This document shows positions 1 through 64,000 of a stretch of DNA of 64,000 nucleotides, piece by piece. Origin of the DNA: an uncultured Verrucomicrobiae bacterium (GTDB taxonomy: Bacteria; Verrucomicrobiota; Verrucomicrobiia; Chthoniobacterales; JAFAMB01); NCBI GenBank assembly GCA_963762565.1, contig CAVXLD010000001.1:288001-352000 (forward strand), in the 5' to 3' direction. Below the pieces are notes generated by a model, which made no database searches, was not told the origin of the DNA, and was given only the letters and a program-made list of their open reading frames with translations. The translations under genes and the position numbers were made by a program. The stretch's first letter is position 1. Every line of letters begins with the position of its first letter.

Positions 1-677
1 TTGATTCTCCCAATTGTGAGCCCAACACGCTGGAGGCGGCTTCTGCATGTGAACGAGCTGGCGCTGATGGCATCACCATCCATTTGCGGGCGGATCGGCG
101 GCATATCCAAGATCAGGACGTGTTCCGGCTCAGAAACAGCATCATGACCAAGCTCAACTTGGAACTGGGTAATACATCTGAGATTCTTGAAACCGCCCTT
201 CAAGTCCTGCCGGACGAAGTTTGTCTGGTACCGGAGAACCGGCAGGAAGTCACTACTGAAGGCGGTCTCGACGTGGTCAAGAACGCGAAAACATTACGCA
301 AAACCATTGAGCGTTTACAGTCCGCCGGCATTCGGGTCAGCATGTTCATTGAGCCAATGGGAGAACAGATCGTGGCGGCAGCTGACCTTGGGGCTGAAGT
401 GGTCGAGCTCCACACCGGAGCCTATGCGAACGCCGTTCACGAATTTCGCGAAGATGAGCTCGAGCGACTACGAGCCGCCCAAAAATTGGCGGCTGAGAAA
501 AAGCTGATCGTTAACGCCGGTCACGGAATCAACTATGAAAATGTGCGCCCATTGCTGGGTATTGAAGGTTGGAACGAGTTTAATATCGGCCACTCAATTA
601 TTTCACGCGCGCTTTTCGTAGGTCTGGAAACCGCCGTCAGAGACATGGCCAGGCTCCTAAAGGAGCATGACCAATAG
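1..677 (+). CDS. pdxJ: Pyridoxine 5'-phosphate synthase (5'-partial, runs off window start)
   Basis: Frame is open from position 3; motifs GITIHLRADRRHIQD, LNLE, VCLVPE-x6-TTEGGLDV, VELHTG, NAGHG, EFNIGHSII. Confidence 0.96.
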   Translation, partial: DSPNCEPNTLEAASACERAGADGITIHLRADRRHIQDQDVFRLRNSIMTKLNLELGNTSEILETALQVLPDEVCLVPENRQEVTTEGGLDVVKNAKTLRKTIERLQSAGIRVSMFIEPMGEQIVAAADLGAEVVELHTGAYANAVHEFREDELERLRAAQKLAAEKKLIVNAGHGINYENVRPLLGIEGWNEFNIGHSIISRALFVGLETAVRDMARLLKEHDQ

Positions 678-759
678 CCGATAGCCGATAGCCAACAATA
701 ATCCATGACGTCTCGGAGCCAGTCGCTTTCAAGATTGGCTATTGGCTATGGGCTATTGG
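671..759. repeat. Inverted heptamer tandem-repeat cassette (AATAGCC/GATAGCC x3 ... GGCTATT x3)
   Basis: Left arm 671-695 ccaatagccgatagccgatagccaa; right arm 735-759 is its reverse complement at 23/25 nt. The left arm overlaps the pdxJ stop codon. Confidence 0.9.
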
Positions 760-764
760 TAATG

Positions 765-866
765 CCTGAATATCTCACACTCTCTCTCCCAGATGCGAAC
801 AGGGCGTTGCGTCCTCTAAACCCCAGTATTGACAATACCCAATTAAGAGAGTGTGAGATATTCAGG
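765..866. repeat. Perfect 21-bp inverted repeat with 60-bp core
   Basis: cctgaatatctcacactctct (765-785) / agagagtgtgagatattcagg (846-866); ends 2 nt before the acpS ATG. Confidence 0.9.
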
Positions 867-868
867 TC

Positions 869-1276
869 ATGGTGTTCGGTATCGGCATCGATGTTGTAGA
901 AAATGAGCGAATCTCGGATTCGATCCGACGCCACGGCCAGCGGTTTGTCGATCGTGTGTTTCACACTAGTGAAATCGACTACTGTCGTTCCATGAAAAAC
1001 CCGGCGCCTCATTTCGCGGCGAGATTTGCCGCCAAAGAGGCGGTCTCGAAGGCCTTTGGGACCGGCTTTTCCCAGGAAGTGAGCTGGCGTGATATCGAGA
1101 TCGGTCGCAAACCGAGTGGGGAACCGTTTGTGATCCTGCACGGAGGCGCTGCCGCTTTGGCTGATCGCCTTCGAATTCGCTCCATCCTCGTTAGTTTGAG
1201 TCACACGGAGAACTACGCGGTAGCGAATGCGCTGCTAATGACCGAAGAATCCGGACGAGAAGAAGATAAAACGTGA
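869..1276 (+). CDS. acpS: Holo-[acyl-carrier-protein] synthase
   Basis: GIGIDVVE, FAARFAAKEAVSKAFGTG, G-x-P, VSLSH motifs; follows pdxJ. Confidence 0.96.
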   Translation: MVFGIGIDVVENERISDSIRRHGQRFVDRVFHTSEIDYCRSMKNPAPHFAARFAAKEAVSKAFGTGFSQEVSWRDIEIGRKPSGEPFVILHGGAAALADRLRIRSILVSLSHTENYAVANALLMTEESGREEDKT

Positions 1277-1301
1277 ATGGGTTATGGCTGTCTTTCGTCC
1301 G

Positions 1302-1376
1302 AATGACAAATGACAAATCACAGATGACAAACAAGACAATCGACAATCTGTCATTTGTCATCTGTCATCTGTCATT
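1302..1376. repeat. Inverted heptamer tandem-repeat cassette (ATGACAA x4 ... TGTCATY x4)
   Basis: aatgacaaatgacaaatcacagatgacaa (1302-1330) facing tctgtcatttgtcatctgtcatctgtcatt (1347-1376). Confidence 0.9.
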
Positions 1377-1381
1377 GGGCT

Positions 1382-2113
1382 ATGGATGCCGACTACAAAG
1401 TTAAGATCGAAGTCTTCGAGGGACCGCTGGACCTGCTTCTCTACCTCATTAAGAAAGAAGAGGTCGACATCTACTCCGTATCGATCGAGCGCATCACGAA
1501 TCAATACCTGGAATACCTCAACACTTTCCGGATGCTGGATCTCGATATTGCCGGCGAGTTCGTAGTGATGGCTGCAAATCTAATCTACATCAAAAGCCGG
1601 AGCCTATTACCGGCCGATCAGCAAGCGGCGGACGAGGAAGCCGACGAAGAAGATCCTAGATGGGACCTCATCCGGCAATTGATCGAATATAAGAAATTCA
1701 AGGATGTCGCGCTTCATTTGCACCGGTGCGAAGTTCTCCAGGAAGGAATTATCCCGCGGGTCGCGGGAAAGCCGGCAGTGACTGACGCGGAAACGCTGCT
1801 GAAAGACGAAGTCGGGATTTTCGACCTGATCACCGCATTTCAGAAGGTTCTTAAGAGACTTGAAAACCGGCGAGAAGATCTGCGCGAGATTTTCGAAGAA
1901 AACTTCACCGTCTCCGAAAAAATCGATTATATCCTGGAAACCATTCTTTCCGGCGCAAGGGTCGCATTTTCCAGCCTTTTCGCGACGGCGGCTAGCCGTA
2001 CTGAAATTGTCGTAACTTTCCTCGCCCTGCTCGAATTGATCCGTTTAAAGCAACTTCGAGTGACCCAACAAGCGGCGTTTTCCGATATCGAGATCGAGCG
2101 TATTGGGGTGTAG
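1382..2113 (+). CDS. scpA: Segregation and condensation protein A (kleisin)
   Basis: FEGPLDLLLYLI, EFVVMAANLIYIKSRSLLP, IVVTFLALLELI. Start moved to ATG 1382 because the ORF-track extension is repeat-derived. Confidence 0.95.
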   Translation: MDADYKVKIEVFEGPLDLLLYLIKKEEVDIYSVSIERITNQYLEYLNTFRMLDLDIAGEFVVMAANLIYIKSRSLLPADQQAADEEADEEDPRWDLIRQLIEYKKFKDVALHLHRCEVLQEGIIPRVAGKPAVTDAETLLKDEVGIFDLITAFQKVLKRLENRREDLREIFEENFTVSEKIDYILETILSGARVAFSSLFATAASRTEIVVTFLALLELIRLKQLRVTQQAAFSDIEIERIGV

Positions 2114-2144
2114 CCTTCGTCGATATCGACGCGAGGCGATTGAT

Positions 2145-2428
2145 GCCGCGAAGCGGCTGTGTCCCGAAGGGACTCAATGGGAGGTAGCCAGGAGGGGCAC
2201 GGTGTGGCTCTATAGCAGTCGTTCTCGTCCTCGTCCTCGGAAGCGCGGCAGCCCCTTGGTTCCGTTAGGCCCTGCATCGGTCTCTCGGGAGTCGAAAGTC
2301 CAGAGGCTCCACGAACCCAGGCAGAAATCGCCCTCGAGGACGAGGACGACGACGAGGACGAGAACGATTACGATCGACCAGCGGCGCGTCCTCCTGGCGC
2401 TACCTTCATTCAGTCCCTCCGGGACACA
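2145..2428. repeat. Nested inverted-repeat cassette (outer GTCCCGAAGGGAC REP-like arms, inner CGAGGA/CGAGAA hexamer arms)
   Basis: Outer arms 2158-2195 / 2390-2428; inner arms 2217-2239 / 2335-2369; unique core of about 95 bp. Confidence 0.9.
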
Positions 2429-2497
2429 CGCTTCACCGCCTCCAGCGATGCGGGCTTTTCTCACGCGAAAACTGCGCTAATCTGGCAATTCCGGATC

Positions 2498-3247
2498 ATG
2501 GTTACTTTGAAGGCCGTTGTCGAAGCGTTGTTGTTTAGTTCTCAGAGACCCCTCACTGCGAAAGAGATTTTGCAAGTGGTCCGCCTGGGAACAGAATACG
2601 CTTCCGAGGAGGAACAAGAGATCTTCAAGGGAATGACAGAGGCAACGATCCAACACACCCTGGCTGAGCTAAGCAACGAATATCAGCAGCTTGAACGAGC
2701 TTTCCAGCTGGTTGAACAGATCAACGGCTGGCAATTAACCACCAAACCGGAACATCAAACCTGGGTCCGGCAGTTATTTCCGGATTTGCGGCCCACGCGG
2801 CTGAGCCCACCAGCCCTGGAGACGCTAGCGATCGTGGCTTATCGCCAACCAGTGACTAAAGCAGATATCGAGGCAATCCGAGGGGTCGCGGTGGACGGGG
2901 TTATGCAACGGCTTCTCGATGTCGGTATGCTAAAAATTGCCGGACGAGCCGAGATCCCAGGACGCCCCCTCTTATACGAGACCACCCAACATTTCATGGA
3001 ACATTTCGGCATAAAGACTCTGGATGAACTGCCGAATGCCTCCGAGCTCCGGTTCGTGCCATTACCAGACGGGAACACAGGCCCAACCAACGGACCTGAG
3101 CCAGCAGGACTATTTACGGAATCGGGCCAGGAACAACCTCCGGAACCGTCGCCGGACAATGCGACACCAGACAAAGTGTCAGAGAATCTGCCTGAAGTAG
3201 TGGCTGAATCGGAAGCCCCCATCGATCAAGGCATCAACAAGGAATAA
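2498..3247 (+). CDS. scpB: SMC-Scp complex subunit ScpB
   Basis: LKAVVEALLF, LSPPALETLAIVAYRQPVTKADIEAIRGV, GRPLLYETT, FG...LDELP. Confidence 0.96.
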   Translation: MVTLKAVVEALLFSSQRPLTAKEILQVVRLGTEYASEEEQEIFKGMTEATIQHTLAELSNEYQQLERAFQLVEQINGWQLTTKPEHQTWVRQLFPDLRPTRLSPPALETLAIVAYRQPVTKADIEAIRGVAVDGVMQRLLDVGMLKIAGRAEIPGRPLLYETTQHFMEHFGIKTLDELPNASELRFVPLPDGNTGPTNGPEPAGLFTESGQEQPPEPSPDNATPDKVSENLPEVVAESEAPIDQGINKE

Positions 3248-3248
3248 G

Positions 3249-4331
3249 ATGGAAGCTAAACTTTCGCTCGAGGAAATTCGTACCCACATAGATCAGCTCG
3301 ACACCGAGCTTTTGCGCCTCCTCAATGAGCGGGCAGATCTGGTTCATGAGATCGGCACGATCAAGAGAACCGCCGGACTCCCGATCTACGCGCCGGAACG
3401 AGAAGAATCTCTCCTCCAGGCTTTGACCCAGAAAAACAAGGGTCGCCTCCCCACTGAAGCCATTAGAGCAATTTATCGGGAAATCATGTCTGCCTCTTTG
3501 GCTCTGGAGAAAGACCTGACTATCGCTTTTCTCGGTCCGGAAGCCACCTGGACCCACCAAGCGGCGCGATCAAAATTCGGTCTTTCCGTCAAGTATGCCC
3601 CTGAGTCCGGCATTGGCGACGTCTTCGCTCGAGTCACTCGCGGGACCGCCGATTACGGGGTTGTACCGATCGAAAACTCGTTAGAGGGGGCTGTGAATCA
3701 CACGCTCGACGTGTTCATGGACTCAGAACTTAAAATCTGCGCACAGATTCTTCTCCGGATCCGGAATGACTTTTTATCGAAGTGGCCTCGTGAGCAGATC
3801 AAGAAAATCTATTCGCATCCGCAGGTCTTCGGCCAGTGCCGTCTATGGCTTCAGGAAAACGCGCGAGACCTTGAGCTAGTTGAAGTCTCTAGTACGACTC
3901 GGGCGGCTCAAATTGCAGCCGCCGAACCAGAGGCAGCAGCTTTGGCCAGTTCAATGGCAGCAGAAGTCTACGGCTTGCAAATTCTGGAACCGTCGGTTCA
4001 AGACAGCCCAAACAACACAACTCGATTCCTGGTCATCTCGCCTTCAGGTTGCCCGGTAACCGGCAACGACAAAACCTCGCTCATGTTCTCGATTCAAGAC
4101 CAGGTGGGAGCCCTCTACTCTGCCCTAGAGCCATTTAGCCGCCTGAAGCTGAGCATGAGCAAGATCGAAAGCCGGCCCTCAAAGCGAAAGAACTGGGAAT
4201 ACTTCTTTTTTGTCGACGTTGAAGGTCACATCGATGATCCAGTCGTCGCGGATGCCGTCAAAGAGCTCGGCGAACACTGCACCTTCGTAAAAGTCCTCGG
4301 CAGCTACCCGAGAACGGAGCTCCCGAGCTAG
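3249..4331 (+). CDS. pheA: Bifunctional chorismate mutase/prephenate dehydratase
   Basis: N-terminal CM domain (IDQLD...LLNERA), FLGPEAT, VPIENSLEG, SHPQ, NTTRF, SKIESRP ACT domain, VLGSYP. Confidence 0.96.
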   Translation: MEAKLSLEEIRTHIDQLDTELLRLLNERADLVHEIGTIKRTAGLPIYAPEREESLLQALTQKNKGRLPTEAIRAIYREIMSASLALEKDLTIAFLGPEATWTHQAARSKFGLSVKYAPESGIGDVFARVTRGTADYGVVPIENSLEGAVNHTLDVFMDSELKICAQILLRIRNDFLSKWPREQIKKIYSHPQVFGQCRLWLQENARDLELVEVSSTTRAAQIAAAEPEAAALASSMAAEVYGLQILEPSVQDSPNNTTRFLVISPSGCPVTGNDKTSLMFSIQDQVGALYSALEPFSRLKLSMSKIESRPSKRKNWEYFFFVDVEGHIDDPVVADAVKELGEHCTFVKVLGSYPRTELPS

Positions 4332-4352
4332 GTCAGAAGTTGGGGGTTGCTG

Positions 4353-4525
4353 GTTACGAGTTACGGGTTACGGGTTACGAGTTACGAGTTGGGGGTTGTC
4401 AGTCGGATCGGCGAGCATCGCCGAGGACGGCAAACATATAAGTCCTATAGGTCATATAGGTCCTATTTAGGCCACCACCCAGCGGTCGCCTTACCTCAAA
4501 CCCGCAACGCGCCACACTCAAACTC
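4353..4525. repeat. Heptamer array GTTACGR x5 with internal TATAGGTCC nonamer array and degenerate inverted arm
   Basis: gttacga/gttacgg x5 at 4353-4387; tataagtcc-tataggtca-tataggtcc at 4437-4466; degenerate aacccgcaacgcg...aaactc arm near 4499-4525. Confidence 0.8.
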
Positions 4526-5102
4526 ATTTGCCGACGTAGATCGCGTCATTCGGCCATTCGGACTGGATATAGCCTTTGCACATGTTCACAATCGGGATGT
4601 AGTTCCGCATCACCCGAACCGGTGACAATAGGCGGATCGTCGAAATCGACTCGATCGAGTCGCTTCCGTGATTCTTCAGTAGCCCAGGAATCAGCTCTTC
4701 GTGCGTTCTCTGCACGATGTCCAAGTCGCTATTTCCGTCCACGAACAACAGCAAGGCCACTTTTCCATCGATCTCCGCGATATGGCTTTCGAAGATGGTT
4801 TCCGTGAATACCTGCTGCTGATTCGATTCTCGGCGAATATCCTGAATCAACTGGTTGTAGGTGATTCCTACCCTGAATTTGATAATGTAAAGGTGACGCG
4901 CGTTGTACTGCTTCGTGCCATCGCCAGAGAGATCGACATTCGTGTAATAGGACAGAATTCCTTCCTGTTCGAGACGGTCTCGTTTTCGGCTAACGGTCCG
5001 AACATTCACTCCGGTTACCTCACCGACTCCGTTGTCTGACTCTCTCGGATCTCGGATTAATTGACGAACTATTGCCTTTTCTTGCTCATCCAGGATTCTC
5101 AT
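4524..5102 (-). CDS. Lrp/AsnC-like winged-helix transcriptional regulator
   Basis: N-terminal LDEQEKAIVRQLIRDPRES...VNVRTVSRKRDRLEQEGIL matches the AsnC-type HTH pattern; C-terminal domain atypical; divergent from gltB. Confidence 0.7.
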   Translation of the reverse strand: MRILDEQEKAIVRQLIRDPRESDNGVGEVTGVNVRTVSRKRDRLEQEGILSYYTNVDLSGDGTKQYNARHLYIIKFRVGITYNQLIQDIRRESNQQQVFTETIFESHIAEIDGKVALLLFVDGNSDLDIVQRTHEELIPGLLKNHGSDSIESISTIRLLSPVRVMRNYIPIVNMCKGYIQSEWPNDAIYVGK

Positions 5103-5295
5103 GCAAAGGTCGATAAACGGGTTAAGTGCGCGCACTGGCATGTTCCCTCTGCATGCCCGCTGCGCCGTCTATGTCGCTCTCGTAAGAAATAATCTAGTTT
5201 TTCCGCGTCCGCGACTAGAAATTGCCGTATTACGCCCCAGTTTAGTCTTGAAACATGCAGTTTTACCCTTAGGTTCACCGGTTTTTGCGTAAAAA

Positions 5296-8200
5296 ATGAA
5301 GGATGGGATTACACAAGCGTTGCGGAATGCTCCGGCCTCGCTTTACGACCCGAGCGAAGAGCATGACTCCTGTGGAGTCGGTTTTGTCGCTTCGGTCAAA
5401 GGGGAGCGTTCGAATCGAGTACTACACCTTGGGCTGACTTCGGTCTGCAACATGGTTCATAGAGGGGCCGTCGACGCCGATGCTAAAACCGGCGACGGAT
5501 CCGGGATCTTAACTCAGATTCCGTACAAGATTTTTCGCCGCGAAGTCACGCGTCTGGGACATACGCTTTATAATGATTCCGATCTGGCAATTGGCTCGGT
5601 CTTCTTGCCGCACGACAATGCTTACGCTCAGGCCAGAGCCAAGTCGGTAATAGAAGACGTTCTTACGGCCCGGCAGCTTTTCCAATTCGGCTGGCGAGAG
5701 GTACCGCTTCATATCGGTGTACTCGGCGAAAAAGCGCAGCTAACGATGCCCCGCATCGAGCAGGTCTTGATCGGTCGACCGGCCGACATGGATGACGATG
5801 TATACGAGAGGCAGCTCTTTCTGGCGCGTAACGAGATCGAAAAGCGGGCCCAGTTAGATAACATCCGCCATTTCTACATCAATTCGTTCTCCCATCGAGT
5901 CGTGATCTATAAAGGGCTGCTGACTGCGGTTTCTCTGGAGAAATTTTATCGTGACCTCACCGATCCCGACTATGAGACCGCAATCTGCCTGTTTCACGAA
6001 CGGTACAGCACCAACACCTTCCCTACCTGGGCGCTGAGCCAACCGTTCCGGTTTCTGGCTCACAACGGCGAGATCAATACGATTCGCGGAAACCGCAACT
6101 GGATGCGCGCTCGCGAGTCCGAGTTGATGGCGGACTTCTGGAAGCAGGACATAGACCTGTTAAAGCCGATCATCCAACCTGGCGGCTCAGACTCTGCCAG
6201 TCTGGATAACGCGCTCGAAGTATTAACTATGTCGGGCCGGGATCTGCTCCACGCGATGACGATGCTCGTTCCGCCAGCTTGGCGAGCAGATGACCTCATG
6301 TCACCAGAGGTGAAGGCATTCTACGAATATCAATCCTGCTTTAACGAGCCCTGGGACGGTCCCGCTGGTCTTGTTTTCAGCAACGGCTTAGTGGCAGCAG
6401 CTTGCCTAGACCGCAACGGACTTCGGCCAGCTCGCTATAAGCTGACCGAGGACGGCATTTTCCTTCTCGCGTCCGAGGTCGGCTGCGTTGAGCTCGACGA
6501 AGCGGACGTAATTGAAAAGGGGCGGCTAGCTCCTGGAACAATGGTCGCGGTCGACACTCAGGCCGGAGTGCTCCTGCGCGATACCGAAATCAAAGAGAGG
6601 TTAGCGCGACGCAAACCTTACAGTGACTGGGTCAAAGCCAACCTACTCCGGTTGCAAGAGGTCGCTGGACGCACCATCCCTGAGCCGGCGAACGATTTAG
6701 ACATTCTCGGGTTAAGCCAACGCCAGGTTGCTTTCGGCTACACCACCGAAGAACTGGAAATGGTATTCAAGCCGATGGCAAAGGACGGCCAAGAAGCCCT
6801 GGGATCCATGGGCGATGATACCCCTCTGGCAGTGCTTTCGTTGCAGCCACGCTTGCTCTACACCTATTTCTGTCAGTTGTTCGCCCAGGTCACCAATCCT
6901 CCGATCGATCCGATCAGGGAGCGATTGGTGATGTCGCTGGCCACTCCTATGGGTTGGCGGCGCAATTTGTTTGGCGAGACGCCGGAGCATGCAAAGCTCG
7001 TCTTTTCCGAGTCGCCAGTCTTGTTCCCACATGAACTCGAGGCACTGAAACACCTCGCCGACCCCGAACATAAAGCCGTCACTATTCCGGTCTGCTGGCT
7101 CGAAAGCGAGGGTCCGGGAGGACTCGAGGCAGCGGTGAACCGAATTTCGATCGAAGCTGAGCACGCTGTTGACGCAGGCTGCCGGCTAATCGTTCTCTCC
7201 GATCAATGCGTCGAGCACGATAAAGTTGCGGTTCCCATGCTTCTCGCGGTCGGCGCGGTACATCACCACTTGATCCGGGTTGGCAAAAGAATGAAGTGCA
7301 GCCTGATCGCCGAGACCGGAGAAGCGCGCGATGTTCATCAGATCGCTAGCGTGATTGCCTACGGAGCCAGCGCCGTATGTCCCTATCTAGCGTTCGAAAC
7401 GATCCGGGAACTCCTCTTCCGAAAAGAGCTCGGTGAGGATGCGACCTTCGACAAAGCGGCCAGAAAATATCGATCGGCTATTGAAAAAGGGCTTCTGAAA
7501 ATCATGTCGAAGATGGGTATCTCGGTGATCGGGAGTTATCGGGGAGCCCAGATTTTTGAGGCGATCGGTCTTAGCTCTGACCTGATCGACAAATGTTTCG
7601 CCGGAACTCCGTCGAAGATCGATGGAATTGGTTTGACGGAGATCGCAATTGAGACCCTCACTCGCCACCAAAAAGCTTATGCCAAGGCAGTGCCCGAAGA
7701 GGGAACAGCCAGCGTGGCCTTGGAGGACCCGGGGTTCTATCGCTTCCGGCGTCAGGGTGAAGCACACGCGATCACGCCTCCGGTCATTAAGAATTTCCAT
7801 ACCTTCGTAAAATCGAATAAGCCGGAGGACTACAGAGCTTACGTCGACGCCATCAGAGCGGGGCGCCCAAATGCTCTTCGAGACCTACTGGAGCTGGCGC
7901 CGAGCGGCCGGGGACCCATTCCGATTGACGAAGTCGAACCGATCGAAGAGATCCGGCGGCGATTCACGACCGCCGGTATGTCGCTCGGAGCGTTGAGCCC
8001 GGAAGCACACGAATGTCTCGCTATCGCCATGAATCGAATCGGCGGTAAATCCAATTCGGGCGAGGGCGGTGAGGATCCGGAGCGCGTACACCGGCGACCG
8101 AACGGTGATTGGCCGAATAGCGCGATTAAGCAAGTCGCAGCCGGACGGTTCGGCGTAACCGCCACCTATCTAGCAGCCGCCAAAGAGATCGAGATTAAGA

Positions 8201-9873
8201 TGGCGCAAGGAGCCAAGCCGGGAGAAGGCGGTCAATTACCGGGACACAAAGTCAGCGAGCTGATTGCCAGGCTGCGAAAGAGTACTCCGGGTGTCGCTTT
8301 GATTTCACCGCCACCGCACCATGACATTTACTCGATTGAGGACCTGGCTCAGCTGATTTACGACCTCAAACAAGTCAATCCGCGGGCAAAGGTTTGCGTT
8401 AAGCTGGTGGCTGAGGCGGGGGTTGGCACGATCGCCGCCGGCGTTGCCAAGGCACACGCAGACATTATCCTGATCAGCGGGCACGAAGGCGGGACCGGAG
8501 CGTCGCCGTTGAGCTCCATCAAACATGCGGGCAGCGCCTGGGAACTCGGTGTTTCTGAAGCGCATCAAGTGCTACTGCTGAACGGTCTGCGGAATCGGAT
8601 TGTTCTTCGCGCCGACGGAGGTTTGCGCACCGGTGAAGATATTGTCTTTGCCGCGCTGTTGGGAGCTGAGGAATTCAACTTCGGCACTACGGCTTTGATT
8701 GCGTCCGGCTGCGTTTATGTCCGGCAATGCCATCTGAATACTTGCCCGGTCGGCGTCGCCACCCAGGACGAACGGCTGCGAGCGAAGTTCAAGGGTAAGC
8801 CGGAGAACGTGGTTAACTTTTTCAACGCGGTCGCCCAGGAGGTTCGTGAGATCATGGCGCAGCTCGGTCTAGCGACATTCAACGAGTTAGTCGGCCGGGT
8901 TGAGTGGCTGAGGCAGCGGGAGATCGAGGATCATCCCAAAGCCAACAAGCTAAACCTGACACGTTTACTCGCGAACGTTGCCAAAGACGACGAAACCTTA
9001 GCTCGGCACAACACCTGGGATCGAAATGACCCGCCTTGGGGCCGTCGCTTAGATGACGTCATCTTGCAGGATGCTCGCGAGGCCGTTAACGATCAGTTGC
9101 CAGTTTCGCTCAGCTATCGGATCAAGAATACGAACCGGACGGTCGGCGGTAAACTCTCCGGCGAGATCGCTTACCTCTGGGGCGAACAAGGTCTTCCGGA
9201 AGGAACGATTGAACTGAAGCTATCTGGCAGCGCCGGCCAAAGTTTCGGCGCCTTTCTTACGCGAGGCGTCAAGTTGATCCTGACCGGCGAGGCGAACGAC
9301 TACGTCGGTAAAGGGATGAGCGGCGGCGAGATCATTATCAGACCGTTCAGCGAACGCAAATACCTGGCCCGGGAAAACTCGATCATTGGCAATACCTGTC
9401 TGTATGGCGGTACCGGGGGAGAGTTTTTTGCAGCCGGCCGCGCCGGAGAGCGTTTTGCGGTTAGAAACTCGGGTGTTACTGCGGTGATCGAGGGCGTGGG
9501 AGACCACGGCTGCGAATACATGACCCGCGGTATTGCGGTCATCCTCGGGCCGACTGGAAAGAATTTCGGGGCCGGTATGACCGGTGGTGTAGCCTACATT
9601 CTTGACCAGGACTCGGCCTTGAAGCGGAACCTGAACCCGGAATTGGTGCTGATGGAGGCGCTAACCGATGAGACAGACGTAGTCCTGGTGAAGGAGCTCG
9701 TTTATAAACATTTGGAACGGACCGAGAGCGAGCTAGCTAAAGAGATCCTCGCGGATTGGGCGTCTTTTCAACAGAAGTTCTGGAAGGTTCGGCCAATTTA
9801 CGTACCATCTGTTCAACCGGTTGCTCCAGCCCCCGGCCAGTTAATCGAAAAAGCAACCAGCGTCGACAAATAG
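5296..9873 (+). CDS. gltB: Glutamate synthase large subunit
   Basis: EHDSCGVGF (catalytic Cys), HRGA, YSTNT, AHNGEINT, PWDGP, GAKPGEGGQLPG, 3Fe-4S motif CVYVRQCHLNTCPVGVATQ, GXGXG domain; 1525 aa. Confidence 0.97.
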   Translation: MKDGITQALRNAPASLYDPSEEHDSCGVGFVASVKGERSNRVLHLGLTSVCNMVHRGAVDADAKTGDGSGILTQIPYKIFRREVTRLGHTLYNDSDLAIGSVFLPHDNAYAQARAKSVIEDVLTARQLFQFGWREVPLHIGVLGEKAQLTMPRIEQVLIGRPADMDDDVYERQLFLARNEIEKRAQLDNIRHFYINSFSHRVVIYKGLLTAVSLEKFYRDLTDPDYETAICLFHERYSTNTFPTWALSQPFRFLAHNGEINTIRGNRNWMRARESELMADFWKQDIDLLKPIIQPGGSDSASLDNALEVLTMSGRDLLHAMTMLVPPAWRADDLMSPEVKAFYEYQSCFNEPWDGPAGLVFSNGLVAAACLDRNGLRPARYKLTEDGIFLLASEVGCVELDEADVIEKGRLAPGTMVAVDTQAGVLLRDTEIKERLARRKPYSDWVKANLLRLQEVAGRTIPEPANDLDILGLSQRQVAFGYTTEELEMVFKPMAKDGQEALGSMGDDTPLAVLSLQPRLLYTYFCQLFAQVTNPPIDPIRERLVMSLATPMGWRRNLFGETPEHAKLVFSESPVLFPHELEALKHLADPEHKAVTIPVCWLESEGPGGLEAAVNRISIEAEHAVDAGCRLIVLSDQCVEHDKVAVPMLLAVGAVHHHLIRVGKRMKCSLIAETGEARDVHQIASVIAYGASAVCPYLAFETIRELLFRKELGEDATFDKAARKYRSAIEKGLLKIMSKMGISVIGSYRGAQIFEAIGLSSDLIDKCFAGTPSKIDGIGLTEIAIETLTRHQKAYAKAVPEEGTASVALEDPGFYRFRRQGEAHAITPPVIKNFHTFVKSNKPEDYRAYVDAIRAGRPNALRDLLELAPSGRGPIPIDEVEPIEEIRRRFTTAGMSLGALSPEAHECLAIAMNRIGGKSNSGEGGEDPERVHRRPNGDWPNSAIKQVAAGRFGVTATYLAAAKEIEIKMAQGAKPGEGGQLPGHKVSELIARLRKSTPGVALISPPPHHDIYSIEDLAQLIYDLKQVNPRAKVCVKLVAEAGVGTIAAGVAKAHADIILISGHEGGTGASPLSSIKHAGSAWELGVSEAHQVLLLNGLRNRIVLRADGGLRTGEDIVFAALLGAEEFNFGTTALIASGCVYVRQCHLNTCPVGVATQDERLRAKFKGKPENVVNFFNAVAQEVREIMAQLGLATFNELVGRVEWLRQREIEDHPKANKLNLTRLLANVAKDDETLARHNTWDRNDPPWGRRLDDVILQDAREAVNDQLPVSLSYRIKNTNRTVGGKLSGEIAYLWGEQGLPEGTIELKLSGSAGQSFGAFLTRGVKLILTGEANDYVGKGMSGGEIIIRPFSERKYLARENSIIGNTCLYGGTGGEFFAAGRAGERFAVRNSGVTAVIEGVGDHGCEYMTRGIAVILGPTGKNFGAGMTGGVAYILDQDSALKRNLNPELVLMEALTDETDVVLVKELVYKHLERTESELAKEILADWASFQQKFWKVRPIYVPSVQPVAPAPGQLIEKATSVDK

Positions 9874-9876
9874 CCT

Positions 9877-10269
9877 ATGGAGATCGTCACTCAACTCGCG
9901 CTGTTTCTCGAAAATCGTCCCGGAACGCTAGCTGCAGTCTGTGACGCTTTGGCTGCTGCAAAAATTAATATCTTCGCGCTGACCATTTCCGACACGGTCG
10001 ATCACTCGGTCGTTCGCATGGTGGTCAGCGATACCAGGAGGGCTCTCTCCATCTTTGAAGAACACGGTACCTTGGTCGTCGAGAACGAGGTGCTCATGAT
10101 CGAGCACGACAACCATCCGGGATCGTTGTCTGAAATTGCCAAGAAGCTCGCCTCCAAAAAAGTGAATATCGAGTACGCCTACCTGAGTGGGTCGCCCCGA
10201 GCAAAACGAGGACTGCTGATTCTACGCCCGAATAACGTCAAGAAGGCGTTTGAAGTGCTGACCGCGTAG
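9877..10269 (+). CDS. Tandem ACT-domain protein
   Basis: QLALFLENRPGTLA...INIFAL and second ACT HPGSLSEIAKKLASKKVNIEYAY. Confidence 0.9.
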   Translation: MEIVTQLALFLENRPGTLAAVCDALAAAKINIFALTISDTVDHSVVRMVVSDTRRALSIFEEHGTLVVENEVLMIEHDNHPGSLSEIAKKLASKKVNIEYAYLSGSPRAKRGLLILRPNNVKKAFEVLTA

Positions 10270-10278
10270 AGGCGACGC

Positions 10279-10640
10279 GGCGAATGGGCGCACCGGCGAA
10301 TGCGCGAATGGCGTTGGTGGGGCGAGGCTCCCGAACAGTCGAATGTCGTTTCGCAGGGTTATTGATCCTTAAGGTTTGGCCTGACCGCGCCGGTTGTAGC
10401 CGAGACGGGCGCCGAGCCAGTCCCAGGGCTCGACAAGACCGATGAGGTCGATTCTTTCCCAACCCGGGTTTCGGTGCGCTTTCGCCTGTTAACGGCACTA
10501 CAAACCTTGACCCGGCTCGGCGAGCGTGTTGGCCTAGCCCAGCCGGCGTCGCAAACACTCTCAATACTCCGCGAACTCCTTTAGGCCGTTCGGAGCTTCG
10601 CCCCACCAAAATTTTTCGCCCACTCGCCTATTCGCCCACA
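10279..10640. repeat. Nested cassette: octamer (GGCGAATG) arms outside REP-like GTGGGGCGAGGCTCC arms
   Basis: ttggtggggcgaggctcccgaac (10314-10336) / gttcggagcttcgccccaccaa (10588-10609), flanked by ggcgaatg-type and ttcgccca-type octamer runs; unique core of about 250 bp. Confidence 0.9.
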
Positions 10641-10693
10641 AGCGCGCGCTAACAGATGCAATTCCCGCATAACAACATTACGTTTCACCACAC

Positions 10694-12418
10694 ATGACCT
10701 CCACCCCCTCTCCATCGCTGCGTTCCCAGAATTGGTTCAGCGGCATTAGCCGCGATGTGGTGATTCACCGAAGCTGGATGCGCGGCTTCACCGAGGACGC
10801 GTTTGACGGCCGGCCAATCATTGGAATTTGTAACACTTTTTCCGAGCTGACTCCCTGTAACGCGCATTTCAGGGAACTCGCTCAGAAGGTAAAGGACGGG
10901 GTATGGCAGGCCGGCGGAGTGCCGTTGGAATTTCCCGTGATGTCATTGGGAGAAACTAATCTTCGACCAACGGCAATGTTGTTTCGCAACCTCGCGAGCA
11001 TGGATGTTGAGGAATCAATTCGCGGCAACCCTATCGATGGCGTTGTTCTGATGACCGGTTGTGACAAGACAACACCCGCCCTGCTGATGGGTGCGGCCAG
11101 TTGTGATGTCCCGGCAATCGTTCTTTCCGGCGGTCCCATGTTGAACGGGCGCTTCCGCGGGCAAACCGTCGGATCAGGTACCGCGGTTTGGCAGTTTTCT
11201 GAGGCGATCGCTGCCGGCAAAATGTCGATGAGTGACTTGCTTGAGGCCGAGAGTTGCATGGCCCGGAGCGCTGGCCATTGCATGACGATGGGAACCGCAT
11301 CAACCATGGCATCGATGGTGGAAGCCCTGGGCGTCGCTTTACCGACCAACGCTGCCATCCCCGCAGTCGACACTCGCCGAGACGTGCTCGCCCAGATCGC
11401 GGGGCGCCGAATTGTCGACATGGTCAGAGAAGACATGAGGCTCTCCAAGATTCTTACCAGAGAAGCATTTGAAAACGCTATCCGAGTCAATGGCGCCGTC
11501 GGAGGTTCTACCAATGCGGTTATCCATCTCTTGGCCATCGCCGGAAGAATCGGGATTGATGTGCGCCTGGACGACTGGGATCGGCTTGGCCGCGACATAC
11601 CCACCATCGTCGATCTTCAGCCGTCGGGCCGGTTCTTGATGGAGGAATTCTACTACGCCGGCGGGTTGCCGGTCGTGATGAAGCGATTGGCCGAAGCAGG
11701 TCTCTTGAATCGCGACTTACTCACAGTGAGCGGCGCCACGGTCTGGGAGAATATCCAAAACGCTCAATGTTATAACGACGAAGTGATTCGGCCGCTCTCA
11801 AAACCGTTGGTGCGTTCCGGTGGCATCGCCGTGTTGCGAGGTAATTTGGCGCCGGATGGCGCAGTCCTAAAGCCTTCTGCTGCTACTCCGCGTCTGCTCC
11901 AACACACCGGGAAGGCAGTCGTTTTCGAGAATATCGAACATTATCATGAGCGCATTAACGATCCGAAGCTCGATGTCGATGAAAACTCGGTCCTGGTTTT
12001 GAAGAACTGTGGTCCTCGCGGCTACCCCGGTATGGCCGAGGTCGGCAATATGGGCTTGCCACCAAAGCTCCTGAAAGCGGGCATAACCGATATGGTCCGC
12101 ATCTCCGATGCCCGGATGAGCGGCACTGCCTATGGCACGGTGGTGCTTCACTGCTGTCCAGAGGCAGCCGTAGGAGGCCCCTTAGCCCTGGTACAAGATG
12201 GTGATTTAATCGAGCTGGACGTAGAGAATCGTAAATTACACTTGGCCGTTGATGACGCAGAACTGGAGCGACGCCGTAAATCCTGGCAACCAGCAAAACT
12301 GCCTTCAGGCGGTTACGTGCGTCTCTATCACGATCATGTGATGCAAGCCAACCTAGGAGCTGACTTAGATTTCTTGCAGGGCTGCCGCGGAAACGCCGTC
12401 GGCCGGCCATCGCATTGA
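10694..12418 (+). CDS. IlvD/Edd-family dehydratase (sugar-acid dehydratase-like, e.g. L-arabinonate type)
   Basis: RPIIGICNTFSELTPCNAH, GCDKTTPA, GHCMTMGTASTMA, GGSTNAVIHL, SDARMSGT; substrate cannot be assigned by eye. Confidence 0.9.
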   Translation: MTSTPSPSLRSQNWFSGISRDVVIHRSWMRGFTEDAFDGRPIIGICNTFSELTPCNAHFRELAQKVKDGVWQAGGVPLEFPVMSLGETNLRPTAMLFRNLASMDVEESIRGNPIDGVVLMTGCDKTTPALLMGAASCDVPAIVLSGGPMLNGRFRGQTVGSGTAVWQFSEAIAAGKMSMSDLLEAESCMARSAGHCMTMGTASTMASMVEALGVALPTNAAIPAVDTRRDVLAQIAGRRIVDMVREDMRLSKILTREAFENAIRVNGAVGGSTNAVIHLLAIAGRIGIDVRLDDWDRLGRDIPTIVDLQPSGRFLMEEFYYAGGLPVVMKRLAEAGLLNRDLLTVSGATVWENIQNAQCYNDEVIRPLSKPLVRSGGIAVLRGNLAPDGAVLKPSAATPRLLQHTGKAVVFENIEHYHERINDPKLDVDENSVLVLKNCGPRGYPGMAEVGNMGLPPKLLKAGITDMVRISDARMSGTAYGTVVLHCCPEAAVGGPLALVQDGDLIELDVENRKLHLAVDDAELERRRKSWQPAKLPSGGYVRLYHDHVMQANLGADLDFLQGCRGNAVGRPSH

Positions 12419-12430
12419 TGGGAGACCCGT

Positions 12431-12520
12431 CGGCGCAAAGGCGTGTGGGCATGTGGGCATGTGGCTTCGCGCCTCGCTTTCGCCGGTGCGCCGTTTCGCC
12501 CATTCGCCGTTTCGCCTCGT
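12431..12520. repeat. Octamer inverted-repeat cassette between convergent genes
   Basis: ggcgtgtgggcatgtgggcatgtgg facing ttcgccggtgcgccgtttcgcccattcgccgtttcgcc. Confidence 0.75.
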
Positions 12521-12541
12521 CACCGCACCCCTGGCGGCCTA

Positions 12542-13123
12542 CTACGGCAGCACTCGAACAAAGTCCTGGATCGGCCGTCGTTTCGGCGCCTCCGGGACTT
12601 GAGCCGGATAACCGAGATACAGGAATCCAACAAGCTGCTCACCGCGCTCGGATAGCTCTAACAAAGCCTCTGTCTCAGGCAAGCGGGTAACCCGCCCGGT
12701 ATTCCAATGGGTTCCAATTCCCTCACCCAAGGCCGCCAATTGCAGGTTCTGGATGGCGGCGCAGACCGCAGCCAGGTCTTCGACTTGTTGAGCTGGGTTA
12801 CTCGCAACGCGGCAGGTGACCGCCAATAACACAGGAGAGGCCATGACTTTCCGTCGAGCGTCGTTGTTCGCTTTGGCCACCACCGCTGGATCTTGACTAG
12901 ATGCCGTTTGGTTGGCCAATCCATCTGCCAACGCTTCTCGGCTCCGCGTTCCAATGATGGCAATGCGCCAGGGCTCAGTGAGACGATGATTAGGAGCCCA
13001 ACGCGCCGCATCCAGAATTCGCCAAAGCGTCTCTTCAGGGATCGGGTCAGAACGGAATTCCTTAATGGTCCGCCGGCTTTGAATGGCGGTGATTATCGCA
13101 GGGTCAGGAATGATTGAGTCCAT
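12542..13123 (-). CDS. Nitroreductase family protein (YdjA-like)
   Basis: IQSRRTIKEF, AARWAPNHRLTEPWR, AVCAAIQNLQLAA, GIGTHW, LVGFLYLGYP. Confidence 0.9.
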   Translation of the reverse strand: MDSIIPDPAIITAIQSRRTIKEFRSDPIPEETLWRILDAARWAPNHRLTEPWRIAIIGTRSREALADGLANQTASSQDPAVVAKANNDARRKVMASPVLLAVTCRVASNPAQQVEDLAAVCAAIQNLQLAALGEGIGTHWNTGRVTRLPETEALLELSERGEQLVGFLYLGYPAQVPEAPKRRPIQDFVRVLP

Positions 13124-13149
13124 AAAATGTTCATAGGCCTAGTCGCATA

Positions 13150-13686
13150 TCGTACTCGTCCTCGTCTTTGGTGGGGCGAGGCTCCCGAATAGCCCGACGA
13201 ATGACCAAGGCGCAACGCACGAACGCCCAGATGAATGAGCAAGGCCAAAAGACGCGCCGAGCCGTGGCCAACGATAGAGCACGGCTCGGCGCGATTTAGG
13301 GCCTAACACCTGGTGCTGTTTTGCGTTACCAATCGCTTCGGTCAATCGCTGGGGTTTTCGGGAGGGTCCGTGGTCAAGACATAGGTAACAAATCATGGTC
13401 AAGACATGGGTAACAGGTACATACAAAAAATGACTGGGGTGACTCGGAGATCCGCCCAGCTGGCCGACGGAGGTCAGCTGATAAAAATCGCATGCCGATC
13501 GTTCGCGAGAATGGTCGCTTCTGCCCTCTCACACATTTCACCCTCAAAAAGGACAACCAGAGGGAACCATACATTTTTTGATTGCCCAAGAATAGGTATA
13601 TAAAAAGCACATTTTCTCGACAAAGTGATACCTATGTCTTGACCACGTTCAGGAGCCTCGCCCCACCAAAGTCGAGCACGAAAGAC
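13150..13686. repeat. Nested cassette: hexamer arms plus GTGGGGCGAGGCTCC REP-like arms enclosing an IS-end-like element
   Basis: tttggtggggcgaggctcccgaa (13167-13189) / ttcaggagcctcgccccaccaaa (13648-13670). Confidence 0.88.
13369..13647. mobile_element. Putative non-autonomous MITE/IS remnant with IS481-like end repeats
   Basis: 20-bp tggtcaagacatRggtaaca twice in tandem (13371-13390, 13396-13415) and once inverted (13626-13645); no transposase ORF. Confidence 0.55.
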
Positions 13687-13689
13687 AGC

Positions 13690-15171
13690 TCATCCCGCTT
13701 CCCCTTCTATCGCGTTCGTCTGTTCCAAGATCGACGAGGTTGCCGATTCGCTAACTTTTCTTGGCCCGCGACTCACTTCTAAACCATCGGTAGGCAAAAG
13801 ACGCCAGTACGCGGGGAAAGCGGCTAGTCCAAAAATCGCGCTGAGAGCAAAAGCGATACGAAAATCCGATATCGCGTACAAACCATGATTACCGCTGAAG
13901 AGCGCCGCCAGGTGCAAGGCTACGGCTCCAAATGCGATCCCCATTCCGAAGCCCAACTGCTGCATGGTGCTCTGCATCATACTGGCCGTGCTCATGTCGG
14001 CGGCTGGCACCTCTGAGAACGCTAAGGTGTTAAGACTCGTAAACTGCATTGAACGGACCAGACCGGCCCCCAACAGCAGGGTCAACGTGATGACGATCGG
14101 CGTACTGACTGAAAGCAGGCCCAGTCCTGCAGCAAACAGAGCGATGAGTGGCGTATTCACTACGAGCACCGACCGAAAGCCGAACTTCTTCAACACCCAG
14201 GTAGTGCTAGTTTTCATTAGCAAATTACCAGTCGCATAGACCAACACCAACAACCCGGATGTAAGTGGGCTCAGTCCAAACCCGCTCTGAAACATCAAGG
14301 GGAGCAGCAATGGAGCAGCACTGATCGAGATGCAACTGGCGTTCCCAGCAATGAGACAAGTCGCAAAGGTTCGAATTCTTAACAGTGAAAGATTGATAAG
14401 CGGAAACCGGCTCTTGCGTTCCCAGTAGATAGTAACAACCCCCAAGATAACGCTTAGCAATAAGACCCAACTTGCCGTCAACCAATCCGAGTTTTCTCGA
14501 CCTAACAAATCGACACCGTACATCAAACAACTCAGCGCCCCTGCACTCAAAAGGAACCCGGGCAAATCGAGAGGGCGCCGCTCATCCGAACGAAAGTTCC
14601 TGACAAAGCGATAAACCAGGAAGATCGCGATTAAGCCGATTGGGATGTTGATCAGGAAAATCCAGCGCCAGGTCGTGAAATTGGCGATAAAACCGCCCAC
14701 AGGCGGGCCGATCACAGTCGCGATCAAACCCGGCCAGACGATGGTCGCGATCGCGTGTACCAGAGAACTTTTTGGCGTGCTGCGAAGAACAACTAATCGC
14801 CCAACCGGCACCATCATCGCGCCGCCGATTCCTTGGACAACCCGCGCTGAAATAAACTCACCGAGATGATTGGCGAGCCCGCAGCCCACCGAAGCCAGAG
14901 TGAAAATGGCGATAGCAGTACTGAAGATGGTCCGGGCGCCGAAGCGATCGGCCATCCAACCGCTGATTGGGATAAAGACAGCTAAGGTGACGAGGTAGGC
15001 GGTCATCCCGATGCTGACATCGGTGGGCCTAACCGCAAATGAACGGGCGATCTGAGGTAAAGCGGTGGCGATCGCCGTACCGTCCAGGTTCTCCATGAAA
15101 AACGTAACCGCAACGACAAGAGCTACTAAGCGAAACCGATCGTCTGTTGCTGGTGTAGTTGTTCTATCCAT
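13690..15171 (-). CDS. MFS drug:H+ antiporter (DHA2/EmrB-QacA-like, 14 TMS)
   Basis: FFMENLDGTAIATALP, GWMADRFGAR, ARVVQGIGGAMMVPVG, GPPVGG, WRWIFLINIPIG. Confidence 0.92.
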   Translation of the reverse strand: MDRTTTPATDDRFRLVALVVAVTFFMENLDGTAIATALPQIARSFAVRPTDVSIGMTAYLVTLAVFIPISGWMADRFGARTIFSTAIAIFTLASVGCGLANHLGEFISARVVQGIGGAMMVPVGRLVVLRSTPKSSLVHAIATIVWPGLIATVIGPPVGGFIANFTTWRWIFLINIPIGLIAIFLVYRFVRNFRSDERRPLDLPGFLLSAGALSCLMYGVDLLGRENSDWLTASWVLLLSVILGVVTIYWERKSRFPLINLSLLRIRTFATCLIAGNASCISISAAPLLLPLMFQSGFGLSPLTSGLLVLVYATGNLLMKTSTTWVLKKFGFRSVLVVNTPLIALFAAGLGLLSVSTPIVITLTLLLGAGLVRSMQFTSLNTLAFSEVPAADMSTASMMQSTMQQLGFGMGIAFGAVALHLAALFSGNHGLYAISDFRIAFALSAIFGLAAFPAYWRLLPTDGLEVSRGPRKVSESATSSILEQTNAIEGEAG

Positions 15172-15433
15172 CACTTTCTCTACCGAGCAGCAGGAAAGCA
15201 ACAAACCACGCGCTTTCGCCACCGGCTCGATTTTCTAACAAAATCAAGTCAAGGGTTACTTAGCGCGTTGGTTTACGTTAACGCTTACGACCGATCAGGC
15301 TTTCGCGGGATCGATAACGACAGCCGAAAGAGAGCAACGATCCGGGAAAATAGCAAATGGTAAATAGCGAGGAACAAGGCCGATTAAAATGAGGGCCGCG
15401 CGCGGTTTGGATGGCCTCACCCGCGGCCGCACT

Positions 15434-15495
15434 CGAATAGGACCTATACGACCTATATGACATATAGGTCCCATCGGTCATATAAGTCCTATTCG
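15434..15495. repeat. Nonamer (GGACCTATA/TATAGGTCC) inverted array
   Basis: cgaataggacctatacgacctatatgac / atataggtcccatcggtcatataagtcctattcg; near-palindromic 62 bp. Confidence 0.85.
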
Positions 15496-15513
15496 TTCCA
15501 CGCCCAACGTGCC

Positions 15514-15984
15514 CTATTGGCTCTTAGCGCGTTCCGCTTCGCCGATGGCCTTGTAATCGTACGTCGGATAGAACTCAGTGTGGTATCCGCCCCAGGCTGT
15601 CTTTTCGATGGCAACATTAACTTCCCGTAGCCGGTCGGCCGGCACCCGCAATGTGATCACCTGACCAATTCCCATCATCACGTACCAGGAAACAACTTCT
15701 ATCCCGGCCGGCGGGAATGCTTTGTAATAGCCTTGCCGGCGCAGTTCGCTGTTGATCTCATCCAAAGGTTTAGATTGGTCATGGCGAAGGAAGATCGTTA
15801 ACAGGATCGATCCTTTATCGGTTTCGGCGGTAACCGAAGGCGAAGTTGAGGGCGGCTGTTGCGCTCCCGCTGGCCCGACCACGATCAACACCGCTGCGAC
15901 CAATAAATTCCTCGTATTTTTCCACACGGAGTGACCACTAACCACTGAATCGAAAGACCTGCTGATGATAGGAAATAGATTCAT
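15514..15984 (-). CDS. Hypothetical exported protein
   Basis: Hydrophobic signal-like segment (LLVAAVLIVVGPAGAQQ) followed by a compact domain with FPPAGIEVVSWYVMMGIGQV; start uncertain. Confidence 0.7.
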   Translation of the reverse strand: MNLFPIISRSFDSVVSGHSVWKNTRNLLVAAVLIVVGPAGAQQPPSTSPSVTAETDKGSILLTIFLRHDQSKPLDEINSELRRQGYYKAFPPAGIEVVSWYVMMGIGQVITLRVPADRLREVNVAIEKTAWGGYHTEFYPTYDYKAIGEAERAKSQ

Positions 15985-16032
15985 AGGACGTATAGGTAGA
16001 CGTCCTGCAGCGCCTTGTCACCGGAGGGGGCC

Positions 16033-16172
16033 CAATCGTTCTCCTCCTCGTCCTCGAGAACGCGGCTTTGTCGGAGAGCCGGCGAATACCTCGCCGGGCA
16101 ATTTCGGGGTTCATCACGGTCGGTGACCGCGCGACCCTTTCGAGGACGAGGGCGACGACGAGAACGAGTACG
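16033..16172. repeat. Hexamer (CGAGGA/CGAGAA) inverted-repeat cassette
   Basis: aatcgttctcctcctcgtcctcga ... tcgaggacgagggcgacgacgagaacgagtacg. Confidence 0.85.
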
Positions 16173-16264
16173 AACCGCTCTAGAGCGCTCAGGGACGCTA
16201 CAAATCCTGCCTGTTCACGGAGTCATTTCCGCGAACTCTCAACAACATTGGATTCTATGCGCCT

Positions 16265-16714
16265 TTACGATGGGTACCCGCCGGCAATGTATTGCTCAAG
16301 ATGCTCGATCGTTGCGGTCTGTGCCGAGATCACCCATTTGAGCGAGTCGCCGATCGATAGGATGCCAATCAGCTTTCCGTTTTCTAAGACGGGAAGATGA
16401 CGAACACGTTTTTCTGTCATCATCCGCATACATCCGGTCAGGCTCTCATTCGGATGCGTCACGACGAGGTCGGTCGACATGATTTCGCTAACCCGGGTCT
16501 CTTTCGAGGCTCTTCCCCTTAGAATGACCTTACGCGTGTAGTCGCGTTCAGAGATAATTCCAAGGAGTGGTCCATCGTCCACCACAGGTAGCGCACCCAC
16601 GTTTTTGTCGGCCATCATTTTGATGGCGTCGTAGACCGTCGTGTCAGAACGAACAGTCCAAACCGTCGAACCCTTATGCGCCAGGATCCAGCTAACTGTA
16701 CCGGCAACTTCCAT
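16265..16714 (-). CDS. CBS-domain pair protein
   Basis: TVYDAIKMMADKNVGALPVVD, GIISERDY, MTEKRVRHLPVLENGKLIGILSIGD. Confidence 0.93.
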   Translation of the reverse strand: MEVAGTVSWILAHKGSTVWTVRSDTTVYDAIKMMADKNVGALPVVDDGPLLGIISERDYTRKVILRGRASKETRVSEIMSTDLVVTHPNESLTGCMRMMTEKRVRHLPVLENGKLIGILSIGDSLKWVISAQTATIEHLEQYIAGGYPS

Positions 16715-16770
16715 AAGATTGGGGAACTAAACCTGCCGCAGATTCTGGAGAGGTTCAAAGGAAATCTGGA

Positions 16771-16972
16771 GGAGGGACGAAACGGCGAATGGGCGCACCG
16801 GCGAAAGGGCGAAAGGGCGAGCCGACGCATCGGCCAAATTTAGGCCAGAAGCTACCTTAGCAGCGAAGCCGCGCCTCATGAAAGCCTGGGCGAAACCCTA
16901 GGTAGGCACAAACACGGCGGCAAGCGCAGCTTCGCCCTTTCGCCGGCGCGCCCGCTCGCCGTTTCGCCCTCC
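16771..16972. repeat. Octamer (GGCGAAAS/GGCGAATG) inverted-repeat cassette between divergent genes
   Basis: ggagggacgaaacggcgaatgggcgcaccggcgaaagggcgaa / ttcgccctttcgccggcgcgcccgctcgccgtttcgccctcc. Confidence 0.9.
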
Positions 16973-17015
16973 TGGCTCCTTTACCTCACGGCCTCCCATC
17001 CATTATCCTGCCCAG

Positions 17016-18401
17016 ATGGCCACTCCTACTCCCCCCGTGCAAAGTGAGAGCCCAAGCGCACGTAACCCGTTAAACCGGATCACTGCCTTCTTCGTCTATT
17101 TGTTCGAGCGGATCACTCCCGATCCCTATATCTTCGCAGTTACTTTAACCATCATCACGGGCGTGCTGGCTGCTCTGTTGGCGCCGAAAGGGTCTCTCCC
17201 GGACATTCTGAATGGTTGGTACGCCGGTATCTTCCAGATCCTGGCTTTCGCGTTTCAGATGGTCCTGATCCTGGTCACCGGATATGCTTTATCCAATTCG
17301 CGACCGATACGCTTCGTCCTGGATTGGCTCGCTTCTCGACCGAAGACGCCCCGCGCAGCCGTCGTTCTCACAATCCTGGTGGTCATGGTCACCTCCTTCA
17401 TTAATTGGGGATGCGGCTTAGTTGTAGCCGGGCTTCTCGCTCGAGAAATTGCCAAACGAATTCGGATCGATTTTGGCTGGCTAGTCGCCGGTGCGTATTC
17501 TGGGTGGATCATCTGGGCGAGCGGATTCTCCAGCTCAATTGCACTTTCCCAGGCGACGCCCGGATCGTCCCTAAACCTGGTGCAGAAACTGACCGGACAA
17601 GTGCTCCCTTTGAGCGACATGTTGTTCTCGCCGTTTAATCTCGTGCCGGTCATCGCGGTTGTGATCCTGATTCCGGTTCTTTACTGCGCCATCATGCCAA
17701 GCGCTGAAGACACCGTTGCAGCGGATCCGGCACGATTAGGGGCCGAAGAGACCCATACTAAACACAGCCGTCCCTGGACGATCGCAGATCGTCTGGAGCA
17801 CGCCTGGATCTTGACCTTGATCCTGGTAATCGCTGGAGCAGCTGCCCTGTTCTTGAGCTGGTCGAAAACGGGGATCTCGCTTGACCTGAACTCGATTATT
17901 TTCCTCTTCCTCCTAGCCGGTCTCTTACTGCATTGGACCCCAATCAATTATGTACGGGCGGTGAACCAGGCAGCCCGGGTCACCGGGCCACTGATTCTGC
18001 AATACCCTCTGTACGGTGGGATAATGGGGATCATGAGCGCAACCGGGCTGGCAAACGTGATTGCGAAAGCCTTCGTTTCATTCTCGAACGCGCACACTTT
18101 GCCGTTCTGGAACTATATCGCCTCGCTGATCATCAGCCTTTTTATCCCTAGTGGCGGCGGCCACTGGGCAGTTCAAGGACAGTTCACAGTTTCGGCGGCA
18201 GCCCAACTGCACGCTTCTCAAGCCGCAACCGCGATGGGCGTCGCCATGGGTGAACAGGTTGCGAATATGATTCAGCCGTTTTGGGCGTTACCAGTTTTAG
18301 CCATCGCCGGCATCAGCCTCCGCCGCGTAATGGGCTTTACCGTCATGTCGTTCTTCGTCGGGGTCGTTGTGTTTGGTCTGGCGCTGCTATTTTTAGTGTG
18401 A
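17016..18401 (+). CDS. atoE: Short-chain fatty acid transporter (AtoE family)
   Basis: PDPYIFAV, FAFQMVLILVTGYAL, INWG, QYPLYGGIMG, FIPSGGGHWAVQG, NMIQPFWALPVLAIAG. Confidence 0.9.
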   Translation: MATPTPPVQSESPSARNPLNRITAFFVYLFERITPDPYIFAVTLTIITGVLAALLAPKGSLPDILNGWYAGIFQILAFAFQMVLILVTGYALSNSRPIRFVLDWLASRPKTPRAAVVLTILVVMVTSFINWGCGLVVAGLLAREIAKRIRIDFGWLVAGAYSGWIIWASGFSSSIALSQATPGSSLNLVQKLTGQVLPLSDMLFSPFNLVPVIAVVILIPVLYCAIMPSAEDTVAADPARLGAEETHTKHSRPWTIADRLEHAWILTLILVIAGAAALFLSWSKTGISLDLNSIIFLFLLAGLLLHWTPINYVRAVNQAARVTGPLILQYPLYGGIMGIMSATGLANVIAKAFVSFSNAHTLPFWNYIASLIISLFIPSGGGHWAVQGQFTVSAAAQLHASQAATAMGVAMGEQVANMIQPFWALPVLAIAGISLRRVMGFTVMSFFVGVVVFGLALLFLV

Positions 18402-18699
18402 AGACGTTCGGCGCAAACCGACGTTTGCTGGTAAGGCGTTCGATAAGATGCGATCGGCCTCCGCAAAGCCTGCGGCGCGACAGGCGCCTCGGAACCCAAC
18501 GCACGCTCAACACGCTGAACTTTAGAACGTCTCTTAGATCGTTCCACGCGCACAGGGAGCCGCAGCAGTCCACGCGGTTCGGCCTGCCTCGTAATAATTC
18601 CTATTCTCGCTTCAAGGACGGAACCTTTCTAATGCGGCTCCCCTCCGTCATGGGTGGTGCGTGCAGCGCCACCTGCTGCTACGTCGTTGCCCAGCCCTT

Positions 18700-19341
18700 T
18701 CAAATCCGAAACGACAACATAAGCAGCCCCGCTAAAATGAGACTGCAAGACCAAACCAGGTCAACGTTGAACCACGACTTACGGAGGATCGTGAGACCGG
18801 CGATATCATAAACCAGCCAGGCTACTATTCCGGCAACGACGAACTGCGAGACTGAGTGTAGACAGACACCCGGGATCGAATTGTAGAATCCTGCTAACGA
18901 GGTGGCGGACTGAGGCGAGGACGAGAGCGCGCACCAGGCGCCGCCGCCGGAAAGAAACACCGGTAGCAACATGAGGCCGGCGCCGTGCGCGCTGGCCATC
19001 AGGCAGGACCACCAGGTCAAGTCGCGAAAGTTTACCCGCATCCCGACCCAACGCGGATGGCGGCCCCGGATCAGTCGCCAACTCCCCAGGCCGGCCAAGG
19101 CTAAAGCCGCAGCCAAAGCAAACCAGGTGGTGGAGATGTAATGTCCCACCAGGAAGGCTAGTCCGATGATTGCGAATACGGAGACCGTGTGTCCAAGCGC
19201 AATCGCGCACATCGCTTGGAAAATGGCTGTCCTGGAGCGGTTCTGAAGCCCAAGACTGACCGCGAACAGCCAGCCCATGCCGGGATTCAAACCGTGCCAA
19301 GCCCCTAACCCGGCCAATGCGATCCAAGGCCAAGTATTCAC
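18700..19341 (-). CDS. Integral membrane protein with His motifs, downstream partner of SBP56 gene
   Basis: About 6 hydrophobic segments; WHGLNPGMGWLFAV, IALGH, MASAHGAGLML, CLHS. Confidence 0.8.
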   Translation of the reverse strand: MNTWPWIALAGLGAWHGLNPGMGWLFAVSLGLQNRSRTAIFQAMCAIALGHTVSVFAIIGLAFLVGHYISTTWFALAAALALAGLGSWRLIRGRHPRWVGMRVNFRDLTWWSCLMASAHGAGLMLLPVFLSGGGAWCALSSSPQSATSLAGFYNSIPGVCLHSVSQFVVAGIVAWLVYDIAGLTILRKSWFNVDLVWSCSLILAGLLMLSFRI

Positions 19342-19379
19342 GAGCTGTTACCTCCGTTGAGCGTCAAAAGCCAATTAAG

Positions 19380-19523
19380 ATCCGCAGATTTCACAGATTA
19401 CGCAGATTTCGGTTTTAGGCTTGGGCAACTCTTCAGATAAAAACCTATTTCTGGCTCGGTGGATTTTCGGAGCCCCACGGCAGCATCTGAACCCCAAATC
19501 GAAATCTGCGTAATCTGCGGATT
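19380..19523. repeat. Nonamer (CGCAGATTA) inverted-repeat cassette
   Basis: atccgcagatttcacagattacgcagatttcg ... cgaaatctgcgtaatctgcggat. Confidence 0.88.
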
Positions 19524-19543
19524 TTTCATCTTTTGAATCTGGG

Positions 19544-20968
19544 TTAAGAGGGAAAACAGTACGAATCCGAAGAGGTATCGCCGCCTTCTAACCGAACCTG
19601 GTGGAGACGATGGTCGCTAGTCTGGACGAAAAACCGAGGATCAAAGCGCAACGAGCCGTCTTCGCCGGCCTCCGCTTTGACCATCCAGGTCCGGACCCCA
19701 TCCGGATAAAACTGTTCATCCCATGATTGGTAAAGCGAGTTGGTCAGATAGACGCGTTTTCCGTCGCGGCTCAATTCCACCATTTGGGGACCCCCATTAA
19801 GGGCCTCAGCCGGGCGCGAAGGATGCGGCGCTCGCTTGACGATCCCTCCAATTGGCAACACCGCGGTCAGCTTTGGCTGGTCCGGGGTCGAGACGTCATA
19901 CCGATGGAGTTCACCCGTGCCCCAGCAGGAAACGTAAAGCCAGCGATCGTCCAGCGACAGATTCAAGTCTGTCACCAGGGGAGGTACGGCGCCGAACCCT
20001 TGGAGCAAGGGCGGCAGAGCGGCGGCATCGGCGGGTTGAGCCGGGATCTCAATCACCTTTTTGATTTCCCAATCGCCTGCCCGCTGGCGCCAGAGCCAGA
20101 TTGATGCCGACAAATCCTTCAATGAAACCACCACTCCGACATACCCAAATGTCTTGGTCGGATCATGAGAGGGGCGCAGTTCCAAGACCATCTGATGTTC
20201 GCTCCCCAAATCGAGAACCTTTGAATGCTTGCGTTTCCGAAGATCCCAGAAATGGAGCTGGTGTCCGTATTTTGCGCCCAACAGAGTCTCAGGCTGTAGG
20301 CCTCCCTCGATCATCTGCGGTGTCCCCCATTCGCTGCTCATGAGGACGTCCTGGCCGAGATGCCAGGAAAAATCATACGCCAGCTCCTGAGGTCCTCGAT
20401 CCACTTCCCACCGGCCGAGGACGTTAAAGTCGTAATGATCGAGGATAAAAATTCCTCCCGGTCCAGCGCCGTCCGGGGCGCCCAGCGCACTTAAATAAAT
20501 GCCGTCCGGCCCACAATGTACCGTATGCGGCCGCGAATAACCCGCCCGTTTGAACACTTCTTCCGGTTCAATTGTTTTAACGATCCGCAGATTGGTTGGA
20601 TCCGGTTTCGTATCGATTACATGAATCCGAGAAGAACGAAGCCCCGGAACGATCAGGTATCGCCGTTCCACATGAGGATGCGGCGCGTAAGGACAAAGCG
20701 TTGCACTACAGGCATTCCATCCGAAGTGATGGAGCTCGTCCCCGATATCGGGGAAATCGACCCGGCTCAGGATCTGGCCATACCTAGAAGAAGACGGATC
20801 AACATCGATGACATAGAGCGCATCCGCTCGCGACCTCTGGTCGGGTGCTAAACCGGCCACGTAAGCATAGCGTTCAGCCGGCGCTTCCATCGCGAGCCGT
20901 GCTGTTGGATAAAACGTAGGATCAACAGTCCAGCGGAGCGGACTGGTAGAAAGACCGAGGTTTGCCAT
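19544..20968 (-). CDS. Selenium-binding protein SBP56 family (methanethiol oxidase-like)
   Basis: DELHHFGWNACS, RRYLIVPGLRSSRIHVID, PHTVHC, YDFSWH, SSEWG, SLDDRWLYVSCWG, GGPQMVELSRDGKRVYLTNSLY, RLEGGDTSSD; no signal peptide. Confidence 0.93.
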   Translation of the reverse strand: MANLGLSTSPLRWTVDPTFYPTARLAMEAPAERYAYVAGLAPDQRSRADALYVIDVDPSSSRYGQILSRVDFPDIGDELHHFGWNACSATLCPYAPHPHVERRYLIVPGLRSSRIHVIDTKPDPTNLRIVKTIEPEEVFKRAGYSRPHTVHCGPDGIYLSALGAPDGAGPGGIFILDHYDFNVLGRWEVDRGPQELAYDFSWHLGQDVLMSSEWGTPQMIEGGLQPETLLGAKYGHQLHFWDLRKRKHSKVLDLGSEHQMVLELRPSHDPTKTFGYVGVVVSLKDLSASIWLWRQRAGDWEIKKVIEIPAQPADAAALPPLLQGFGAVPPLVTDLNLSLDDRWLYVSCWGTGELHRYDVSTPDQPKLTAVLPIGGIVKRAPHPSRPAEALNGGPQMVELSRDGKRVYLTNSLYQSWDEQFYPDGVRTWMVKAEAGEDGSLRFDPRFFVQTSDHRLHQVRLEGGDTSSDSYCFPS

Positions 20969-21194
20969 AAACAGTTTGTCCTATGGTGAACATGAAACTG
21001 GGGGTTAAAAAACGGGAGCTAGTCAGTCCCCCCGGCGAAGGAAAAAACCACCGTTACCCGACTGTATCACCAGGGTATCGATTGGCTACGCGTTTTGCAA
21101 TCGCGAATTTAGACCCCGAATGCCCGAAAATCTATAAGGGGCACGCAGTGGCGTAGAACGGCCCTTTCTGCAGACCACGCCAGCGGCGCTGCGA

Positions 21195-21258
21195 ACGGAT
21201 AGGACCTATGCGACCTATAGGACTTATAGGTGATATCTGTCCTATAGGTCCTATTTGT
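21195..21258. repeat. Nonamer (GGACCTATA/TATAGGTCC) inverted array
   Basis: ggataggacctatgcgacctataggacttatagg ... gtcctataggtcctattt. Confidence 0.85.
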
Positions 21259-21267
21259 TCGCAGGGT

Positions 21268-22254
21268 TCAGCGCGCAGCGTGCCCATCTGCGGTTCCTTT
21301 CCTGGATTGCGACGGAGGCTGCCCAAAGGCGCCGGTCCAGAGACGACGGAAATGCCGAACATCCGCAAAACCGCAGCGTTCCGCGACCACCTCAAGCGTG
21401 AGGCGATGATCGCGCATCAGGGAAGCCGCCATTTCCAGGCGAACCCTTTGTTGATACTGTAACGGCGTCAGGCCGGTATTCGCTCTAAAAGCGCGTGTGA
21501 GAGTCGATTCACTCATAGCGGCAAGAGAAGCCAAGCGAGCCAGAGGGGCGGGCTCAGCCGGATGTTCATTTAACCAATCCTGTACTCGGTGCACACCAAC
21601 ATGCAGGTGAGCCCGGTAATCGAGGAACACATTCAACTGATGATGCGCTCCGGTACGACGAAAATAAACAACCAGGTCGCGGGCAACCCGCGCTGTCATT
21701 TGCGGACCATAATCTTGTTCGACAAAGGAAAGCGCCAGATCGATCCCGGACGCTATGCCAGCGCTCGTCGTCACACCTCTGTCATGAACGAACAGAACGT
21801 TATCCACAACATCCGCCTTGGGATATCGCCGTTGCAGTTCCTTTACACAAGACCAATGGGTGGTGCAGCGACGCCCATCTAGAAGTCCGGCTTCTCCCAA
21901 ACCGAACGCGCCGGAGCAGACTGAGCCGACGGTAGCCCCGGAACGATGCGCGACTCGCAAATAATCGCGTAAAAATTCCTCTAGCACCTCCCGCCGGGTA
22001 CGGCCATGCCAGCGAACCCCCGAAACAATCACCAGATCATTTCCGTCCAACCCACTAGCCGGAATCATCGGACCGAAACCGGTCAATGCGAGCCCCACCG
22101 CGCTCGGGACCTGTGGCGTTGAACCTGTGAAATGAAGCCGATAGTTACACCCGCAGCCATTGGCCGAATCAAACGCCTGAACCGGACCGGCCAAATCGAG
22201 CAAATGAACCCCCGGCGCAACAATGAAAATGACGCGTCGTTCAGGATGCTTCAC
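21268..22254 (-). CDS. GlxA-family transcriptional regulator (DJ-1/PfpI + AraC HTH)
   Basis: LDLAGPVQAF, SVCSGAFGLGEAGLLDGRRCTTHW, TSAGIASGIDLAL, C-terminal AraC HTH. GTG at 22254 is preceded by AGGAG; the longer ORF-track start runs through repeats. Confidence 0.93.
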   Translation of the reverse strand: MKHPERRVIFIVAPGVHLLDLAGPVQAFDSANGCGCNYRLHFTGSTPQVPSAVGLALTGFGPMIPASGLDGNDLVIVSGVRWHGRTRREVLEEFLRDYLRVAHRSGATVGSVCSGAFGLGEAGLLDGRRCTTHWSCVKELQRRYPKADVVDNVLFVHDRGVTTSAGIASGIDLALSFVEQDYGPQMTARVARDLVVYFRRTGAHHQLNVFLDYRAHLHVGVHRVQDWLNEHPAEPAPLARLASLAAMSESTLTRAFRANTGLTPLQYQQRVRLEMAASLMRDHRLTLEVVAERCGFADVRHFRRLWTGAFGQPPSQSRKGTADGHAAR

Positions 22255-22297
22255 AACAACTCTCCTAACCACGGACTTCGTTCTCGAATCGAGCGCT

Positions 22298-22534
22298 TTT
22301 GTGGAGCGCTGCCTTGCTTGCGAGGCCGTAGGGGTCGCCACCCGTGGAGCGCTGCCTTGCTTGCAAGGCCGTGGTGAGCAGAGGTTGACGGTCCGGATAT
22401 GTCGCATGATTTGACGGCGCTTTCTCGTGCGTGCCGAGGCAAAAGTCGCGACATAGAGCGCAGACAGACATTGGGTATTCATCGTTATGCTCCGTTGTTA
22501 ACAACGGCCTCGCAAGCGAGGCGCGCTCCACAAA
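22298..22534. repeat. REP-like GTGGAGCGCGCCTCGCTTGCGAGGCCGT cassette (two direct copies plus one inverted)
   Basis: Copies at about 22298-22329 and 22343-22375, inverted copy 22504-22534; related copies at 24161, 26290 and 41988/42143. Confidence 0.9.
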
Positions 22535-23134
22535 TCACGTCAACGATTCCAAAACCTCCTTTGTAGAAACGATATTCGCGAATCGACCGGCTAGCGCATA
22601 TTCGGTCCTTCGTACCACTTCGTCGGTCGACAACTCCGGCCCACCGGCCCAATGAGGGATAGCAAAGGTTAAAGTGGCATCCGTCACAAAATCGACTTGA
22701 TAACCCCGGTCGGAGGCGTCTCGAGTCGTGGTTTCGCAACACTGCTCCGTTTGGATACCCGTCACCCGGAGACGCTTGATTTCCCATTGGGTAAGTCGCC
22801 GGGCTAAATCAGTACTGGCAAAGGCGCTAATGGTTGTCTTCTGAAGCACAACTTCGCCCGGCCTGGGAACCACGAAATCCATGAACCGATAGAAAGGAGA
22901 TTTCGGATTGAAATGGCTCTCCGGTTTTAAATTCTGGTGTAACAAGAAAACGATGGGCAAGGCCGCAGTTCGATAAACTTCAATCAATTTGGTTACGTTC
23001 GATTCGAAGGCAGAATTGTTGCGTGTGGCCCAGGTAATAGAATCAGCCTTAAACGATTCTTGCACGTCAATCACCAATAGGACTGATCCAGGCAAACCGC
23101 TAGTTGTATTAGTTTTATAGTTTGAGCTACTCAT
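22535..23134 (-). CDS. Isochorismatase/cysteine hydrolase family protein
   Basis: LLVIDVQ, K-x3-SAF, VTGIQTEQCCETTTRDA (D-K-C triad pattern); typical partner of GlxA regulators. Confidence 0.92.
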   Translation of the reverse strand: MSSSNYKTNTTSGLPGSVLLVIDVQESFKADSITWATRNNSAFESNVTKLIEVYRTAALPIVFLLHQNLKPESHFNPKSPFYRFMDFVVPRPGEVVLQKTTISAFASTDLARRLTQWEIKRLRVTGIQTEQCCETTTRDASDRGYQVDFVTDATLTFAIPHWAGGPELSTDEVVRRTEYALAGRFANIVSTKEVLESLT

Positions 23135-23206
23135 TCCTGCAATCTATGCGACACAACCCTTCACGACGAGGGTCGATCCAGTCAAAAATAGGACGGATCT
23201 GGGCAC

Positions 23207-23418
23207 CTGGAGGGGAGCCGCTTTATAGGACGGCAGTTCTACTGGATGCTAGCAAGCGGCTCCCGCGAACGACCCAGCGTTACCCATCCTACCTGTCGGC
23301 CTGAACTAACACCTGCCCATTAGAAGAGCCCTGGGGAATATGGCGCGTGGAACCGTTCCCGGGAGCCGCTTGCTACCAAATTACAGAACTGCCATTCTAT
23401 AAAGCGGCTCCCCTCCAG
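23207..23418. repeat. Four-unit GGAGGGGAGCCGC inverted-repeat element with arms of about 66 bp
   Basis: ctggaggggagccgctttatag...tagcaagcggctcccgcgaacg / cgttcccgggagccgcttgcta...ctataaagcggctcccctccag. Confidence 0.92.
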
Positions 23419-23446
23419 ACGCTTTCCGCCGTCGCTTACCACACCC

Positions 23447-24076
23447 CTACTGGCTCGACCCCGGACACTGGTCGCTCAAGTGGTTGAGGTTTTCGTGATC
23501 CTGGGCAAACACGATTTTATCGTTTCCAGCGGGAACGCGTAGGATATCAATCCGATCATATTCATCGCCCGGCCAGTCGGGCACTTGCTTGGGATCGCCG
23601 CCCTTCATCTGCACCAAGTCTTTGACCATCTGATTGAGATAATGATGTTCCCAAACAATCAAAATAACCTGACCGGCGCGTTCCGGGCTCAACAACTCGT
23701 TTTCCAGATCTTTGATCTGGTCATAGTGATGATCGCAACTTACCGGCATCCCTAACCGAATCGCAGTCGGCTCGATCGTGGCTAACGGACGCAGATAATC
23801 GAAAGTACCAGCAGGGTCGTGTACTTTCCCGGTCGGATCGGGCGCATAAATTTGGTCCGGTTTACCAAACTTCGATAAGAGTACCGCGGGAAGCGCCAGG
23901 GCCCGGTTCAATCCTTGACAGTTGATTTGCCCTAGGCCGGCCACCGGCTTTTCCGCGTGCCGGATGAAAACAATGGTTTCAACCTTAGCATCCAGAGCAT
24001 TGGCCGGCTGTTGGGCCTGCCCCTGCAGATGTGTCGCTAAAGCCAGGATCAGTGAGAGTGCGCACAGTGTTCGCAT
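23447..24076 (-). CDS. Secreted histidine-phosphatase-superfamily-like protein
   Basis: Signal peptide; IVFIRHAEKP (RHxE), G-x2-RA, RPLATIEP, ILIVWEH motifs. Confidence 0.75.
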   Translation of the reverse strand: MRTLCALSLILALATHLQGQAQQPANALDAKVETIVFIRHAEKPVAGLGQINCQGLNRALALPAVLLSKFGKPDQIYAPDPTGKVHDPAGTFDYLRPLATIEPTAIRLGMPVSCDHHYDQIKDLENELLSPERAGQVILIVWEHHYLNQMVKDLVQMKGGDPKQVPDWPGDEYDRIDILRVPAGNDKIVFAQDHENLNHLSDQCPGSSQ

Positions 24077-24082
24077 AGCGAA

Positions 24083-24160
24083 AAGTAATCAGTAATCAGT
24101 GTATACAGTATCAGTATCCGAACTAGGCGACGCCCAGCGTCCACTGATTACTGATTTACT
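24083..24160. repeat. Heptamer (AATCAGT) inverted-repeat cassette
   Basis: agtaatcagtaatcagtgtatacagtatcagt ... actgattactgatttactg. Confidence 0.8.
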
Positions 24161-24228
24161 GCCTCGCTTGCGAGACCGTGGCGAGCAGAGGGTGACGGTC
24201 CGGATATGTCGCATGATTTGGCAGCGCT
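24161..24228. repeat. Dispersed repeat of about 65 bp matching 22352-22420
   Basis: Shared cgtggYgagcagaggKtgacggtccggatatgtcgcatgatttg downstream of the REP-like hairpin in both copies. Confidence 0.85.
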
Positions 24229-24256
24229 CCACCGGTTCCTACCGCCCCTAAACAGA

Positions 24257-24284
24257 ACCGCCAGGTCCCTGTGGACCTGGCGGT
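24257..24284. repeat. Perfect 12-bp-stem hairpin (REP-like or terminator)
   Basis: accgccaggtcc-ctgt-ggacctggcggt. Confidence 0.7.
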
Positions 24285-24387
24285 AACTACACCTTCGCTC
24301 TGTTGAAGTTCCTAGATTGAACTACGGGGAAGATCTCGAATCCGGGCGTAAACCTCGATCAGTTTATGACCAGAGGCCAAAATCCTA

Positions 24388-24556
24388 TGTGAGAGGTGAG
24401 AAGTGAGACGCGAGCAGTGAGAGGCGCCTTGGGACGGCAGAGGTTGGGAGCTAAGGGATTTTGAGAACCAGAGAGGCTTATCGTCCGCGACTTCACTCCG
24501 GCCACTGGCGTCCAAGCACCCTTCACCATTCACTTCTCACATCTCACTTCTCACGT
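24388..24556. repeat. Heptamer (GTGAGAR) inverted-repeat cassette
   Basis: gtgagaggtgagaagtgagacgcgagcagtgagag ... ttcacttctcacatctcacttctcac. Confidence 0.88.
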
Positions 24557-24578
24557 AGGAGCGAGCGGGCCAGCAGAA

Positions 24579-24788
24579 GGAGCTAGGAGCTAGAATCTAG
24601 GAGCTAGGAGAGTGCGCAGCGGCAGGTGCTCGTTCTCGTCGTCGTTCCTCCTCCTCGATTCTAGGCGTGTGGAGAATCCTGGAACGCAAACCTTACGTCA
24701 AAAACCGTGGGCTAAAACCGAGCTGCAGAATCAAAGTCGAGGACGATTACCGTCGAGCTGGTGCGCCTCTCCTAGCTCCTAGCTCCTC
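24579..24788. repeat. Nested cassette: heptamer (GGAGCTA) outer arms, hexamer inner arms
   Basis: ggagctaggagctagaatctaggagctaggagagtgcgca / tgcgcctctcctagctcctagctcct; inner ctcgttctcgtcgtcg...gtcgaggacgatt. Confidence 0.88.
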
Positions 24789-24793
24789 CGCCC

Positions 24794-25555
24794 TCACCTG
24801 GTCCAATGGCCCCCGACCGAGCTTAGAACCGGTACAATCCCGTTCAGCGCTTCTTGGCGATTGGAATAGTCGACCTTTCCGACGGCTCCGATCATTGGGA
24901 CACCGGTCGCAGCGTGGAATTTTTGACTCATGCTTTCGCCGGTATAGCAACCCCAGCTCTTGACATATGCGCCAGGAGCAAACAGCCCGCGATGCAGCTC
25001 TGCCAGCTGATTCTGATGGAGCCATGACTTCGAGCTGCTCCCCACCTGGTTCGAATAGTCGAACATGAACGCGTCTTGATTCGAATGACCAAAATATTCG
25101 AAGTCGGCGATTTTTATCTGTTGCCTTGGTTTTCCCGCGTTCAGGTATTGAATCACGGCCTCGCCGTTTTCGATCGGGACCAAGTTCAGTCCGTAAGCAT
25201 CCCGAACGGAGTAAACCAACGGGATTAGATCGCGTTTCTCTTGAGCGGAACGAGACCGATACCCATCGAGATAGATCAATAGGGTCACGATCGCGGCAGG
25301 ATTATTTTTAACCACCGGTTGTAGTTCCTGGATCCGGGTTCGCGCGGCACGTACGAAACACCCCCAATAGTTGTCATGCGGCTCGTCCTTATATTGTTCC
25401 CAGAGGTGCAATGACGGGCCGCCGCAGAGGAAGATGTATTCGTACGGATGCCTGGCGTCAGCAACCGGAACGGCCGGGGGAGGCGCTTCAGTCTGGCCGC
25501 GAGCTGTCCCCGCCGCCAAAACAAGGAATAGGGCGAGACAACGAACGAGATTCAT
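24794..25555 (-). CDS. Secreted hypothetical protein with possible clan CD (caspase-like) His/Cys dyad
   Basis: Signal peptide from ATG 25555 (MNLVRCLALFLVLAAGTARG); FEYFGHS ... VKSWGCYTG. Confidence 0.65.
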   Translation of the reverse strand: MNLVRCLALFLVLAAGTARGQTEAPPPAVPVADARHPYEYIFLCGGPSLHLWEQYKDEPHDNYWGCFVRAARTRIQELQPVVKNNPAAIVTLLIYLDGYRSRSAQEKRDLIPLVYSVRDAYGLNLVPIENGEAVIQYLNAGKPRQQIKIADFEYFGHSNQDAFMFDYSNQVGSSSKSWLHQNQLAELHRGLFAPGAYVKSWGCYTGESMSQKFHAATGVPMIGAVGKVDYSNRQEALNGIVPVLSSVGGHWTR

Positions 25556-25586
25556 CTCAAACGCACAACTCAAGACCCTCAGATTA

Positions 25587-25755
25587 ACCACGAATGGGCA
25601 CGAATTGATACGAATAAAAAAGAACAACCGCAGATGTACGCAGATTAAGCCCGGCAAAATCGTGGGCTGAGTTTCTCCCTAGGAAATCATCTGCGTAAAT
25701 CTGCGTTCATCTGCGGTTAAGTTCTTCGCCTTACATTCTTGTCGATTCGCGGTTC
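25587..25755. repeat. Nested 9/10-mer cassette (CACGAAT outer, AACCGCAGAT inner)
   Basis: accacgaatgggcacgaattgatacgaat-aaccgcagatgtacgcagatt ... atctgcgtaaatctgcgttcatctgcggtt-...gattcgcggtt. Confidence 0.85.
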
Positions 25756-25766
25756 AAATTCCGGCT

Positions 25767-26339
25767 TCATTGGTAGGTCGGCTGGGAACCGCCCCTGGGC
25801 CACCCTTGGAACATCTGGCGATCGCGAATGAAAAAAGGAGACCAAATCGGATCCGGATTCGGCGCGATCAACTCAGCCCGCTTCAGCACGAATTCTGAGC
25901 AGAACCGGCCGGCGGAGGCATCATAAATTTGATCTCCTGAAAAATAGCCGTAAAGCCGGTATTCACTTCCGTTGTCGGACCCGATCTGACTGCGAACGCG
26001 ATCAGGTGCGAATTGAAATTTTTCGTTCAGGATAACGAGCTTGGCTGTCTTCCAGTTCTGCCGTGGCGAACGGACGTATCCCCAGATAGCGAAAGGCGGA
26101 GAATAAACTCGCCGTCCGATATAGAAATCCCCAACTGGTTCAGCGGCAATCTGTTGAGCGATAGCGGCAGACTGCAAGAATGGCGAAGCTTGGGGAGTAT
26201 TAGTCGCGCATCCGGCCAGGAGGAGGAAGAGCGAAACGGCGTATGGGCGTGTCGGCGTATCGGCGTATCGGCGTAGGAACGTGCGCAGGCCGTGGAGCGT
26301 GCCTCGCTTGCGAGGCCGTGGCAAGCAAGGAGGAATCAC
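25767..26339 (-). CDS. Hypothetical lipoprotein (start uncertain)
   Basis: Lipobox LLLAGC followed by a compact domain (FYIGRR, WGYVRSP, YRLYGYFSGD, EFVL); the N-terminus runs through repeat DNA. Confidence 0.7.
   Translation of the reverse strand: MIPPCLPRPRKRGTLHGLRTFLRRYADTPTRPYAVSLFLLLAGCATNTPQASPFLQSAAIAQQIAAEPVGDFYIGRRVYSPPFAIWGYVRSPRQNWKTAKLVILNEKFQFAPDRVRSQIGSDNGSEYRLYGYFSGDQIYDASAGRFCSEFVLKRAELIAPNPDPIWSPFFIRDRQMFQGWPRGGSQPTYQ
26233..26330. repeat. Octamer array (GGCGTATC x5) plus GTGGAGCG REP-like unit
   Basis: ggcgtatgggcgtgtcggcgtatcggcgtatcggcgtagg then ccgtggagcgtgcctcgcttgcgaggccgtgg. Confidence 0.85.
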
Positions 26340-26737
26340 TTAGAAGCTCCCTCCGTCATCTGCACTCTGTACCGATGAGAAAAGAAGCGAGTAGGTTCTA
26401 GCACGGGCGTCACCAAGCCGGAATACATGGCAAACACCGGAGAATTCCGCAATCGAAATCCCCGCGCGCCGGGAACAGGTCTGAATTGTGGATATAGCCG
26501 AACGCTTGATTGGGTCCATGCTGGGCTTCGAAACAAACGGATCGCGAGGATCCGCCGGCGCCAAGTCGGGCTCGCACGGCTAGCTTATTCAAGAGGGCTA
26601 TGGCGGACAGGCAGCGATCCCTCCCCTATCCCCATCAAAAATTGCCTGCTCATTTTTTATCGATACAGGCTTTTGAGTTGCAAACCCCCAAGGCGCAGCT
26701 ATCTATTCGATCCACCAAAACCGGGAGTATCCGCGCT

Positions 26738-27139
26738 ATGAACATAATCCAGAAGATTGAGAAAGAGCAGCTTAAGCCCGAAATCACCCCATTCCGGGTG
26801 GGCGACACCGTTAAGGTCCATACGAGGGTGGTTGAAGGAGACAAGGAGAGAATTCAGCTTTTCAGCGGGATCGTGATCGGCAAGCGCGGAAGCGGATTAA
26901 ATGCTTTCTTTACCGTGCGCCGAATTTCATACGGCGAAGGCGTTGAACGAATGTTCCCGCTCCATTCTCCACGAATCGCCAAAATCGAAGTTGAACGCCA
27001 AGGCAACGTCCGGCGCGCAAAACTCAATTATCTCCGCTCCCGGAAAGGCAAACAAGCCGTCACGGTAAAAGAGAGAGTGCAGACGTCTTCGGTGAAAGAG
27101 ACGGCGCAGGCCTCGAAAGAGACGGCGCAGGCTTCTTAA
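26738..27139 (+). CDS. rplS: 50S ribosomal protein L19
   Basis: [11 protein letters not shown]2[53 protein letters not shown] 26738. Confidence 0.98.
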
Positions 27140-27144
27140 GGAGC

Positions 27145-27400
27145 CGGTAGGGCCAGGCTCCGGGACGGCCGAGAGAAGTCCAACAAAGCGACTCGGTTTC
27201 ATTACAGACGCTGCACGCAGCCCCGACTCGCTGCCGAGCCGATTCCAGCGTCTGGTACTGTCGAGCACGGGGTAAACCCTGGGTCCGGCTCGGCGGCTTT
27301 TTCGACTACTACTACCCTTGGTCTGGGCAAGCGAAGCCGCGTTGCGAAATTTTGACGGCCTTTCCGGAGCCTCGCCCCACCAACTTTTCGCCGTTTCGCC
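27145..27400. repeat. GTRGGGCGAGGCTCC REP-like doublet between convergent genes
   Basis: ggtagggccaggctccgg (about 27146-27163) / ccggagcctcgccccacc (about 27364-27381), followed by ttcgccgtttcgcc octamers. Confidence 0.8.
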
Positions 27401-28174
27401 TCACTCAAATCCCCCTCGAGAACGCAGCACTTGACCCGTAATCCAGCCTCCTTCCGGCCCAGCTAGAAAGCCAATCAAACGAGCCGCATCTTCCGGTTGG
27501 CCGATGCGCCCGAGCGCAAAGCGACTCAAAAACTGCCGTTGAAGCTCTGGAGTGATCCAACCGGAATCCGTCGGGCCAGGATCGACCGCATTTACGGTGA
27601 TGCCCAGATGTCCGACTTCGGCTGCAAAGGTGATGGTGAACGCGTCGAGACCGGCCTTCGTCACCGCATAGGCGAGCGTTCCCCGCATCGGGCCGAACAT
27701 CTGGCCTGAAGTCATTGAAATAACCCGGCTCGCACCTTTCCCGCCGAATCGCCGGACAAATTCCATACTCAACAGAACCGGGGCCCTGGTATTCAGAACG
27801 TAATGACGATCCAGTGTCTCGGCGTCCAAGGTGTCAATTGAGTCACGGGCCCAGAAACAAGCGTTGTTCACCAGAATCTGAGCAACGCCGAATCTGGCTT
27901 GGACGGCGTCCCATAGCTTTCGAGGAGCCTCAGTGAGCGACAGATCGACTGGATTCCATTCGGCTTCGACACCTAGCTTTCGCAGTTCCTCAGCCAAAAG
28001 CAGCGGCTCATTCGGCCGAGTTTCCCCCGGTTGCTGGTCGTCATATTCCAGCCACCCGGTCATGAACAAATGAGCGCCGCGTTTTGCGAGCTCCCGGGCA
28101 ATCGCCGCCCCAATGCCTCTTTCCCGGCTGACTCCGGTAACCACTGCCACTTGTCCTGCTAGGGGAACATTCAT
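27401..28174 (-). CDS. SDR family oxidoreductase (3-ketoacyl-ACP reductase-like)
   Basis: VVTGVSRERGIG, LVNNA, YAVTK, VNAVDPGPTDSGW, WITGQVL. Confidence 0.92.
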   Translation of the reverse strand: MNVPLAGQVAVVTGVSRERGIGAAIARELAKRGAHLFMTGWLEYDDQQPGETRPNEPLLLAEELRKLGVEAEWNPVDLSLTEAPRKLWDAVQARFGVAQILVNNACFWARDSIDTLDAETLDRHYVLNTRAPVLLSMEFVRRFGGKGASRVISMTSGQMFGPMRGTLAYAVTKAGLDAFTITFAAEVGHLGITVNAVDPGPTDSGWITPELQRQFLSRFALGRIGQPEDAARLIGFLAGPEGGWITGQVLRSRGGFE

Positions 28175-28276
28175 TGCCACGGTACTTACACGCTCGACGT
28201 TCGTGGTCAAAGAGGTGCGCACCAGAGCAATGGCTCGGTTCTCGCACCTGAGATGACGCTGGGAGGGTAGCCCGGA

Positions 28277-28425
28277 TATGACTTATATGACTTATACAAC
28301 TTATAAGCATATACGTCCTATAGGTCATATAAGTCCTATTCGGGCGCCTGTCCTTCCGCACCTTTCTAACACTGACGCGGCACCTCCTTCGCCCTTTCGC
28401 CGATACGCCCATCCGCCCCACGCCC
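28277..28425. repeat. Nonamer inverted array plus octamer run
   Basis: tatgacttatatgacttatacaacttataag/catatacgtcctataggtcatataagtcctat (28277-28340); ttcgccctttcgccgatacgcccatccgcccc abutting the DeoR stop. Confidence 0.85.
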
Positions 28426-29214
28426 CTACGCCACCACAACCTGCACGCCGGCCTCTTTCAGCGCTGCCGCCAGCTCCTCCGACGGCTCAGCGTCGGTCAC
28501 CAGAATTTGCATCGCGCTCAGCCCGGCAATCTGGGCAAACGAGTGTTTGCCCAACTTGGATGAATCCGCCAGAACGATCGTGCGCTGGGCAGCGCCCATC
28601 ATGGCAGCGATCATGGACGCCTCTTCCAGGACGGTGGTGGTGAGCCCTTCCTGGGCGGTGATTCCGCCAACGCCGATTATAGCGGTATCAACGGAGATCT
28701 GGATTCCAGACGCCAACACCGGACCGATCGTTACCTGTGCCTCCGGCCGGAATTGGCCGCCCATGACGTATACGTCTCGGATCAGCTCGGTCGAGAGCAC
28801 ACCTGGTACGCTGAGATTGTTCGTCACCACCGTGAGATATTGCTGGTTTAGCTCCGCCGCGAACAACCGCGTGGTGGACCCACCATTGATTAAGAGGGTC
28901 TCGCCGTCGCTAATCAGAGCCGCCGCCGCCTTAGCGATCCGTTGCTTTTCCGGCGTGCGAGTATTCAGCCTCTGCAGGAACGGCGAATCCCGATGAACCA
29001 AGGTTGTGATGGTTACAGCGCCGCCGTGAGTTCGGGTTAATGCTCCTTTTTCCGCCAATGCGTCCAGGTCGCGCCGGACCGTGTCCTCCGAGACATTAAA
29101 GTATTCCGAAATATCGGCGACGGACATCTGGCCCTTTATTTCGAGAAGCTTCAACACCTCGTTTTGACGTTGCGCCGGTAATGCGGGTTTCCGCGGCAAA
29201 TCGACCTCATCCAT
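28426..29214 (-). CDS. DeoR/GlpR-family transcriptional regulator
   Basis: RQNEVL...FNVSEDTVRRDLDALAEKGALTRTHGGA HTH; EKQRIAKAAAALI, GGSTT, TNNL, LADSSKLG, ILVTD. Confidence 0.95.
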   Translation of the reverse strand: MDEVDLPRKPALPAQRQNEVLKLLEIKGQMSVADISEYFNVSEDTVRRDLDALAEKGALTRTHGGAVTITTLVHRDSPFLQRLNTRTPEKQRIAKAAAALISDGETLLINGGSTTRLFAAELNQQYLTVVTNNLSVPGVLSTELIRDVYVMGGQFRPEAQVTIGPVLASGIQISVDTAIIGVGGITAQEGLTTTVLEEASMIAAMMGAAQRTIVLADSSKLGKHSFAQIAGLSAMQILVTDAEPSEELAAALKEAGVQVVVA

Positions 29215-29243
29215 TGGAGAATCCGGCACATTCTGCCACAAAA

Positions 29244-29324
29244 CTGCGTTAATCCAAGGCAAATACGCATTGACTATGCATTTTTATGCGCCTATCTATC
29301 TTATAAACATGCATAAAAACGCGT
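29244..29324. promoter_or_regulatory. Divergent promoter region with candidate DeoR operator motifs
   Basis: AT-rich; atgcatttttatgcg (29276-29290) and a roughly inverted atgcataaaaacgcg (29309-29323); TTGACT at 29270. Confidence 0.4.
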
Positions 29325-30694
29325 TCCCCCATGACGAATCTGATCCCGGTCCGTCCTGCCGGTCAGATATAAACTCTGATAATTCAGAGGCGGCCGACCT
29401 TTCGCCTGCATTGCGCGATGGATTGAATCGGCGCGATTTTATCAGGCGGAGCGGACTGGCTTTAGCCGGCGCAGCCGCAGCCTCCACCTTTGTCGGCCCA
29501 CGCCGCGTGTATGCAGCCGGCCCGGTCGAACTCACCTTTGCCAGCGCTAAGTTTTTCGGGAAAGAGACGATCGCCGAGGTCGTGAAATCGTTTAACGACT
29601 CTCAAAGCAAAATCCACGTCACCTACAAAGAGCTGCCACCACCCAGTTCCTCTACCGAAGTGCATCAATCCCTGGTGCAACAACTGGCGAGGCGAAATGG
29701 CGACCCGGACGTATTCACGTTGGACATTATCTGGATCGCGGAGTTCGCGGCAGCGAAATGGGCCGCCCAGCTGGATCAGTATTTCAAGGATAGCACCAGC
29801 GAATATTTCCCGGGCATGGTTCAAGGCTGCACCTGGCAAAACAAGCTGGTGGCGTTGCCCTGGTTTGTCGACTCGGGCATGCTCTACTACCGAAAGGATC
29901 TTGTGACATCAGCGCCCGCGACTTGGGATGACCTGATTGCGAGCGCCAAAGAGGCGACTGGGTCTGGCAAAGCAAAGTTCGGTTTCCTTTGGCAAGCGAA
30001 ACAAGCGGAGGTGCTGGTCTGCGATTTGGTTTCGTTCATCGGATCAAACGGAGGCTCTATTCTGGAGCCGGACGGCAAAACCGTGTCGATTGCGGACGAA
30101 CCGGCCGTTCAGGCGGTGCAATTGATGTATGACCTGATCAACAAAGAAAAAATAACCCCGGCCGACGTCTTGAGCTGGGATGAAGAACCTTCACGCCGCC
30201 CGTTCACCGGGGGTGAAGCCGCTTTCTTACGGAACTGGTCCTATGTTTGGAAGATCGCTCAAAGCGAGGCCGAATCGAAGGTGGTCGGTCAAGTGGCGGT
30301 GGTGCCGCTCCCTCACTTTTCGGACAAGAAAAGCGCTGCCTGTTTGGGCGGTTACCAGTACGGGATCAACGCATCGAGCAAAAAACTAGAGGCCGCAGTT
30401 GAGTTTGCGCGGTGGATGTCTTCTCCGGAGACACAGCTTCGATTCGCGACCCAGCTTGGTCTTTGCCCCACCAGAGCCGCGGTCTTTGAGCAACCGGAGA
30501 TCGGGACGGAACAACCTTTTATGCAACAACTCAAGGACGTCTTCCTGGGCGCGATTCCGCGGCCGGTGACACCAAAATACCCGCAAGTCACCTTGGCCTT
30601 GCAGTCAGCGGTATCGACCGCGTTAACCAACGGCAAAGTCGAGGAGTCACTCAAGGCCGCCAAACAAAAGATCGAAGCGATCGTTAAGGCGTAG
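29309..30694 (+). CDS. Carbohydrate ABC transporter substrate-binding protein (CUT1, Tat-type signal)
   Basis: NRRDFIRRSG Tat motif; PDVFTLDIIWIAEFA, ALPWFVDSGMLYYRKDL, FLRNWSY, PRPVTPKY; start codon uncertain. Confidence 0.92.
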   Translation: MHKNAFPHDESDPGPSCRSDINSDNSEAADLSPALRDGLNRRDFIRRSGLALAGAAAASTFVGPRRVYAAGPVELTFASAKFFGKETIAEVVKSFNDSQSKIHVTYKELPPPSSSTEVHQSLVQQLARRNGDPDVFTLDIIWIAEFAAAKWAAQLDQYFKDSTSEYFPGMVQGCTWQNKLVALPWFVDSGMLYYRKDLVTSAPATWDDLIASAKEATGSGKAKFGFLWQAKQAEVLVCDLVSFIGSNGGSILEPDGKTVSIADEPAVQAVQLMYDLINKEKITPADVLSWDEEPSRRPFTGGEAAFLRNWSYVWKIAQSEAESKVVGQVAVVPLPHFSDKKSAACLGGYQYGINASSKKLEAAVEFARWMSSPETQLRFATQLGLCPTRAAVFEQPEIGTEQPFMQQLKDVFLGAIPRPVTPKYPQVTLALQSAVSTALTNGKVEESLKAAKQKIEAIVKA

Positions 30695-30707
30695 GAACGA
30701 GAAAACT

Positions 30708-31019
30708 TGGTAGGGCGAGGCTCCGGAAAGACCTCATCACTTCTGAATGGCGATGGCTTTGAACCAGAATCCGATCTCCCGCCTCGATGCGCCGCTGAGC
30801 CGCATGGCCCAGGACCTGGAGGGGAGCCGCTTTGTAAGTCGGCAGCTCTGCAGGTCGTCAGCGGCTCCGAGAAGGCCCAGCGGTGTGCAGTTCTATGGGA
30901 GTCGTCTGGACCGATCGCGCTTGAACGGAGCCGTTGGGTGAAAGTATCACGCTGGGTTATTCCGGGAGCCGTGCTGCCAACCGATAGACGGCAAAGCGGC
31001 TCCCCTCCAGGCGCTGGGC
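30708..31019. repeat. GTAGGGCGAGGCTCC half-site plus four-unit GGAGGGGAGCCGC element inside the ABC operon
   Basis: ttggtagggcgaggctccgga at 30708; cctggaggggagccgcttt (30815) ... aaagcggctcccctccagg (31011), with internal gcggctcc/ggagccg units. Confidence 0.9.
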
Positions 31020-31076
31020 TGGAGAAGATACGTGTTCATCAGGAAGACGAACGGAAATCATGTTGAGTTAACATCT

Positions 31077-32012
31077 ATGCCAGTGGCGAGAACCATCACC
31101 CATGTAGACCTCGGCCCAGGGATCAAGGCGCCGCGATGGCGGCTGCCCGGTCCCTGGCTGCTATTGGTTCCTGCATTAGGAGCTATCGGAGCGGTGTCGG
31201 TCTATCCGGTGCTCCTAGGACTGTGGCTCTCGTTTCGAAACACGACCTTATCGTCTCCGGACGATGCGTTTATTGGAGTCAGCAATTATCTCCAATTGTT
31301 TTCCGACGGCCAATTCTGGAATGCCTGGACGCACACGGTTGAGTTCACCGGGGTATCAACCCTTCTGGAGACAGTCATCGGGCTGGGTATGGCGTTGCTG
31401 CTCACCGAACGCTTCTTAGGCCGCGGGATCGTCAGAGCGGCCATGCTGATTCCCTGGGCGATTCCAACCGTGGTCACATCGAAAATGTTCGGCTGGTTAT
31501 TCGACGGTCAAAATGGATTGGTGAACTATCTGGCTCGTTGTATCGGGCTGATCCATACCAACATCAACTGGTATGGATCAACCGAGTTCGCTTTGCCCAC
31601 CATCGTGATGGCGGACGTATGGAAAACCACGCCCTTCATGGCGTTGTTGCTCCTAGCTGGTCTGCAAACCATTCCCCGCTCCTTGACCGAGGCTGCCAGC
31701 ATCGATGGAGCAAATCCCTGGCAACAGTTTTGGCTGGTCCGATTCCCCTTGCTGACTCCGAGTCTCCTGATTGCCGCTATGTTCAGAGCGTTGGATGCTT
31801 TCCGGATTTTTGATCTGGTCTACGTCCTGACCGGCGGGGGACCGGCGGACTCGACGGAGGTCCTGTCCACATTGACTTATAAGAACCTCTTCTCCGCCCT
31901 CCAGTTCGGATACGGATCCGCGCTCTCGACCATCATGTTTTTGACGGAAATCGTCATCGCGATCGGCTTTGGCGTCTTTCTGTTAAAAAGGTTCCGGGAG
32001 GTGAAATTGTGA
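31077..32012 (+). CDS. Sugar ABC transporter permease (MalF-like)
   Basis: FIGVSNY, LIPWAIP, DVWKTTPF, LAGLQTIP, EAASIDGA (EAA loop), FRIFDLVYVLTGGGP. Confidence 0.95.
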   Translation: MPVARTITHVDLGPGIKAPRWRLPGPWLLLVPALGAIGAVSVYPVLLGLWLSFRNTTLSSPDDAFIGVSNYLQLFSDGQFWNAWTHTVEFTGVSTLLETVIGLGMALLLTERFLGRGIVRAAMLIPWAIPTVVTSKMFGWLFDGQNGLVNYLARCIGLIHTNINWYGSTEFALPTIVMADVWKTTPFMALLLLAGLQTIPRSLTEAASIDGANPWQQFWLVRFPLLTPSLLIAAMFRALDAFRIFDLVYVLTGGGPADSTEVLSTLTYKNLFSALQFGYGSALSTIMFLTEIVIAIGFGVFLLKRFREVKL

Positions 32013-32882
32013 GCCTCTCATATTGGCGCTCCTGAATCGCGGCTGAGAGCTCGCCCGGCCATCCGCATTTCCCGGCCATTAATCTACCTGGGCGCCGTGC
32101 TTATCGTGCTTTGGTCGGTTGGACCGTTTCTATGGCAATTTTCCAGTTCCCTGCAATTTGATCGAGATCTGATCGGTGATCCACCGAAACTGCTGCCCAT
32201 CCCGATCTGCTTCGATCATTTCGTCAATATCTTCGTGGCGAAGAGCTTTCATCGTTACATTTTCAATTCGCTGGTAGTGGCGGGTGCTTCCACTCTGCTT
32301 TGCCTGGTCATTGGCTCTGTTGCCGCCTACGCGCTGGCTCGGCTCGATATCCGGGGCCGGTTCGGCATCCTCGGTTTTGTGCTGGCAGTCTCGATGTTTC
32401 CTCAGATTGCCGTTGTGGCCCCGCTTTACATGTTAGCCTCGAATCTCGGCTGGCTCGATACCTACCGGGTATTGATTGTCGTCTATCTCGCGCTGGGCCT
32501 TCCGTTCGTGATCTGGGTCTTGTTCGGACACTTTCGCACGATCCCGATTACCCTGGATGAAGCAGCTCGGTTGGACGGCGCCAGACCGCTCACGATCTTC
32601 TTTCGGATCATCGTGCCGATCACCTTACCGGGAATTGTGACCACCGGGTTGCTTTCTTTCATCGCGGCTTGGAACGAGTTCATGTTTGCTCTCGCGTTCA
32701 CGTCGGATATCGACCGGCAGACCGTCCCGGTTGGCATCGCGAACTTTACCGATCTGCATTATGTGCCCTGGGGCGACATCGCAGCGGCGTCAGTCGTGGT
32801 CACATTTCCCTTAGTGGCGCTGGTGTTGATTTTTCAAAGAAAGATCATCTCGGGAATTACGGGAGGCGCAGTCAAGGAATGA
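32009..32882 (+). CDS. Sugar ABC transporter permease (MalG-like), apparent frameshift near 5' end
   Basis: NSLVVA, AAYALAR, EAARLDGA, WNEFMFA, QRKIISGITGGAVK. The SD-preceded GTG at 32009 is out of frame with the body; the first in-frame GTG is 32097. Confidence 0.88.
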
Positions 32883-34072
32883 ACCTGGATTCCTGGGAAG
32901 AAAAATATCTTTCCCTGGTCCCGCGACTGACCGGCCTGGCGCGAGGGATGCCTCTGACATTGTGCGGCCTGGCCACATGCACCGATGCTTATTTGCGCTT
33001 AGCTGATGCCGAACCGCTCTTTGCAGCTCGGAACGGCCCGGCCGCCCGTCTGGCCGAACTTCTCCAGCAACGCGCTGCAAGCGGCATCGGCGGCGAACTA
33101 CTTTTCGAATGGCCCGAAGCCGAGGAATGGATTGCCCAGAACTTAGCTATCTCTAGTTGGGGGTTAGGCGGAAGCGGAGCGCAAGCGGCGCAGATGTTGA
33201 CCGTGCTAGGCGCCCGCGCGCTCATCACTTTAGAAGATCGCAGCCGGCGACAGCTTTCCGTGATTCATCCCGATGTGCTGGTTGCCACCCAACAAGGTTT
33301 GGTCAAGCGCGGCGCAATAAACGATACGGGTCCCAGCAAACCCGCTCATTATATTTTCGAATTTAACGTAGGCGAACAGATCGGCACAGAACGCGCAAAA
33401 CGATCGACCCGAGTTATTGTTCGATTCGCGGATGATCGTCTCGATCGCGACCCGGCTTTTGTAGAGGCCAGCGTTGCCCATGCCAGCCAAGCAGGCGCTG
33501 CTGTAATCTGTGGATTCAATGAGGTGGCTCCAGCATCCCTTTCAGCAGAATTGGAGTACACCAAGACTCTTTTGTCTGCTTGGCGAGATCAAGGTTTGTT
33601 CAGAATCCACTTGGAACTCGGCGGTTACGAGGATTTCTCGCTCCGTGACCAAGTCCTGACTGCGTTAAGCCCGTTGATCTCTTCACTGGGTATGAGCCAC
33701 TCCGAGCTGCGGGAGATCGGGCCGGGCGACGTTGCAACTGAGGCCGGCCGTCTTCGGGCGACCTTAGGGCTCAACCGGATCTGTATCCATGCCGACACCT
33801 GGGCATTAGCGATCACTAACCACGATCCCGAACCTGAACTAGAATCGCTGATGTCCGGCTGTCTCCTCGCGGCCTGCCGAGCTGCTCAAGGCCAGGTATC
33901 AGTCCCCACTGGCGTTCCGGCGGACGCTGAGTTCCAGGATCCGCCCTATCCGCCGATTCATAAACAGAACGATAACACCCTGGTTTGCTGCCCTTCCCCC
34001 TACCTGGAACGACCAAAAGCAACCATCGGGCTCGGAGACACCTTCCTCGCCGGAACGCTATTGATGACATAG
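32879..34072 (+). CDS. ADP-dependent glucokinase/phosphofructokinase family sugar kinase
   Basis: LGGSGAQAA, HYIFEF, IHLELG, SLGMSHSEL, RICIHAD, C-terminal PKATIGLGDTF anion-hole motif; ATGA overlap with the permease stop. Confidence 0.85.
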   Translation: MNLDSWEEKYLSLVPRLTGLARGMPLTLCGLATCTDAYLRLADAEPLFAARNGPAARLAELLQQRAASGIGGELLFEWPEAEEWIAQNLAISSWGLGGSGAQAAQMLTVLGARALITLEDRSRRQLSVIHPDVLVATQQGLVKRGAINDTGPSKPAHYIFEFNVGEQIGTERAKRSTRVIVRFADDRLDRDPAFVEASVAHASQAGAAVICGFNEVAPASLSAELEYTKTLLSAWRDQGLFRIHLELGGYEDFSLRDQVLTALSPLISSLGMSHSELREIGPGDVATEAGRLRATLGLNRICIHADTWALAITNHDPEPELESLMSGCLLAACRAAQGQVSVPTGVPADAEFQDPPYPPIHKQNDNTLVCCPSPYLERPKATIGLGDTFLAGTLLMT

Positions 34073-34115
34073 AGCCCGAACTTTGAACCCCTTAGCCCGT
34101 GAATCCGAAGATGAA

Positions 34116-34273
34116 AGATCCGCAGATTACGCAGATTACACAGATTTCGTCTTACGGCTGGCTCGGGCACAGGAACAACAGGCGCACTGGGCGGTCCACG
34201 ACGGCCCCTTTAGCTCAGCCGCACTGTTCAATCTCGAATCGTAATCTGCGTAATCTGTGTAATCTGCGGATTT
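34116..34273. repeat. Nonamer (CGCAGATTA x3) inverted-repeat cassette
   Basis: atccgcagattacgcagattacacagatttcg ... cgtaatctgcgtaatctgtgtaatctgcggat. Confidence 0.92.
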
Positions 34274-34301
34274 CAAATTTCAGCTTTTTTGAGCTTAACC
34301 C

Positions 34302-35315
34302 ATGGAGAAAACAACCGTAATGAACAACAAAATCATCGATCCCGGCAAACTGCGCAGCTTTCAACGAGTGACCAGCGCAGACGGATATTTCCTGATCTGC
34401 GCACTCGATCATCTTTCCGATTTTCAGGAACTGTTAGACAGCGACGCCAACCGAGTCAGTTACCAGCAAACCGGCGAAGCAAAAAATCAACTCATTAGGG
34501 CTTTGGCCGATCAATGCACCGCTTTCCTCTTAGACGCTAGGTTTGGCTTGGCTCAAGCGATTGCTTCTCGCGCGCTTCCCGGAAGCATCGGCCTCATGGC
34601 CAGCGTTGAAGATGAGGATTACAAACCAACAACAGCGACCCGCAAGACCCGGTTTCGCGAGAATTGGGGAACGAAACAGATGAAAATGCTGGGCGTGGAT
34701 GTGTGCAAACTGTTGTGGTTCTTCCGACCGGATAGCAGTGTTGCCGATCATCAAAGAGAGGTGATCCGCGGTTTAGTTCAGGAATGTGCGTCGCTCTCAC
34801 TTCCACTCGTTGTTGAACCGATCTGGTATCCGTTAGAAGGAGAAGATCCGAAATCCGAGGCTTGGCGCGAGCGTCGCGTAGAAGGGATCATCGAGAGCGC
34901 CCGGGAAGCGAATGAGCTCGGAACCGATATGCTGAAGGTGGAATTTCCGGGCTACGTCGAGACTGAGGCCGGCAAATCGAAAGCCGCGGAGGCATGCCAA
35001 CGACTCGATTCCGCGGTGACCGTTCCCTGGGTCATTTTATCGGCCGGGGTCGGTTATGACAGCTTTAAGACTCAAGTCGAAATCTCGTGTAACGCCGGGG
35101 CGTCCGGGTTTCTCGCCGGTCGTTCAATCTGGCGGGATGCCGCTTCTACCAAGGATCCCGAGCTTCGAGAGCGAGCAGGCCTGGATGCAGCCAATCGTTT
35201 AGCCGAGCTGGCTAACATTACTCGAGCTTGCGGAAAACCATTTCGCCCTCAGCTTGAAGGCGAAGAGTTAACTCGTGCTTTCCCTGAATTCTGGTATGAG
35301 AAGTGGCAACGGTAA
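34302..35315 (+). CDS. Class I aldolase, LacD/tagatose-1,6-bisphosphate (YihT-like) family
   Basis: ICALDH, LLD-x2-FG, CKLL, LVVEPIWY, DMLKVEFP (Schiff-base Lys), PWVILSAGV, GASGFLAGRSIW. Confidence 0.9.
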   Translation: MEKTTVMNNKIIDPGKLRSFQRVTSADGYFLICALDHLSDFQELLDSDANRVSYQQTGEAKNQLIRALADQCTAFLLDARFGLAQAIASRALPGSIGLMASVEDEDYKPTTATRKTRFRENWGTKQMKMLGVDVCKLLWFFRPDSSVADHQREVIRGLVQECASLSLPLVVEPIWYPLEGEDPKSEAWRERRVEGIIESAREANELGTDMLKVEFPGYVETEAGKSKAAEACQRLDSAVTVPWVILSAGVGYDSFKTQVEISCNAGASGFLAGRSIWRDAASTKDPELRERAGLDAANRLAELANITRACGKPFRPQLEGEELTRAFPEFWYEKWQR

Positions 35316-35468
35316 GGGCGGGGCTATTCCTCGACCAGCACGCCATTAAACAACCTCGAATCAAAGCCGGCCTGATCGGACCGCCAGAGAACCAGCCGTC
35401 TTCATGCGCTTAGGGGGATGAGGGGTTTAAGCGAACCTTCGCCTAAAATGAAAAACAAAGGGAGGGAC

Positions 35469-36011
35469 CTACGGCGATACGTTTACAATTCCCATTCGCC
35501 GTCGGAACTGGGCAAGTAAGGGACCAGCGAGCGGTCGCCATCCAACCCAGCTTGCGATGATGCCGCTCACAAACGTCCAAAATCCCCAGGACTCGAAACC
35601 AACATAAGGACTTTCTAGAATCCCTCCACTTGCGAGGCGCAGATCGCTCGGGTGACCTTTTCGGTAGGCTATCTCGATTGTCTGCCCCTCTTTAACGATG
35701 TCCCAATGACTGTGTCTGTCCAGCAACCAGACTTTAGGGGACTCCGCCTTCAGGTTTGCATTACCCATTGGTTGGCAAAGGAGATAATAATCTCTGTAGG
35801 TGCTTTTTCTGGTTCTTACCACTCTGCAGAGCTTTTTTACTACAAGCCCAGACTCCGTTGCGCTCTCTTGCTGAAAAGTGTATTCGCGCCAGATAAAGGA
35901 GCTACCGATCGTCAAAAGCACCGCACCAATAACGGGAAGAATGAAACTCTTTGGGCCAAGTTCTATCTTGCTCGTTACCGTTGGTTCGGTTTCTGCCATA
36001 ACGACATCCAT
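35469..36011 (-). CDS. Hypothetical membrane protein (two TM segments flanking a small soluble domain)
   Basis: 180-aa ORF with TM near each end; resembles DUF3592-type architecture. Confidence 0.6.
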   Translation of the reverse strand: MDVVMAETEPTVTSKIELGPKSFILPVIGAVLLTIGSSFIWREYTFQQESATESGLVVKKLCRVVRTRKSTYRDYYLLCQPMGNANLKAESPKVWLLDRHSHWDIVKEGQTIEIAYRKGHPSDLRLASGGILESPYVGFESWGFWTFVSGIIASWVGWRPLAGPLLAQFRRRMGIVNVSP

Positions 36012-36107
36012 TTGACGCCCGGAAGCCGTTCATTTTGCAGAAATATCTAGGGAACCGCGAAACGATTTCCTAACTCTCAGTTCCGCCGCACACGGTCACA
36101 CGCTCCC

Positions 36108-37118
36108 TCACAGCCTCACTTCCTGCTTCTTCAATACCGACTCCAAACTCCCAAATACCACAGCGAGCGTTTTACGATTATCTTCGATACTCGGCTCCGG
36201 CTGCTGACGCTGTTCTATGCTATCGATGAAATGTTCGAGCAGCGGTAACCGGCGTTCTTGCACCGGCTCGATGGACATGAGCTCCTGAGTTTCCTGACCA
36301 GGAATCTCTAACCGGACCGAGGTCCGGAAAGAAGCCTTGTCCAGCACCCCATCCCAGAAAAGCCGGCCTTTGCTGCCGACAAACTGCCACTCCCCTTCCC
36401 AAGAGGTGGTAACCGCTCCGCGGGCGCACCAATCACCATCCCAGATCACCGGGATACCGCCCTGGAGACGCATTAAGCAAAAAGCATTCGAAGGATGCTT
36501 GAACGCGTTATCGGGAGTGTCGTGTTCCACCGCCACAACGCTGGTCACTTCGTGCTGAGTTATGAAACGCAGCAAATCAACGTGATGTACCGACATATCG
36601 AGCAGAATGGAATGCGGTAGCGCGTAAATGGAATGTTGCCGGTTTTCAATCACCTCGGGCAGATGCTTACGAAACCGAATTTTTACCGCTTGCAAATCGC
36701 CGATATCGCCTTGGGCAAGCCGTTCCCGAACTAATCCGGCTCCACCCATAAATCTGTAACCCTGAGCTGCCATCACTTTACCGGCGGCGTTTTCCGCCGC
36801 AGCCGCAATCTCCACGGCTTCCGCAATGGAGGTAACCATCGGTTTTTCTACCAGGACATGTTTCTGCAGCCGTAATGCCTCCAGTATGACTGGCTTATGT
36901 TGAGTGGGATTAGTGACCACCAACACCGCATCTGCTGAGGTTTTCGCCGTAGCGGTCGCCAGATCGGGAAAACAGGCAATACCGTATGTTTGCTGCGACC
37001 AGACAGCCGCAGCTTCGCTCTTGTCTACAGTCGCCACGACTGAAGCGCGTGGATGCGTCCGCAAAAGTTCGACCCATTCTCTTCCCCAAAATCCGATACC
37101 AACGACAATAAACTTCAT
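36108..37118 (-). CDS. Gfo/Idh/MocA family oxidoreductase
   Basis: IVVGIGFWG, KHVLVEKP, QGYRF, LLDMSVHHVDLLRF. Confidence 0.93.
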   Translation of the reverse strand: MKFIVVGIGFWGREWVELLRTHPRASVVATVDKSEAAAVWSQQTYGIACFPDLATATAKTSADAVLVVTNPTQHKPVILEALRLQKHVLVEKPMVTSIAEAVEIAAAAENAAGKVMAAQGYRFMGGAGLVRERLAQGDIGDLQAVKIRFRKHLPEVIENRQHSIYALPHSILLDMSVHHVDLLRFITQHEVTSVVAVEHDTPDNAFKHPSNAFCLMRLQGGIPVIWDGDWCARGAVTTSWEGEWQFVGSKGRLFWDGVLDKASFRTSVRLEIPGQETQELMSIEPVQERRLPLLEHFIDSIEQRQQPEPSIEDNRKTLAVVFGSLESVLKKQEVRL

Positions 37119-37122
37119 ACCC

Positions 37123-37265
37123 GAATTTCTCACAGAAGATCACAAAGGACGCAAAGATGGTTTTTAAACAGAAGAAAACCAAGGCAGCAAAGTTCAGCCT
37201 GGATGATCAGCGAAAAAACGATGCATCTATCTTCGTGACCTTTGTGACCTTCTGTTCAAAATTCC
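37123..37265. repeat. Nonamer (CACAAAGGT-like) inverted-repeat cassette filling a divergent intergenic gap
   Basis: gaatttctcacagaagatcacaaaggacgcaaagat / atcttcgtgacctttgtgaccttctgttcaaaattc. Confidence 0.88.
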
Positions 37266-37273
37266 GTTGAGTC

Positions 37274-37987
37274 ATGTTTGATATTTCCGGAAAAACAGCC
37301 CTGATCACCGGCGGAACCAGCGGCATTGGCGCCGCGCTGGCCAACCGATTCTTTGAAGCTGGCTGCCGGGTTGTGGCAGCCGGGCTTCCTGAGGAAAAGC
37401 CAAGCCCAACCCTGAACCCGAAGGTTGCCGTTGCGCCGTTGAATGTCTCTGATCCCGAAAGTATCCAGCGGCTGGTAGCCGATTTTCAAGAGCTCGACAT
37501 CCTGGTGAATGCGGCCGGGATTATCCGCCGGAGCGCCGAATACGATCTGAACAACTTTCAGACCGTCATTGATGTCAATCTTATCGGCACCATGCGGGTA
37601 TGCACAGCTTGCCATCCGCTTTTGGCTAAACGCGGCGGCGCTATTGTTAACTTGGCTTCCATGTACAGTTTCTTCGGCGCAGGGTCAGCCCCAGGCTACG
37701 GCGCCAGCAAGGGCGGCGTAGTGCAGCTAACCAAAAGTCTCGCGGTCGGCTGGGCTGCAGACAACATTCGGGTGAACGCAGTCGCTCCCGGCTGGATCGC
37801 AACTCCTTTAACGCAAGTTTTGCGCGATGATTCTGCCCGCTACACCGCCGTGATCGATCGCACTCCGCTTAAGCGTTGGGGCCAACCCGATGATATTGCC
37901 GGCGCCGTGATTTTTCTGTGCTCACCTGCTGCAGCTTTTATAACCGGGGTCGTCTTACCGGTTGACGGCGGCTATTTGATCAATTGA
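37274..37987 (+). CDS. SDR family oxidoreductase (KduD-like)
   Basis: TGGTSGIG, LVNAAG, YGASK, VNAVAPGWI, VDGGY. Confidence 0.93.
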   Translation: MFDISGKTALITGGTSGIGAALANRFFEAGCRVVAAGLPEEKPSPTLNPKVAVAPLNVSDPESIQRLVADFQELDILVNAAGIIRRSAEYDLNNFQTVIDVNLIGTMRVCTACHPLLAKRGGAIVNLASMYSFFGAGSAPGYGASKGGVVQLTKSLAVGWAADNIRVNAVAPGWIATPLTQVLRDDSARYTAVIDRTPLKRWGQPDDIAGAVIFLCSPAAAFITGVVLPVDGGYLIN

Positions 37988-38005
37988 AAGTTGAAGGCAC
38001 CCCCA

Positions 38006-38545
38006 ATGAACACAAACCAGCTCGAACCCACGCAGCAGGATGAAGCCCGGATCCCCTATCAACTCCCGTTTCCGGTTGAGGCTCAGACCGAGATTGTCCA
38101 ATCGCCCGCACTCCCGACAGACGAACGACTTTGGGTGCCGCAGGCGACAAACGTCTGGCTAAGGCCGCTGTGTTTGAATGCATCCCAAGGTTACTGGGTC
38201 AATTTGCTGCGGGTGCGTAAGTCGGGAGTCTTAACCCGGCATCGCCATCCGGCGCCTGTACACGCTTATGTGTTACGCGGCAGCTGGCATTATCTCGAAC
38301 ACAATTGGATCGCGAAGGAAGGCGCTTACGTGTTCGAACCACCAGGGGAAACGCATACTCTGGTAGTACCGGACGATGTGCCGGAAATGATCACCCTGTT
38401 CCATGTCAGCGGCTGCATGATCTACGTCGATCCTTGGGGTAAACAGACCGGCTACGAAGATGTCTTTACCAAGATCGAGATGTGCCGGAAGCATTATACG
38501 GAGAACGGCCTAGGCGCGGATTTTGTGGATCAGTTTGTGAGGTAG
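38006..38545 (+). CDS. 2,4'-dihydroxyacetophenone dioxygenase family cupin
   Basis: DERLWVPQ, LTRHRHP, GSWHYLEH, FEPPGETHTL, YEDVFTKI...HY...GLG. Confidence 0.85.
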   Translation: MNTNQLEPTQQDEARIPYQLPFPVEAQTEIVQSPALPTDERLWVPQATNVWLRPLCLNASQGYWVNLLRVRKSGVLTRHRHPAPVHAYVLRGSWHYLEHNWIAKEGAYVFEPPGETHTLVVPDDVPEMITLFHVSGCMIYVDPWGKQTGYEDVFTKIEMCRKHYTENGLGADFVDQFVR

Positions 38546-38563
38546 GAGTGTCAGGACCACGAT

Positions 38564-38879
38564 CGGGGAGGGCGCGCTGCCTGTCCGCCATAGCTTTAGC
38601 GACGGAGGATCCCCGCGCGCCGCGAGGACGTGTCAGGACCTAAAGATGCACTTTCGTCCTCGATTACGACTCGCGCTCGGCTTCGTTAATAAAGGATCGC
38701 GAGGACGCGATCCCTCCCGGGAGATGGGCGTGCACTCAATCCAAAGACGAAGCGCCTCAGGGAGCATCCTGAACCGGTAATTCCGACTTGGCGCATTAGT
38801 CGAGCACTCCGCGTGGCCGGCTTCGAGCACGAGCACGAAACGCCGAACGCCGAACGCCGAACGCCAAACGCCAAACGCC
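38564..38879. repeat. Composite repeat region: GGGAGGGCGCG/CGCGATCCCTCCC arms with inserted palindrome, then hexamer and heptamer (AACGCCR x6) runs
   Basis: cgctgcctgtccgccatagc (38575-38594) is the exact reverse complement of 26597-26616; aacgccg/aacgcca x6 at 38838-38879. Confidence 0.85.
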
Positions 38880-38888
38880 TGAGCAGCC

Positions 38889-40073
38889 CTACACCAGCTC
38901 TAACGCTAAAGCGATCCCTTGGCCGCCACCGATACAGAGCGTGACCACGCCACGGCTCAATCCATCTCGTTTCATGGAGTGAAGCAGCCGCACCGTCAGT
39001 ACCGTGCCTGTCGCTCCGAGCGGATGGCCGTGCGCAATCGCGCCTCCTTCAACGTTAATAATATCTTCGGGAATACCTAGCTCTCTCGCGACTGTCAGTG
39101 GGACCGCAGCAAATGCCTCGTTGATTTCAATTCGCTCGACGCTACCCAGCTTCCATCCGGCTCGTTCGAGTGCTTTCCGAACCGCCGGGATCGGACCTAA
39201 TCCGAAGAAACCAGGTTCGACCGCCGCGACGCCGTAACCGGCGAGCCGGGCAACAATCTTTAGCGACTTCGCTTCCGCAACCCGTTCATCTGCCACAATC
39301 ATCGCTGCCGCTCCCGCATTGAGGCCTGGAGCATTACCGGCCGTAATCAAGCCGTTGTCCCGGAAAGCCGGCCGAAGTTTCGCCAACACTTCTAACGTGG
39401 TTTCAGGTCTCGGCGCCTCATCCTGGTCAAAGAGAACGGCGCCTTTCTTTCCCTGGACCTCAACCGGGACGATCTCATCCCGGAACTTGCCAGCCTTTTG
39501 TGCCTGGCTAAAGTGCCGTTGCGAGCGCTCAGCAAAACGATCCAAATCTTCCCGGCTCAATTTCGCCCGGGAAACAAGGTCTTCGGTGTGCCAGCCCGAA
39601 TGTTTCCCTGAGAAGGCGTCATCAAGCCCGTCACGGAGCATACTGTCATAGATCTCAGCCGGCCCCATTCGATAACCCCAGCGTCCACCGTCCATTAGAT
39701 AGGGCGCGCGATCCATATTCTCCAGGCCGCCGGCAACAGCAATATCAACCTCTTCTGCGACGATCTGTTGAGCGGCGGTCACAACGGCTTGCGCGCCCGA
39801 GCCGCAAACCCGGTTCACTGTAATCGCCGGAACCGACACCGGAACACCGCCGCCGATAGCCGCCTGTCGCGCCGGGTTCATCTTGTTACCCGCTTGAATC
39901 ACGTTGCCCATGACGACGCTCTCTATCGCGCCGGCATCGAGCCCCGCCCGTCGCAAGGTTTCTCGTATCACCACTGCACCAAGCTCGGTGGCCGGCACTG
40001 TTTTGAATGATCCGTTGAACGCCCCGATCGCAGTTCGGACCGGGCTACAGAGAACGACTTCGCGCGTTGCCAT
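38889..40073 (-). CDS. Acetyl-CoA acetyltransferase (thiolase)
   Basis: VNRVCGSG (catalytic Cys), EINEAFA, GGAIAHGHPLGATG, TLCIGGGQG. Confidence 0.96.
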   Translation of the reverse strand: MATREVVLCSPVRTAIGAFNGSFKTVPATELGAVVIRETLRRAGLDAGAIESVVMGNVIQAGNKMNPARQAAIGGGVPVSVPAITVNRVCGSGAQAVVTAAQQIVAEEVDIAVAGGLENMDRAPYLMDGGRWGYRMGPAEIYDSMLRDGLDDAFSGKHSGWHTEDLVSRAKLSREDLDRFAERSQRHFSQAQKAGKFRDEIVPVEVQGKKGAVLFDQDEAPRPETTLEVLAKLRPAFRDNGLITAGNAPGLNAGAAAMIVADERVAEAKSLKIVARLAGYGVAAVEPGFFGLGPIPAVRKALERAGWKLGSVERIEINEAFAAVPLTVARELGIPEDIINVEGGAIAHGHPLGATGTVLTVRLLHSMKRDGLSRGVVTLCIGGGQGIALALELV

Positions 40074-40277
40074 ACCTATCTTTAACGATGCGATCTGGAG
40101 TTGTCCATCGATCCTCGCGAGGATTCTTTGGTTCTAGTCCGCGTGCTCGAATGGTCAGCGCGGGAACGGCGAATTGTACTTGAGCTCGTATATACAGACG
40201 TCCTCTGTCTTGCGTCACGTCGTGCGTTCGGTAATTTATTGGCTGGCACGTTTCCAGGACGTTAAACGCGCTAAACA

Positions 40278-40316
40278 AATCGAGGACGAGGACGACGACG
40301 AGAACGAGAACGATTA
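40278..40316. repeat. Hexamer run (CGAGGA/CGACGA/CGAGAA)
   Basis: aatcgaggacgaggacgacgacgagaacgagaacgatt; same family as 2335-2369; only a degenerate partner arm near 40135-40152. Confidence 0.8.
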
Positions 40317-40880
40317 CGAGTAATCCTGCGATTCCTTGACTCCCGTTCAGGCGGCTTCGGAGCCGACGACTATCTTTAGCTGCGCGACAAAACCGGCAAC
40401 AAAACCCAGGCTAACGCCAGTGCTGCCAGCGCCAAGAGCAGATATCGCCTACGAACTTGCGCATCTGCCAGAAACGATGCGTTGGTAACTCGCTTCATAA
40501 ATGTAAATCGTCTAGGACGATGGTAGTTTTCTGTCTTTCTGTAGGTTCCCCGGATTAGCCCCCGACAATCCTGTTGGCTTCCAAACGGGCCTTCTACGAA
40601 AAGCAGAAGACACACGAACAACGAGTTCCCGACTCCATTCGGTCCGATCCTTTCCTGTCACTATCAGTTAATACCGGAAATCGACCGAAAAGTTTCAATA
40701 AAACTGGACTGTTAGAAACCATGGGAATGAAGTCATTGCTTTCGATTCCGCAACAAGCCATACGACGGACGAACGCGAGTGGAACCGGTCGTCGCCCAAG
40801 CGCTATCGTAGACCGGAGATGGGACTCCTATCCGTCTACGATTTAGCGGCAGGACAAATGGTTTGATAGTTTCGGAGTCG

Positions 40881-41823
40881 TTACTCCGCGCGGACGACCA
40901 GCTGGCAGGCGCCGATGTTCCCAAAGTTGATGAAGTTGGCGTTGATCAGCTTTCCGGTGGTGGCGTTGTATTCGCTAACCCCAGCGGCCTCCGCCACGAG
41001 GAGGTGGGTGCCCGAGACCGCGAGCCCGGTGGGCTCGTAGCTGGACCCGGTAACTAAGGTGGCGTTAATCGGGGCTCCCGTAGTAGCGTCGTATTCGCCA
41101 ACTGTCCCTCCCGTACCCGGGTTGGTTAAGCCAGTAACCCACGTAAAGGTGGTTGTTCGACACGGTGAGTGCTCCAGGAGTATAGGACCCAAGCACAATG
41201 AAGTCGGGGGTCGTCGCGCCCGTCGTAACGTTGTATTCACAGATCGCGGCCCCATTAAAGCCGTCGCTATATCCAAAGTAGAGGTTGTCGCCCGAGGCTG
41301 TGAGAGCGCCGGGGAGGTCGCCGCCGGGGTCGTTTCGCACGATGAGGTTGGCGTTTTTCAGGGCTCCCGTGGTGGCGTTGTATTCGGCAACCGTGGCGGC
41401 GTGCTCCCCGCCGGGGTCACTGTCGCACGCCACGAAGAGTTTGTTACCCACTACCGCGATTCCTGTGTCGTAGGAGAGCCCGGTGATGAAGTTCAGATTA
41501 ATCACAGCTCCCGCGGTGGTGTACTGGCTAACCGTGGGAGTACTGGACGTCCCATTCTGCAACGCGAAGATGGTATATCCGAGATTCTTGATCTTGCCCG
41601 AGAACGCCATCGCCACGGGGCTGGTCGGGACGATGAAGCCGGACTGGATCAAGGCTCCTGTCGTGGCGTCGTATTTGCCAATCGAATAACTGCGAAAGAC
41701 GGCATAGAGATTAGGATCCGCGTCCGCGTTTCTGGGCATAGCCCATAGCGCGGTGGTCCCCAGAAGGAGTGTGCAGAGGGCACTACGCAGCGCGCTCGAA
41801 TTTGATGTGATGATTTTTTTCAT
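40881..41823 (-). pseudogene. Secreted beta-propeller-like repeat protein, frameshifted
   Basis: Signal peptide; repeated V-x-EY-x-ATTGA-x-IN-x2-F blades continue from ORF 41065..41823 into ORF 40881..41276 across a frame change at about 41110-41140. Confidence 0.75.
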
Positions 41824-41987
41824 GTTTTTGTTCCCGCCACTTCATTTAGAAAACGACGGTCTCACTCGGTACAGATGGAAATCACCGGGTAAGTTTCAGA
41901 AAAGATGGGAATGAAGTCCTCAGGAAGAGGAATCTCAGGCTAAGCAGACTTCGTCAGGCAAGCCGCCGGAAATCCGCGGGGGCGGAG

Positions 41988-42173
41988 CCGTGGAGCGCGC
42001 CTCGCTTGCGAGGCCGTGGTGAGCAAGGCTAAGGATAGGGCAGACTCACCGCTATGCCGCGCTCTTGAGCTTGAAGAAACACAGGCCCTAACATAGAGCG
42101 CTGACAGAACTTAGGTGTGCACCGCGATGTTCCCTTGCGTACCACGGCCTCGCAAGCGAGGCACGCTCCACGG
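41988..42173. repeat. GTGGAGCG REP-like doublet (REPIN-like)
   Basis: gccgtggagcgcgcctcgcttgcgaggccgtggt / accacggcctcgcaagcgaggcacgctccacggc. Confidence 0.92.
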
Positions 42174-42266
42174 CTGCGCCTCTCACTAGTCACCTCCGCC
42201 CCAAGAGCCCAGCCTACTGCGTCCTGCTTTATTGACAGCAATATCCTACAATACTACATCTCTAGT

Positions 42267-42485
42267 ATGAAAGTGACCGTCGAAGTGTCGGAAGAGGAGC
42301 TTAAGGATATCCTAAAAGCAACCCGCGAAAAAAGGAAAGGCGCCGCGATTCGCCAACTGGCATTAGAAGCCCTGATGCTCAAGAAACGACGAGAACTGCT
42401 CGACGAGGTCGAGGCCGGTAAATGGAGCGTTGATCTTCCACCCATCGAACGGTTGCGAGAAGACCGAAATTTATGGCGGTCATAA
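42267..42485 (+). CDS. VapB-like antitoxin
   Basis: 72 aa, RHH-like start MKVTVEV; overlaps the downstream PIN gene; TTGACA at 42232. Confidence 0.8.
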   Translation: MKVTVEVSEEELKDILKATREKRKGAAIRQLALEALMLKKRRELLDEVEAGKWSVDLPPIERLREDRNLWRS

Positions 42486-42877
42486 TCGACTCCTCGGTTT
42501 GGGTCGACTGCGTTAGAACGGGTAGTCCGGAGCCCCTAAGGAGGCAAACCAAAGCGATCATCATGGGGCCGGACAGTTTCCTGTGTGAACCGGTCTTGTT
42601 CGAATTGTTGCGGGCTGTGCCCAAGCGGAATCGGGCGCGCACGGAGGCCTTGGTAGCCACCGTTCCGATATTATCGACCCCCGCCGATCTCTGGATCTCT
42701 GCGCGGATCCTTGGTCAGAAGTGTATCGATGCCGGTTCGCTACCGCCGGCGATTGATCTCTTGATTGCGCAAATCGGATTGCATCATAACGTGCCAATCA
42801 CGACGTTTGACAGTCACTTTCAACAGATCGCTAAAGTCAGCTCGCTCCAGGTCAATTTTTTGATGCGCGCGAAGTAA
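42473..42877 (+). CDS. PIN-domain VapC-like toxin
   Basis: VIIDSSVW, FELL, IDLLIA, TFDSHF acidic PIN motifs. Confidence 0.9.
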   Translation: MAVIIDSSVWVDCVRTGSPEPLRRQTKAIIMGPDSFLCEPVLFELLRAVPKRNRARTEALVATVPILSTPADLWISARILGQKCIDAGSLPPAIDLLIAQIGLHHNVPITTFDSHFQQIAKVSSLQVNFLMRAK

Positions 42878-42907
42878 GCAAGACTGACTAATCACCCCGC
42901 TGCCGCC

Positions 42908-42952
42908 TTATTCTCCCAATTCCTTGTTCACCAGATCGAGGTCCTTTCCCAC
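42908..42952 (-). pseudogene. Relic 3' end of a paralogous TPR gene
   Basis: Minus strand reads KDLDLVNKELGE*, matching the C-terminus TDLELVKKELGQE* of the adjacent TPR gene. Confidence 0.55.
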
Positions 42953-42991
42953 CCTCTGCGTCCGCTGCGACCTTTGCGCGAGGCTTTAGAC

Positions 42992-44712
42992 TCACTCCTG
43001 CCCTAACTCTTTCTTCACCAACTCGAGATCGGTTTTCCAGGTTGGACTGTGACCATGAAGCCGGATCAGATTCGTCAGAATGTCGAGACTGGCCTGAAAA
43101 TTTTGTCGAGCAGCGTTGCTGTCCCCTTGCTGCTTAAACAAGCTCCCCAGATCCTTATAAGAGTTCGCCAAAAAGAGTTGCGCATCGCTGCTACCCGGTT
43201 CTTTTTTGGTGAGTTTTTGTGCCACCTCCAGCGCCCACTGATATTCGGTCCTGGCGGTGTTTAAATCCCCTTGCGCCGTCAATATGTCGCCGAGTTTCCC
43301 ATAAATTTGCAACAAATACTGTTGCAAATAGCCGTTGCTCGGGTCCTGCTTAACTAGTCTCTCCACTATCTCCAGTGCATTCAGGTATTGGACTTTGGCG
43401 CCTGGCAAATCATCTTCCTTTCTTAGCACCTCCCCAACATTGCTATAGCTGACCGCCAAGTCTGCTTGCCATTCGCTGTTGTCGGGATCCTGCTTGACCA
43501 GTTTTTGAATGACCTCGAGTTCGCCCTGATAATTCGCCCGGGCGGCGTTCAAATCCCCTAGGGCTTCGAATACAGTACCGAGCCTGTTATACGGGAACGT
43601 CAAATCTCGCTGCACATCGCTGTTTCTGGGATCTTGCTTGGCCCGTTTCTGGGTTATCTACAGTCCACGCTGGAATTGGGCCTTGGCGCCGTTTAGGTCC
43701 CCTTGCGCCTTCAACAGGTCGCCGAGTTTGCCATAAACCAGCCCAAGATCGCGTTGCCAAAGGCTATTGCTCGGATCCTGGTTAGCCACTTTCAGCGCGA
43801 TCTCCAGCGAGCTCTGGAATTGGCTGTTGGCGCCCCTCAAATCCCCTTGGGCGAGCAAAACCGTGCCGAGGCGATTATAACTGGCTACCAGGTCGTGCTG
43901 CCAAAGGCTGTTGCTCGGGTCCCGGGTGGCTAGTTTTAGCGCGATCTCCAACGCCGGCTGACTGTGCGCCTTCGCTCCGGTCAAATCTCCTTGGAGATAC
44001 TCAACCAGGCCGAGCCTACCATGGATGACCGATAAATTTCGTTGCCAGGTGGTGTCCGCCGGAGCCTGCTTCACCACCTTCTCCGCGGCTTCCAGGCTTT
44101 GCTGGAACTTCGATTTAGCGCCGTTGAGATCACCTTGCGCCTGGAGGCGATCACCTTCCGACCTCAGGAGGGTTGCCCAATTGTTCAGGGCGTTGGGGTC
44201 CTCTTGGCTGAAACCTAAATTCTTATAGTAGGTTTCAACTTGCTTCTGCACGTCCTCGATAATATCGAGATGCCCAATCGGCTTCAGCTTGTCATTGAGC
44301 TGATTCAGCAAATAGTTGAGGATCCCTTCAGCGCTACTCCTGGCGGAAACGGCTCGGGTCTCACTTTGCACGGCTGCTCGCCATTCCCAGACTGCCGCTC
44401 CTGCTACCGTTGTGAGTGCCGCTATCACTCCGGCCACAATTAGCCGCCGTCGCCGGAGACCTCGTGCGACTATTGCTCGCGAAACTAGGATGTAGCTCCT
44501 TTCCTCTGGTTCCAGGCTTGACTCGTAATTCCTTAGAAGATCCTCAGCTTCGGCTAAGGGCCGGCCCGGAGCGAGTAGATAGTCACTCTGCCGGTTACAT
44601 TCCACCCATCTAGCCATTGCTTCTCCGACCCGAGCTCGGACCCGCAAAAAGTCGCGATTCTCTTTTTCCCAGCGATTGATCTCCGGCCAGACCCGGAACA
44701 AGGCTTTTCGGC
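42992..44712 (-). pseudogene. TPR-repeat membrane protein (C-terminal part of a STAND-ATPase-type protein), 5'-truncated with internal nonsense codon
   Basis: ALFRVWP-x3-W-x3-NRDFL segment, one TM helix, repeated DPSNS-x-WQ-x-DL TPR units; in-frame TAG at 43660-43658 joins the two ORFs. Confidence 0.8.
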
Positions 44713-44805
44713 CGCACGAAAGAACGGGATGAGATCTTGGGGACGCTGCAGGCCCGCTCGATCGAAGAGAATAAGCCGTTTCAAGTAGGAACTGGAGCAA
44801 AGACC

Positions 44806-45306
44806 AGCATCAGCTCCACGGGTGCTCTGACCGCGATCTCTGGTTCCCCTTTGCAACGGGTACATCCCCTGTTGCGGTTGCGGCGATCCCTACGACTCGG
44901 TTCACTTACGTGGTCAATGAAAGCGCTAATACAGTTTCCGGCTACAGCATTGGTTTTGATGGTGCACTGACCGCGATCTCTGGTTCGCCTTTCGCAACGG
45001 GAAGCGGACCGATTGCAATTCGCTTACGTGACAGACCGCACTCTTAACACGGTTTGGGGCTACAGCATCGCCTTGAATGGTGCTCTGAAACCGGTCACGG
45101 GTTCGCCCTTTGCAACAGGGAGATTACCCTATTGGGTGGCAGTCGACCCCAGCGCGGAGTTTGTTTACGTCGCAAACCAGACGGATAACACAGTATCCGC
45201 CTACAAAATCGGCTCCAAGGGTGGTCTGACCGCCGTTCCAGGATCTCCATTTGCAGCGGGAAACATTCCCACAGGAGTGACTGTTACCCAAAAGACGAGG
45301 CCGTGA
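44806..45306 (+). pseudogene. Lactonase-like beta-propeller fragment with two frameshifts
   Basis: Four GALT-x-(I/V)-x-GSPFATG blades across three frames (shifts at about 44850 and 45018); no 5' end. Confidence 0.7.
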
Positions 45307-45360
45307 TCTTTGAACGTGGATTCCGGCTGGAACCGAGCATACTGTTCTGGCTCTGCCGCC

Positions 45361-46524
45361 ATGCAAGCGATCACCTTCTCCGCCGCCAAACTCGATACCC
45401 TGCTCGATGAATCCGGCATCGAGGTGCTTTTGGTCACCTCAAAACATAACCTGCAATATTTGTTGGGCGGGTATCGCTATTATTTTTTCGAACATCTGGA
45501 TACGATCGGGTTGGGGCGATACCTGCCGGTACTCGGCTATGTAAAAGGTAACTTGGCTCAATCCTTCTACGTTGGGAGTGGAGATGAAACGTGGGGCATC
45601 GAAGTATTTCCTTTCTGGCCACAACGGATTTCGACCGAAGTCTGGACTTCAACCGAGGCGGCGCAAATCGCCGCTCAGTATGTAAGGTCGCTTGGAATAA
45701 AAGCTCCTAAGATCGGTCTGGAACTTGAGTTCTGGACAGCGAACGGCTGGGAGACATTAAAGGCCCAGCTACCAGAAGCAACTTTTGTGGATAGCACGGA
45801 AGTTCTGGAGGAGCTGCGAGCGGCCAAGACTCCCGAAGAACTCGCCCAATTACGAAAAGCGGCTGCCGCCATTGTCGACTCGATGGTAGCAACATTTCAT
45901 TGGTTACGAGAAGGGATGACAGAGACAGAGATCGTTGAACACTTGCGGATCGAAGAAACGGGTAGAGGTCTCGATTACGGTTTTACCTTAGTTGCCACAG
46001 GTCCAACATTCGGCAGAGGACCCTCAAGTCGAAGGATTGGGAACGGTGAGATAATTTCGATCGATACCGGCGGCCATTGGCACGGCTATCTAGCGGATAT
46101 GGCAAGAATGGGCGTGTTAGGAGAGCCCACTCCGCTGATGAAAGAGTTGTTAGACGAAGTCAGTTCCGTGCAGGCGGCAGCCAGGGTTCCAATCAAAGCG
46201 GGAGCTCTCGGAGGCGGAATCTATGACCACGCTCTGGAAGCTTTAGAATCGTGTCCACATCGGGCGGACATGCATTTTGTTGCCCACGGTATGGGCTTGA
46301 TCCCGCATGAAGCGCCTCGACTCACCGACACCGGCCCAATACCTTATCCGGCTAAACACGCGAAACGGCCTTTGCAGACCGGCATGGTTCTGTCGATTGA
46401 AACCCATGTAAAACACCCTGAGGTCGGGTTCGTGAAGTTGGAGGACACAGTCGCGGTGACTGATTCAGGATGGGAAGCTTTTGGCGATTGGGGACGAGGC
46501 TGGAATCGGCCTGAGGGAACTTAA
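45361..46524 (+). CDS. M24 (Xaa-Pro peptidase/creatinase-like) family protein
   Basis: Creatinase-like N-domain; IDTGG-x3-GYLADMAR, AHGMGLIPHEAP, VLSIET, VKLEDTVAVT. Confidence 0.9.
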   Translation: MQAITFSAAKLDTLLDESGIEVLLVTSKHNLQYLLGGYRYYFFEHLDTIGLGRYLPVLGYVKGNLAQSFYVGSGDETWGIEVFPFWPQRISTEVWTSTEAAQIAAQYVRSLGIKAPKIGLELEFWTANGWETLKAQLPEATFVDSTEVLEELRAAKTPEELAQLRKAAAAIVDSMVATFHWLREGMTETEIVEHLRIEETGRGLDYGFTLVATGPTFGRGPSSRRIGNGEIISIDTGGHWHGYLADMARMGVLGEPTPLMKELLDEVSSVQAAARVPIKAGALGGGIYDHALEALESCPHRADMHFVAHGMGLIPHEAPRLTDTGPIPYPAKHAKRPLQTGMVLSIETHVKHPEVGFVKLEDTVAVTDSGWEAFGDWGRGWNRPEGT

Positions 46525-46733
46525 CCGCAGATTAACGCGGATAGACCCTTGGAGGACGTGCCATCGTTCTCGCAGTAAATCGTTCTCGTCCTCGTCGTCG
46601 TCCTCGATATTAACCGCGCAGCTCCCGGCAGCTGGAAACCAAAAACCGAGTCGATCAGAGCCCAGTCCGAATTTTCCGGGAGCACACATCACAGGTATAA
46701 CGGCGCCACCTATGAAGGACGACGACGAGGACG
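46523..46733. repeat. AACCGCAGAT arm plus hexamer inverted cassette
   Basis: aaccgcagattaacgcggat overlapping the stop codon; aatcgttctcgtcctcgtcgtcgtcctcga ... aggacgacgacgaggacg. Confidence 0.8.
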
Positions 46734-46920
46734 GCCTGCCGCGCCGTAGGCTTGGCGGAGGCGGGAGAACGATTGATCAAGTCGCACAGGGCCGGATCCC
46801 GCAAACCGTACAGGTCCGGTTCTCGTTTCGAACAGCAATTGCGGCAACTGGGACAAATAGAGGTCGACCGGCCAATCCTAGAGTCTATTGGCACCGTCTG
46901 TTAATCCATGTTTTCTCTTT

Positions 46921-47661
46921 ATGACAAACAAAACGTTTCTCATTACTGGTGGAACTACCGGGATCGGTCTGGCCACAGCTCAACTCCTAAGCGCCGAAGG
47001 GGCGAAGGTCATCGTCACCGGGCGCAATCCCGAAACTCTCGCTTCCGCTAAGAAGGTTCTCAACGGCGTAACCGTACATCCTTCGGACGCCGGCGACCTA
47101 GCCGCCGCACAGGCGCTGGGTGAAGAGGTCAAAAAATATGTGGGTCATCTCGACGGAGCTTTCCTGAATGCGGGCGTCGGGGATTTCAAACCAATTGAGG
47201 CGGTAACGCCTAAGGACTATGACGACATGTTCAATGTGAACGTACGAGGTCTTTACTTCCAGCTTCAATCGCTGCTACCGGTATTGGGCAATCCGAGCTC
47301 CGTCGTATTCAACGCCTCCATCGCAGGTTCTACCGCCTTTGCCATGGCGTCGATCTATTCGGCAACGAAGGCTGCGGTCATCTCTCTTGGCAGGACCCTA
47401 GCGGTCGAGTTAGCCCAACGCGGCTTGCGGGTCAACGTGCTGAGCCCGGGACCGATTGACACCCCGATTGCAAAGAAAAGCGGCCTTCCTCCTGACCAGG
47501 CGAACGGGGTTGTGGAAATGCTGGTTGCCAGGTCGCTCTCGAAGCGGATCGGTACATCCGACGAAGTGGCCCGGGCTGCAAGATTCCTACTCTCGGAGGA
47601 TTCGAGCAACATTACCGGCACGGAGTTGATCATCGACGGCGGTGTTAGCCTCGCAAAGTAA
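46921..47661 (+). CDS. SDR family oxidoreductase
   Basis: ITGGTTGIG, FLNAG, YSATK, VNVLSPGPIDTP, IDGG. Confidence 0.93.
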   Translation: MTNKTFLITGGTTGIGLATAQLLSAEGAKVIVTGRNPETLASAKKVLNGVTVHPSDAGDLAAAQALGEEVKKYVGHLDGAFLNAGVGDFKPIEAVTPKDYDDMFNVNVRGLYFQLQSLLPVLGNPSSVVFNASIAGSTAFAMASIYSATKAAVISLGRTLAVELAQRGLRVNVLSPGPIDTPIAKKSGLPPDQANGVVEMLVARSLSKRIGTSDEVARAARFLLSEDSSNITGTELIIDGGVSLAK

Positions 47662-47820
47662 CGTTCACCGCCTGGGCCAGCCGAAATTAACCGTAGAATC
47701 CGGTGACGCTTCCACAGTGTGTTTGCTAGCCGGATAAGAACGATTGGGCTGGGTGCTAGAAGCGCTTTCGGCGCTTTCGCTCAACACCCTGGAAAACAGT
47801 TAGAATAACAACTGAACACG

Positions 47821-48207
47821 TCACCATAGCAGCTTTACTTTGTAGCGACGAAACACCGGATCGGGAGTGACGATTCTGAGATCATGAACCGCTGATTGCG
47901 CTAGTAGCAAACGATCAAATGGATCTTTGTGATACACCGGTAGATCTGATGTGCGGTGAATGGTTTCAAGATCAATCGGCCAATCCGTTACTTGGCGCGC
48001 AGAGAGCTGTTGAGCGATCCACGAGCGCGGTTTCTCTGGCAGAACAAGCTTCCCCGCCAGGGATTTCATATGGATCTCCCAGGCGCTCGCGTGGCTCAAG
48101 AATAATTCAGAACTCACATCCGATAGCGCTTTACGCGCTCGAGTACTCAATTTATCGGGATCGGCAGCCAGCCAGATGAAGGTACAAGTATCTAGCAGAA
48201 GTCGCAT
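47821..48207 (-). CDS. PIN-domain VapC toxin
   Basis: LLLDTCTFIW, SAWEI, HKDPFDRLLLAQS, VTPD. Confidence 0.93.
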   Translation of the reverse strand: MRLLLDTCTFIWLAADPDKLSTRARKALSDVSSELFLSHASAWEIHMKSLAGKLVLPEKPRSWIAQQLSARQVTDWPIDLETIHRTSDLPVYHKDPFDRLLLAQSAVHDLRIVTPDPVFRRYKVKLLW

Positions 48208-48447
48208 TCACACGCCCCACTCTCGCAATTCTTCATCAGTCAAAGGCGCGAAACAATCGTCCGAGTAATGGACCGGTTTCGACGTGATAATGCCGGCAGT
48301 TGGCCGTTTTTTATCATTTCGCTGCAGGCCGACCAAGCGAGCAACCGGTTCCTTATCCCGGTACAACACAACTTCCTTACCCGATTCCACTTCTGTAATC
48401 AGCTTTGAAAGGTGCGTTTTGGCTTCATGGATCGTGGCTTTGATCAC
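48208..48447 (-). CDS. Phd/YefM family antitoxin
   Basis: TIHEAKTHLSKLI-x2-VESGKEVVL-x5-PVARLV; directly abuts the toxin gene. Confidence 0.93.
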   Translation of the reverse strand: MIKATIHEAKTHLSKLITEVESGKEVVLYRDKEPVARLVGLQRNDKKRPTAGIITSKPVHYSDDCFAPLTDEELREWGV

Positions 48448-48488
48448 ACCGCAGTATGAATCGGAACCTAAGGTTAGTCAATGGTTAG

Positions 48489-49259
48489 CTAAGCAGCTAT
48501 CAATGTCTCCGTTGCCGCCCGAGCGCGGGCCTCGATTTCCCGTTGGGCCGGCGCCTCCCTTACCCTCAGCAAAAGCCGGATCAGGAGATCACCCCAAAGC
48601 ACCGAAAGATAGCGGGCTGCCAGCGCTGTTGGATCGGCGGCAAGGATTAACCCTCGGGCTTGAGCTTTTCTGATCAGTTCGGTGAGCGCTTTTTGGTTAC
48701 CCTCCCGACCAACGCTATCAAGTGTCCGACCAATCTCAGGCGCCAGATCGGATTCTGAGATCGCGAGCCGGAAAACCGTTAACACCTCGGGTTGGCACGC
48801 TATTTTCAAGATTGATGCGCCGACCTCAACGAGCAAGGCGGCGAGCTCATCCTGGGTTTGCGCCGCAGCAGCCGGAGTGTCCAAAGGCCGGCGCATCTGT
48901 TGGCAGCGTTCGTTGATGCAGGCTGCTAAGACGGCATGTTTATTATTGAACAGAGCATAAAGGTCACGTTTAGAAATTCGGGCTCGCGTGACAATGTCCA
49001 GCATGCTGGTGCTGGAAAAGCCGTTCTGACTGAAAAGGGTAAACGCCGCCCTGAGGACGCGATCGCGGACGGAGGTGGAGACGTCTTTGGACTGAGTCTT
49101 GGACGCAGGTGCGTTTGCGATCAGCCCTTTCTCGACAGCAGGTTTCTGCACTCCTGCAACTCCCGCCCGCAACGCTCCCGCCGCGGCGGATGCGGGCGGG
49201 CCTTGAACTCCGGAACTCCTTCTTTCTATGTGACGCTTAGGTTTTTTAGTTTCTGACAT
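48489..49259 (-). CDS. TetR/AcrR family transcriptional regulator
   Basis: RVLRAAFTLFSQNGFSSTSMLDIVTRARISKRDLYALFNNK HTH; ATG 49259 preferred because the upstream start lies within the operator region. Confidence 0.92.
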   Translation of the reverse strand: MSETKKPKRHIERRSSGVQGPPASAAAGALRAGVAGVQKPAVEKGLIANAPASKTQSKDVSTSVRDRVLRAAFTLFSQNGFSSTSMLDIVTRARISKRDLYALFNNKHAVLAACINERCQQMRRPLDTPAAAAQTQDELAALLVEVGASILKIACQPEVLTVFRLAISESDLAPEIGRTLDSVGREGNQKALTELIRKAQARGLILAADPTALAARYLSVLWGDLLIRLLLRVREAPAQREIEARARAATETLIAA

Positions 49260-49272
49260 TTTCACTTGCTTT

Positions 49273-49322
49273 TGGTACGATACTGTACCATTCATCGAGA
49301 GTTAACGGTACGATATCGTACC
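49273..49322. promoter_or_regulatory. Two palindromic candidate TetR operators
   Basis: tggtacgatactgtacca (49273-49290) and perfect 16-bp palindrome ggtacgatatcgtacc (49307-49322) between the divergent starts. Confidence 0.75.
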
Positions 49323-49354
49323 TACGACCGATTTGCTACTCCTCTTTTCTTATC

Positions 49355-50167
49355 ATGATTAACTCCACAATTCTCCTAACCCGCGCAACCGGAATAACCG
49401 GCGCGACTTTGGCCTCAGGTCCGTATTTCTGGTTGTTATCCTCTTATCTCGTCGCCGCCAACATCGTGATCACACTCGTTCTTCTATTCGGGGTGCGAAT
49501 TGCCTTGCTGAAACAAGGCAAAACCAAGTTCGAGGTACTCCCGATCATTTCGGCTCTCGGTACCGTTCTCATCGCTTGGTACGCTCTGGTACTCTTCTTG
49601 GCCTGCCAGGGAGTCTTCACCTCCGCCCTAAATCAGCAGGTACCCTTAATCGGTTTCGCGATTGGAATTCCGATCATCATTGGTGCTGTGCTGATGACAA
49701 CGTTACGATCCGTCCGCGAGATCATCGCTGCCGTACCTCAGAGCTGGCTGGTGAGGTTCCAATTCTACCGGGTGCTCGGCGTCGTCTTCGTTATCCTGTA
49801 TATGGCGGGTCAATTGCCGGCCATTTTTGGAGTGCCGGCCGGCTACGGTGATGTCCTGGTTGGGGTGACCGCTTTGTTTGTGGGCGCCGCCCAAGCACGC
49901 AGTCTGGCCGCGCGGAATCAGCTGGTCGTGCTGTGGAACTGGTTTGGGCTCGCTGACTTCGTTGTCGCCGTAACCACCGGATTTCTCAGTGCCCCCACCC
50001 GTTTCCAGATTTTCTCACTCGACGCACCCAATACCCTCATCGGTTCGTTTCCGCTCGTGTTGATCCCAATCTATGCGGTGCCGTTGTCCGTGCTTCTTCA
50101 TATAGCATCCCTGACCAAGGTAGCTAAAGCTCACCGGACAGGTGTTGAGAACATGGTGACCGCCTGA
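49355..50167 (+). CDS. Hypothetical multi-pass membrane protein
   Basis: About 8 hydrophobic segments; QFYRVLG, PAGYGDVLVG, WNWFGLADF, FPLVLIP-x3-VP-x4-LH. Confidence 0.8.
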   Translation: MINSTILLTRATGITGATLASGPYFWLLSSYLVAANIVITLVLLFGVRIALLKQGKTKFEVLPIISALGTVLIAWYALVLFLACQGVFTSALNQQVPLIGFAIGIPIIIGAVLMTTLRSVREIIAAVPQSWLVRFQFYRVLGVVFVILYMAGQLPAIFGVPAGYGDVLVGVTALFVGAAQARSLAARNQLVVLWNWFGLADFVVAVTTGFLSAPTRFQIFSLDAPNTLIGSFPLVLIPIYAVPLSVLLHIASLTKVAKAHRTGVENMVTA

Positions 50168-50208
50168 AAGCTCACGCTCTGCGAATTATTACTCGAATTC
50201 TTTTCGCC

Positions 50209-51318
50209 ATGACTAAGCCAAAAATCCTTGTCACCGGTGCAACCGGAAAAACCGGCGGCGCCGTTGTCAGTCAACTGCTGGCCAGCGGTTGGCCAGTACG
50301 AGCCATCGTCCGCGTGCGAGACGCACGTAGCGAGCGGTTGCAGCGCCGCGGCGCGGAGATCGTCGTTGCCGACATTTTCGATCCCGGTCAGCTGATGGAT
50401 GCCATGCGCGGTGCGCAGCGAGCCTACTATTGTCCGCCTTATCATCCCTTCGTGATCCAGAGTGCGTCAGCATTTGCGGCCGCCGCGCGAGAGACGGGCC
50501 TCGAACAGATTGTCGGGCTTTCGCAATGGCTCGCTGGACCCAATCACCCGGCACTAATGTCACGTCAGCTTTGGCTGATCGACCGCATGTTCGGGGCGCT
50601 TCCGGGCATCGCTCACACCGTTGTAAATCCCGGCTTCTTCGCGGACAGCCCGTATCTGGAAATGATGCCGTTCGCAGCCCAGCTCGGAGTGTTGCCGTTG
50701 CCAGGCGCTGCGGAAAGCCGCAACGCCCCGCCCTCGGTCGACGATATTGCCCGCGTTGTGGTCGCTACGCTCCTCGATCCAGCCCGTCATGCCGGGAAGA
50801 GCTACCGCCCGACCGGGCCGAAATTGCTCACCGGTACCGAAATGGCCACGGTCATCGGCCGCGTTGTGGGCCACAAAGTTCGACACGTGAGGACGCCGCT
50901 CTGGATGTTCTACAAAGGGGCCAAGGCACTAGGCATGCAGCCAATCCTGCTCAGCGGCTTGCGGTATTGGCTCCAAGACAATGACCGTGGCGCGTTTGCC
51001 GTCGGCGCACCTAACGATACGGTACGCGAGCTCACCGGCAAGGAAGCCGAAGACTTCGAAACCATCGCCAGGCGCCACGCCGCATTGCCAGCATCACGTC
51101 AGAGCTTCAGCGCGCGGCTCGCCGCCTGGGCGCGCTTCATGGCACTGCCGACGATGCCTGGGTTTAATCCCGGAGCCTACGATCGGGCGCAAGAACACCC
51201 CGTACCGCCCACGCCCCATCTTGCGCTCGACGATACCGACTGGCGAGCGAGCCATCGCACCGAGAGTTCGATCGCCGGAATCATTGGGGGCGAGCTTCAG
51301 GCGAGCGCACATGGCTAG
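50209..51318 (+). CDS. NmrA family NAD(P)-binding protein
   Basis: ILVTGATGKTGG, VRAIVR, SVDDIARV, HAGKSYRPTGP. Confidence 0.9.
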   Translation: MTKPKILVTGATGKTGGAVVSQLLASGWPVRAIVRVRDARSERLQRRGAEIVVADIFDPGQLMDAMRGAQRAYYCPPYHPFVIQSASAFAAAARETGLEQIVGLSQWLAGPNHPALMSRQLWLIDRMFGALPGIAHTVVNPGFFADSPYLEMMPFAAQLGVLPLPGAAESRNAPPSVDDIARVVVATLLDPARHAGKSYRPTGPKLLTGTEMATVIGRVVGHKVRHVRTPLWMFYKGAKALGMQPILLSGLRYWLQDNDRGAFAVGAPNDTVRELTGKEAEDFETIARRHAALPASRQSFSARLAAWARFMALPTMPGFNPGAYDRAQEHPVPPTPHLALDDTDWRASHRTESSIAGIIGGELQASAHG

Positions 51319-51508
51319 AGCAACTGTCCCAGCCAGAGAGATACAGGTCGTGCCGCCGGCAAAACCCGTCATCTGCCCGGACGGAGGCAAACCCTGAACT
51401 CATTGCCGTGAGACCGGCATATTTGCTCTCGATCACGGAAGGATCGTTTTCGAAATGCAGGCAGTCGCGACAAGCCGGTCCGGGTTGAGGGGAAAAGAAT
51501 CGATTCAT
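51281..51508 (-). CDS. Small Cys-rich protein (CxxC...C...C)
   Basis: CRDCLHF ... DGFCRRH ... CSSH; starts 5 nt after the YeiH-like stop. Confidence 0.65.
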   Translation of the reverse strand: MNRFFSPQPGPACRDCLHFENDPSVIESKYAGLTAMSSGFASVRADDGFCRRHDLYLSGWDSCSSHVRSPEARPQ

Positions 51509-51512
51509 GAAA

Positions 51513-51896
51513 TCAGTGGGTCACGGTCGTTGACCAGTATTTACCGAAGATCAACACCGAGAGGATGAATCCGAGGATGATGTTAACGATGGCTCCTGCG
51601 GCAAAGGCCAGGAAAGGCTTGCTGCCGGCGGAGACAAAATCCTTCACGCGTGTGGTAAGACCGATGCTCAGGAAACTGAAGGTAAAGGCCCAGGTACGCA
51701 ACGCCGTAATCGGCGCGATGAGGCCTGGTTTCACCAGTTTATTGTAGTCGCCCAGGGTATAGGCATGCACGATCAGGGTAGTAAGCAAAGAAGCGATCAA
51801 AAATCCGATGACAAATTTCGGGAAACGCCACCAGATCTGCCCCGCTTGAACCTTGCCTCCAGCCTCTTGTTTCTCCCATCGGGTCACTGCGATCAA
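51513..51896 (-). pseudogene. C-terminal fragment of YeiH/putative sulfate exporter family transporter
   Basis: IWWRFPKFVIGF, LRTWAFTFSFLSIGLTT, GSKPFLAF; only about 127 aa remain. Confidence 0.75.
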
Positions 51897-52213
51897 AGCC
51901 CCGGCTTATTGTGCAGAAGCACGAGATCGAACGGCTCCGGAGAGTTGGAAACGATAGTGTGTATGGTATCCATCCAGAGGTCGCTAGACCGGAAATCAGG
52001 GACCTTGTAGCCAAACGCGCGTAGAAATTCATAGGCGTATTGTTGGCAGTTTGCACCACCTGCCAGACCCCGAACGCCGGGAGCTCCCGGGTAACGCTCA
52101 TAATTATAACGGACTTTATGGAACCACTCTGGAATTCTGATCGGCGATTTAGACAAGTCTAATCGGGCGTCTACCATCTGCGAAGACTTTATCTCCTCCA
52201 GAGCAAATGTCAT
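51893..52213 (-). pseudogene. N-terminal fragment of an NlpC/P60-like protein
   Basis: GANCQQYAY (catalytic-Cys-like), SSDLW, EPFDLVL; ends where the His-bearing half would be expected. Confidence 0.55.
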
Positions 52214-52294
52214 CGCCTCGAAGATTGCCGCTCGGGCGCTCGCACCGTTAACTTAGCAGACTATCGAAGAACGGTTTCGACGGGCCGGGCGTTA

Positions 52295-52650
52295 GCCGCG
52301 AAGCGGCGACTCATGATAGCCTAGTGTGCTGTCCCGGAGGGACAAGGTAATAGCAGCCTGGCCTGGAGGGGAGCCGCTTTGGAACGAGCCTAAAGTTCTC
52401 GTGATATTCTATCCATTGCGAGGAACGCCAAATAGGGTGTTAAACAGGCGGCTCCCGGGAATTACCGCACGCAATGTTTTGTCCATAGTTCCGTTCGGAG
52501 ATTGTTCATCCGGGCCTCGTGCCAACAAACCTAACACGCGTTGAAACGTTCCCGGGAGCCGCCTGTTTAAGGAGATTTCCGCTCATGAACCCGTCCAGGC
52601 AAATATCGCGGGGTCTTCTGTTACGTGCCAAAGCGGCTCCCCTCCAGGCC
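52295..52650. repeat. GCCGCGAAGCGGC / GTCCCGGAGGGAC REP-like arm plus four-unit GGAGGGGAGCCGC element
   Basis: 52295-52360 resembles 2145-2192; ggcctggaggggagccgctttgg (52360) ... ccaaagcggctcccctccaggcc (52650). Confidence 0.9.
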
Positions 52651-52716
52651 AGAAGACATGCGTTTTTCAACCGCTTGTCAGGTTCGACACCGTAGATCCG
52701 CGCCGTATTTTGGTTA

Positions 52717-53175
52717 ATGGACGTCCTATTCCTAATACTGATTTGTTCGACCGCCCTGATCCTAGGAAATGAATTCAGTATTCTGTTTTTTATTCATCCG
52801 AGTTTGTCCCGGGCGAATCATTTGAACTTCTTACCGGCGATACAGGTCTTCGCCAAGCTGTTCGGAAAGGTTATGCCGTTCTGGATGGGGGGTACCGTAC
52901 TAGCTCATTTAATCGTTCTTTGGATTACCTGGCACTGGCCCGCTGCTCATTCGCTTTGGCTCTTACTCGCCTCTCTTCTCTGGATCGCAATCGTCCTATT
53001 TAGCCTTATGGGGCCGGTTCCGATTAATGATCGTGTAAAAGGTTGGGACGTTGCGAAGTTACCTCCAGATTGGGAAAACCAGCGCCGGACATGGGACCAG
53101 CTGAATGCTATCAGGGTTGTCTTGATCGTGATCGCGTTCATATCGTTACTTCTAAGTTACAAAAGCCTTGGTTAA
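52717..53175 (+). CDS. DUF1772/anthrone oxygenase-like membrane protein
   Basis: 4 TM; GNEF, VMPFW, VPINDR, W-x6-W-x2-LNAIR. Confidence 0.8.
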   Translation: MDVLFLILICSTALILGNEFSILFFIHPSLSRANHLNFLPAIQVFAKLFGKVMPFWMGGTVLAHLIVLWITWHWPAAHSLWLLLASLLWIAIVLFSLMGPVPINDRVKGWDVAKLPPDWENQRRTWDQLNAIRVVLIVIAFISLLLSYKSLG

Positions 53176-53207
53176 GGCCGCAGGCGACCGAACGGAATCG
53201 CATTACA

Positions 53208-53654
53208 ATGGGTATAGATTATGGCCATCCGCCGAAAGGCGGTTTCGCGAAACTGGTATCCGAACTTCTCGTCGAAGAACTGGGCGAAAGCCTTTCCTTT
53301 TGGCAAGAGGTGCTCGGTTTCGAAATTGCTTATCGGCGGCCTGAGCAGAAATTTGCCTATCTAGAACGACCTGAGGGCGCACAAATCATGTTGTGCGAGC
53401 GATCGGGAGGAAGATCGGAAACCGGACCCATGGAAAAACCGTACGGACGTGGTGTGATGTTCCAAATTTACGTTTCATCAGTCGATCCGATCATCGATCG
53501 CTTGAAGGATTTGCGAGTGCCAATCCATGCCGGTCCAAGGGAAGTATGGAGACGGTATGGTGACCGGGAAGGAGGTAGACTGGAGATTATTGTTCTGGAT
53601 CCTAGTGGTTACCTCATCATGCTGGCCGAAGACCTCGGCGAGAGACTCCTCTAA
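53208..53654 (+). CDS. VOC family (glyoxalase/bleomycin resistance) protein
   Basis: LVSELLV, SLSFW-x2-VLGF, PYGRGVMFQI, VLDPSGYLI. Confidence 0.88.
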   Translation: MGIDYGHPPKGGFAKLVSELLVEELGESLSFWQEVLGFEIAYRRPEQKFAYLERPEGAQIMLCERSGGRSETGPMEKPYGRGVMFQIYVSSVDPIIDRLKDLRVPIHAGPREVWRRYGDREGGRLEIIVLDPSGYLIMLAEDLGERLL

Positions 53655-54056
53655 CGGTCGAGAACCGCAGCATTCAGCTCTTAGCGTCAGTAACCGGAGT
53701 GGTTCGATAGCCGGCGCCCCGATCCGAAGGAATAGACAACGTCGTCTTCCGTATTCCGGAAAAGGCTGGTCGGAATGATGCCCGATACCTGGGTGATGAA
53801 AACTCCACTGTTACGCGCCTGCAACGCGAATCTGCAGGAGCCTACGGCAAGCATTCGCTTTGGGGCCCTTTCACGGATCTCGAAGCATCCAAACTACCGA
53901 TGAGGCCCTCCCGACCCTAGGCCTTAGGTGTGATCTGCTTCGGACGATCTCAGGGTTCACCCGATAGGGATTCAGCAATCACCCCTACCAAAGGAGCATG
54001 GTCTAGCCCGATTTCCTAACTCCTTCGCGCTGTTATCTTTTCAAAAGAAAATAACT

Positions 54057-54641
54057 ATGGACACAGAAACGATATCAAACATTGAATCGAAGTCGGATGC
54101 TGAATTAATGGAAGCGGTTGGCAGACGTGAGCCCGATGCGATTCAAGAAATTTATAAGCGGTACGAATCTACCCTTCGCACGGTGATCCAGAGTGTCTTG
54201 CATGACGACAGCGAGACCGACGACGCTTTGAACGATGTATTTCTGCAGCTTTGGGATCAATCAGACCGATTCATTGCGGAAAAAGGCCTGCATGGCTTTC
54301 TAGTCACTATGGCTCGTCGCCGGGCTCTCGACCGGTTACGTCGGCGCTTAGCCTATCATCGAACCAGGGATCGTTTCGAGACCGAACTAAAAGCCACGTA
54401 TAGAGAGGAAGCAAGAGTGCACCAACCACCAAACGCAGACCTGGCAGATCTGTTGCGCGGGGTCATCGGCACTCTTCCGGTTCCTCAACAGGAAGTGGTG
54501 AACCTGGCTTTTTTTGAAGGCCTAAGCCAACGCGAAATCGCAGCTCGCAAATCCATCGCTCTGGGCACGGTGAAGACGCGCCTCCAGCTTGCTCACAAGA
54601 AACTCTTCAACCAGTTAGCTCCGCTCCAGGCTATGATTTGA
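54057..54641 (+). CDS. ECF RNA polymerase sigma-70 factor
   Basis: SDAELM, NDVFLQLW, MARRRALDRLR, LP-x2-QQEVVNLAFFEGLSQREIA-x4-IALGTVKTRL. Confidence 0.92.
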   Translation: MDTETISNIESKSDAELMEAVGRREPDAIQEIYKRYESTLRTVIQSVLHDDSETDDALNDVFLQLWDQSDRFIAEKGLHGFLVTMARRRALDRLRRRLAYHRTRDRFETELKATYREEARVHQPPNADLADLLRGVIGTLPVPQQEVVNLAFFEGLSQREIAARKSIALGTVKTRLQLAHKKLFNQLAPLQAMI

Positions 54642-54669
54642 TTTTCAATAAAATAGGAAACTCTTCATT

Positions 54670-54909
54670 GTGGCAGACCAACCAGACCAAAAGCAACCGG
54701 GCACAACACTCGCGTTTCAAGCAGCATTGACGCAAGCCATCGAGCTCTGGGACAAAACGCCGGTATCAATTCTGGACCAACAAGCGGTGCAGACCCATGC
54801 GTTGCTATTGGCGATGGGCAAGTACATCACCTATCGCAAAGAAAAAGGGGAGCTAGAGTCGTGCGCGGCTGGCTCAGACTTTTTGAATCGTCTCATAAAA
54901 GAGCTATAA
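54670..54909 (+). CDS. Hypothetical small protein downstream of ECF sigma
   Basis: 79-aa ORF, 28 bp after the sigma gene stop; no recognisable motif. Confidence 0.5.
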   Translation: MADQPDQKQPGTTLAFQAALTQAIELWDKTPVSILDQQAVQTHALLLAMGKYITYRKEKGELESCAAGSDFLNRLIKEL

Positions 54910-55060
54910 ACAAGATCGAGATCCATAAACTCGTTGATCGCCGCCACGCTTCCCGCTCCGATCGCAGGACAAGAAGATCAAACGGCGCAGATTCGGTGGT
55001 TTGATGGAATGGACGCCCGCAACGAAAAAGCCTCGTTAGTTTACCTACCGGCCGATAAAA

Positions 55061-55936
55061 TCACATCGGCATTTGACCCCCAGTCGCGCCATAGATCTCT
55101 CCGGTGACATAGCTACTTTGACCGCTCGCTAGGAAAACAAAAATAGGAGCAATCTCGGCGGGTTGGGCGGCTCGCGCAAAGACCGTGTCTGAGCCGAATT
55201 CTTTCACCTTATTCTTGGGTAATGTAGAAGGGATAAGTGGAGTCCAGACAGGACCTGGTGCAACGGCATTAACTCGGACGCCCTGTTTGATGGCGAGACT
55301 AGCGAGCGATCGCGTGAAACTAACAATCGCCGCCTTGGTCGACGCATAGGCGATCAGACTCGGACTGGGATCGAAGGATTGGATGGAGCCGGTATTAATC
55401 ACGGAGCCACCCGGTTTCATTTGCGGGAGGATGGCTTTGCAAAGACGGAACATCGCGAACACGTTTATTCGATAGGCTTCCTCGAACTCCTCATCGGAAA
55501 TGTCTTCGAACTCGTCATAACTCCGTTGAAAGGCGGCGTTGTTCACCAGGATATCGATGCTACCGAAAGCATCGATCGCTTTTTGGGCGACCTCTTTGGA
55601 TACCGATCGTTCGCCGATATCGCCCGGAATAAGAACCGCTTTGCGGCCGGCCTCGGTAACCAAACGTTCCGTCTCCTTGGCATCTTGGTGCTCCGAAAGG
55701 TAAGAGACAGCAACATCCGCTCCCTCTCTAGCGAAAGCGAGGGCTACCGCCCGGCCTATGCCGCTATCAGCTCCGGTGATTAGCGTATGGAAACCCGCGA
55801 GCTGGCCCGTGCCCGTGTAGGTCAACTCTCCATGATCGACTTTTGGGCTCATTTCCTCCTCGCTTCCGGGAGGAGATTGCTGCCGCTCTGAGTAAGGAGG
55901 CTGTTGATAGAGTTTGCGAGGATCCTGCGTTTTCAC
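55061..55936 (-). CDS. SDR oxidoreductase, YghA/YhdF general-stress type
   Basis: QSPPG-x4-M-x-P-x2-DHGE-x-TY-x-G-x-G, TGADSGIG, NNAAFQ, YASTK, APGPVWTPLIP; GTG 55936. Confidence 0.92.
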   Translation of the reverse strand: MKTQDPRKLYQQPPYSERQQSPPGSEEEMSPKVDHGELTYTGTGQLAGFHTLITGADSGIGRAVALAFAREGADVAVSYLSEHQDAKETERLVTEAGRKAVLIPGDIGERSVSKEVAQKAIDAFGSIDILVNNAAFQRSYDEFEDISDEEFEEAYRINVFAMFRLCKAILPQMKPGGSVINTGSIQSFDPSPSLIAYASTKAAIVSFTRSLASLAIKQGVRVNAVAPGPVWTPLIPSTLPKNKVKEFGSDTVFARAAQPAEIAPIFVFLASGQSSYVTGEIYGATGGQMPM

Positions 55937-56379
55937 GGATATCTTTCTGGGATTACGGTTTCTCGTTGGTTCGCTCGCGGAGCGGTACGCGGCCGCGTAT
56001 GGTCGACACCTATAAAAGGAATGGCTTGAATAGCCACTGTACCTTTTTGCGTGACCGGCATGCTGCCGGTTGTATCGAGTCATTTTCTCGAGCTCAATTC
56101 GAAGAGAAGAGTGGAACGTCGGAACGAAGAGATTCGCTACTCTGCGCCTCGGAATTCAAGACACCAGCGCCGAAATCGATTCGGAAGAACGAGATGCAAA
56201 TGGCCAACGCCGTGGACCTAATGTCAGTCCCGAAACAAAGCCTCTACAAAAGGGCGCCGGGCGCTTTCTAGAAAGCGCCCTGATGCCAAAGCCGGGAATA
56301 TTCTTATGCAGGCAAACCCAGGACCTCACCAAGCTGTCGCACCTCAAGGGTGCAACCTCCCATACCTTTTTTGAAGTGT

Positions 56380-56531
56380 TGCTAGAGCATTTCTATATAG
56401 GAAAAAGCCGAGCGAGCGCACCCGAAACGGTCGGACGTTCCGCCAGCCACGGCTGTATTCGGTTGACGAATTGGGATGCCATCCGCGTGCTTAACTTGAT
56501 AACTCAAGGTGCTACGGTCCGGATTTATTGA
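56380..56531 (+). pseudogene. C-terminal remnant of an L,D-transpeptidase (YkuD) gene
   Basis: PETVGRSASHGCIRLTNWDA...GATVRI motif; the upstream part of the ORF lacks the rest of the domain. Confidence 0.65.
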
Positions 56532-58074
56532 GTCGCATCCGCTTCTAGCATCGGACGCGAACGCCGGTGGGAGCTGCTTTGTGAGATCCGCCGCGATATT
56601 AAAGGCTAATCATCCACCCAGCTCGCGGCTTGGTGACGTAGTTGAAACGACTATCCCCGATCGTCTGGATCGATTGCCATGGTCGCGATGGCATTGGTTT
56701 GTCGTGATTGCTCTCGGGGTTACCTGGATCCTGGATGGACTGGAGGTCACGCTCGCCGGAGCCATCAGCGGCGTCTTACAAAAGCCCGAAGCGCTGAGCC
56801 TGACCGATGCCGAGGTCGGCATGAGCGCTACGTTTTATTTGGCCGGGAACGTATTCGGAGCGCTGGTTTTCGGTTTTCTAACCGATCGATTCGGTAGAAA
56901 AAGGCTGTTTTCTCTGACTCTGCTTGTCTATCTGCTTGGCACCGCTCTATCCGCTTCTTCCTGGAACTTTGTTAGTTTTGCTCTCTTTCGATTTTTGACC
57001 GGTTCCGGTATTGGCGGCGAGTACGCCGCCATTAATTCCGCAATCGACGAACTCATTCCGGCGCGTATTCGCGGGCGTATCGATATTACCATCAACGCCA
57101 CGTACTGGATTGGCGCCGCGCTTGGTGCGGTGGGTACCTACCTATTGTTAAATCCGATCGTTATTCCTACCAGCATCGGCTGGCGAGCCGTATTTGTGCT
57201 GGGCGCACTACTTGGCTCGGTGATCATAATTTTTCGGCATTGGGTTCCGGAAAGCCCGCGTTGGCTCACTATCCACGGACGAAAAGAAGATGCGGATAAG
57301 ATCGTCAAAGACATTGAACAGCAGATTGACGCCCATCAACGCGATTGGCCTGACTCCTCTTTAAAGAAACTGACCGTTCGCGTTCGTAGTCACACGCCAT
57401 TGAAGGAAATCTGGGAAACGATATTTCGCCGGCATCGGGCCCGAGCGCTCTTGGGGTTTGTGTTAATGATTGCTCAGGCCTTTTTCTTCAACGCCATTTT
57501 CTTTACCTACTCGCTCGTCTTGGTTCGGTTTTATAAAATTGCACCGGAATTAACGGCTCTCTATTTGATCCCCTTTGCGCTTGGTAATGTTCTCGGTCCG
57601 CTGCTGCTAGGGCCTCTGTTCGACAAAGTGGGACGAAAACCGATGATCGTTCTGACCTATGCGGCTGCCGGGCTGTTTCTGGCAGTCAGCGGTTGGTTGT
57701 TTCAGGCGGAATTACTCACCGCGCAGACCCAAACTCTGGCTTGGAGCGCGATTTTTTTTGTGGCCTCGTGTGCGGCTAGTTCCGCCTACTTAACTACTAG
57801 CGAAATCTTTCCTCTCGAGATTCGAGGGCTAGCCATTGCCTTATTTTATTCCGCTGGGACCCTCTGTGGCGGGATGATCGCCCCAACCATCTTTAGTCTG
57901 CTGATCCAAACGGGTTCTCGGGATGCCCTACTGCTCGGTTATCTTAGCGCCGCGTTTTTGATGATCGGCGCTGCCGTCGCAGAGGCGATCTTGGGAGTCA
58001 AAGCCGAAAGGCGCAGTTTGGAGGACGTAGCGTCGCCACTGTCACAAGCCGGCAGGGGGGGTGATGAAGTTTGA
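56509..58074 (+). CDS. MFS transporter (sugar/aromatic acid porter-like); start uncertain
   Basis: RLDRLPWSRWH, WILDGLE, LTDRFGRK, GIGGEYAAINSAIDE, VPESPRWL, SEIFPLEIR. Confidence 0.92.
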   Translation: MLRSGFIESHPLLASDANAGGSCFVRSAAILKANHPPSSRLGDVVETTIPDRLDRLPWSRWHWFVVIALGVTWILDGLEVTLAGAISGVLQKPEALSLTDAEVGMSATFYLAGNVFGALVFGFLTDRFGRKRLFSLTLLVYLLGTALSASSWNFVSFALFRFLTGSGIGGEYAAINSAIDELIPARIRGRIDITINATYWIGAALGAVGTYLLLNPIVIPTSIGWRAVFVLGALLGSVIIIFRHWVPESPRWLTIHGRKEDADKIVKDIEQQIDAHQRDWPDSSLKKLTVRVRSHTPLKEIWETIFRRHRARALLGFVLMIAQAFFFNAIFFTYSLVLVRFYKIAPELTALYLIPFALGNVLGPLLLGPLFDKVGRKPMIVLTYAAAGLFLAVSGWLFQAELLTAQTQTLAWSAIFFVASCAASSAYLTTSEIFPLEIRGLAIALFYSAGTLCGGMIAPTIFSLLIQTGSRDALLLGYLSAAFLMIGAAVAEAILGVKAERRSLEDVASPLSQAGRGGDEV

Positions 58075-58222
58075 TTCTGCCGGATGCCAACATCGGGGGA
58101 GTTGACTTTTTGGTTTTCGAACGACCCAAAAATTACCGTCTTATATGCAATTTTTTTCGCGCCGGGCAGATTCCTACGTCCGCAAACTGAAAGTAGTACG
58201 AACGTCTTGATCCGGAGACTCC

Positions 58223-58571
58223 ATGAATCGGCATAGTTTCGTTTTTAGGACCCTGTTTTCGGCGGCGCTCGGCATCGCTGTCCGGCCCGCTTTCCTGGGA
58301 CTATTCGCTAAATCTACCGACTTCAGTTGTTATTACCGAGATCGATAACCAGAAAGTCCTGGATCAGGCATTCGAAGCCGTAAGAACTTTTCATCCGTTA
58401 GATGAGAAGGAAGTGGCCGCTATTATCGCGAAGACTGAATCAGTTGCTGCCGACGGCAAGTACGAGCTGTTCAAGACATCTTCCCATTTCGATACGATTG
58501 CGAAACACCCGGATTGGTTAGGAGATGATAGTCCGTCCGTGCAGAAGCTCGCGCCGCAAACTGCGGGGTAG
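58223..58571 (+). pseudogene. Internally deleted aldo/keto reductase-like gene (absent from ORF track)
   Basis: Tat-like start MNRHSFVFRTLFSAALGIA (58223) joined out of frame to YSLNLPTSVVITEIDNQKVLDQAFEAVRTFHPL...YELFKTSSHFD...HPDWLG (58302-58571). Confidence 0.65.
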
Positions 58572-59117
58572 GGGTAAGGGGTGGGTAACAGTACAAGAGG
58601 CAAACCGGGGACTCCGTGGCCTCGAGCCGTCGATAGCCCCTACGCCCAGAGCGGAACGATTACCCTTGAAAGCCTCTTTGAGGTCGAGCCCGATTACCCT
58701 GTTCAAGTTGGTCCGTTCCGTATAATCTGGGTTCAATACACTATCTGTAAGAAGCTTTCGCTCTAAGTATGATCGCCGAGTTCCAGAAATGAAGACCAAA
58801 GTTATCTGTGGTCGAACGCCCACTGCCAGAGAGGGGAAGACAAAGACAAGGATTAACGCCGGCCAGGGGAACCGCGGCGTAATCATTAGCCCGCCCGGAC
58901 GACGAAGCAACTTGATCCTCATGGCGTTGCAACTCATCGCTCGAAAAATCCGAGCAAAAGAATAAACAATCGCGATGCGTTCGCTTTCCCAATTGTAATA
59001 CCGCATCGCAAACGGTGTAAGTTCTTCAGGAACGATCCCTCTCGGGATCGGGCTGCGTTTAGCCCGCTAAAGGCCGAATCTTTCTACAGACCAACTGCTT
59101 TCACCAGGGAGGGCGAT

Positions 59118-60776
59118 TCAGGCAGAATTACCGGCATCGGTGCGCAGTCTAGCCAACGCCAAGATAGTCTGGACAAGCTCGTCAGGATCAATGGGTTTGC
59201 TCAGGTGTGCCTGGAAGCCGGCCAATCGGGTCCAAACCCGATCTTTCTCACGAGCTGCGGCTGTAAAGGCAATCACAGGCAGCCGAGCGATGTCTGGCTC
59301 TAGACTCCGGACTTTTTCTAAGAGTTCGTAACCGTCCATTTCTGGCATTGCCAGGTCGCAAATTAGAACGTCGGGATGAACATTCCTGATCGCCTCGAGC
59401 GCTTCTTGTCCTGAACCCACGACGGTGGCCTCAGCGCAGCAATGTTGCAAAATGGCCCTCAGGAGGTCTCGCGAGTCGGCATTATCGTCTACACCCACCA
59501 CCCTAATGCTTTGGAGTCTGCTATCAGGCGCCTTTCCCTCTGCTGCAACCCCACTCGTTCCGGTACGCTCGGCGCCAGGCGCGGAATTGCTTGCCATCGT
59601 CGGCAATTCGACCTTGATTAAGGATCCGCGACCTGGTCCTTCACTCTCGGCGCTGATCGAACCGCCATGCAACTCGACAAGATGTTTGCAAATAGCCAAG
59701 CCTAGCCCCAATCCGAGATTCTCTGTCCCTTCTCGGGAGAAACGTTCAAAAATATGGGGAAGGAACTCTGGTGAAATTCCTTTGCCCGTATCTTTTACCA
59801 CGAACACCGCTTTTGATTGAGCTTTTCTTAGCTGCACTGTCACCGAACCTGCGCTGGGCGTAAATTTTAGGGCGTTACTCAAAAGGTTACCTAGAATTTG
59901 GCGTAGCCTCGCCTCGTCTCCCCAGATCCTGCAGCTAACCTCCTGTGGAATTTCAACCACACTCTCCAAAGCAATCCCTTTTTCGGCTGCCTGCGGTCGC
60001 AGCGTTTCGACACTTGTAGTAACGATCTGCTTCAAATCGACCCCTCGGTAGTCTAATGCCAACCTCCCAGTAACGATCCGGGAAGTATCAAGGAGATCTG
60101 AGATTAGTTCGGCTAAGACACCGGTATTACGCTGCAGCACCTCCAGCCCTTGCGCCATGAGGGCCTGGTCGTTAGGCGTTCCCCGCATGAGATAGGTCCA
60201 TCCTACAATGGCATTCAGCGGAGTCCGAAGCTCGTGAGCAACCATCGCTAGGAACTGGTCCTTCGCTCGATCGGCAGCCTCGGCCTTTAGACGGGCTTTT
60301 TCGAGTTCGACAGCGGCGCGACGTTGAGATTCCAGCAGATCGCGAACCTGATACTGGCGTGCGCGCGCCTGCAGCGCGACCCGCAAAGCCCCGACCAAAG
60401 CGGTCGGGCGAAGCGGCCGTTCAAGTAGCGTTACCGCACGAGACCGAAGAGCTCGCACGCGCTGCGATGTGACTTTAGTTTGCGGCCCCGGGCGAATAAG
60501 AAGTACGATCGGTAGGTCCGACCAAGGCTCTTGGTCTTCGAGCCAATTAGTCAGGCTTGAGCAATCCGCAGATGAGACTAAGGATTCCTCGGTCAGTAGC
60601 AGAGCTCCGACAGAACCTCCCTCAGCTTGCAGGCGCTCAGAAAGTTCGGACAAACTCCCGCACAGTTTCGGAACTATTTCCGCGGTGCTTAACACAGAAG
60701 CTGCCAAATCGCCATCTTCGCCCATTGGCGCTAAGATGAGAACGACTTGAGAGGCACCGGTTTTGTTGGTCGGCAT
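59118..60776 (-). CDS. Hybrid sensor histidine kinase/response regulator with N-terminal pseudo-receiver
   Basis: H-box AHELRTPL, N-box NLLSNALKFT, DTGKG, GLGLGL; C-terminal REC (DDNAD, ICDLAMP, KP); TGATG overlap with the upstream gene. Confidence 0.95.
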   Translation of the reverse strand: MPTNKTGASQVVLILAPMGEDGDLAASVLSTAEIVPKLCGSLSELSERLQAEGGSVGALLLTEESLVSSADCSSLTNWLEDQEPWSDLPIVLLIRPGPQTKVTSQRVRALRSRAVTLLERPLRPTALVGALRVALQARARQYQVRDLLESQRRAAVELEKARLKAEAADRAKDQFLAMVAHELRTPLNAIVGWTYLMRGTPNDQALMAQGLEVLQRNTGVLAELISDLLDTSRIVTGRLALDYRGVDLKQIVTTSVETLRPQAAEKGIALESVVEIPQEVSCRIWGDEARLRQILGNLLSNALKFTPSAGSVTVQLRKAQSKAVFVVKDTGKGISPEFLPHIFERFSREGTENLGLGLGLAICKHLVELHGGSISAESEGPGRGSLIKVELPTMASNSAPGAERTGTSGVAAEGKAPDSRLQSIRVVGVDDNADSRDLLRAILQHCCAEATVVGSGQEALEAIRNVHPDVLICDLAMPEMDGYELLEKVRSLEPDIARLPVIAFTAAAREKDRVWTRLAGFQAHLSKPIDPDELVQTILALARLRTDAGNSA

Positions 60777-62290
60777 CAATCGTTTGGATCTCGGGTTGCG
60801 TCATTCTCCGTCGCTCTCGGCCCTGGTTCCAGGATTGGAGTGCCGGTAAGCACTCCTCTGAAGTGATGAAGCGGCTCACCGACCCACAATCCTTTTTCAG
60901 TCACTCTAAACTCGCGAATGGTGCGCTCGTGCCTGCCACTACGCTTCTTCGCGACCGAAATTGACTGGCGGACCGCGCCAGCTGCCTCAAAGTGGCGCAT
61001 TATTATCACGGTATCGGCCAGATAAGTGAGGTCGACGGGTGAGCGGATCTCGTTCAAGAAGCCCGACTGGGCAAGAACCATAAGGGTGAGGACCCCTAAT
61101 TGACCGAGGGAGGAAAGAGTCTCGTGTAGTTGCAACTCAAGCATGTTGCCACTCTGCATTGCCTTGCTGTAACCGTTGAGGCTGTCAATGATGATCATGC
61201 GCCCTCCTTCCTTTTCTACGAAGTTCAGCAGCAAGTGGGCGAACTGACCGGGGCTGAGCTCTGCCGGATTAACCTGCTGGGCATGCACGAGCCGATCGCG
61301 AATGAAAGGTTGAAGATCGACGCCGAAGGATGCCGATTTGGCCAGATAAAGGCCTAGATTTTCATCGAAAGTGAACAGGGCCACTCGCTCCCCTCGCGCG
61401 GCAGCAGAATGAGCGTAGGTAATCGCAAGGCTCGACTTTCCAGTCCCTGAGGGACCCATCAACAAATTGCTTGTGCCTCTATCGAGGCCGCCTCCTAATA
61501 GACTGTCGATCCCTTCGACGCCGCACGATACATGCTCCCGGGCAAACTCTCGGTGATGGTCTCCCGGTACAATTCTGGGAAATACCCTGAGACCGCCGGT
61601 CTCAATCAGGTAATCGTGCGAGCCACCCAAAAAAGTGCTTCCTCGAATTTTCAGGATGCTCAGTTGATGACGCTCAGCGCCGTAGGGCAGCTCCTCGCGA
61701 TGCAAGTTGATCACCCCGTGGCAAACGCTCTCCAGCTGTCGATCGTCTCTATTACCATCGGAGGTAAGATCATCCAACAAAAGAGTGGTACACGTTCGCG
61801 CACCCAGGAATCGTTTGATACTTAAAATTTGGCGCCGATATCGAAGGGCGCTCTGTGAAAGAAGGCGGAGCTCAGACATCGAATCAAAAACCGCCCGCCG
61901 GGGTTTGATCCGCTCGATTTCAGCGAAAAGGATCTTCGTAACATCGTGAAGCTCAACATCACCGGGATCAAAAAGAGTGTTTTCCGCCTCTGCCGTAAGC
62001 TGCTGGGCAAAGTTCGAAAGGTCGAAAACATCAATGCCATCAAGTGCCCATCCGTGTGAGTGCGCAACCGCGGAAAGTTCGTCGCGCGTCTCAGAAAAGG
62101 TAACGTACAGACAAGACTCACCCTTGCGGGCGCCAGCCAAAAGGAATTGCAGTGCCAGCGTCGTTTTGCCGAGCCCCGGATTGCCCTGAATCAAATAAAG
62201 AGCGCCAGCGGGAAAGCCTCCACCCAAAATATGATCGAGACCGCCAATTCCACTATTACGTCGCGCTGACTCTGATGCTTCGGCGCTCAT
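60776..62290 (-). CDS. KaiC-like double-domain RecA-superfamily ATPase
   Basis: Two P-loops GNPGLGKT and GPSGTGKS; SGIGGLDHILGGG / GVEGIDSLLGGG; IIDSL; KKRSG-x-HERTIREF. Confidence 0.93.
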   Translation of the reverse strand: MSAEASESARRNSGIGGLDHILGGGFPAGALYLIQGNPGLGKTTLALQFLLAGARKGESCLYVTFSETRDELSAVAHSHGWALDGIDVFDLSNFAQQLTAEAENTLFDPGDVELHDVTKILFAEIERIKPRRAVFDSMSELRLLSQSALRYRRQILSIKRFLGARTCTTLLLDDLTSDGNRDDRQLESVCHGVINLHREELPYGAERHQLSILKIRGSTFLGGSHDYLIETGGLRVFPRIVPGDHHREFAREHVSCGVEGIDSLLGGGLDRGTSNLLMGPSGTGKSSLAITYAHSAAARGERVALFTFDENLGLYLAKSASFGVDLQPFIRDRLVHAQQVNPAELSPGQFAHLLLNFVEKEGGRMIIIDSLNGYSKAMQSGNMLELQLHETLSSLGQLGVLTLMVLAQSGFLNEIRSPVDLTYLADTVIIMRHFEAAGAVRQSISVAKKRSGRHERTIREFRVTEKGLWVGEPLHHFRGVLTGTPILEPGPRATENDATRDPND

Positions 62291-62477
62291 CCGTAAATCT
62301 AAGCTGTGGCAAGTAACAGCTCAACAGCTCCGGCTAAGCGAAGAGGTTTTATCGAGTGCCTGTCAGTACATGGGTCGATTGCATGCCCACAATGTTCCGG
62401 CTTCCGCATTCAGGAAGGTTCCTGAAGAGATGGCTTAGGGACCCGCCCTTGTATCCTGAGAGGACTTACCCATTACT

Positions 62478-62660
62478 TCATCCTTCGAGGATGTGACGGA
62501 CCTCCTCGGCGGTCTTCCCCAGCTTCTTCTGAAGTCTTCCCACTAATTCATCGTCCTTCCCCTCCGCGTACGTCAAATCGTCGTCCGTCAGCTGAGCATA
62601 CTTTTGTTTGAGCTTGCCTTTAACTTCATTCCAAGAACCCTTGAATTGCAGTTTGTTCAT
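62478..62660 (-). CDS. CsbD family stress protein
   Basis: [24 protein letters not shown]3[18 protein letters not shown]. Confidence 0.95.
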
Positions 62661-63069
62661 ACCAAGTGTTCGTTTTTCAGCTCTCTTGTGGCTGCCAGGT
62701 TGACCGTGGGACTCCGCTCAACGTGTGGAACTAGTGGGCTTCGAGACCGACCTGACGGGGGGACAGCACCGGGCGCCTCACGCAGACGACGCCCTGATGC
62801 CTGAAGCGGGCAATGTCCCCGACCTCATCCTTTGTTCGCTGCAAGAATGCCGGATGGGTCCATTTTTCTTACCCCAGGAGAGTAGGAGTCACATAATTCG
62901 TGTGCCAGGAAATCGCTCGCCCACGCCAGCCAGGAACGATTTAGCTCCGTCAAGCCGGACTTCCAATACGACCACTTTTTCGAGCTTTGACGATCATTTG
63001 AGAAGATGGTGCGCTGTCTGACCATTTTTCTGGGCACCACAATTCACACCCCAAAAAGCCGGAGACCTT

Positions 63070-63486
63070 ATGAAAGGAGCAACAGACTACGAAAATCAAG
63101 ACGACTTGAAGAACCCTGTGAATCAAGTCGTCGCGATTCTCCCGGGCGGCGCGGATGTCGAAGGTATCGTGGCTATCTTGCATCAGGCCGGCTTTTCATC
63201 GGAGAGCATTGGAGTGTTATCCGGTCGCAAGGACGCTCATAAGCTAGATGCTGCGTCAGGTAAAACGGGGCTGGTTCGCAAACTAGCTCAAATCGGGCCG
63301 GACTTTGGAGACCTAGACGCCGGTCATTTAAAAGCATACGCGGAGGCGCTCCGCAACGGTGAGACGGTGATCGCCGTCACGGCCAAATTCGGTGAAAAGC
63401 GTCGGGAGATCGCGGAACTGCTCAAAAGCCACGGAGCCAAGTTAATCAATTCGTATGGTCTATTTAGTATTGAGGGCCTGGGATAA
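63070..63486 (+). CDS. Hypothetical protein (general-stress/YflT-like fold possible)
   Basis: 138-aa ORF; LHQAGFSSESI, YAEALRNGETVIAV, AELLKSHGA. Confidence 0.65.
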   Translation: MKGATDYENQDDLKNPVNQVVAILPGGADVEGIVAILHQAGFSSESIGVLSGRKDAHKLDAASGKTGLVRKLAQIGPDFGDLDAGHLKAYAEALRNGETVIAVTAKFGEKRREIAELLKSHGAKLINSYGLFSIEGLG

Positions 63487-63756
63487 CGTTATAATAGTAT
63501 CCATCTGCCCCGCCCCGAAGTGGTTGGATCCGAGGCAGCAAGACCTGACGCGTCTCCAGAAGTGCCGGTTACGCCCACAGAACCGCCTTCCCTACTCCCA
63601 CGGAGCCGTTGTCCGTACCGATTCCTACCAAGCCTAATTCATTATTACCTCAGGTACGACCGGCGCTAGTTGTTGCCGCGAATTTAGCGCGGAAATGACA
63701 TCGAAAGGGGCGGAGTTCACTCCAAACGGTGTCGCTCCTGGAAATATCGGATCGAG

Positions 63757-64000
63757 ATGCCTCAGATATTTTCTCCAGGTACAAATACCGTATTCAGAAC
63801 CGCTTTGGTCCTGAGCCCGTTCCTGTTGGTCGGAAGCCTATTTGCCATCTATCGCCTGAACTATTCCTCATGGGCGACTCAAGTCGGAGTGCCCATTGAT
63901 CAGCCGGTCCCTTTCAGCCATGAACATCACGTAGCTGGCCTCGGGATCGATTGCCGCTATTGCCACACTTCCGTTGAGCAATCGGCTTTTGCCGGCATGC
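63757..64000 (+). CDS. actA: Multiheme cytochrome c, alternative complex III subunit A-like (3'-partial; absent from ORF track)
   Basis: MPQIF...TM helix...QPVPFSHEHHVAGLGIDCRYCHTSVE-x2-AFAGM with CxxCH; runs off the window end. Confidence 0.88.
   Translation, partial: MPQIFSPGTNTVFRTALVLSPFLLVGSLFAIYRLNYSSWATQVGVPIDQPVPFSHEHHVAGLGIDCRYCHTSVEQSAFAGM

Follow-up and report, generated by a model that had tools for sequence, protein, structure and literature searches.

Intergenic gaps of a soil Verrucomicrobium hold layered hairpin cassettes, probably REPINs nested in relatives of rRNA intervening sequences

The window analysed here, a stretch of 64,000 nucleotides from an uncultured Verrucomicrobiae bacterium, carries in its intergenic gaps many cassettes built as arm, core and inverted arm. 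These cassettes are probably a layered population of hairpin-forming selfish elements, most of them without a gene and falling into two kinds: REPINs and word-armed cassettes related to rRNA intervening sequences.

An inverted-repeat finder (arms ≥16 nt, ≥80% complementary, spacer ≤700) returned 47 pairs in the window, compared with 1–5 per shuffle in 10 first-order Markov shuffles; the non-coding part (13,356 bases) held 39 of the pairs and the coding part (50,644 bases) held 8. Looser repeat-finding settings gave 90 inverted pairs. At least one inverted repeat was present in 20 of the 46 window gaps of ≥40 nt. None of the six gaps beyond 52,716 had a cassette, and the final 11 kb of the window was free of them. 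The pervasive intergenic cassettes proposed in a sequence-only reading of this stretch were thus real, and its figure of about 30 agreed with the 29 places obtained once half-cassettes and single arrays were counted. The five nestings it cited all exist (2158-2428, 10279-10640, 13150-13686, 24578-24787 and 25587-25755), as do the word classes it named: the 6-mer CGAGGA/TCGTCC, many 7-mers, the 8-mers GGCGAAWG and CGGCGTAT, and the 9/10-mers TATAGGTCC, CGCAGATTA and CACAAAGG. All 23 tested cassettes folded into closed hairpins with the outermost pair at the ends given below, and their folding z ranged from -3.3 to -13.4 (60 dinucleotide shuffles each). The features of the window, none assigned to a strand, are as follows; X5 and X7 denote sets of contigs, and G and L numbers denote sequences of relatives.

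665..765: heptamer cassette ATAGCCG / GGCTATT (arms 665-695 and 735-765, 39-nt core, z -8.8; 44+60 genome copies of the arms); G002 retains it, but its core there has diverged.
765..866: locus-specific hairpin upstream of acpS with perfectly matched arms of 21 nt, conserved in G002; ruled out as a dispersed repeat, with genome copies of only 2+2.
1296..1380: heptamer cassette AATGACA/GATGACA, 14-22-nt core; an AGTAATC cassette in G002, and 165 different letters in X5 and X7 between flanks ~99% identical.
2158..2428: nested cassette (z -9.4) with outer GTCCCGAAGGGAC-type REP arms at 2158-2179 and 2407-2428, and inner TCGTCC / CGAGGA arms at 2209-2239 and 2347-2377.
4344..4466: an array of GTTACGA heptamers at 4344-4397 and a palindromic array of the 9-mer TATAGGTCC at 4435-4466, no partner gene found for either; partially replaced in X5 and X7 (78 nt for 41).
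10279..10640: nested cassette with outer GGCGAATG 8-mer arms and an inner REP1 doublet (TTGGTGGGGCGAGGCTCC); the outer arms are common to G002 and G004, with REP1 inside in G004 and REP3 in G002.
12440..12516: imperfect 8-mer cassette GGCATGTG / TTTCGCCG downstream of ilvD; another class in L001, L003, G002 and G004, and 94 other letters in X5 and X7.
13150..13686: three-layer cassette (z -11.2) with outermost TCGTCC/CGAGCA arms, a REP1 doublet whose arms span 13156-13189 and 13648-13681, and an innermost 22-nt inverted repeat (13369-13390 and 13626-13647); its body recurs elsewhere in the genome, and the 6-mer shell alone is kept in G002 and G004.
15434..15495: coreless ATAGGACCT 9-mer palindrome.
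16036..16167: 6-mer cassette TCGTYC / CGAGGA; nothing comparable in this gap of G002.
16773..16970: 8-mer cassette GGCGAAAS / TTCGCCC, 39-nt arms, z -8.4.
19377..19525: 9-mer cassette CGCAGATTW, with arms of a GxxExxY-type element.
21189..21264: coreless ATAGGACCT 9-mer palindrome.
23207..23418: REP2-family REPIN with 65-nt arms (GGAGGGGAGCCGC), z -13.4, 134+122 genome copies.
24084..24161: heptamer cassette AGTAATC.
24389..24554: heptamer cassette GTGAGAA.
24578..24787: outer 33-nt arm of stereotyped sequence (AGGAGCT...AGAATCT), with a TCGTCG/CGAGGA layer inside it.
25587..25755: nested 10-mers, CACGAATNNN outside and CGCAGATKWA inside; the two-layer arm also stands downstream of ilvD in L001, G002 and G004.
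26237..26325: single CGGCGTAT 8-mer array, then one REP4 hairpin unit.
27146..27381: REP1-like doublet.
28270..28437: ATATGACTT/TATAAGTCC 9-mer palindrome (28270-28345) and single CGCCCATA 8-mer array (28390-28437), z -12.2.
30807..31019: REP2-family REPIN.
34118..34271: 9-mer cassette CGCAGATTA, 32-nt arms, 90-nt core.
37123..37264: 9/10-mer cassette GATCACAAAGG.
38824..38879: single arrays CGAGCA and AACGCCG, a half cassette.
40281..40313: single CGAGGA array of right-arm type.
41981..42180: REP4 doublet (CCTCGCTTGCGAGG hairpin and GCGCTCCAC), 48-nt arms, z -12.6, 132+156 copies.
46587..46733: 6-mer cassette TCGTCC / CGAGGA.
52358..52652: REP2-family REPIN with 51-nt outer arms (z -12.4) and inner 22-nt perfect arms at 52440-52461 and 52549-52570.

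Across the genome, 1,362 of 3,646 gaps, as delimited by our own crude gene calls, bore a cassette (47% of convergent, 35–37% of co-directional and 32% of divergent gaps), so that every gene orientation was represented, as had been claimed. The classes, ~100 and interchangeable, were dispersed families, each with tens to hundreds of copies. Tandem-word arrays of the same unit formed at least 555 inverted pairs compared with 58 direct pairs, and the handedness of array pairs was fixed, with 286 in the major orientation and 3 in the minor. The exact arm consensuses occurred forward-then-reverse versus reverse-then-forward at 35:2, 45:1, 17:2, 27:0, 162:2, 162:0 and 42:0. A local origin, by replication slippage and compensatory change keeping the hairpin with no copying between loci, could account for the variable unit number (11 TTGGCTA units in one right arm of G002) and for its frequent inequality between the two arms of a cassette. 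But stereotyped arms recurring at so many loci, the fixed handedness, the zero matches to a reversed pattern and the bracketing of specific gene families by the same arms make it highly improbable. It is scarcely conceivable that the nesting is an assembly artefact. Repeats do assemble poorly, and contigs of relatives often end in arms (as in G004), but the assembly consists of 15 contigs, the longest of them 1.5 Mb, cassettes with the same kinds of layering were found at syntenic gaps of independently assembled genomes of the genus, and contigs from three other studies cover parts of cassettes (e.g. 4354-4479). One RNA run yielded no contig spanning a cassette.

The REP-like palindromes are REPINs: REP1 (GGTGGGGCGAGGCTCC), REP2, REP3, the GTCCCGAAGGGAC type and REP4. 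Each consists of two REPs in inverted orientation, and the body is conserved: a match to another core of the own class was found for 154/160 REP1, 161/161 REP2 and 41/41 REP3 cores. Compensated arm variants exceeded all 500 shuffles for REP1–3. On NCBIfam REP_Tyr_transpos (cut-off 80 bits), C1:579808-580269, flanked by REP2, scored 89 bits, and C10:17375-17980, flanked by REP1, scored 83 bits; C7:542286-542645, with REP3 flanks, reached 69 bits, below the cut-off. The GTCCCGAAGGGAC-type REP, as at 2158..2428, flanks the IS200-type Y1 genes C7:408676, C3:712440 and C3:55401, GTCCCGWAGGGAC flanks three IS200-type genes, and the 348-aa Y1-domain gene C1:531665 is followed by tandem REP4 units. 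The earlier statement that no such system was known to be described does not apply to this part, which corresponds to the REPIN–RAYT system (PMC3116915). The flanking association and the published systems suggest that each REPIN class may have a REP-associated tyrosine (Y1) transposase of its own that copies it, which would be encoded once per class outside the window, with REPs of that class on both sides of the gene.

The arms of the word cassettes were ~27–31 nt long irrespective of word period, with 2–5 tandem words of 6–10 nt in fixed handedness. The "unique core" ascribed to all cassettes held for these classes but not for the REP-like palindromes with their conserved bodies: word-cassette cores were mostly unique, and matches within the own class were found for 3/34 AATGACA, 0/16 AATAGCA and 7/27 CGCAGATTA cores. 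Among 18 AGGAGCT cassettes with both arms ≤2 mismatches from the consensus, only two shared a core. Such near-perfect arms round unrelated cores indicated that word cassettes are not plain copies of a master, and that the arms are kept or renewed by some further agent. No co-variation of the two arms beyond shuffled pairings was observed, and the G·U wobble, taken as a test for selection on the sense RNA, was weakly biased (1,021 vs 928, from repeats that are not independent).

In the window the word cassettes were all ORF-less, and no partner gene was found within it, in line with the reported absence of a candidate enzyme. Elsewhere in this genome, 5/7 IVP (four-helix-bundle, 23S-IVS-protein) genes were bracketed by arms of 7-8-nt words: 4/7 PF05635/TIGR02436 genes at an inverted-repeat score ≥16, and a fifth by visible AGTAAGC arms with a score of 13. 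All 11 GxxExxY nuclease genes (PF13366/TIGR04256) were bracketed at a score ≥16 by 9-10-nt words, compared with 6/300 random genes of 300-600 nt. In 30 relatives, this score was reached at 18/27 IVP and 18/28 GxxExxY loci; TRF periods were 7 (13 times), 8 (4) and 10 (1) at IVP loci, and 9 (4), 10 (2), 8 (2) and 6 (1) at GxxExxY loci. IVP protein similarity tracked the arm word, also across genera. Several classes of the window recurred around such genes. AATAGCC arms (cf. 665..765) hold the IVP gene at C1:1345239, GTGAGAA arms (24389..24554) bracket that at C11:105914-106399, arms related to AGTAATC (24084..24161) hold one in G012 (L148), and AGGAGCT/AGGAGYC arms (24578..24787) hold IVP genes in G004, G005, G014 and G015. 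The arms of 19377..19525 bracket the GxxExxY gene C1:643950-644342, those of 34118..34271 are nearly identical to the arms of the GxxExxY element C1:643905-644434, those of 25587..25755 are carried by the GxxExxY genes C1:1444995 and C1:643950, and those of 37123..37264 bracket C7:548354 and C7:520842. Of 489 word-cassette cores, 4 were full genes and 485 were ORF-less, 3 of the latter keeping an IVP or GxxExxY gene remnant with like-word arms (control 0/489). The anticipated association of classes with proteins was therefore borne out for RAYT/Y1, IVP and GxxExxY, each with its own arm classes. The proposal of one enzyme per class fits these links but not the many word classes with no resident partner gene: none was found for AGGAGCT, AATGACA, CGAGGA or TATAGGTCC, abundant classes, in this 94%-complete genome.

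Because the same arms bracket IVP and GxxExxY genes, in relatives alike, the word cassettes were read as extragenic relatives of the ORF-bearing intervening sequences of 23S rRNA, most of them lacking a gene. In the Coxiella 23S intervening sequence described in PMC4990558, RNase III cleaves a 28-bp terminal stem, and the insert contains an S23p four-helix-bundle ORF as well as tandem copies of the heptamer GACAGAT, which on rotation gives the GATGACA word of the present cassettes; as described there, these heptamers occur without any REPIN. The present genome has an RNase III gene, and its 23S gene lacks an intervening sequence. A full-length word element would be an IVP gene in 7-8-nt-word arms, or a GxxExxY PD-(D/E)XK nuclease gene in 9-10-nt-word arms. 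The arms would be putative recognition sites of the cognate protein, which might be why arm sequence is conserved while cores drift. By analogy with rRNA intervening sequences, the ~30-bp stem may be cut in transcripts by RNase III, and such cutting would make insertions between operon genes tolerable.

Words lay outside REPs in 44 nestings and the reverse was found in 0. Arrays stood on the outer side of 135/511 REP1, 50/425 REP2 and 35/112 REP3 arms, and on the inner side of 9, 7 and 2, respectively. Of the 35 arrays outside REP3, 26 consisted of GGGCGAAW 8-mers, while TCGTCC arrays lay outside 69/425 REP2 arms, compared with 14/510 for REP1, 0/112 for REP3 and 22/2000 random segments. For its shell, each REPIN class favours a single word class, so the repeat classes are not "unrelated" as had been stated. 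The tandem words might alternatively be REPIN/RAYT by-products, either stuttered partial duplications of the REP outer end or a preferred target, in which IVP/GxxExxY elements settle. GGGCGAAW arrays pass seamlessly into REP3 GGGCGAAAA, and GGTGATT arrays into REP1 TTGGTGGGG, each resembling the outer end of its REP, and the class-specific pairing agrees with this; but TCGTCC is unlike the REP2 end and lies ~45 nt from it. Moreover, most word cassettes are REP-free (e.g. AATGACA cores of 14-40 nt), IVP protein clades track the arm words across genera, word arms without REP stand at 11/11 GxxExxY genes, and the Coxiella heptamers, as far as that source goes, have no REPIN, which together render a by-product origin improbable. 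Under the layered-population reading, the nesting would result from REPINs inserting into word cassettes that were there before them, with a preference of each REPIN class for one word class. The suggested insertion into pre-existing hairpins fits the one-sided order and also two orthologous gaps, where the outer layer was common to three species and the inner element differed.

Among 11 orthologous gaps, the same class was retained in 3 and swapped in 7, and at one site two species had a cassette that a third lacked. Cassettes were also swapped between ~99% identical strains; at least one such replacement may have been brought in by homologous recombination, its flanks differing at 39/736 letters on the right and 2/320 on the left. 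The exact 33-nt AGGAGCT arm was found in five species of the genus, at 24-140 copies each when up to 3 mismatches were allowed, and a sixth species had 2; four-fold sites between the arm-bearing species were only 52-68% identical, i.e. neutral sites were near saturation. Such persistence would be expected of host-selected RNA/DNA signals (bidirectional terminators, mRNA 3'-end protectors or RNase III "punctuation"), with the IVP, GxxExxY and RAYT genes as domesticated keepers or passengers. The retained classes, the arm length constant at any word period, the richness of convergent gaps and the unrelated cores inside near-perfect arms are in favour of that explanation. It is nevertheless unlikely, since cassettes also occupy divergent (promoter) gaps, sites are empty or filled and classes swapped even between strains, ~100 interchangeable classes exceed the needs of one function, arm co-variation is absent and wobble bias weak, and the last 11 kb of the window lacks cassettes. 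The interpretation given in the sequence-only reading was partly supported as a whole: presence/absence, class switching and protein-family associations were all observed, and trans mobilisation, insertion or excision was seen for none of the classes.

If the layered-population reading is true, bacterial heptamer repeats, so far unexplained, would be tied to two functionally uncharacterised protein families, and the ordinary genes of this soil Verrucomicrobium would be separated by gaps packed with two nested kinds of selfish hairpin DNA.

The genome under study (6.12 Mb, 15 contigs, 54% G+C) has as its closest named relatives by IlvD soil Verrucomicrobiota/Chthoniobacterales MAGs, at 93%, 86% and 81% amino-acid identity. 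The 56 larger ORFs of the window were found to be ordinary chromosomal genes (pdxJ, acpS, scpAB, pheA, gltB, ilvD, transporters and regulators). No member of the Y1 transposase, PD-(D/E)XK or IVP families (IVP being the four-helix-bundle 23S rRNA intervening-sequence protein) was present among them, so the sequence-only reading was right that no candidate enzyme is encoded in the window. Scans of the window gave neither tRNA or tmRNA genes nor any Rfam family at gathering scores. Tandem Repeats Finder (TRF) returned 58 rows of 6-21-nt tandem units for the window, nearly all in gaps, and 47 inverted-repeat pairs were detected, compared with 1-5 in ten Markov shuffles. Thirty-nine of these pairs fell in the 13.4 kb of non-coding DNA, where 20 of the 46 gaps of at least 40 nt were occupied. 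A closed hairpin fold was obtained for all 23 cassettes (z of -3.3 to -13.4). All window cassettes were placed between protein genes, the five nestings of one class inside another described earlier were all present, and nearly every window arm came from a family whose copies, tens to hundreds in number, were split equally between the two strands.

Several other features of the window were observed. The hairpin at 765-866, which immediately precedes acpS and has perfect arms of 21 nt, was unique to its locus (2+2 arm copies) and, unlike the repeats around it, kept in the same-genus sister genome G002; it may have a genuine role in regulation or termination. The end of the window (52717-64000), which encodes an ECF sigma factor, a hybrid kinase and a KaiC-like ATPase, had an inverted repeat in none of its 6 gaps of at least 40 nt and a G+C of 52-53%, compared with 54-59% before it, and may be of different origin or age. 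PIN-domain genes at 42117-42877 and 47821-48447 are each preceded by a small ORF and resemble toxin-antitoxin pairs.

Across the whole genome 4,442 tandem arrays were found. Arrays of the same unit were paired in inverted orientation 555 times and directly 58 times; these pairs represented 104 unit classes and had a median spacer of 108 nt, and an inverted repeat was present in 1,362 of 3,646 gaps of all gene orientations, a count that rests on crude in-house gene calls. Intrinsic terminators alone would be a poor fit, the stems measuring 27-65 nt and cassettes occurring in 32% of divergent gaps. Counted per class over the genome, the orientation X...rc(X) exceeded rc(X)...X by 286 to 3, and with exact arm consensus sequences the ratio ranged from 35:2 to 162:0. 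The word arms are not free-running microsatellites. The 33-nt arm AGGAGCT AGGAGCT AGAATCT AGGAGCT AGGAG occurred, with at most 3 mismatches, in 140 copies here, in 119, 51, 44, 24 and 2 copies in the genus's five remaining species, and in 0-5 copies in 25 genomes outside it; the reversed pattern gave 0 matches.

The median arm length was ~27-31 nt genome-wide for all word periods from 6 to 10, the number of words per arm being 4.5 for 6-mers, 4.4 for 7-mers, 3.8 for 8-mers, 2.9 for 9-mers and 2.7 for 10-mers. A rule of stem length rather than of word count seems to apply. The idea that five words match a pentameric IVP ring was dropped, the constant quantity being arm length and not word number. 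A rare one-sided expansion was seen in G002 (locus L091:15135-15471), where the right arm carried 11 TTGGCTA units and the left ~4. The TATAGGTCC-type 9-mers at window positions 4435-4466, 15434-15495, 21189-21264 and 28270-28345, whose unit is nearly self-complementary, formed near-perfect palindromes whose arms were separated by 0-4 nt.

The sequence-only reading had ascribed a unique core to every cassette. Core matching showed this to hold for the word-armed classes, whose arms are tandem 6-10-nt words, and to fail for the REP-like palindromes (classes REP1-REP4), whose bodies are conserved.

Cores matching another core of the same class
REP1: 154 of 160
REP2: 161 of 161
REP3: 41 of 41
AATGACA: 3 of 34
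AATAGCA: 0 of 16
CGCAGATTA: 7 of 27
AGGAGCT: 18 of 34, mostly via nested repeats

The classes therefore divide into REP-like palindromes with conserved bodies and word-armed classes without them. Both arms lay within 2 mismatches of the consensus in 18 AGGAGCT cassettes, of which only 2 had a shared core, and the two arms of the word classes showed no co-variation beyond that of shuffles. Since the cores are unrelated and co-variation is absent, it appears that the word arms are held to consensus singly, and not by pairing or by recent copying of whole elements. G.U wobble counts were 454 vs 456 in '++' gaps, 567 vs 472 in '--' gaps and 1,021 vs 928 when pooled, a weak signal from repeats that are not independent. 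Recognition by a protein, conversion between copies or a function for the host would each keep the word arms at consensus, the last implying that the cassettes serve the host instead of being selfish elements. Because several keepers of the word arms are conceivable, we judge it fairly probable, and no more, that two kinds of selfish hairpin are layered here, REPINs and extragenic relatives of the rRNA intervening sequences, and consider a host function improbable though worth keeping in mind.

For the first kind, genome-wide matches with at most 1 mismatch numbered 511 for REP1, 425 for REP2 and 112 for REP3, and REP copies in the window were located at 10314, 13172, 27146, 23207, 30807 and 52358. 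The REP doublets were almost all of one orientation (195:4 for REP1, 176:1 for REP2 and 46:0 for REP3), and the REPIN bodies measured ~180-230 nt. Compensated arm variants in the doublets exceeded all 500 shuffles, which would be compatible with whole doublets being copied. Genes for a REP-associated tyrosine (Y1) transposase (RAYT), flanked by their own REP class, were all outside the window.

RAYT genes scored with the NCBIfam REP-associated tyrosine transposase model (cut-off 80)
C1:579808-580269, RAYT gene of 89 bits between REP2 copies
C10:17375-17980, RAYT gene of 83 bits between REP1 copies
C7:542286-542645, candidate RAYT gene of 69 bits, below the cut-off, between REP3 ends

GTCCCGWAGGGAC hairpins flanked three IS200-type Y1 genes, and the same hairpin forms the outer layer of the window cassette 2158-2428. 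Four genes of 344-348 aa (C1:531665, C5:482168, C12:564444 and C3:501538) had an N-terminal Y1-transposase domain scoring below the RAYT cut-off, and tandem units of REP4, the class of window 41981-42180, followed the one of 348 aa at C1:531665. In the contigs of other studies, none of the excision or insertion joints with sides of at least 30 letters could be assigned to a REPIN. In Pseudomonas fluorescens SBW25, three REPIN groups each stand beside a single-copy RAYT of their own, as set out in the relevant part of Bertels & Rainey 2011 (PMC3116915). As there, this genome has several REP classes, inverted hairpin doublets and an adjoining single-copy RAYT for REP1 and REP2, with a candidate one for REP3; judged from sequence, REP1, REP2 and REP3 appear to fit the published REPIN-RAYT pattern. 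Unlike the SBW25 REPINs described in that part, the elements here are longer and lie inside tandem-word shells, with a preferred shell per class.

The word cassettes have neither a conserved body nor a RAYT partner and are not REPINs. Genes were searched between same-class arms 350-3000 nt apart, which gave 33 stretches with 46 genes, and 17 small genes of these, together with 3 Y1 genes identified separately, were compared with Pfam. Two families recurred between the arms, namely 23S_rRNA_IVP (PF05635 = TIGR02436, four-helix bundle) and PDDEXK_3 (PF13366 = TIGR04256), the GxxExxY nucleases. Four of the 7 IVP genes in the genome were bracketed by an inverted repeat with a score of at least 16, and a fifth lay in visible AGTAAGC arms with a score of 13; each of the five had a different 7-8-nt word (AGTAAGC, GTGAGAA, GGTGATT, AATAGCC and GGAGTGRT), and none lay in a window cassette. 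Bracketing was seen for all 11 GxxExxY genes, the words being 9-10 nt long (CGCAGATTA, GATCACAAAG, CGCGAATGGA and GCAAAGGAC among others), compared with 6 of 300 random genes of 300-600 nt. An association of classes with protein families was borne out, with GxxExxY (11/11) and IVP (5/7) genes recurring in word arms and RAYT genes beside their own REP. Among the same-class-bracketed genes of this genome (17 small of 46), no partner was found for CGAGGA/TCGTCC, TATAGGTCC, GTTACGA or AATGACA.

In 30 relatives, 25 genomes had IVP genes and 20 had GxxExxY genes; 18 loci of each family scored at least 16, out of 27 for IVP and 28 for GxxExxY. The TRF periods were 7 (thirteen times), 8 (four) and 10 (once) at IVP loci, and 9 (four times), 10 (two), 8 (two) and 6 (once) at GxxExxY loci. 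IVPs in AGGAGCT/AGGAGYC arms from four genomes were 67-91% identical to one another, and those in GGCGNNNC 8-mer arms 60-79%. That protein similarity tracks the arm word reflects co-inheritance of gene and arms and not recognition, since kin share labels. Cassettes of the window were also connected with gene-bearing elements by their arms, 34118-34271 and 19377-19525 having the arms of C1:643905-644434, and 37123-37264 those of C7:548278-548949. Full genes made up 4 of 489 word-cassette cores, and an IVP or GxxExxY remnant of 19-47 aa with a like arm word was detected in 3 of 485 ORF-less cores (0 of 489 in the control). No clean orthologous site for an ORF-bearing IVP element was found in four same-genus genomes, the flanks of one locus (L144) being themselves repeated.

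MITEs such as Correia and RUP are small, gene-less elements with terminal inverted repeats that lie between genes, some being internal-deletion derivatives of a gene-bearing element; they come from DDE transposons with target-site duplications, and their copies share internal sequence. The word cassettes resemble them in being gene-less and dispersed with inverted ends, and in the three ORF-less cores that keep a gene remnant, but share arms only (core matches of 3/34, 0/16 and 7/27). The intervening sequence of Coxiella 23S rRNA, in the portion of Warrier et al. 2016 (PMC4990558) that describes it, has a terminal stem of 28 bp that RNase III cuts, a decaying S23p four-helix-bundle ORF, and three tandem GACAGAT heptamers of strain-variable number. 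The elements here share with the intervening sequences of Coxiella burnetii, Leptospira and Salmonella, as that portion presents them, a ~28-bp inverted-repeat stem around an S23p/IVP ORF, heptamers in the stem region, a strain-variable repeat number and decay of the ORF, and the Coxiella unit GACAGAT can be rotated into the GATGACA word found here. Unlike the intervening sequences described there, they lie between protein genes, occur in hundreds of mostly ORF-less copies per genome, spread over ~100 word classes, and in some cases have a GxxExxY nuclease gene in place of the IVP gene. The 23S gene of this genome (C12:223485-226335) has 2,851 nt against a 2,925-position model and contains no insertion. 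By analogy, word cassettes may work like intervening sequences except that they lie outside rRNA, insertion into rRNA being a defining feature of the latter. A gene for RNase III is present in the genome, and we infer that the enzyme would cut the cassette stems; contigs of metatranscriptome run X19 lay inside genes only, with none across a cassette, and were uninformative on transcription or cutting.

Intergenic tandem heptamers are also found in Xanthomonas, where GGGAATC forms 70-75 convergent (inverted) pairs per genome, and in Nostoc and Calothrix; as a rule, species share the repeat type but differ in its length, according to the section of Rehm et al. 2015 on these repeats (PMC4692102). 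The section gives those genomes, unlike the present one, a single G-rich unit each, read as a quadruplex former, and names no link to a gene family, nesting or multiple classes (PMC4692102).

The two kinds of hairpin were found in a fixed order, with words outside REPs versus inside in a ratio of 44:0. Arrays adjoined the outer side of 135 of 511 REP1 arms, 50 of 425 REP2 arms and 35 of 112 REP3 arms, and the inner side of 9, 7 and 2, respectively. GGGCGAAW 8-mers accounted for 26 of the 35 arrays outside REP3, and the 135 arrays outside REP1 were enriched in GGTGATT (34 arrays). TCGTCC arrays stood ~45 nt outside 69 of 425 REP2 arms, compared with 14 of 510 REP1 arms, 0 of 112 REP3 arms and 22 of 2000 random segments. 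In the ACT>ilvD and nitroR<MFS gaps the shell was common to three species, and the inner element differed or was absent; such syntenic shells with a variable interior would fit younger REPINs landing in older shells. It was also observed that words adjoining a REP resemble its outer end. We read this likeness as target choice by an IS200-like enzyme; a rival reading of the same likeness is that the words originated by stutter.

Comparison of this genome with its sisters gave an identity of only 52-62% at four-fold degenerate sites, a level at which neutral DNA can no longer be aligned. Class switching and empty or filled sites, as expected of mobile cassettes, were found in relatives: of eleven syntenic gaps, 3 kept the same class, 7 showed another class or presence/absence, and one was a cassette-free promoter gap, judged by eye to be well conserved in three genomes. 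The gltB>ACT gap, one of these 7, was empty here (3 nt) and held a 155-179-nt AATGACA cassette in two sisters, with no target-site duplication visible at this one site examined. In G002 (L091:9836-10092) the gltB stop codon lay inside the first AATGACA word of the cassette, and gltB of the present genome ends in GACAAATAG, itself containing one copy of that word. In the ilvD><nitroR gap of another sister, G004 (L092:4027-5292), the two-layer 10-mer arms of G002 surrounded an insert of 1.1 kb in which two stretches of 150 and 158 aa were open on the same strand, and the inner right arm was missing. On a shorter time scale, contigs of two other studies with flanks ~99% identical had other letters in place of three stretches of the window.

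Strain-level replacements
1234-1381, replaced by 165 letters
4480-4520, replaced by 78 letters
12419-12542, replaced by 94 letters

The more diverged flank of one replacement (39/736) hints that it may have been imported by recombination. Joints with a shorter side of less than 30 letters (695>735, 13189>13646, 2426>10313 and others) were set aside as possible repeat cross-matches.

Outside subscription journals, no account was found of word-armed IVP or GxxExxY cassettes at sites other than rRNA. To our knowledge, bacterial tandem heptamer repeats have been known since 1990 without a mechanism, and we know of no function for the widespread IVP and GxxExxY families. These three loose ends meet in this genome. 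A bolder reading, which we hold only tentatively and think rather unlikely as a whole, is that IVP or GxxExxY proteins with their word arms make up an undescribed class of bacterial element that would target hairpin loops and gene junctions and do without transposases of the Y1 and DDE types. The cognate protein might act in trans to renew or police the arms, as near-perfect arms around unrelated cores and the ~30-bp arm length suggest, and the hundreds of ORF-less copies might be RNase III sites punctuating operon transcripts. If this were true, one system would underlie both the rRNA intervening sequences and the heptamers found in Xanthomonas and cyanobacteria.

One genome lets word classes be paired with candidate protein genes, apart from the four classes for which partners were not found, and has ORF-bearing and ORF-less copies side by side, with three REPIN-RAYT pairs (the REP3 gene below the cut-off) as an internal comparison. 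It offers direct bench tests, of each protein against its own arms and of RNase III against the stems. Repeat families within a genome are not independent, each REPIN class living in a particular shell, and this layering bears on the build-up and turnover of intergenic DNA in large soil genomes.
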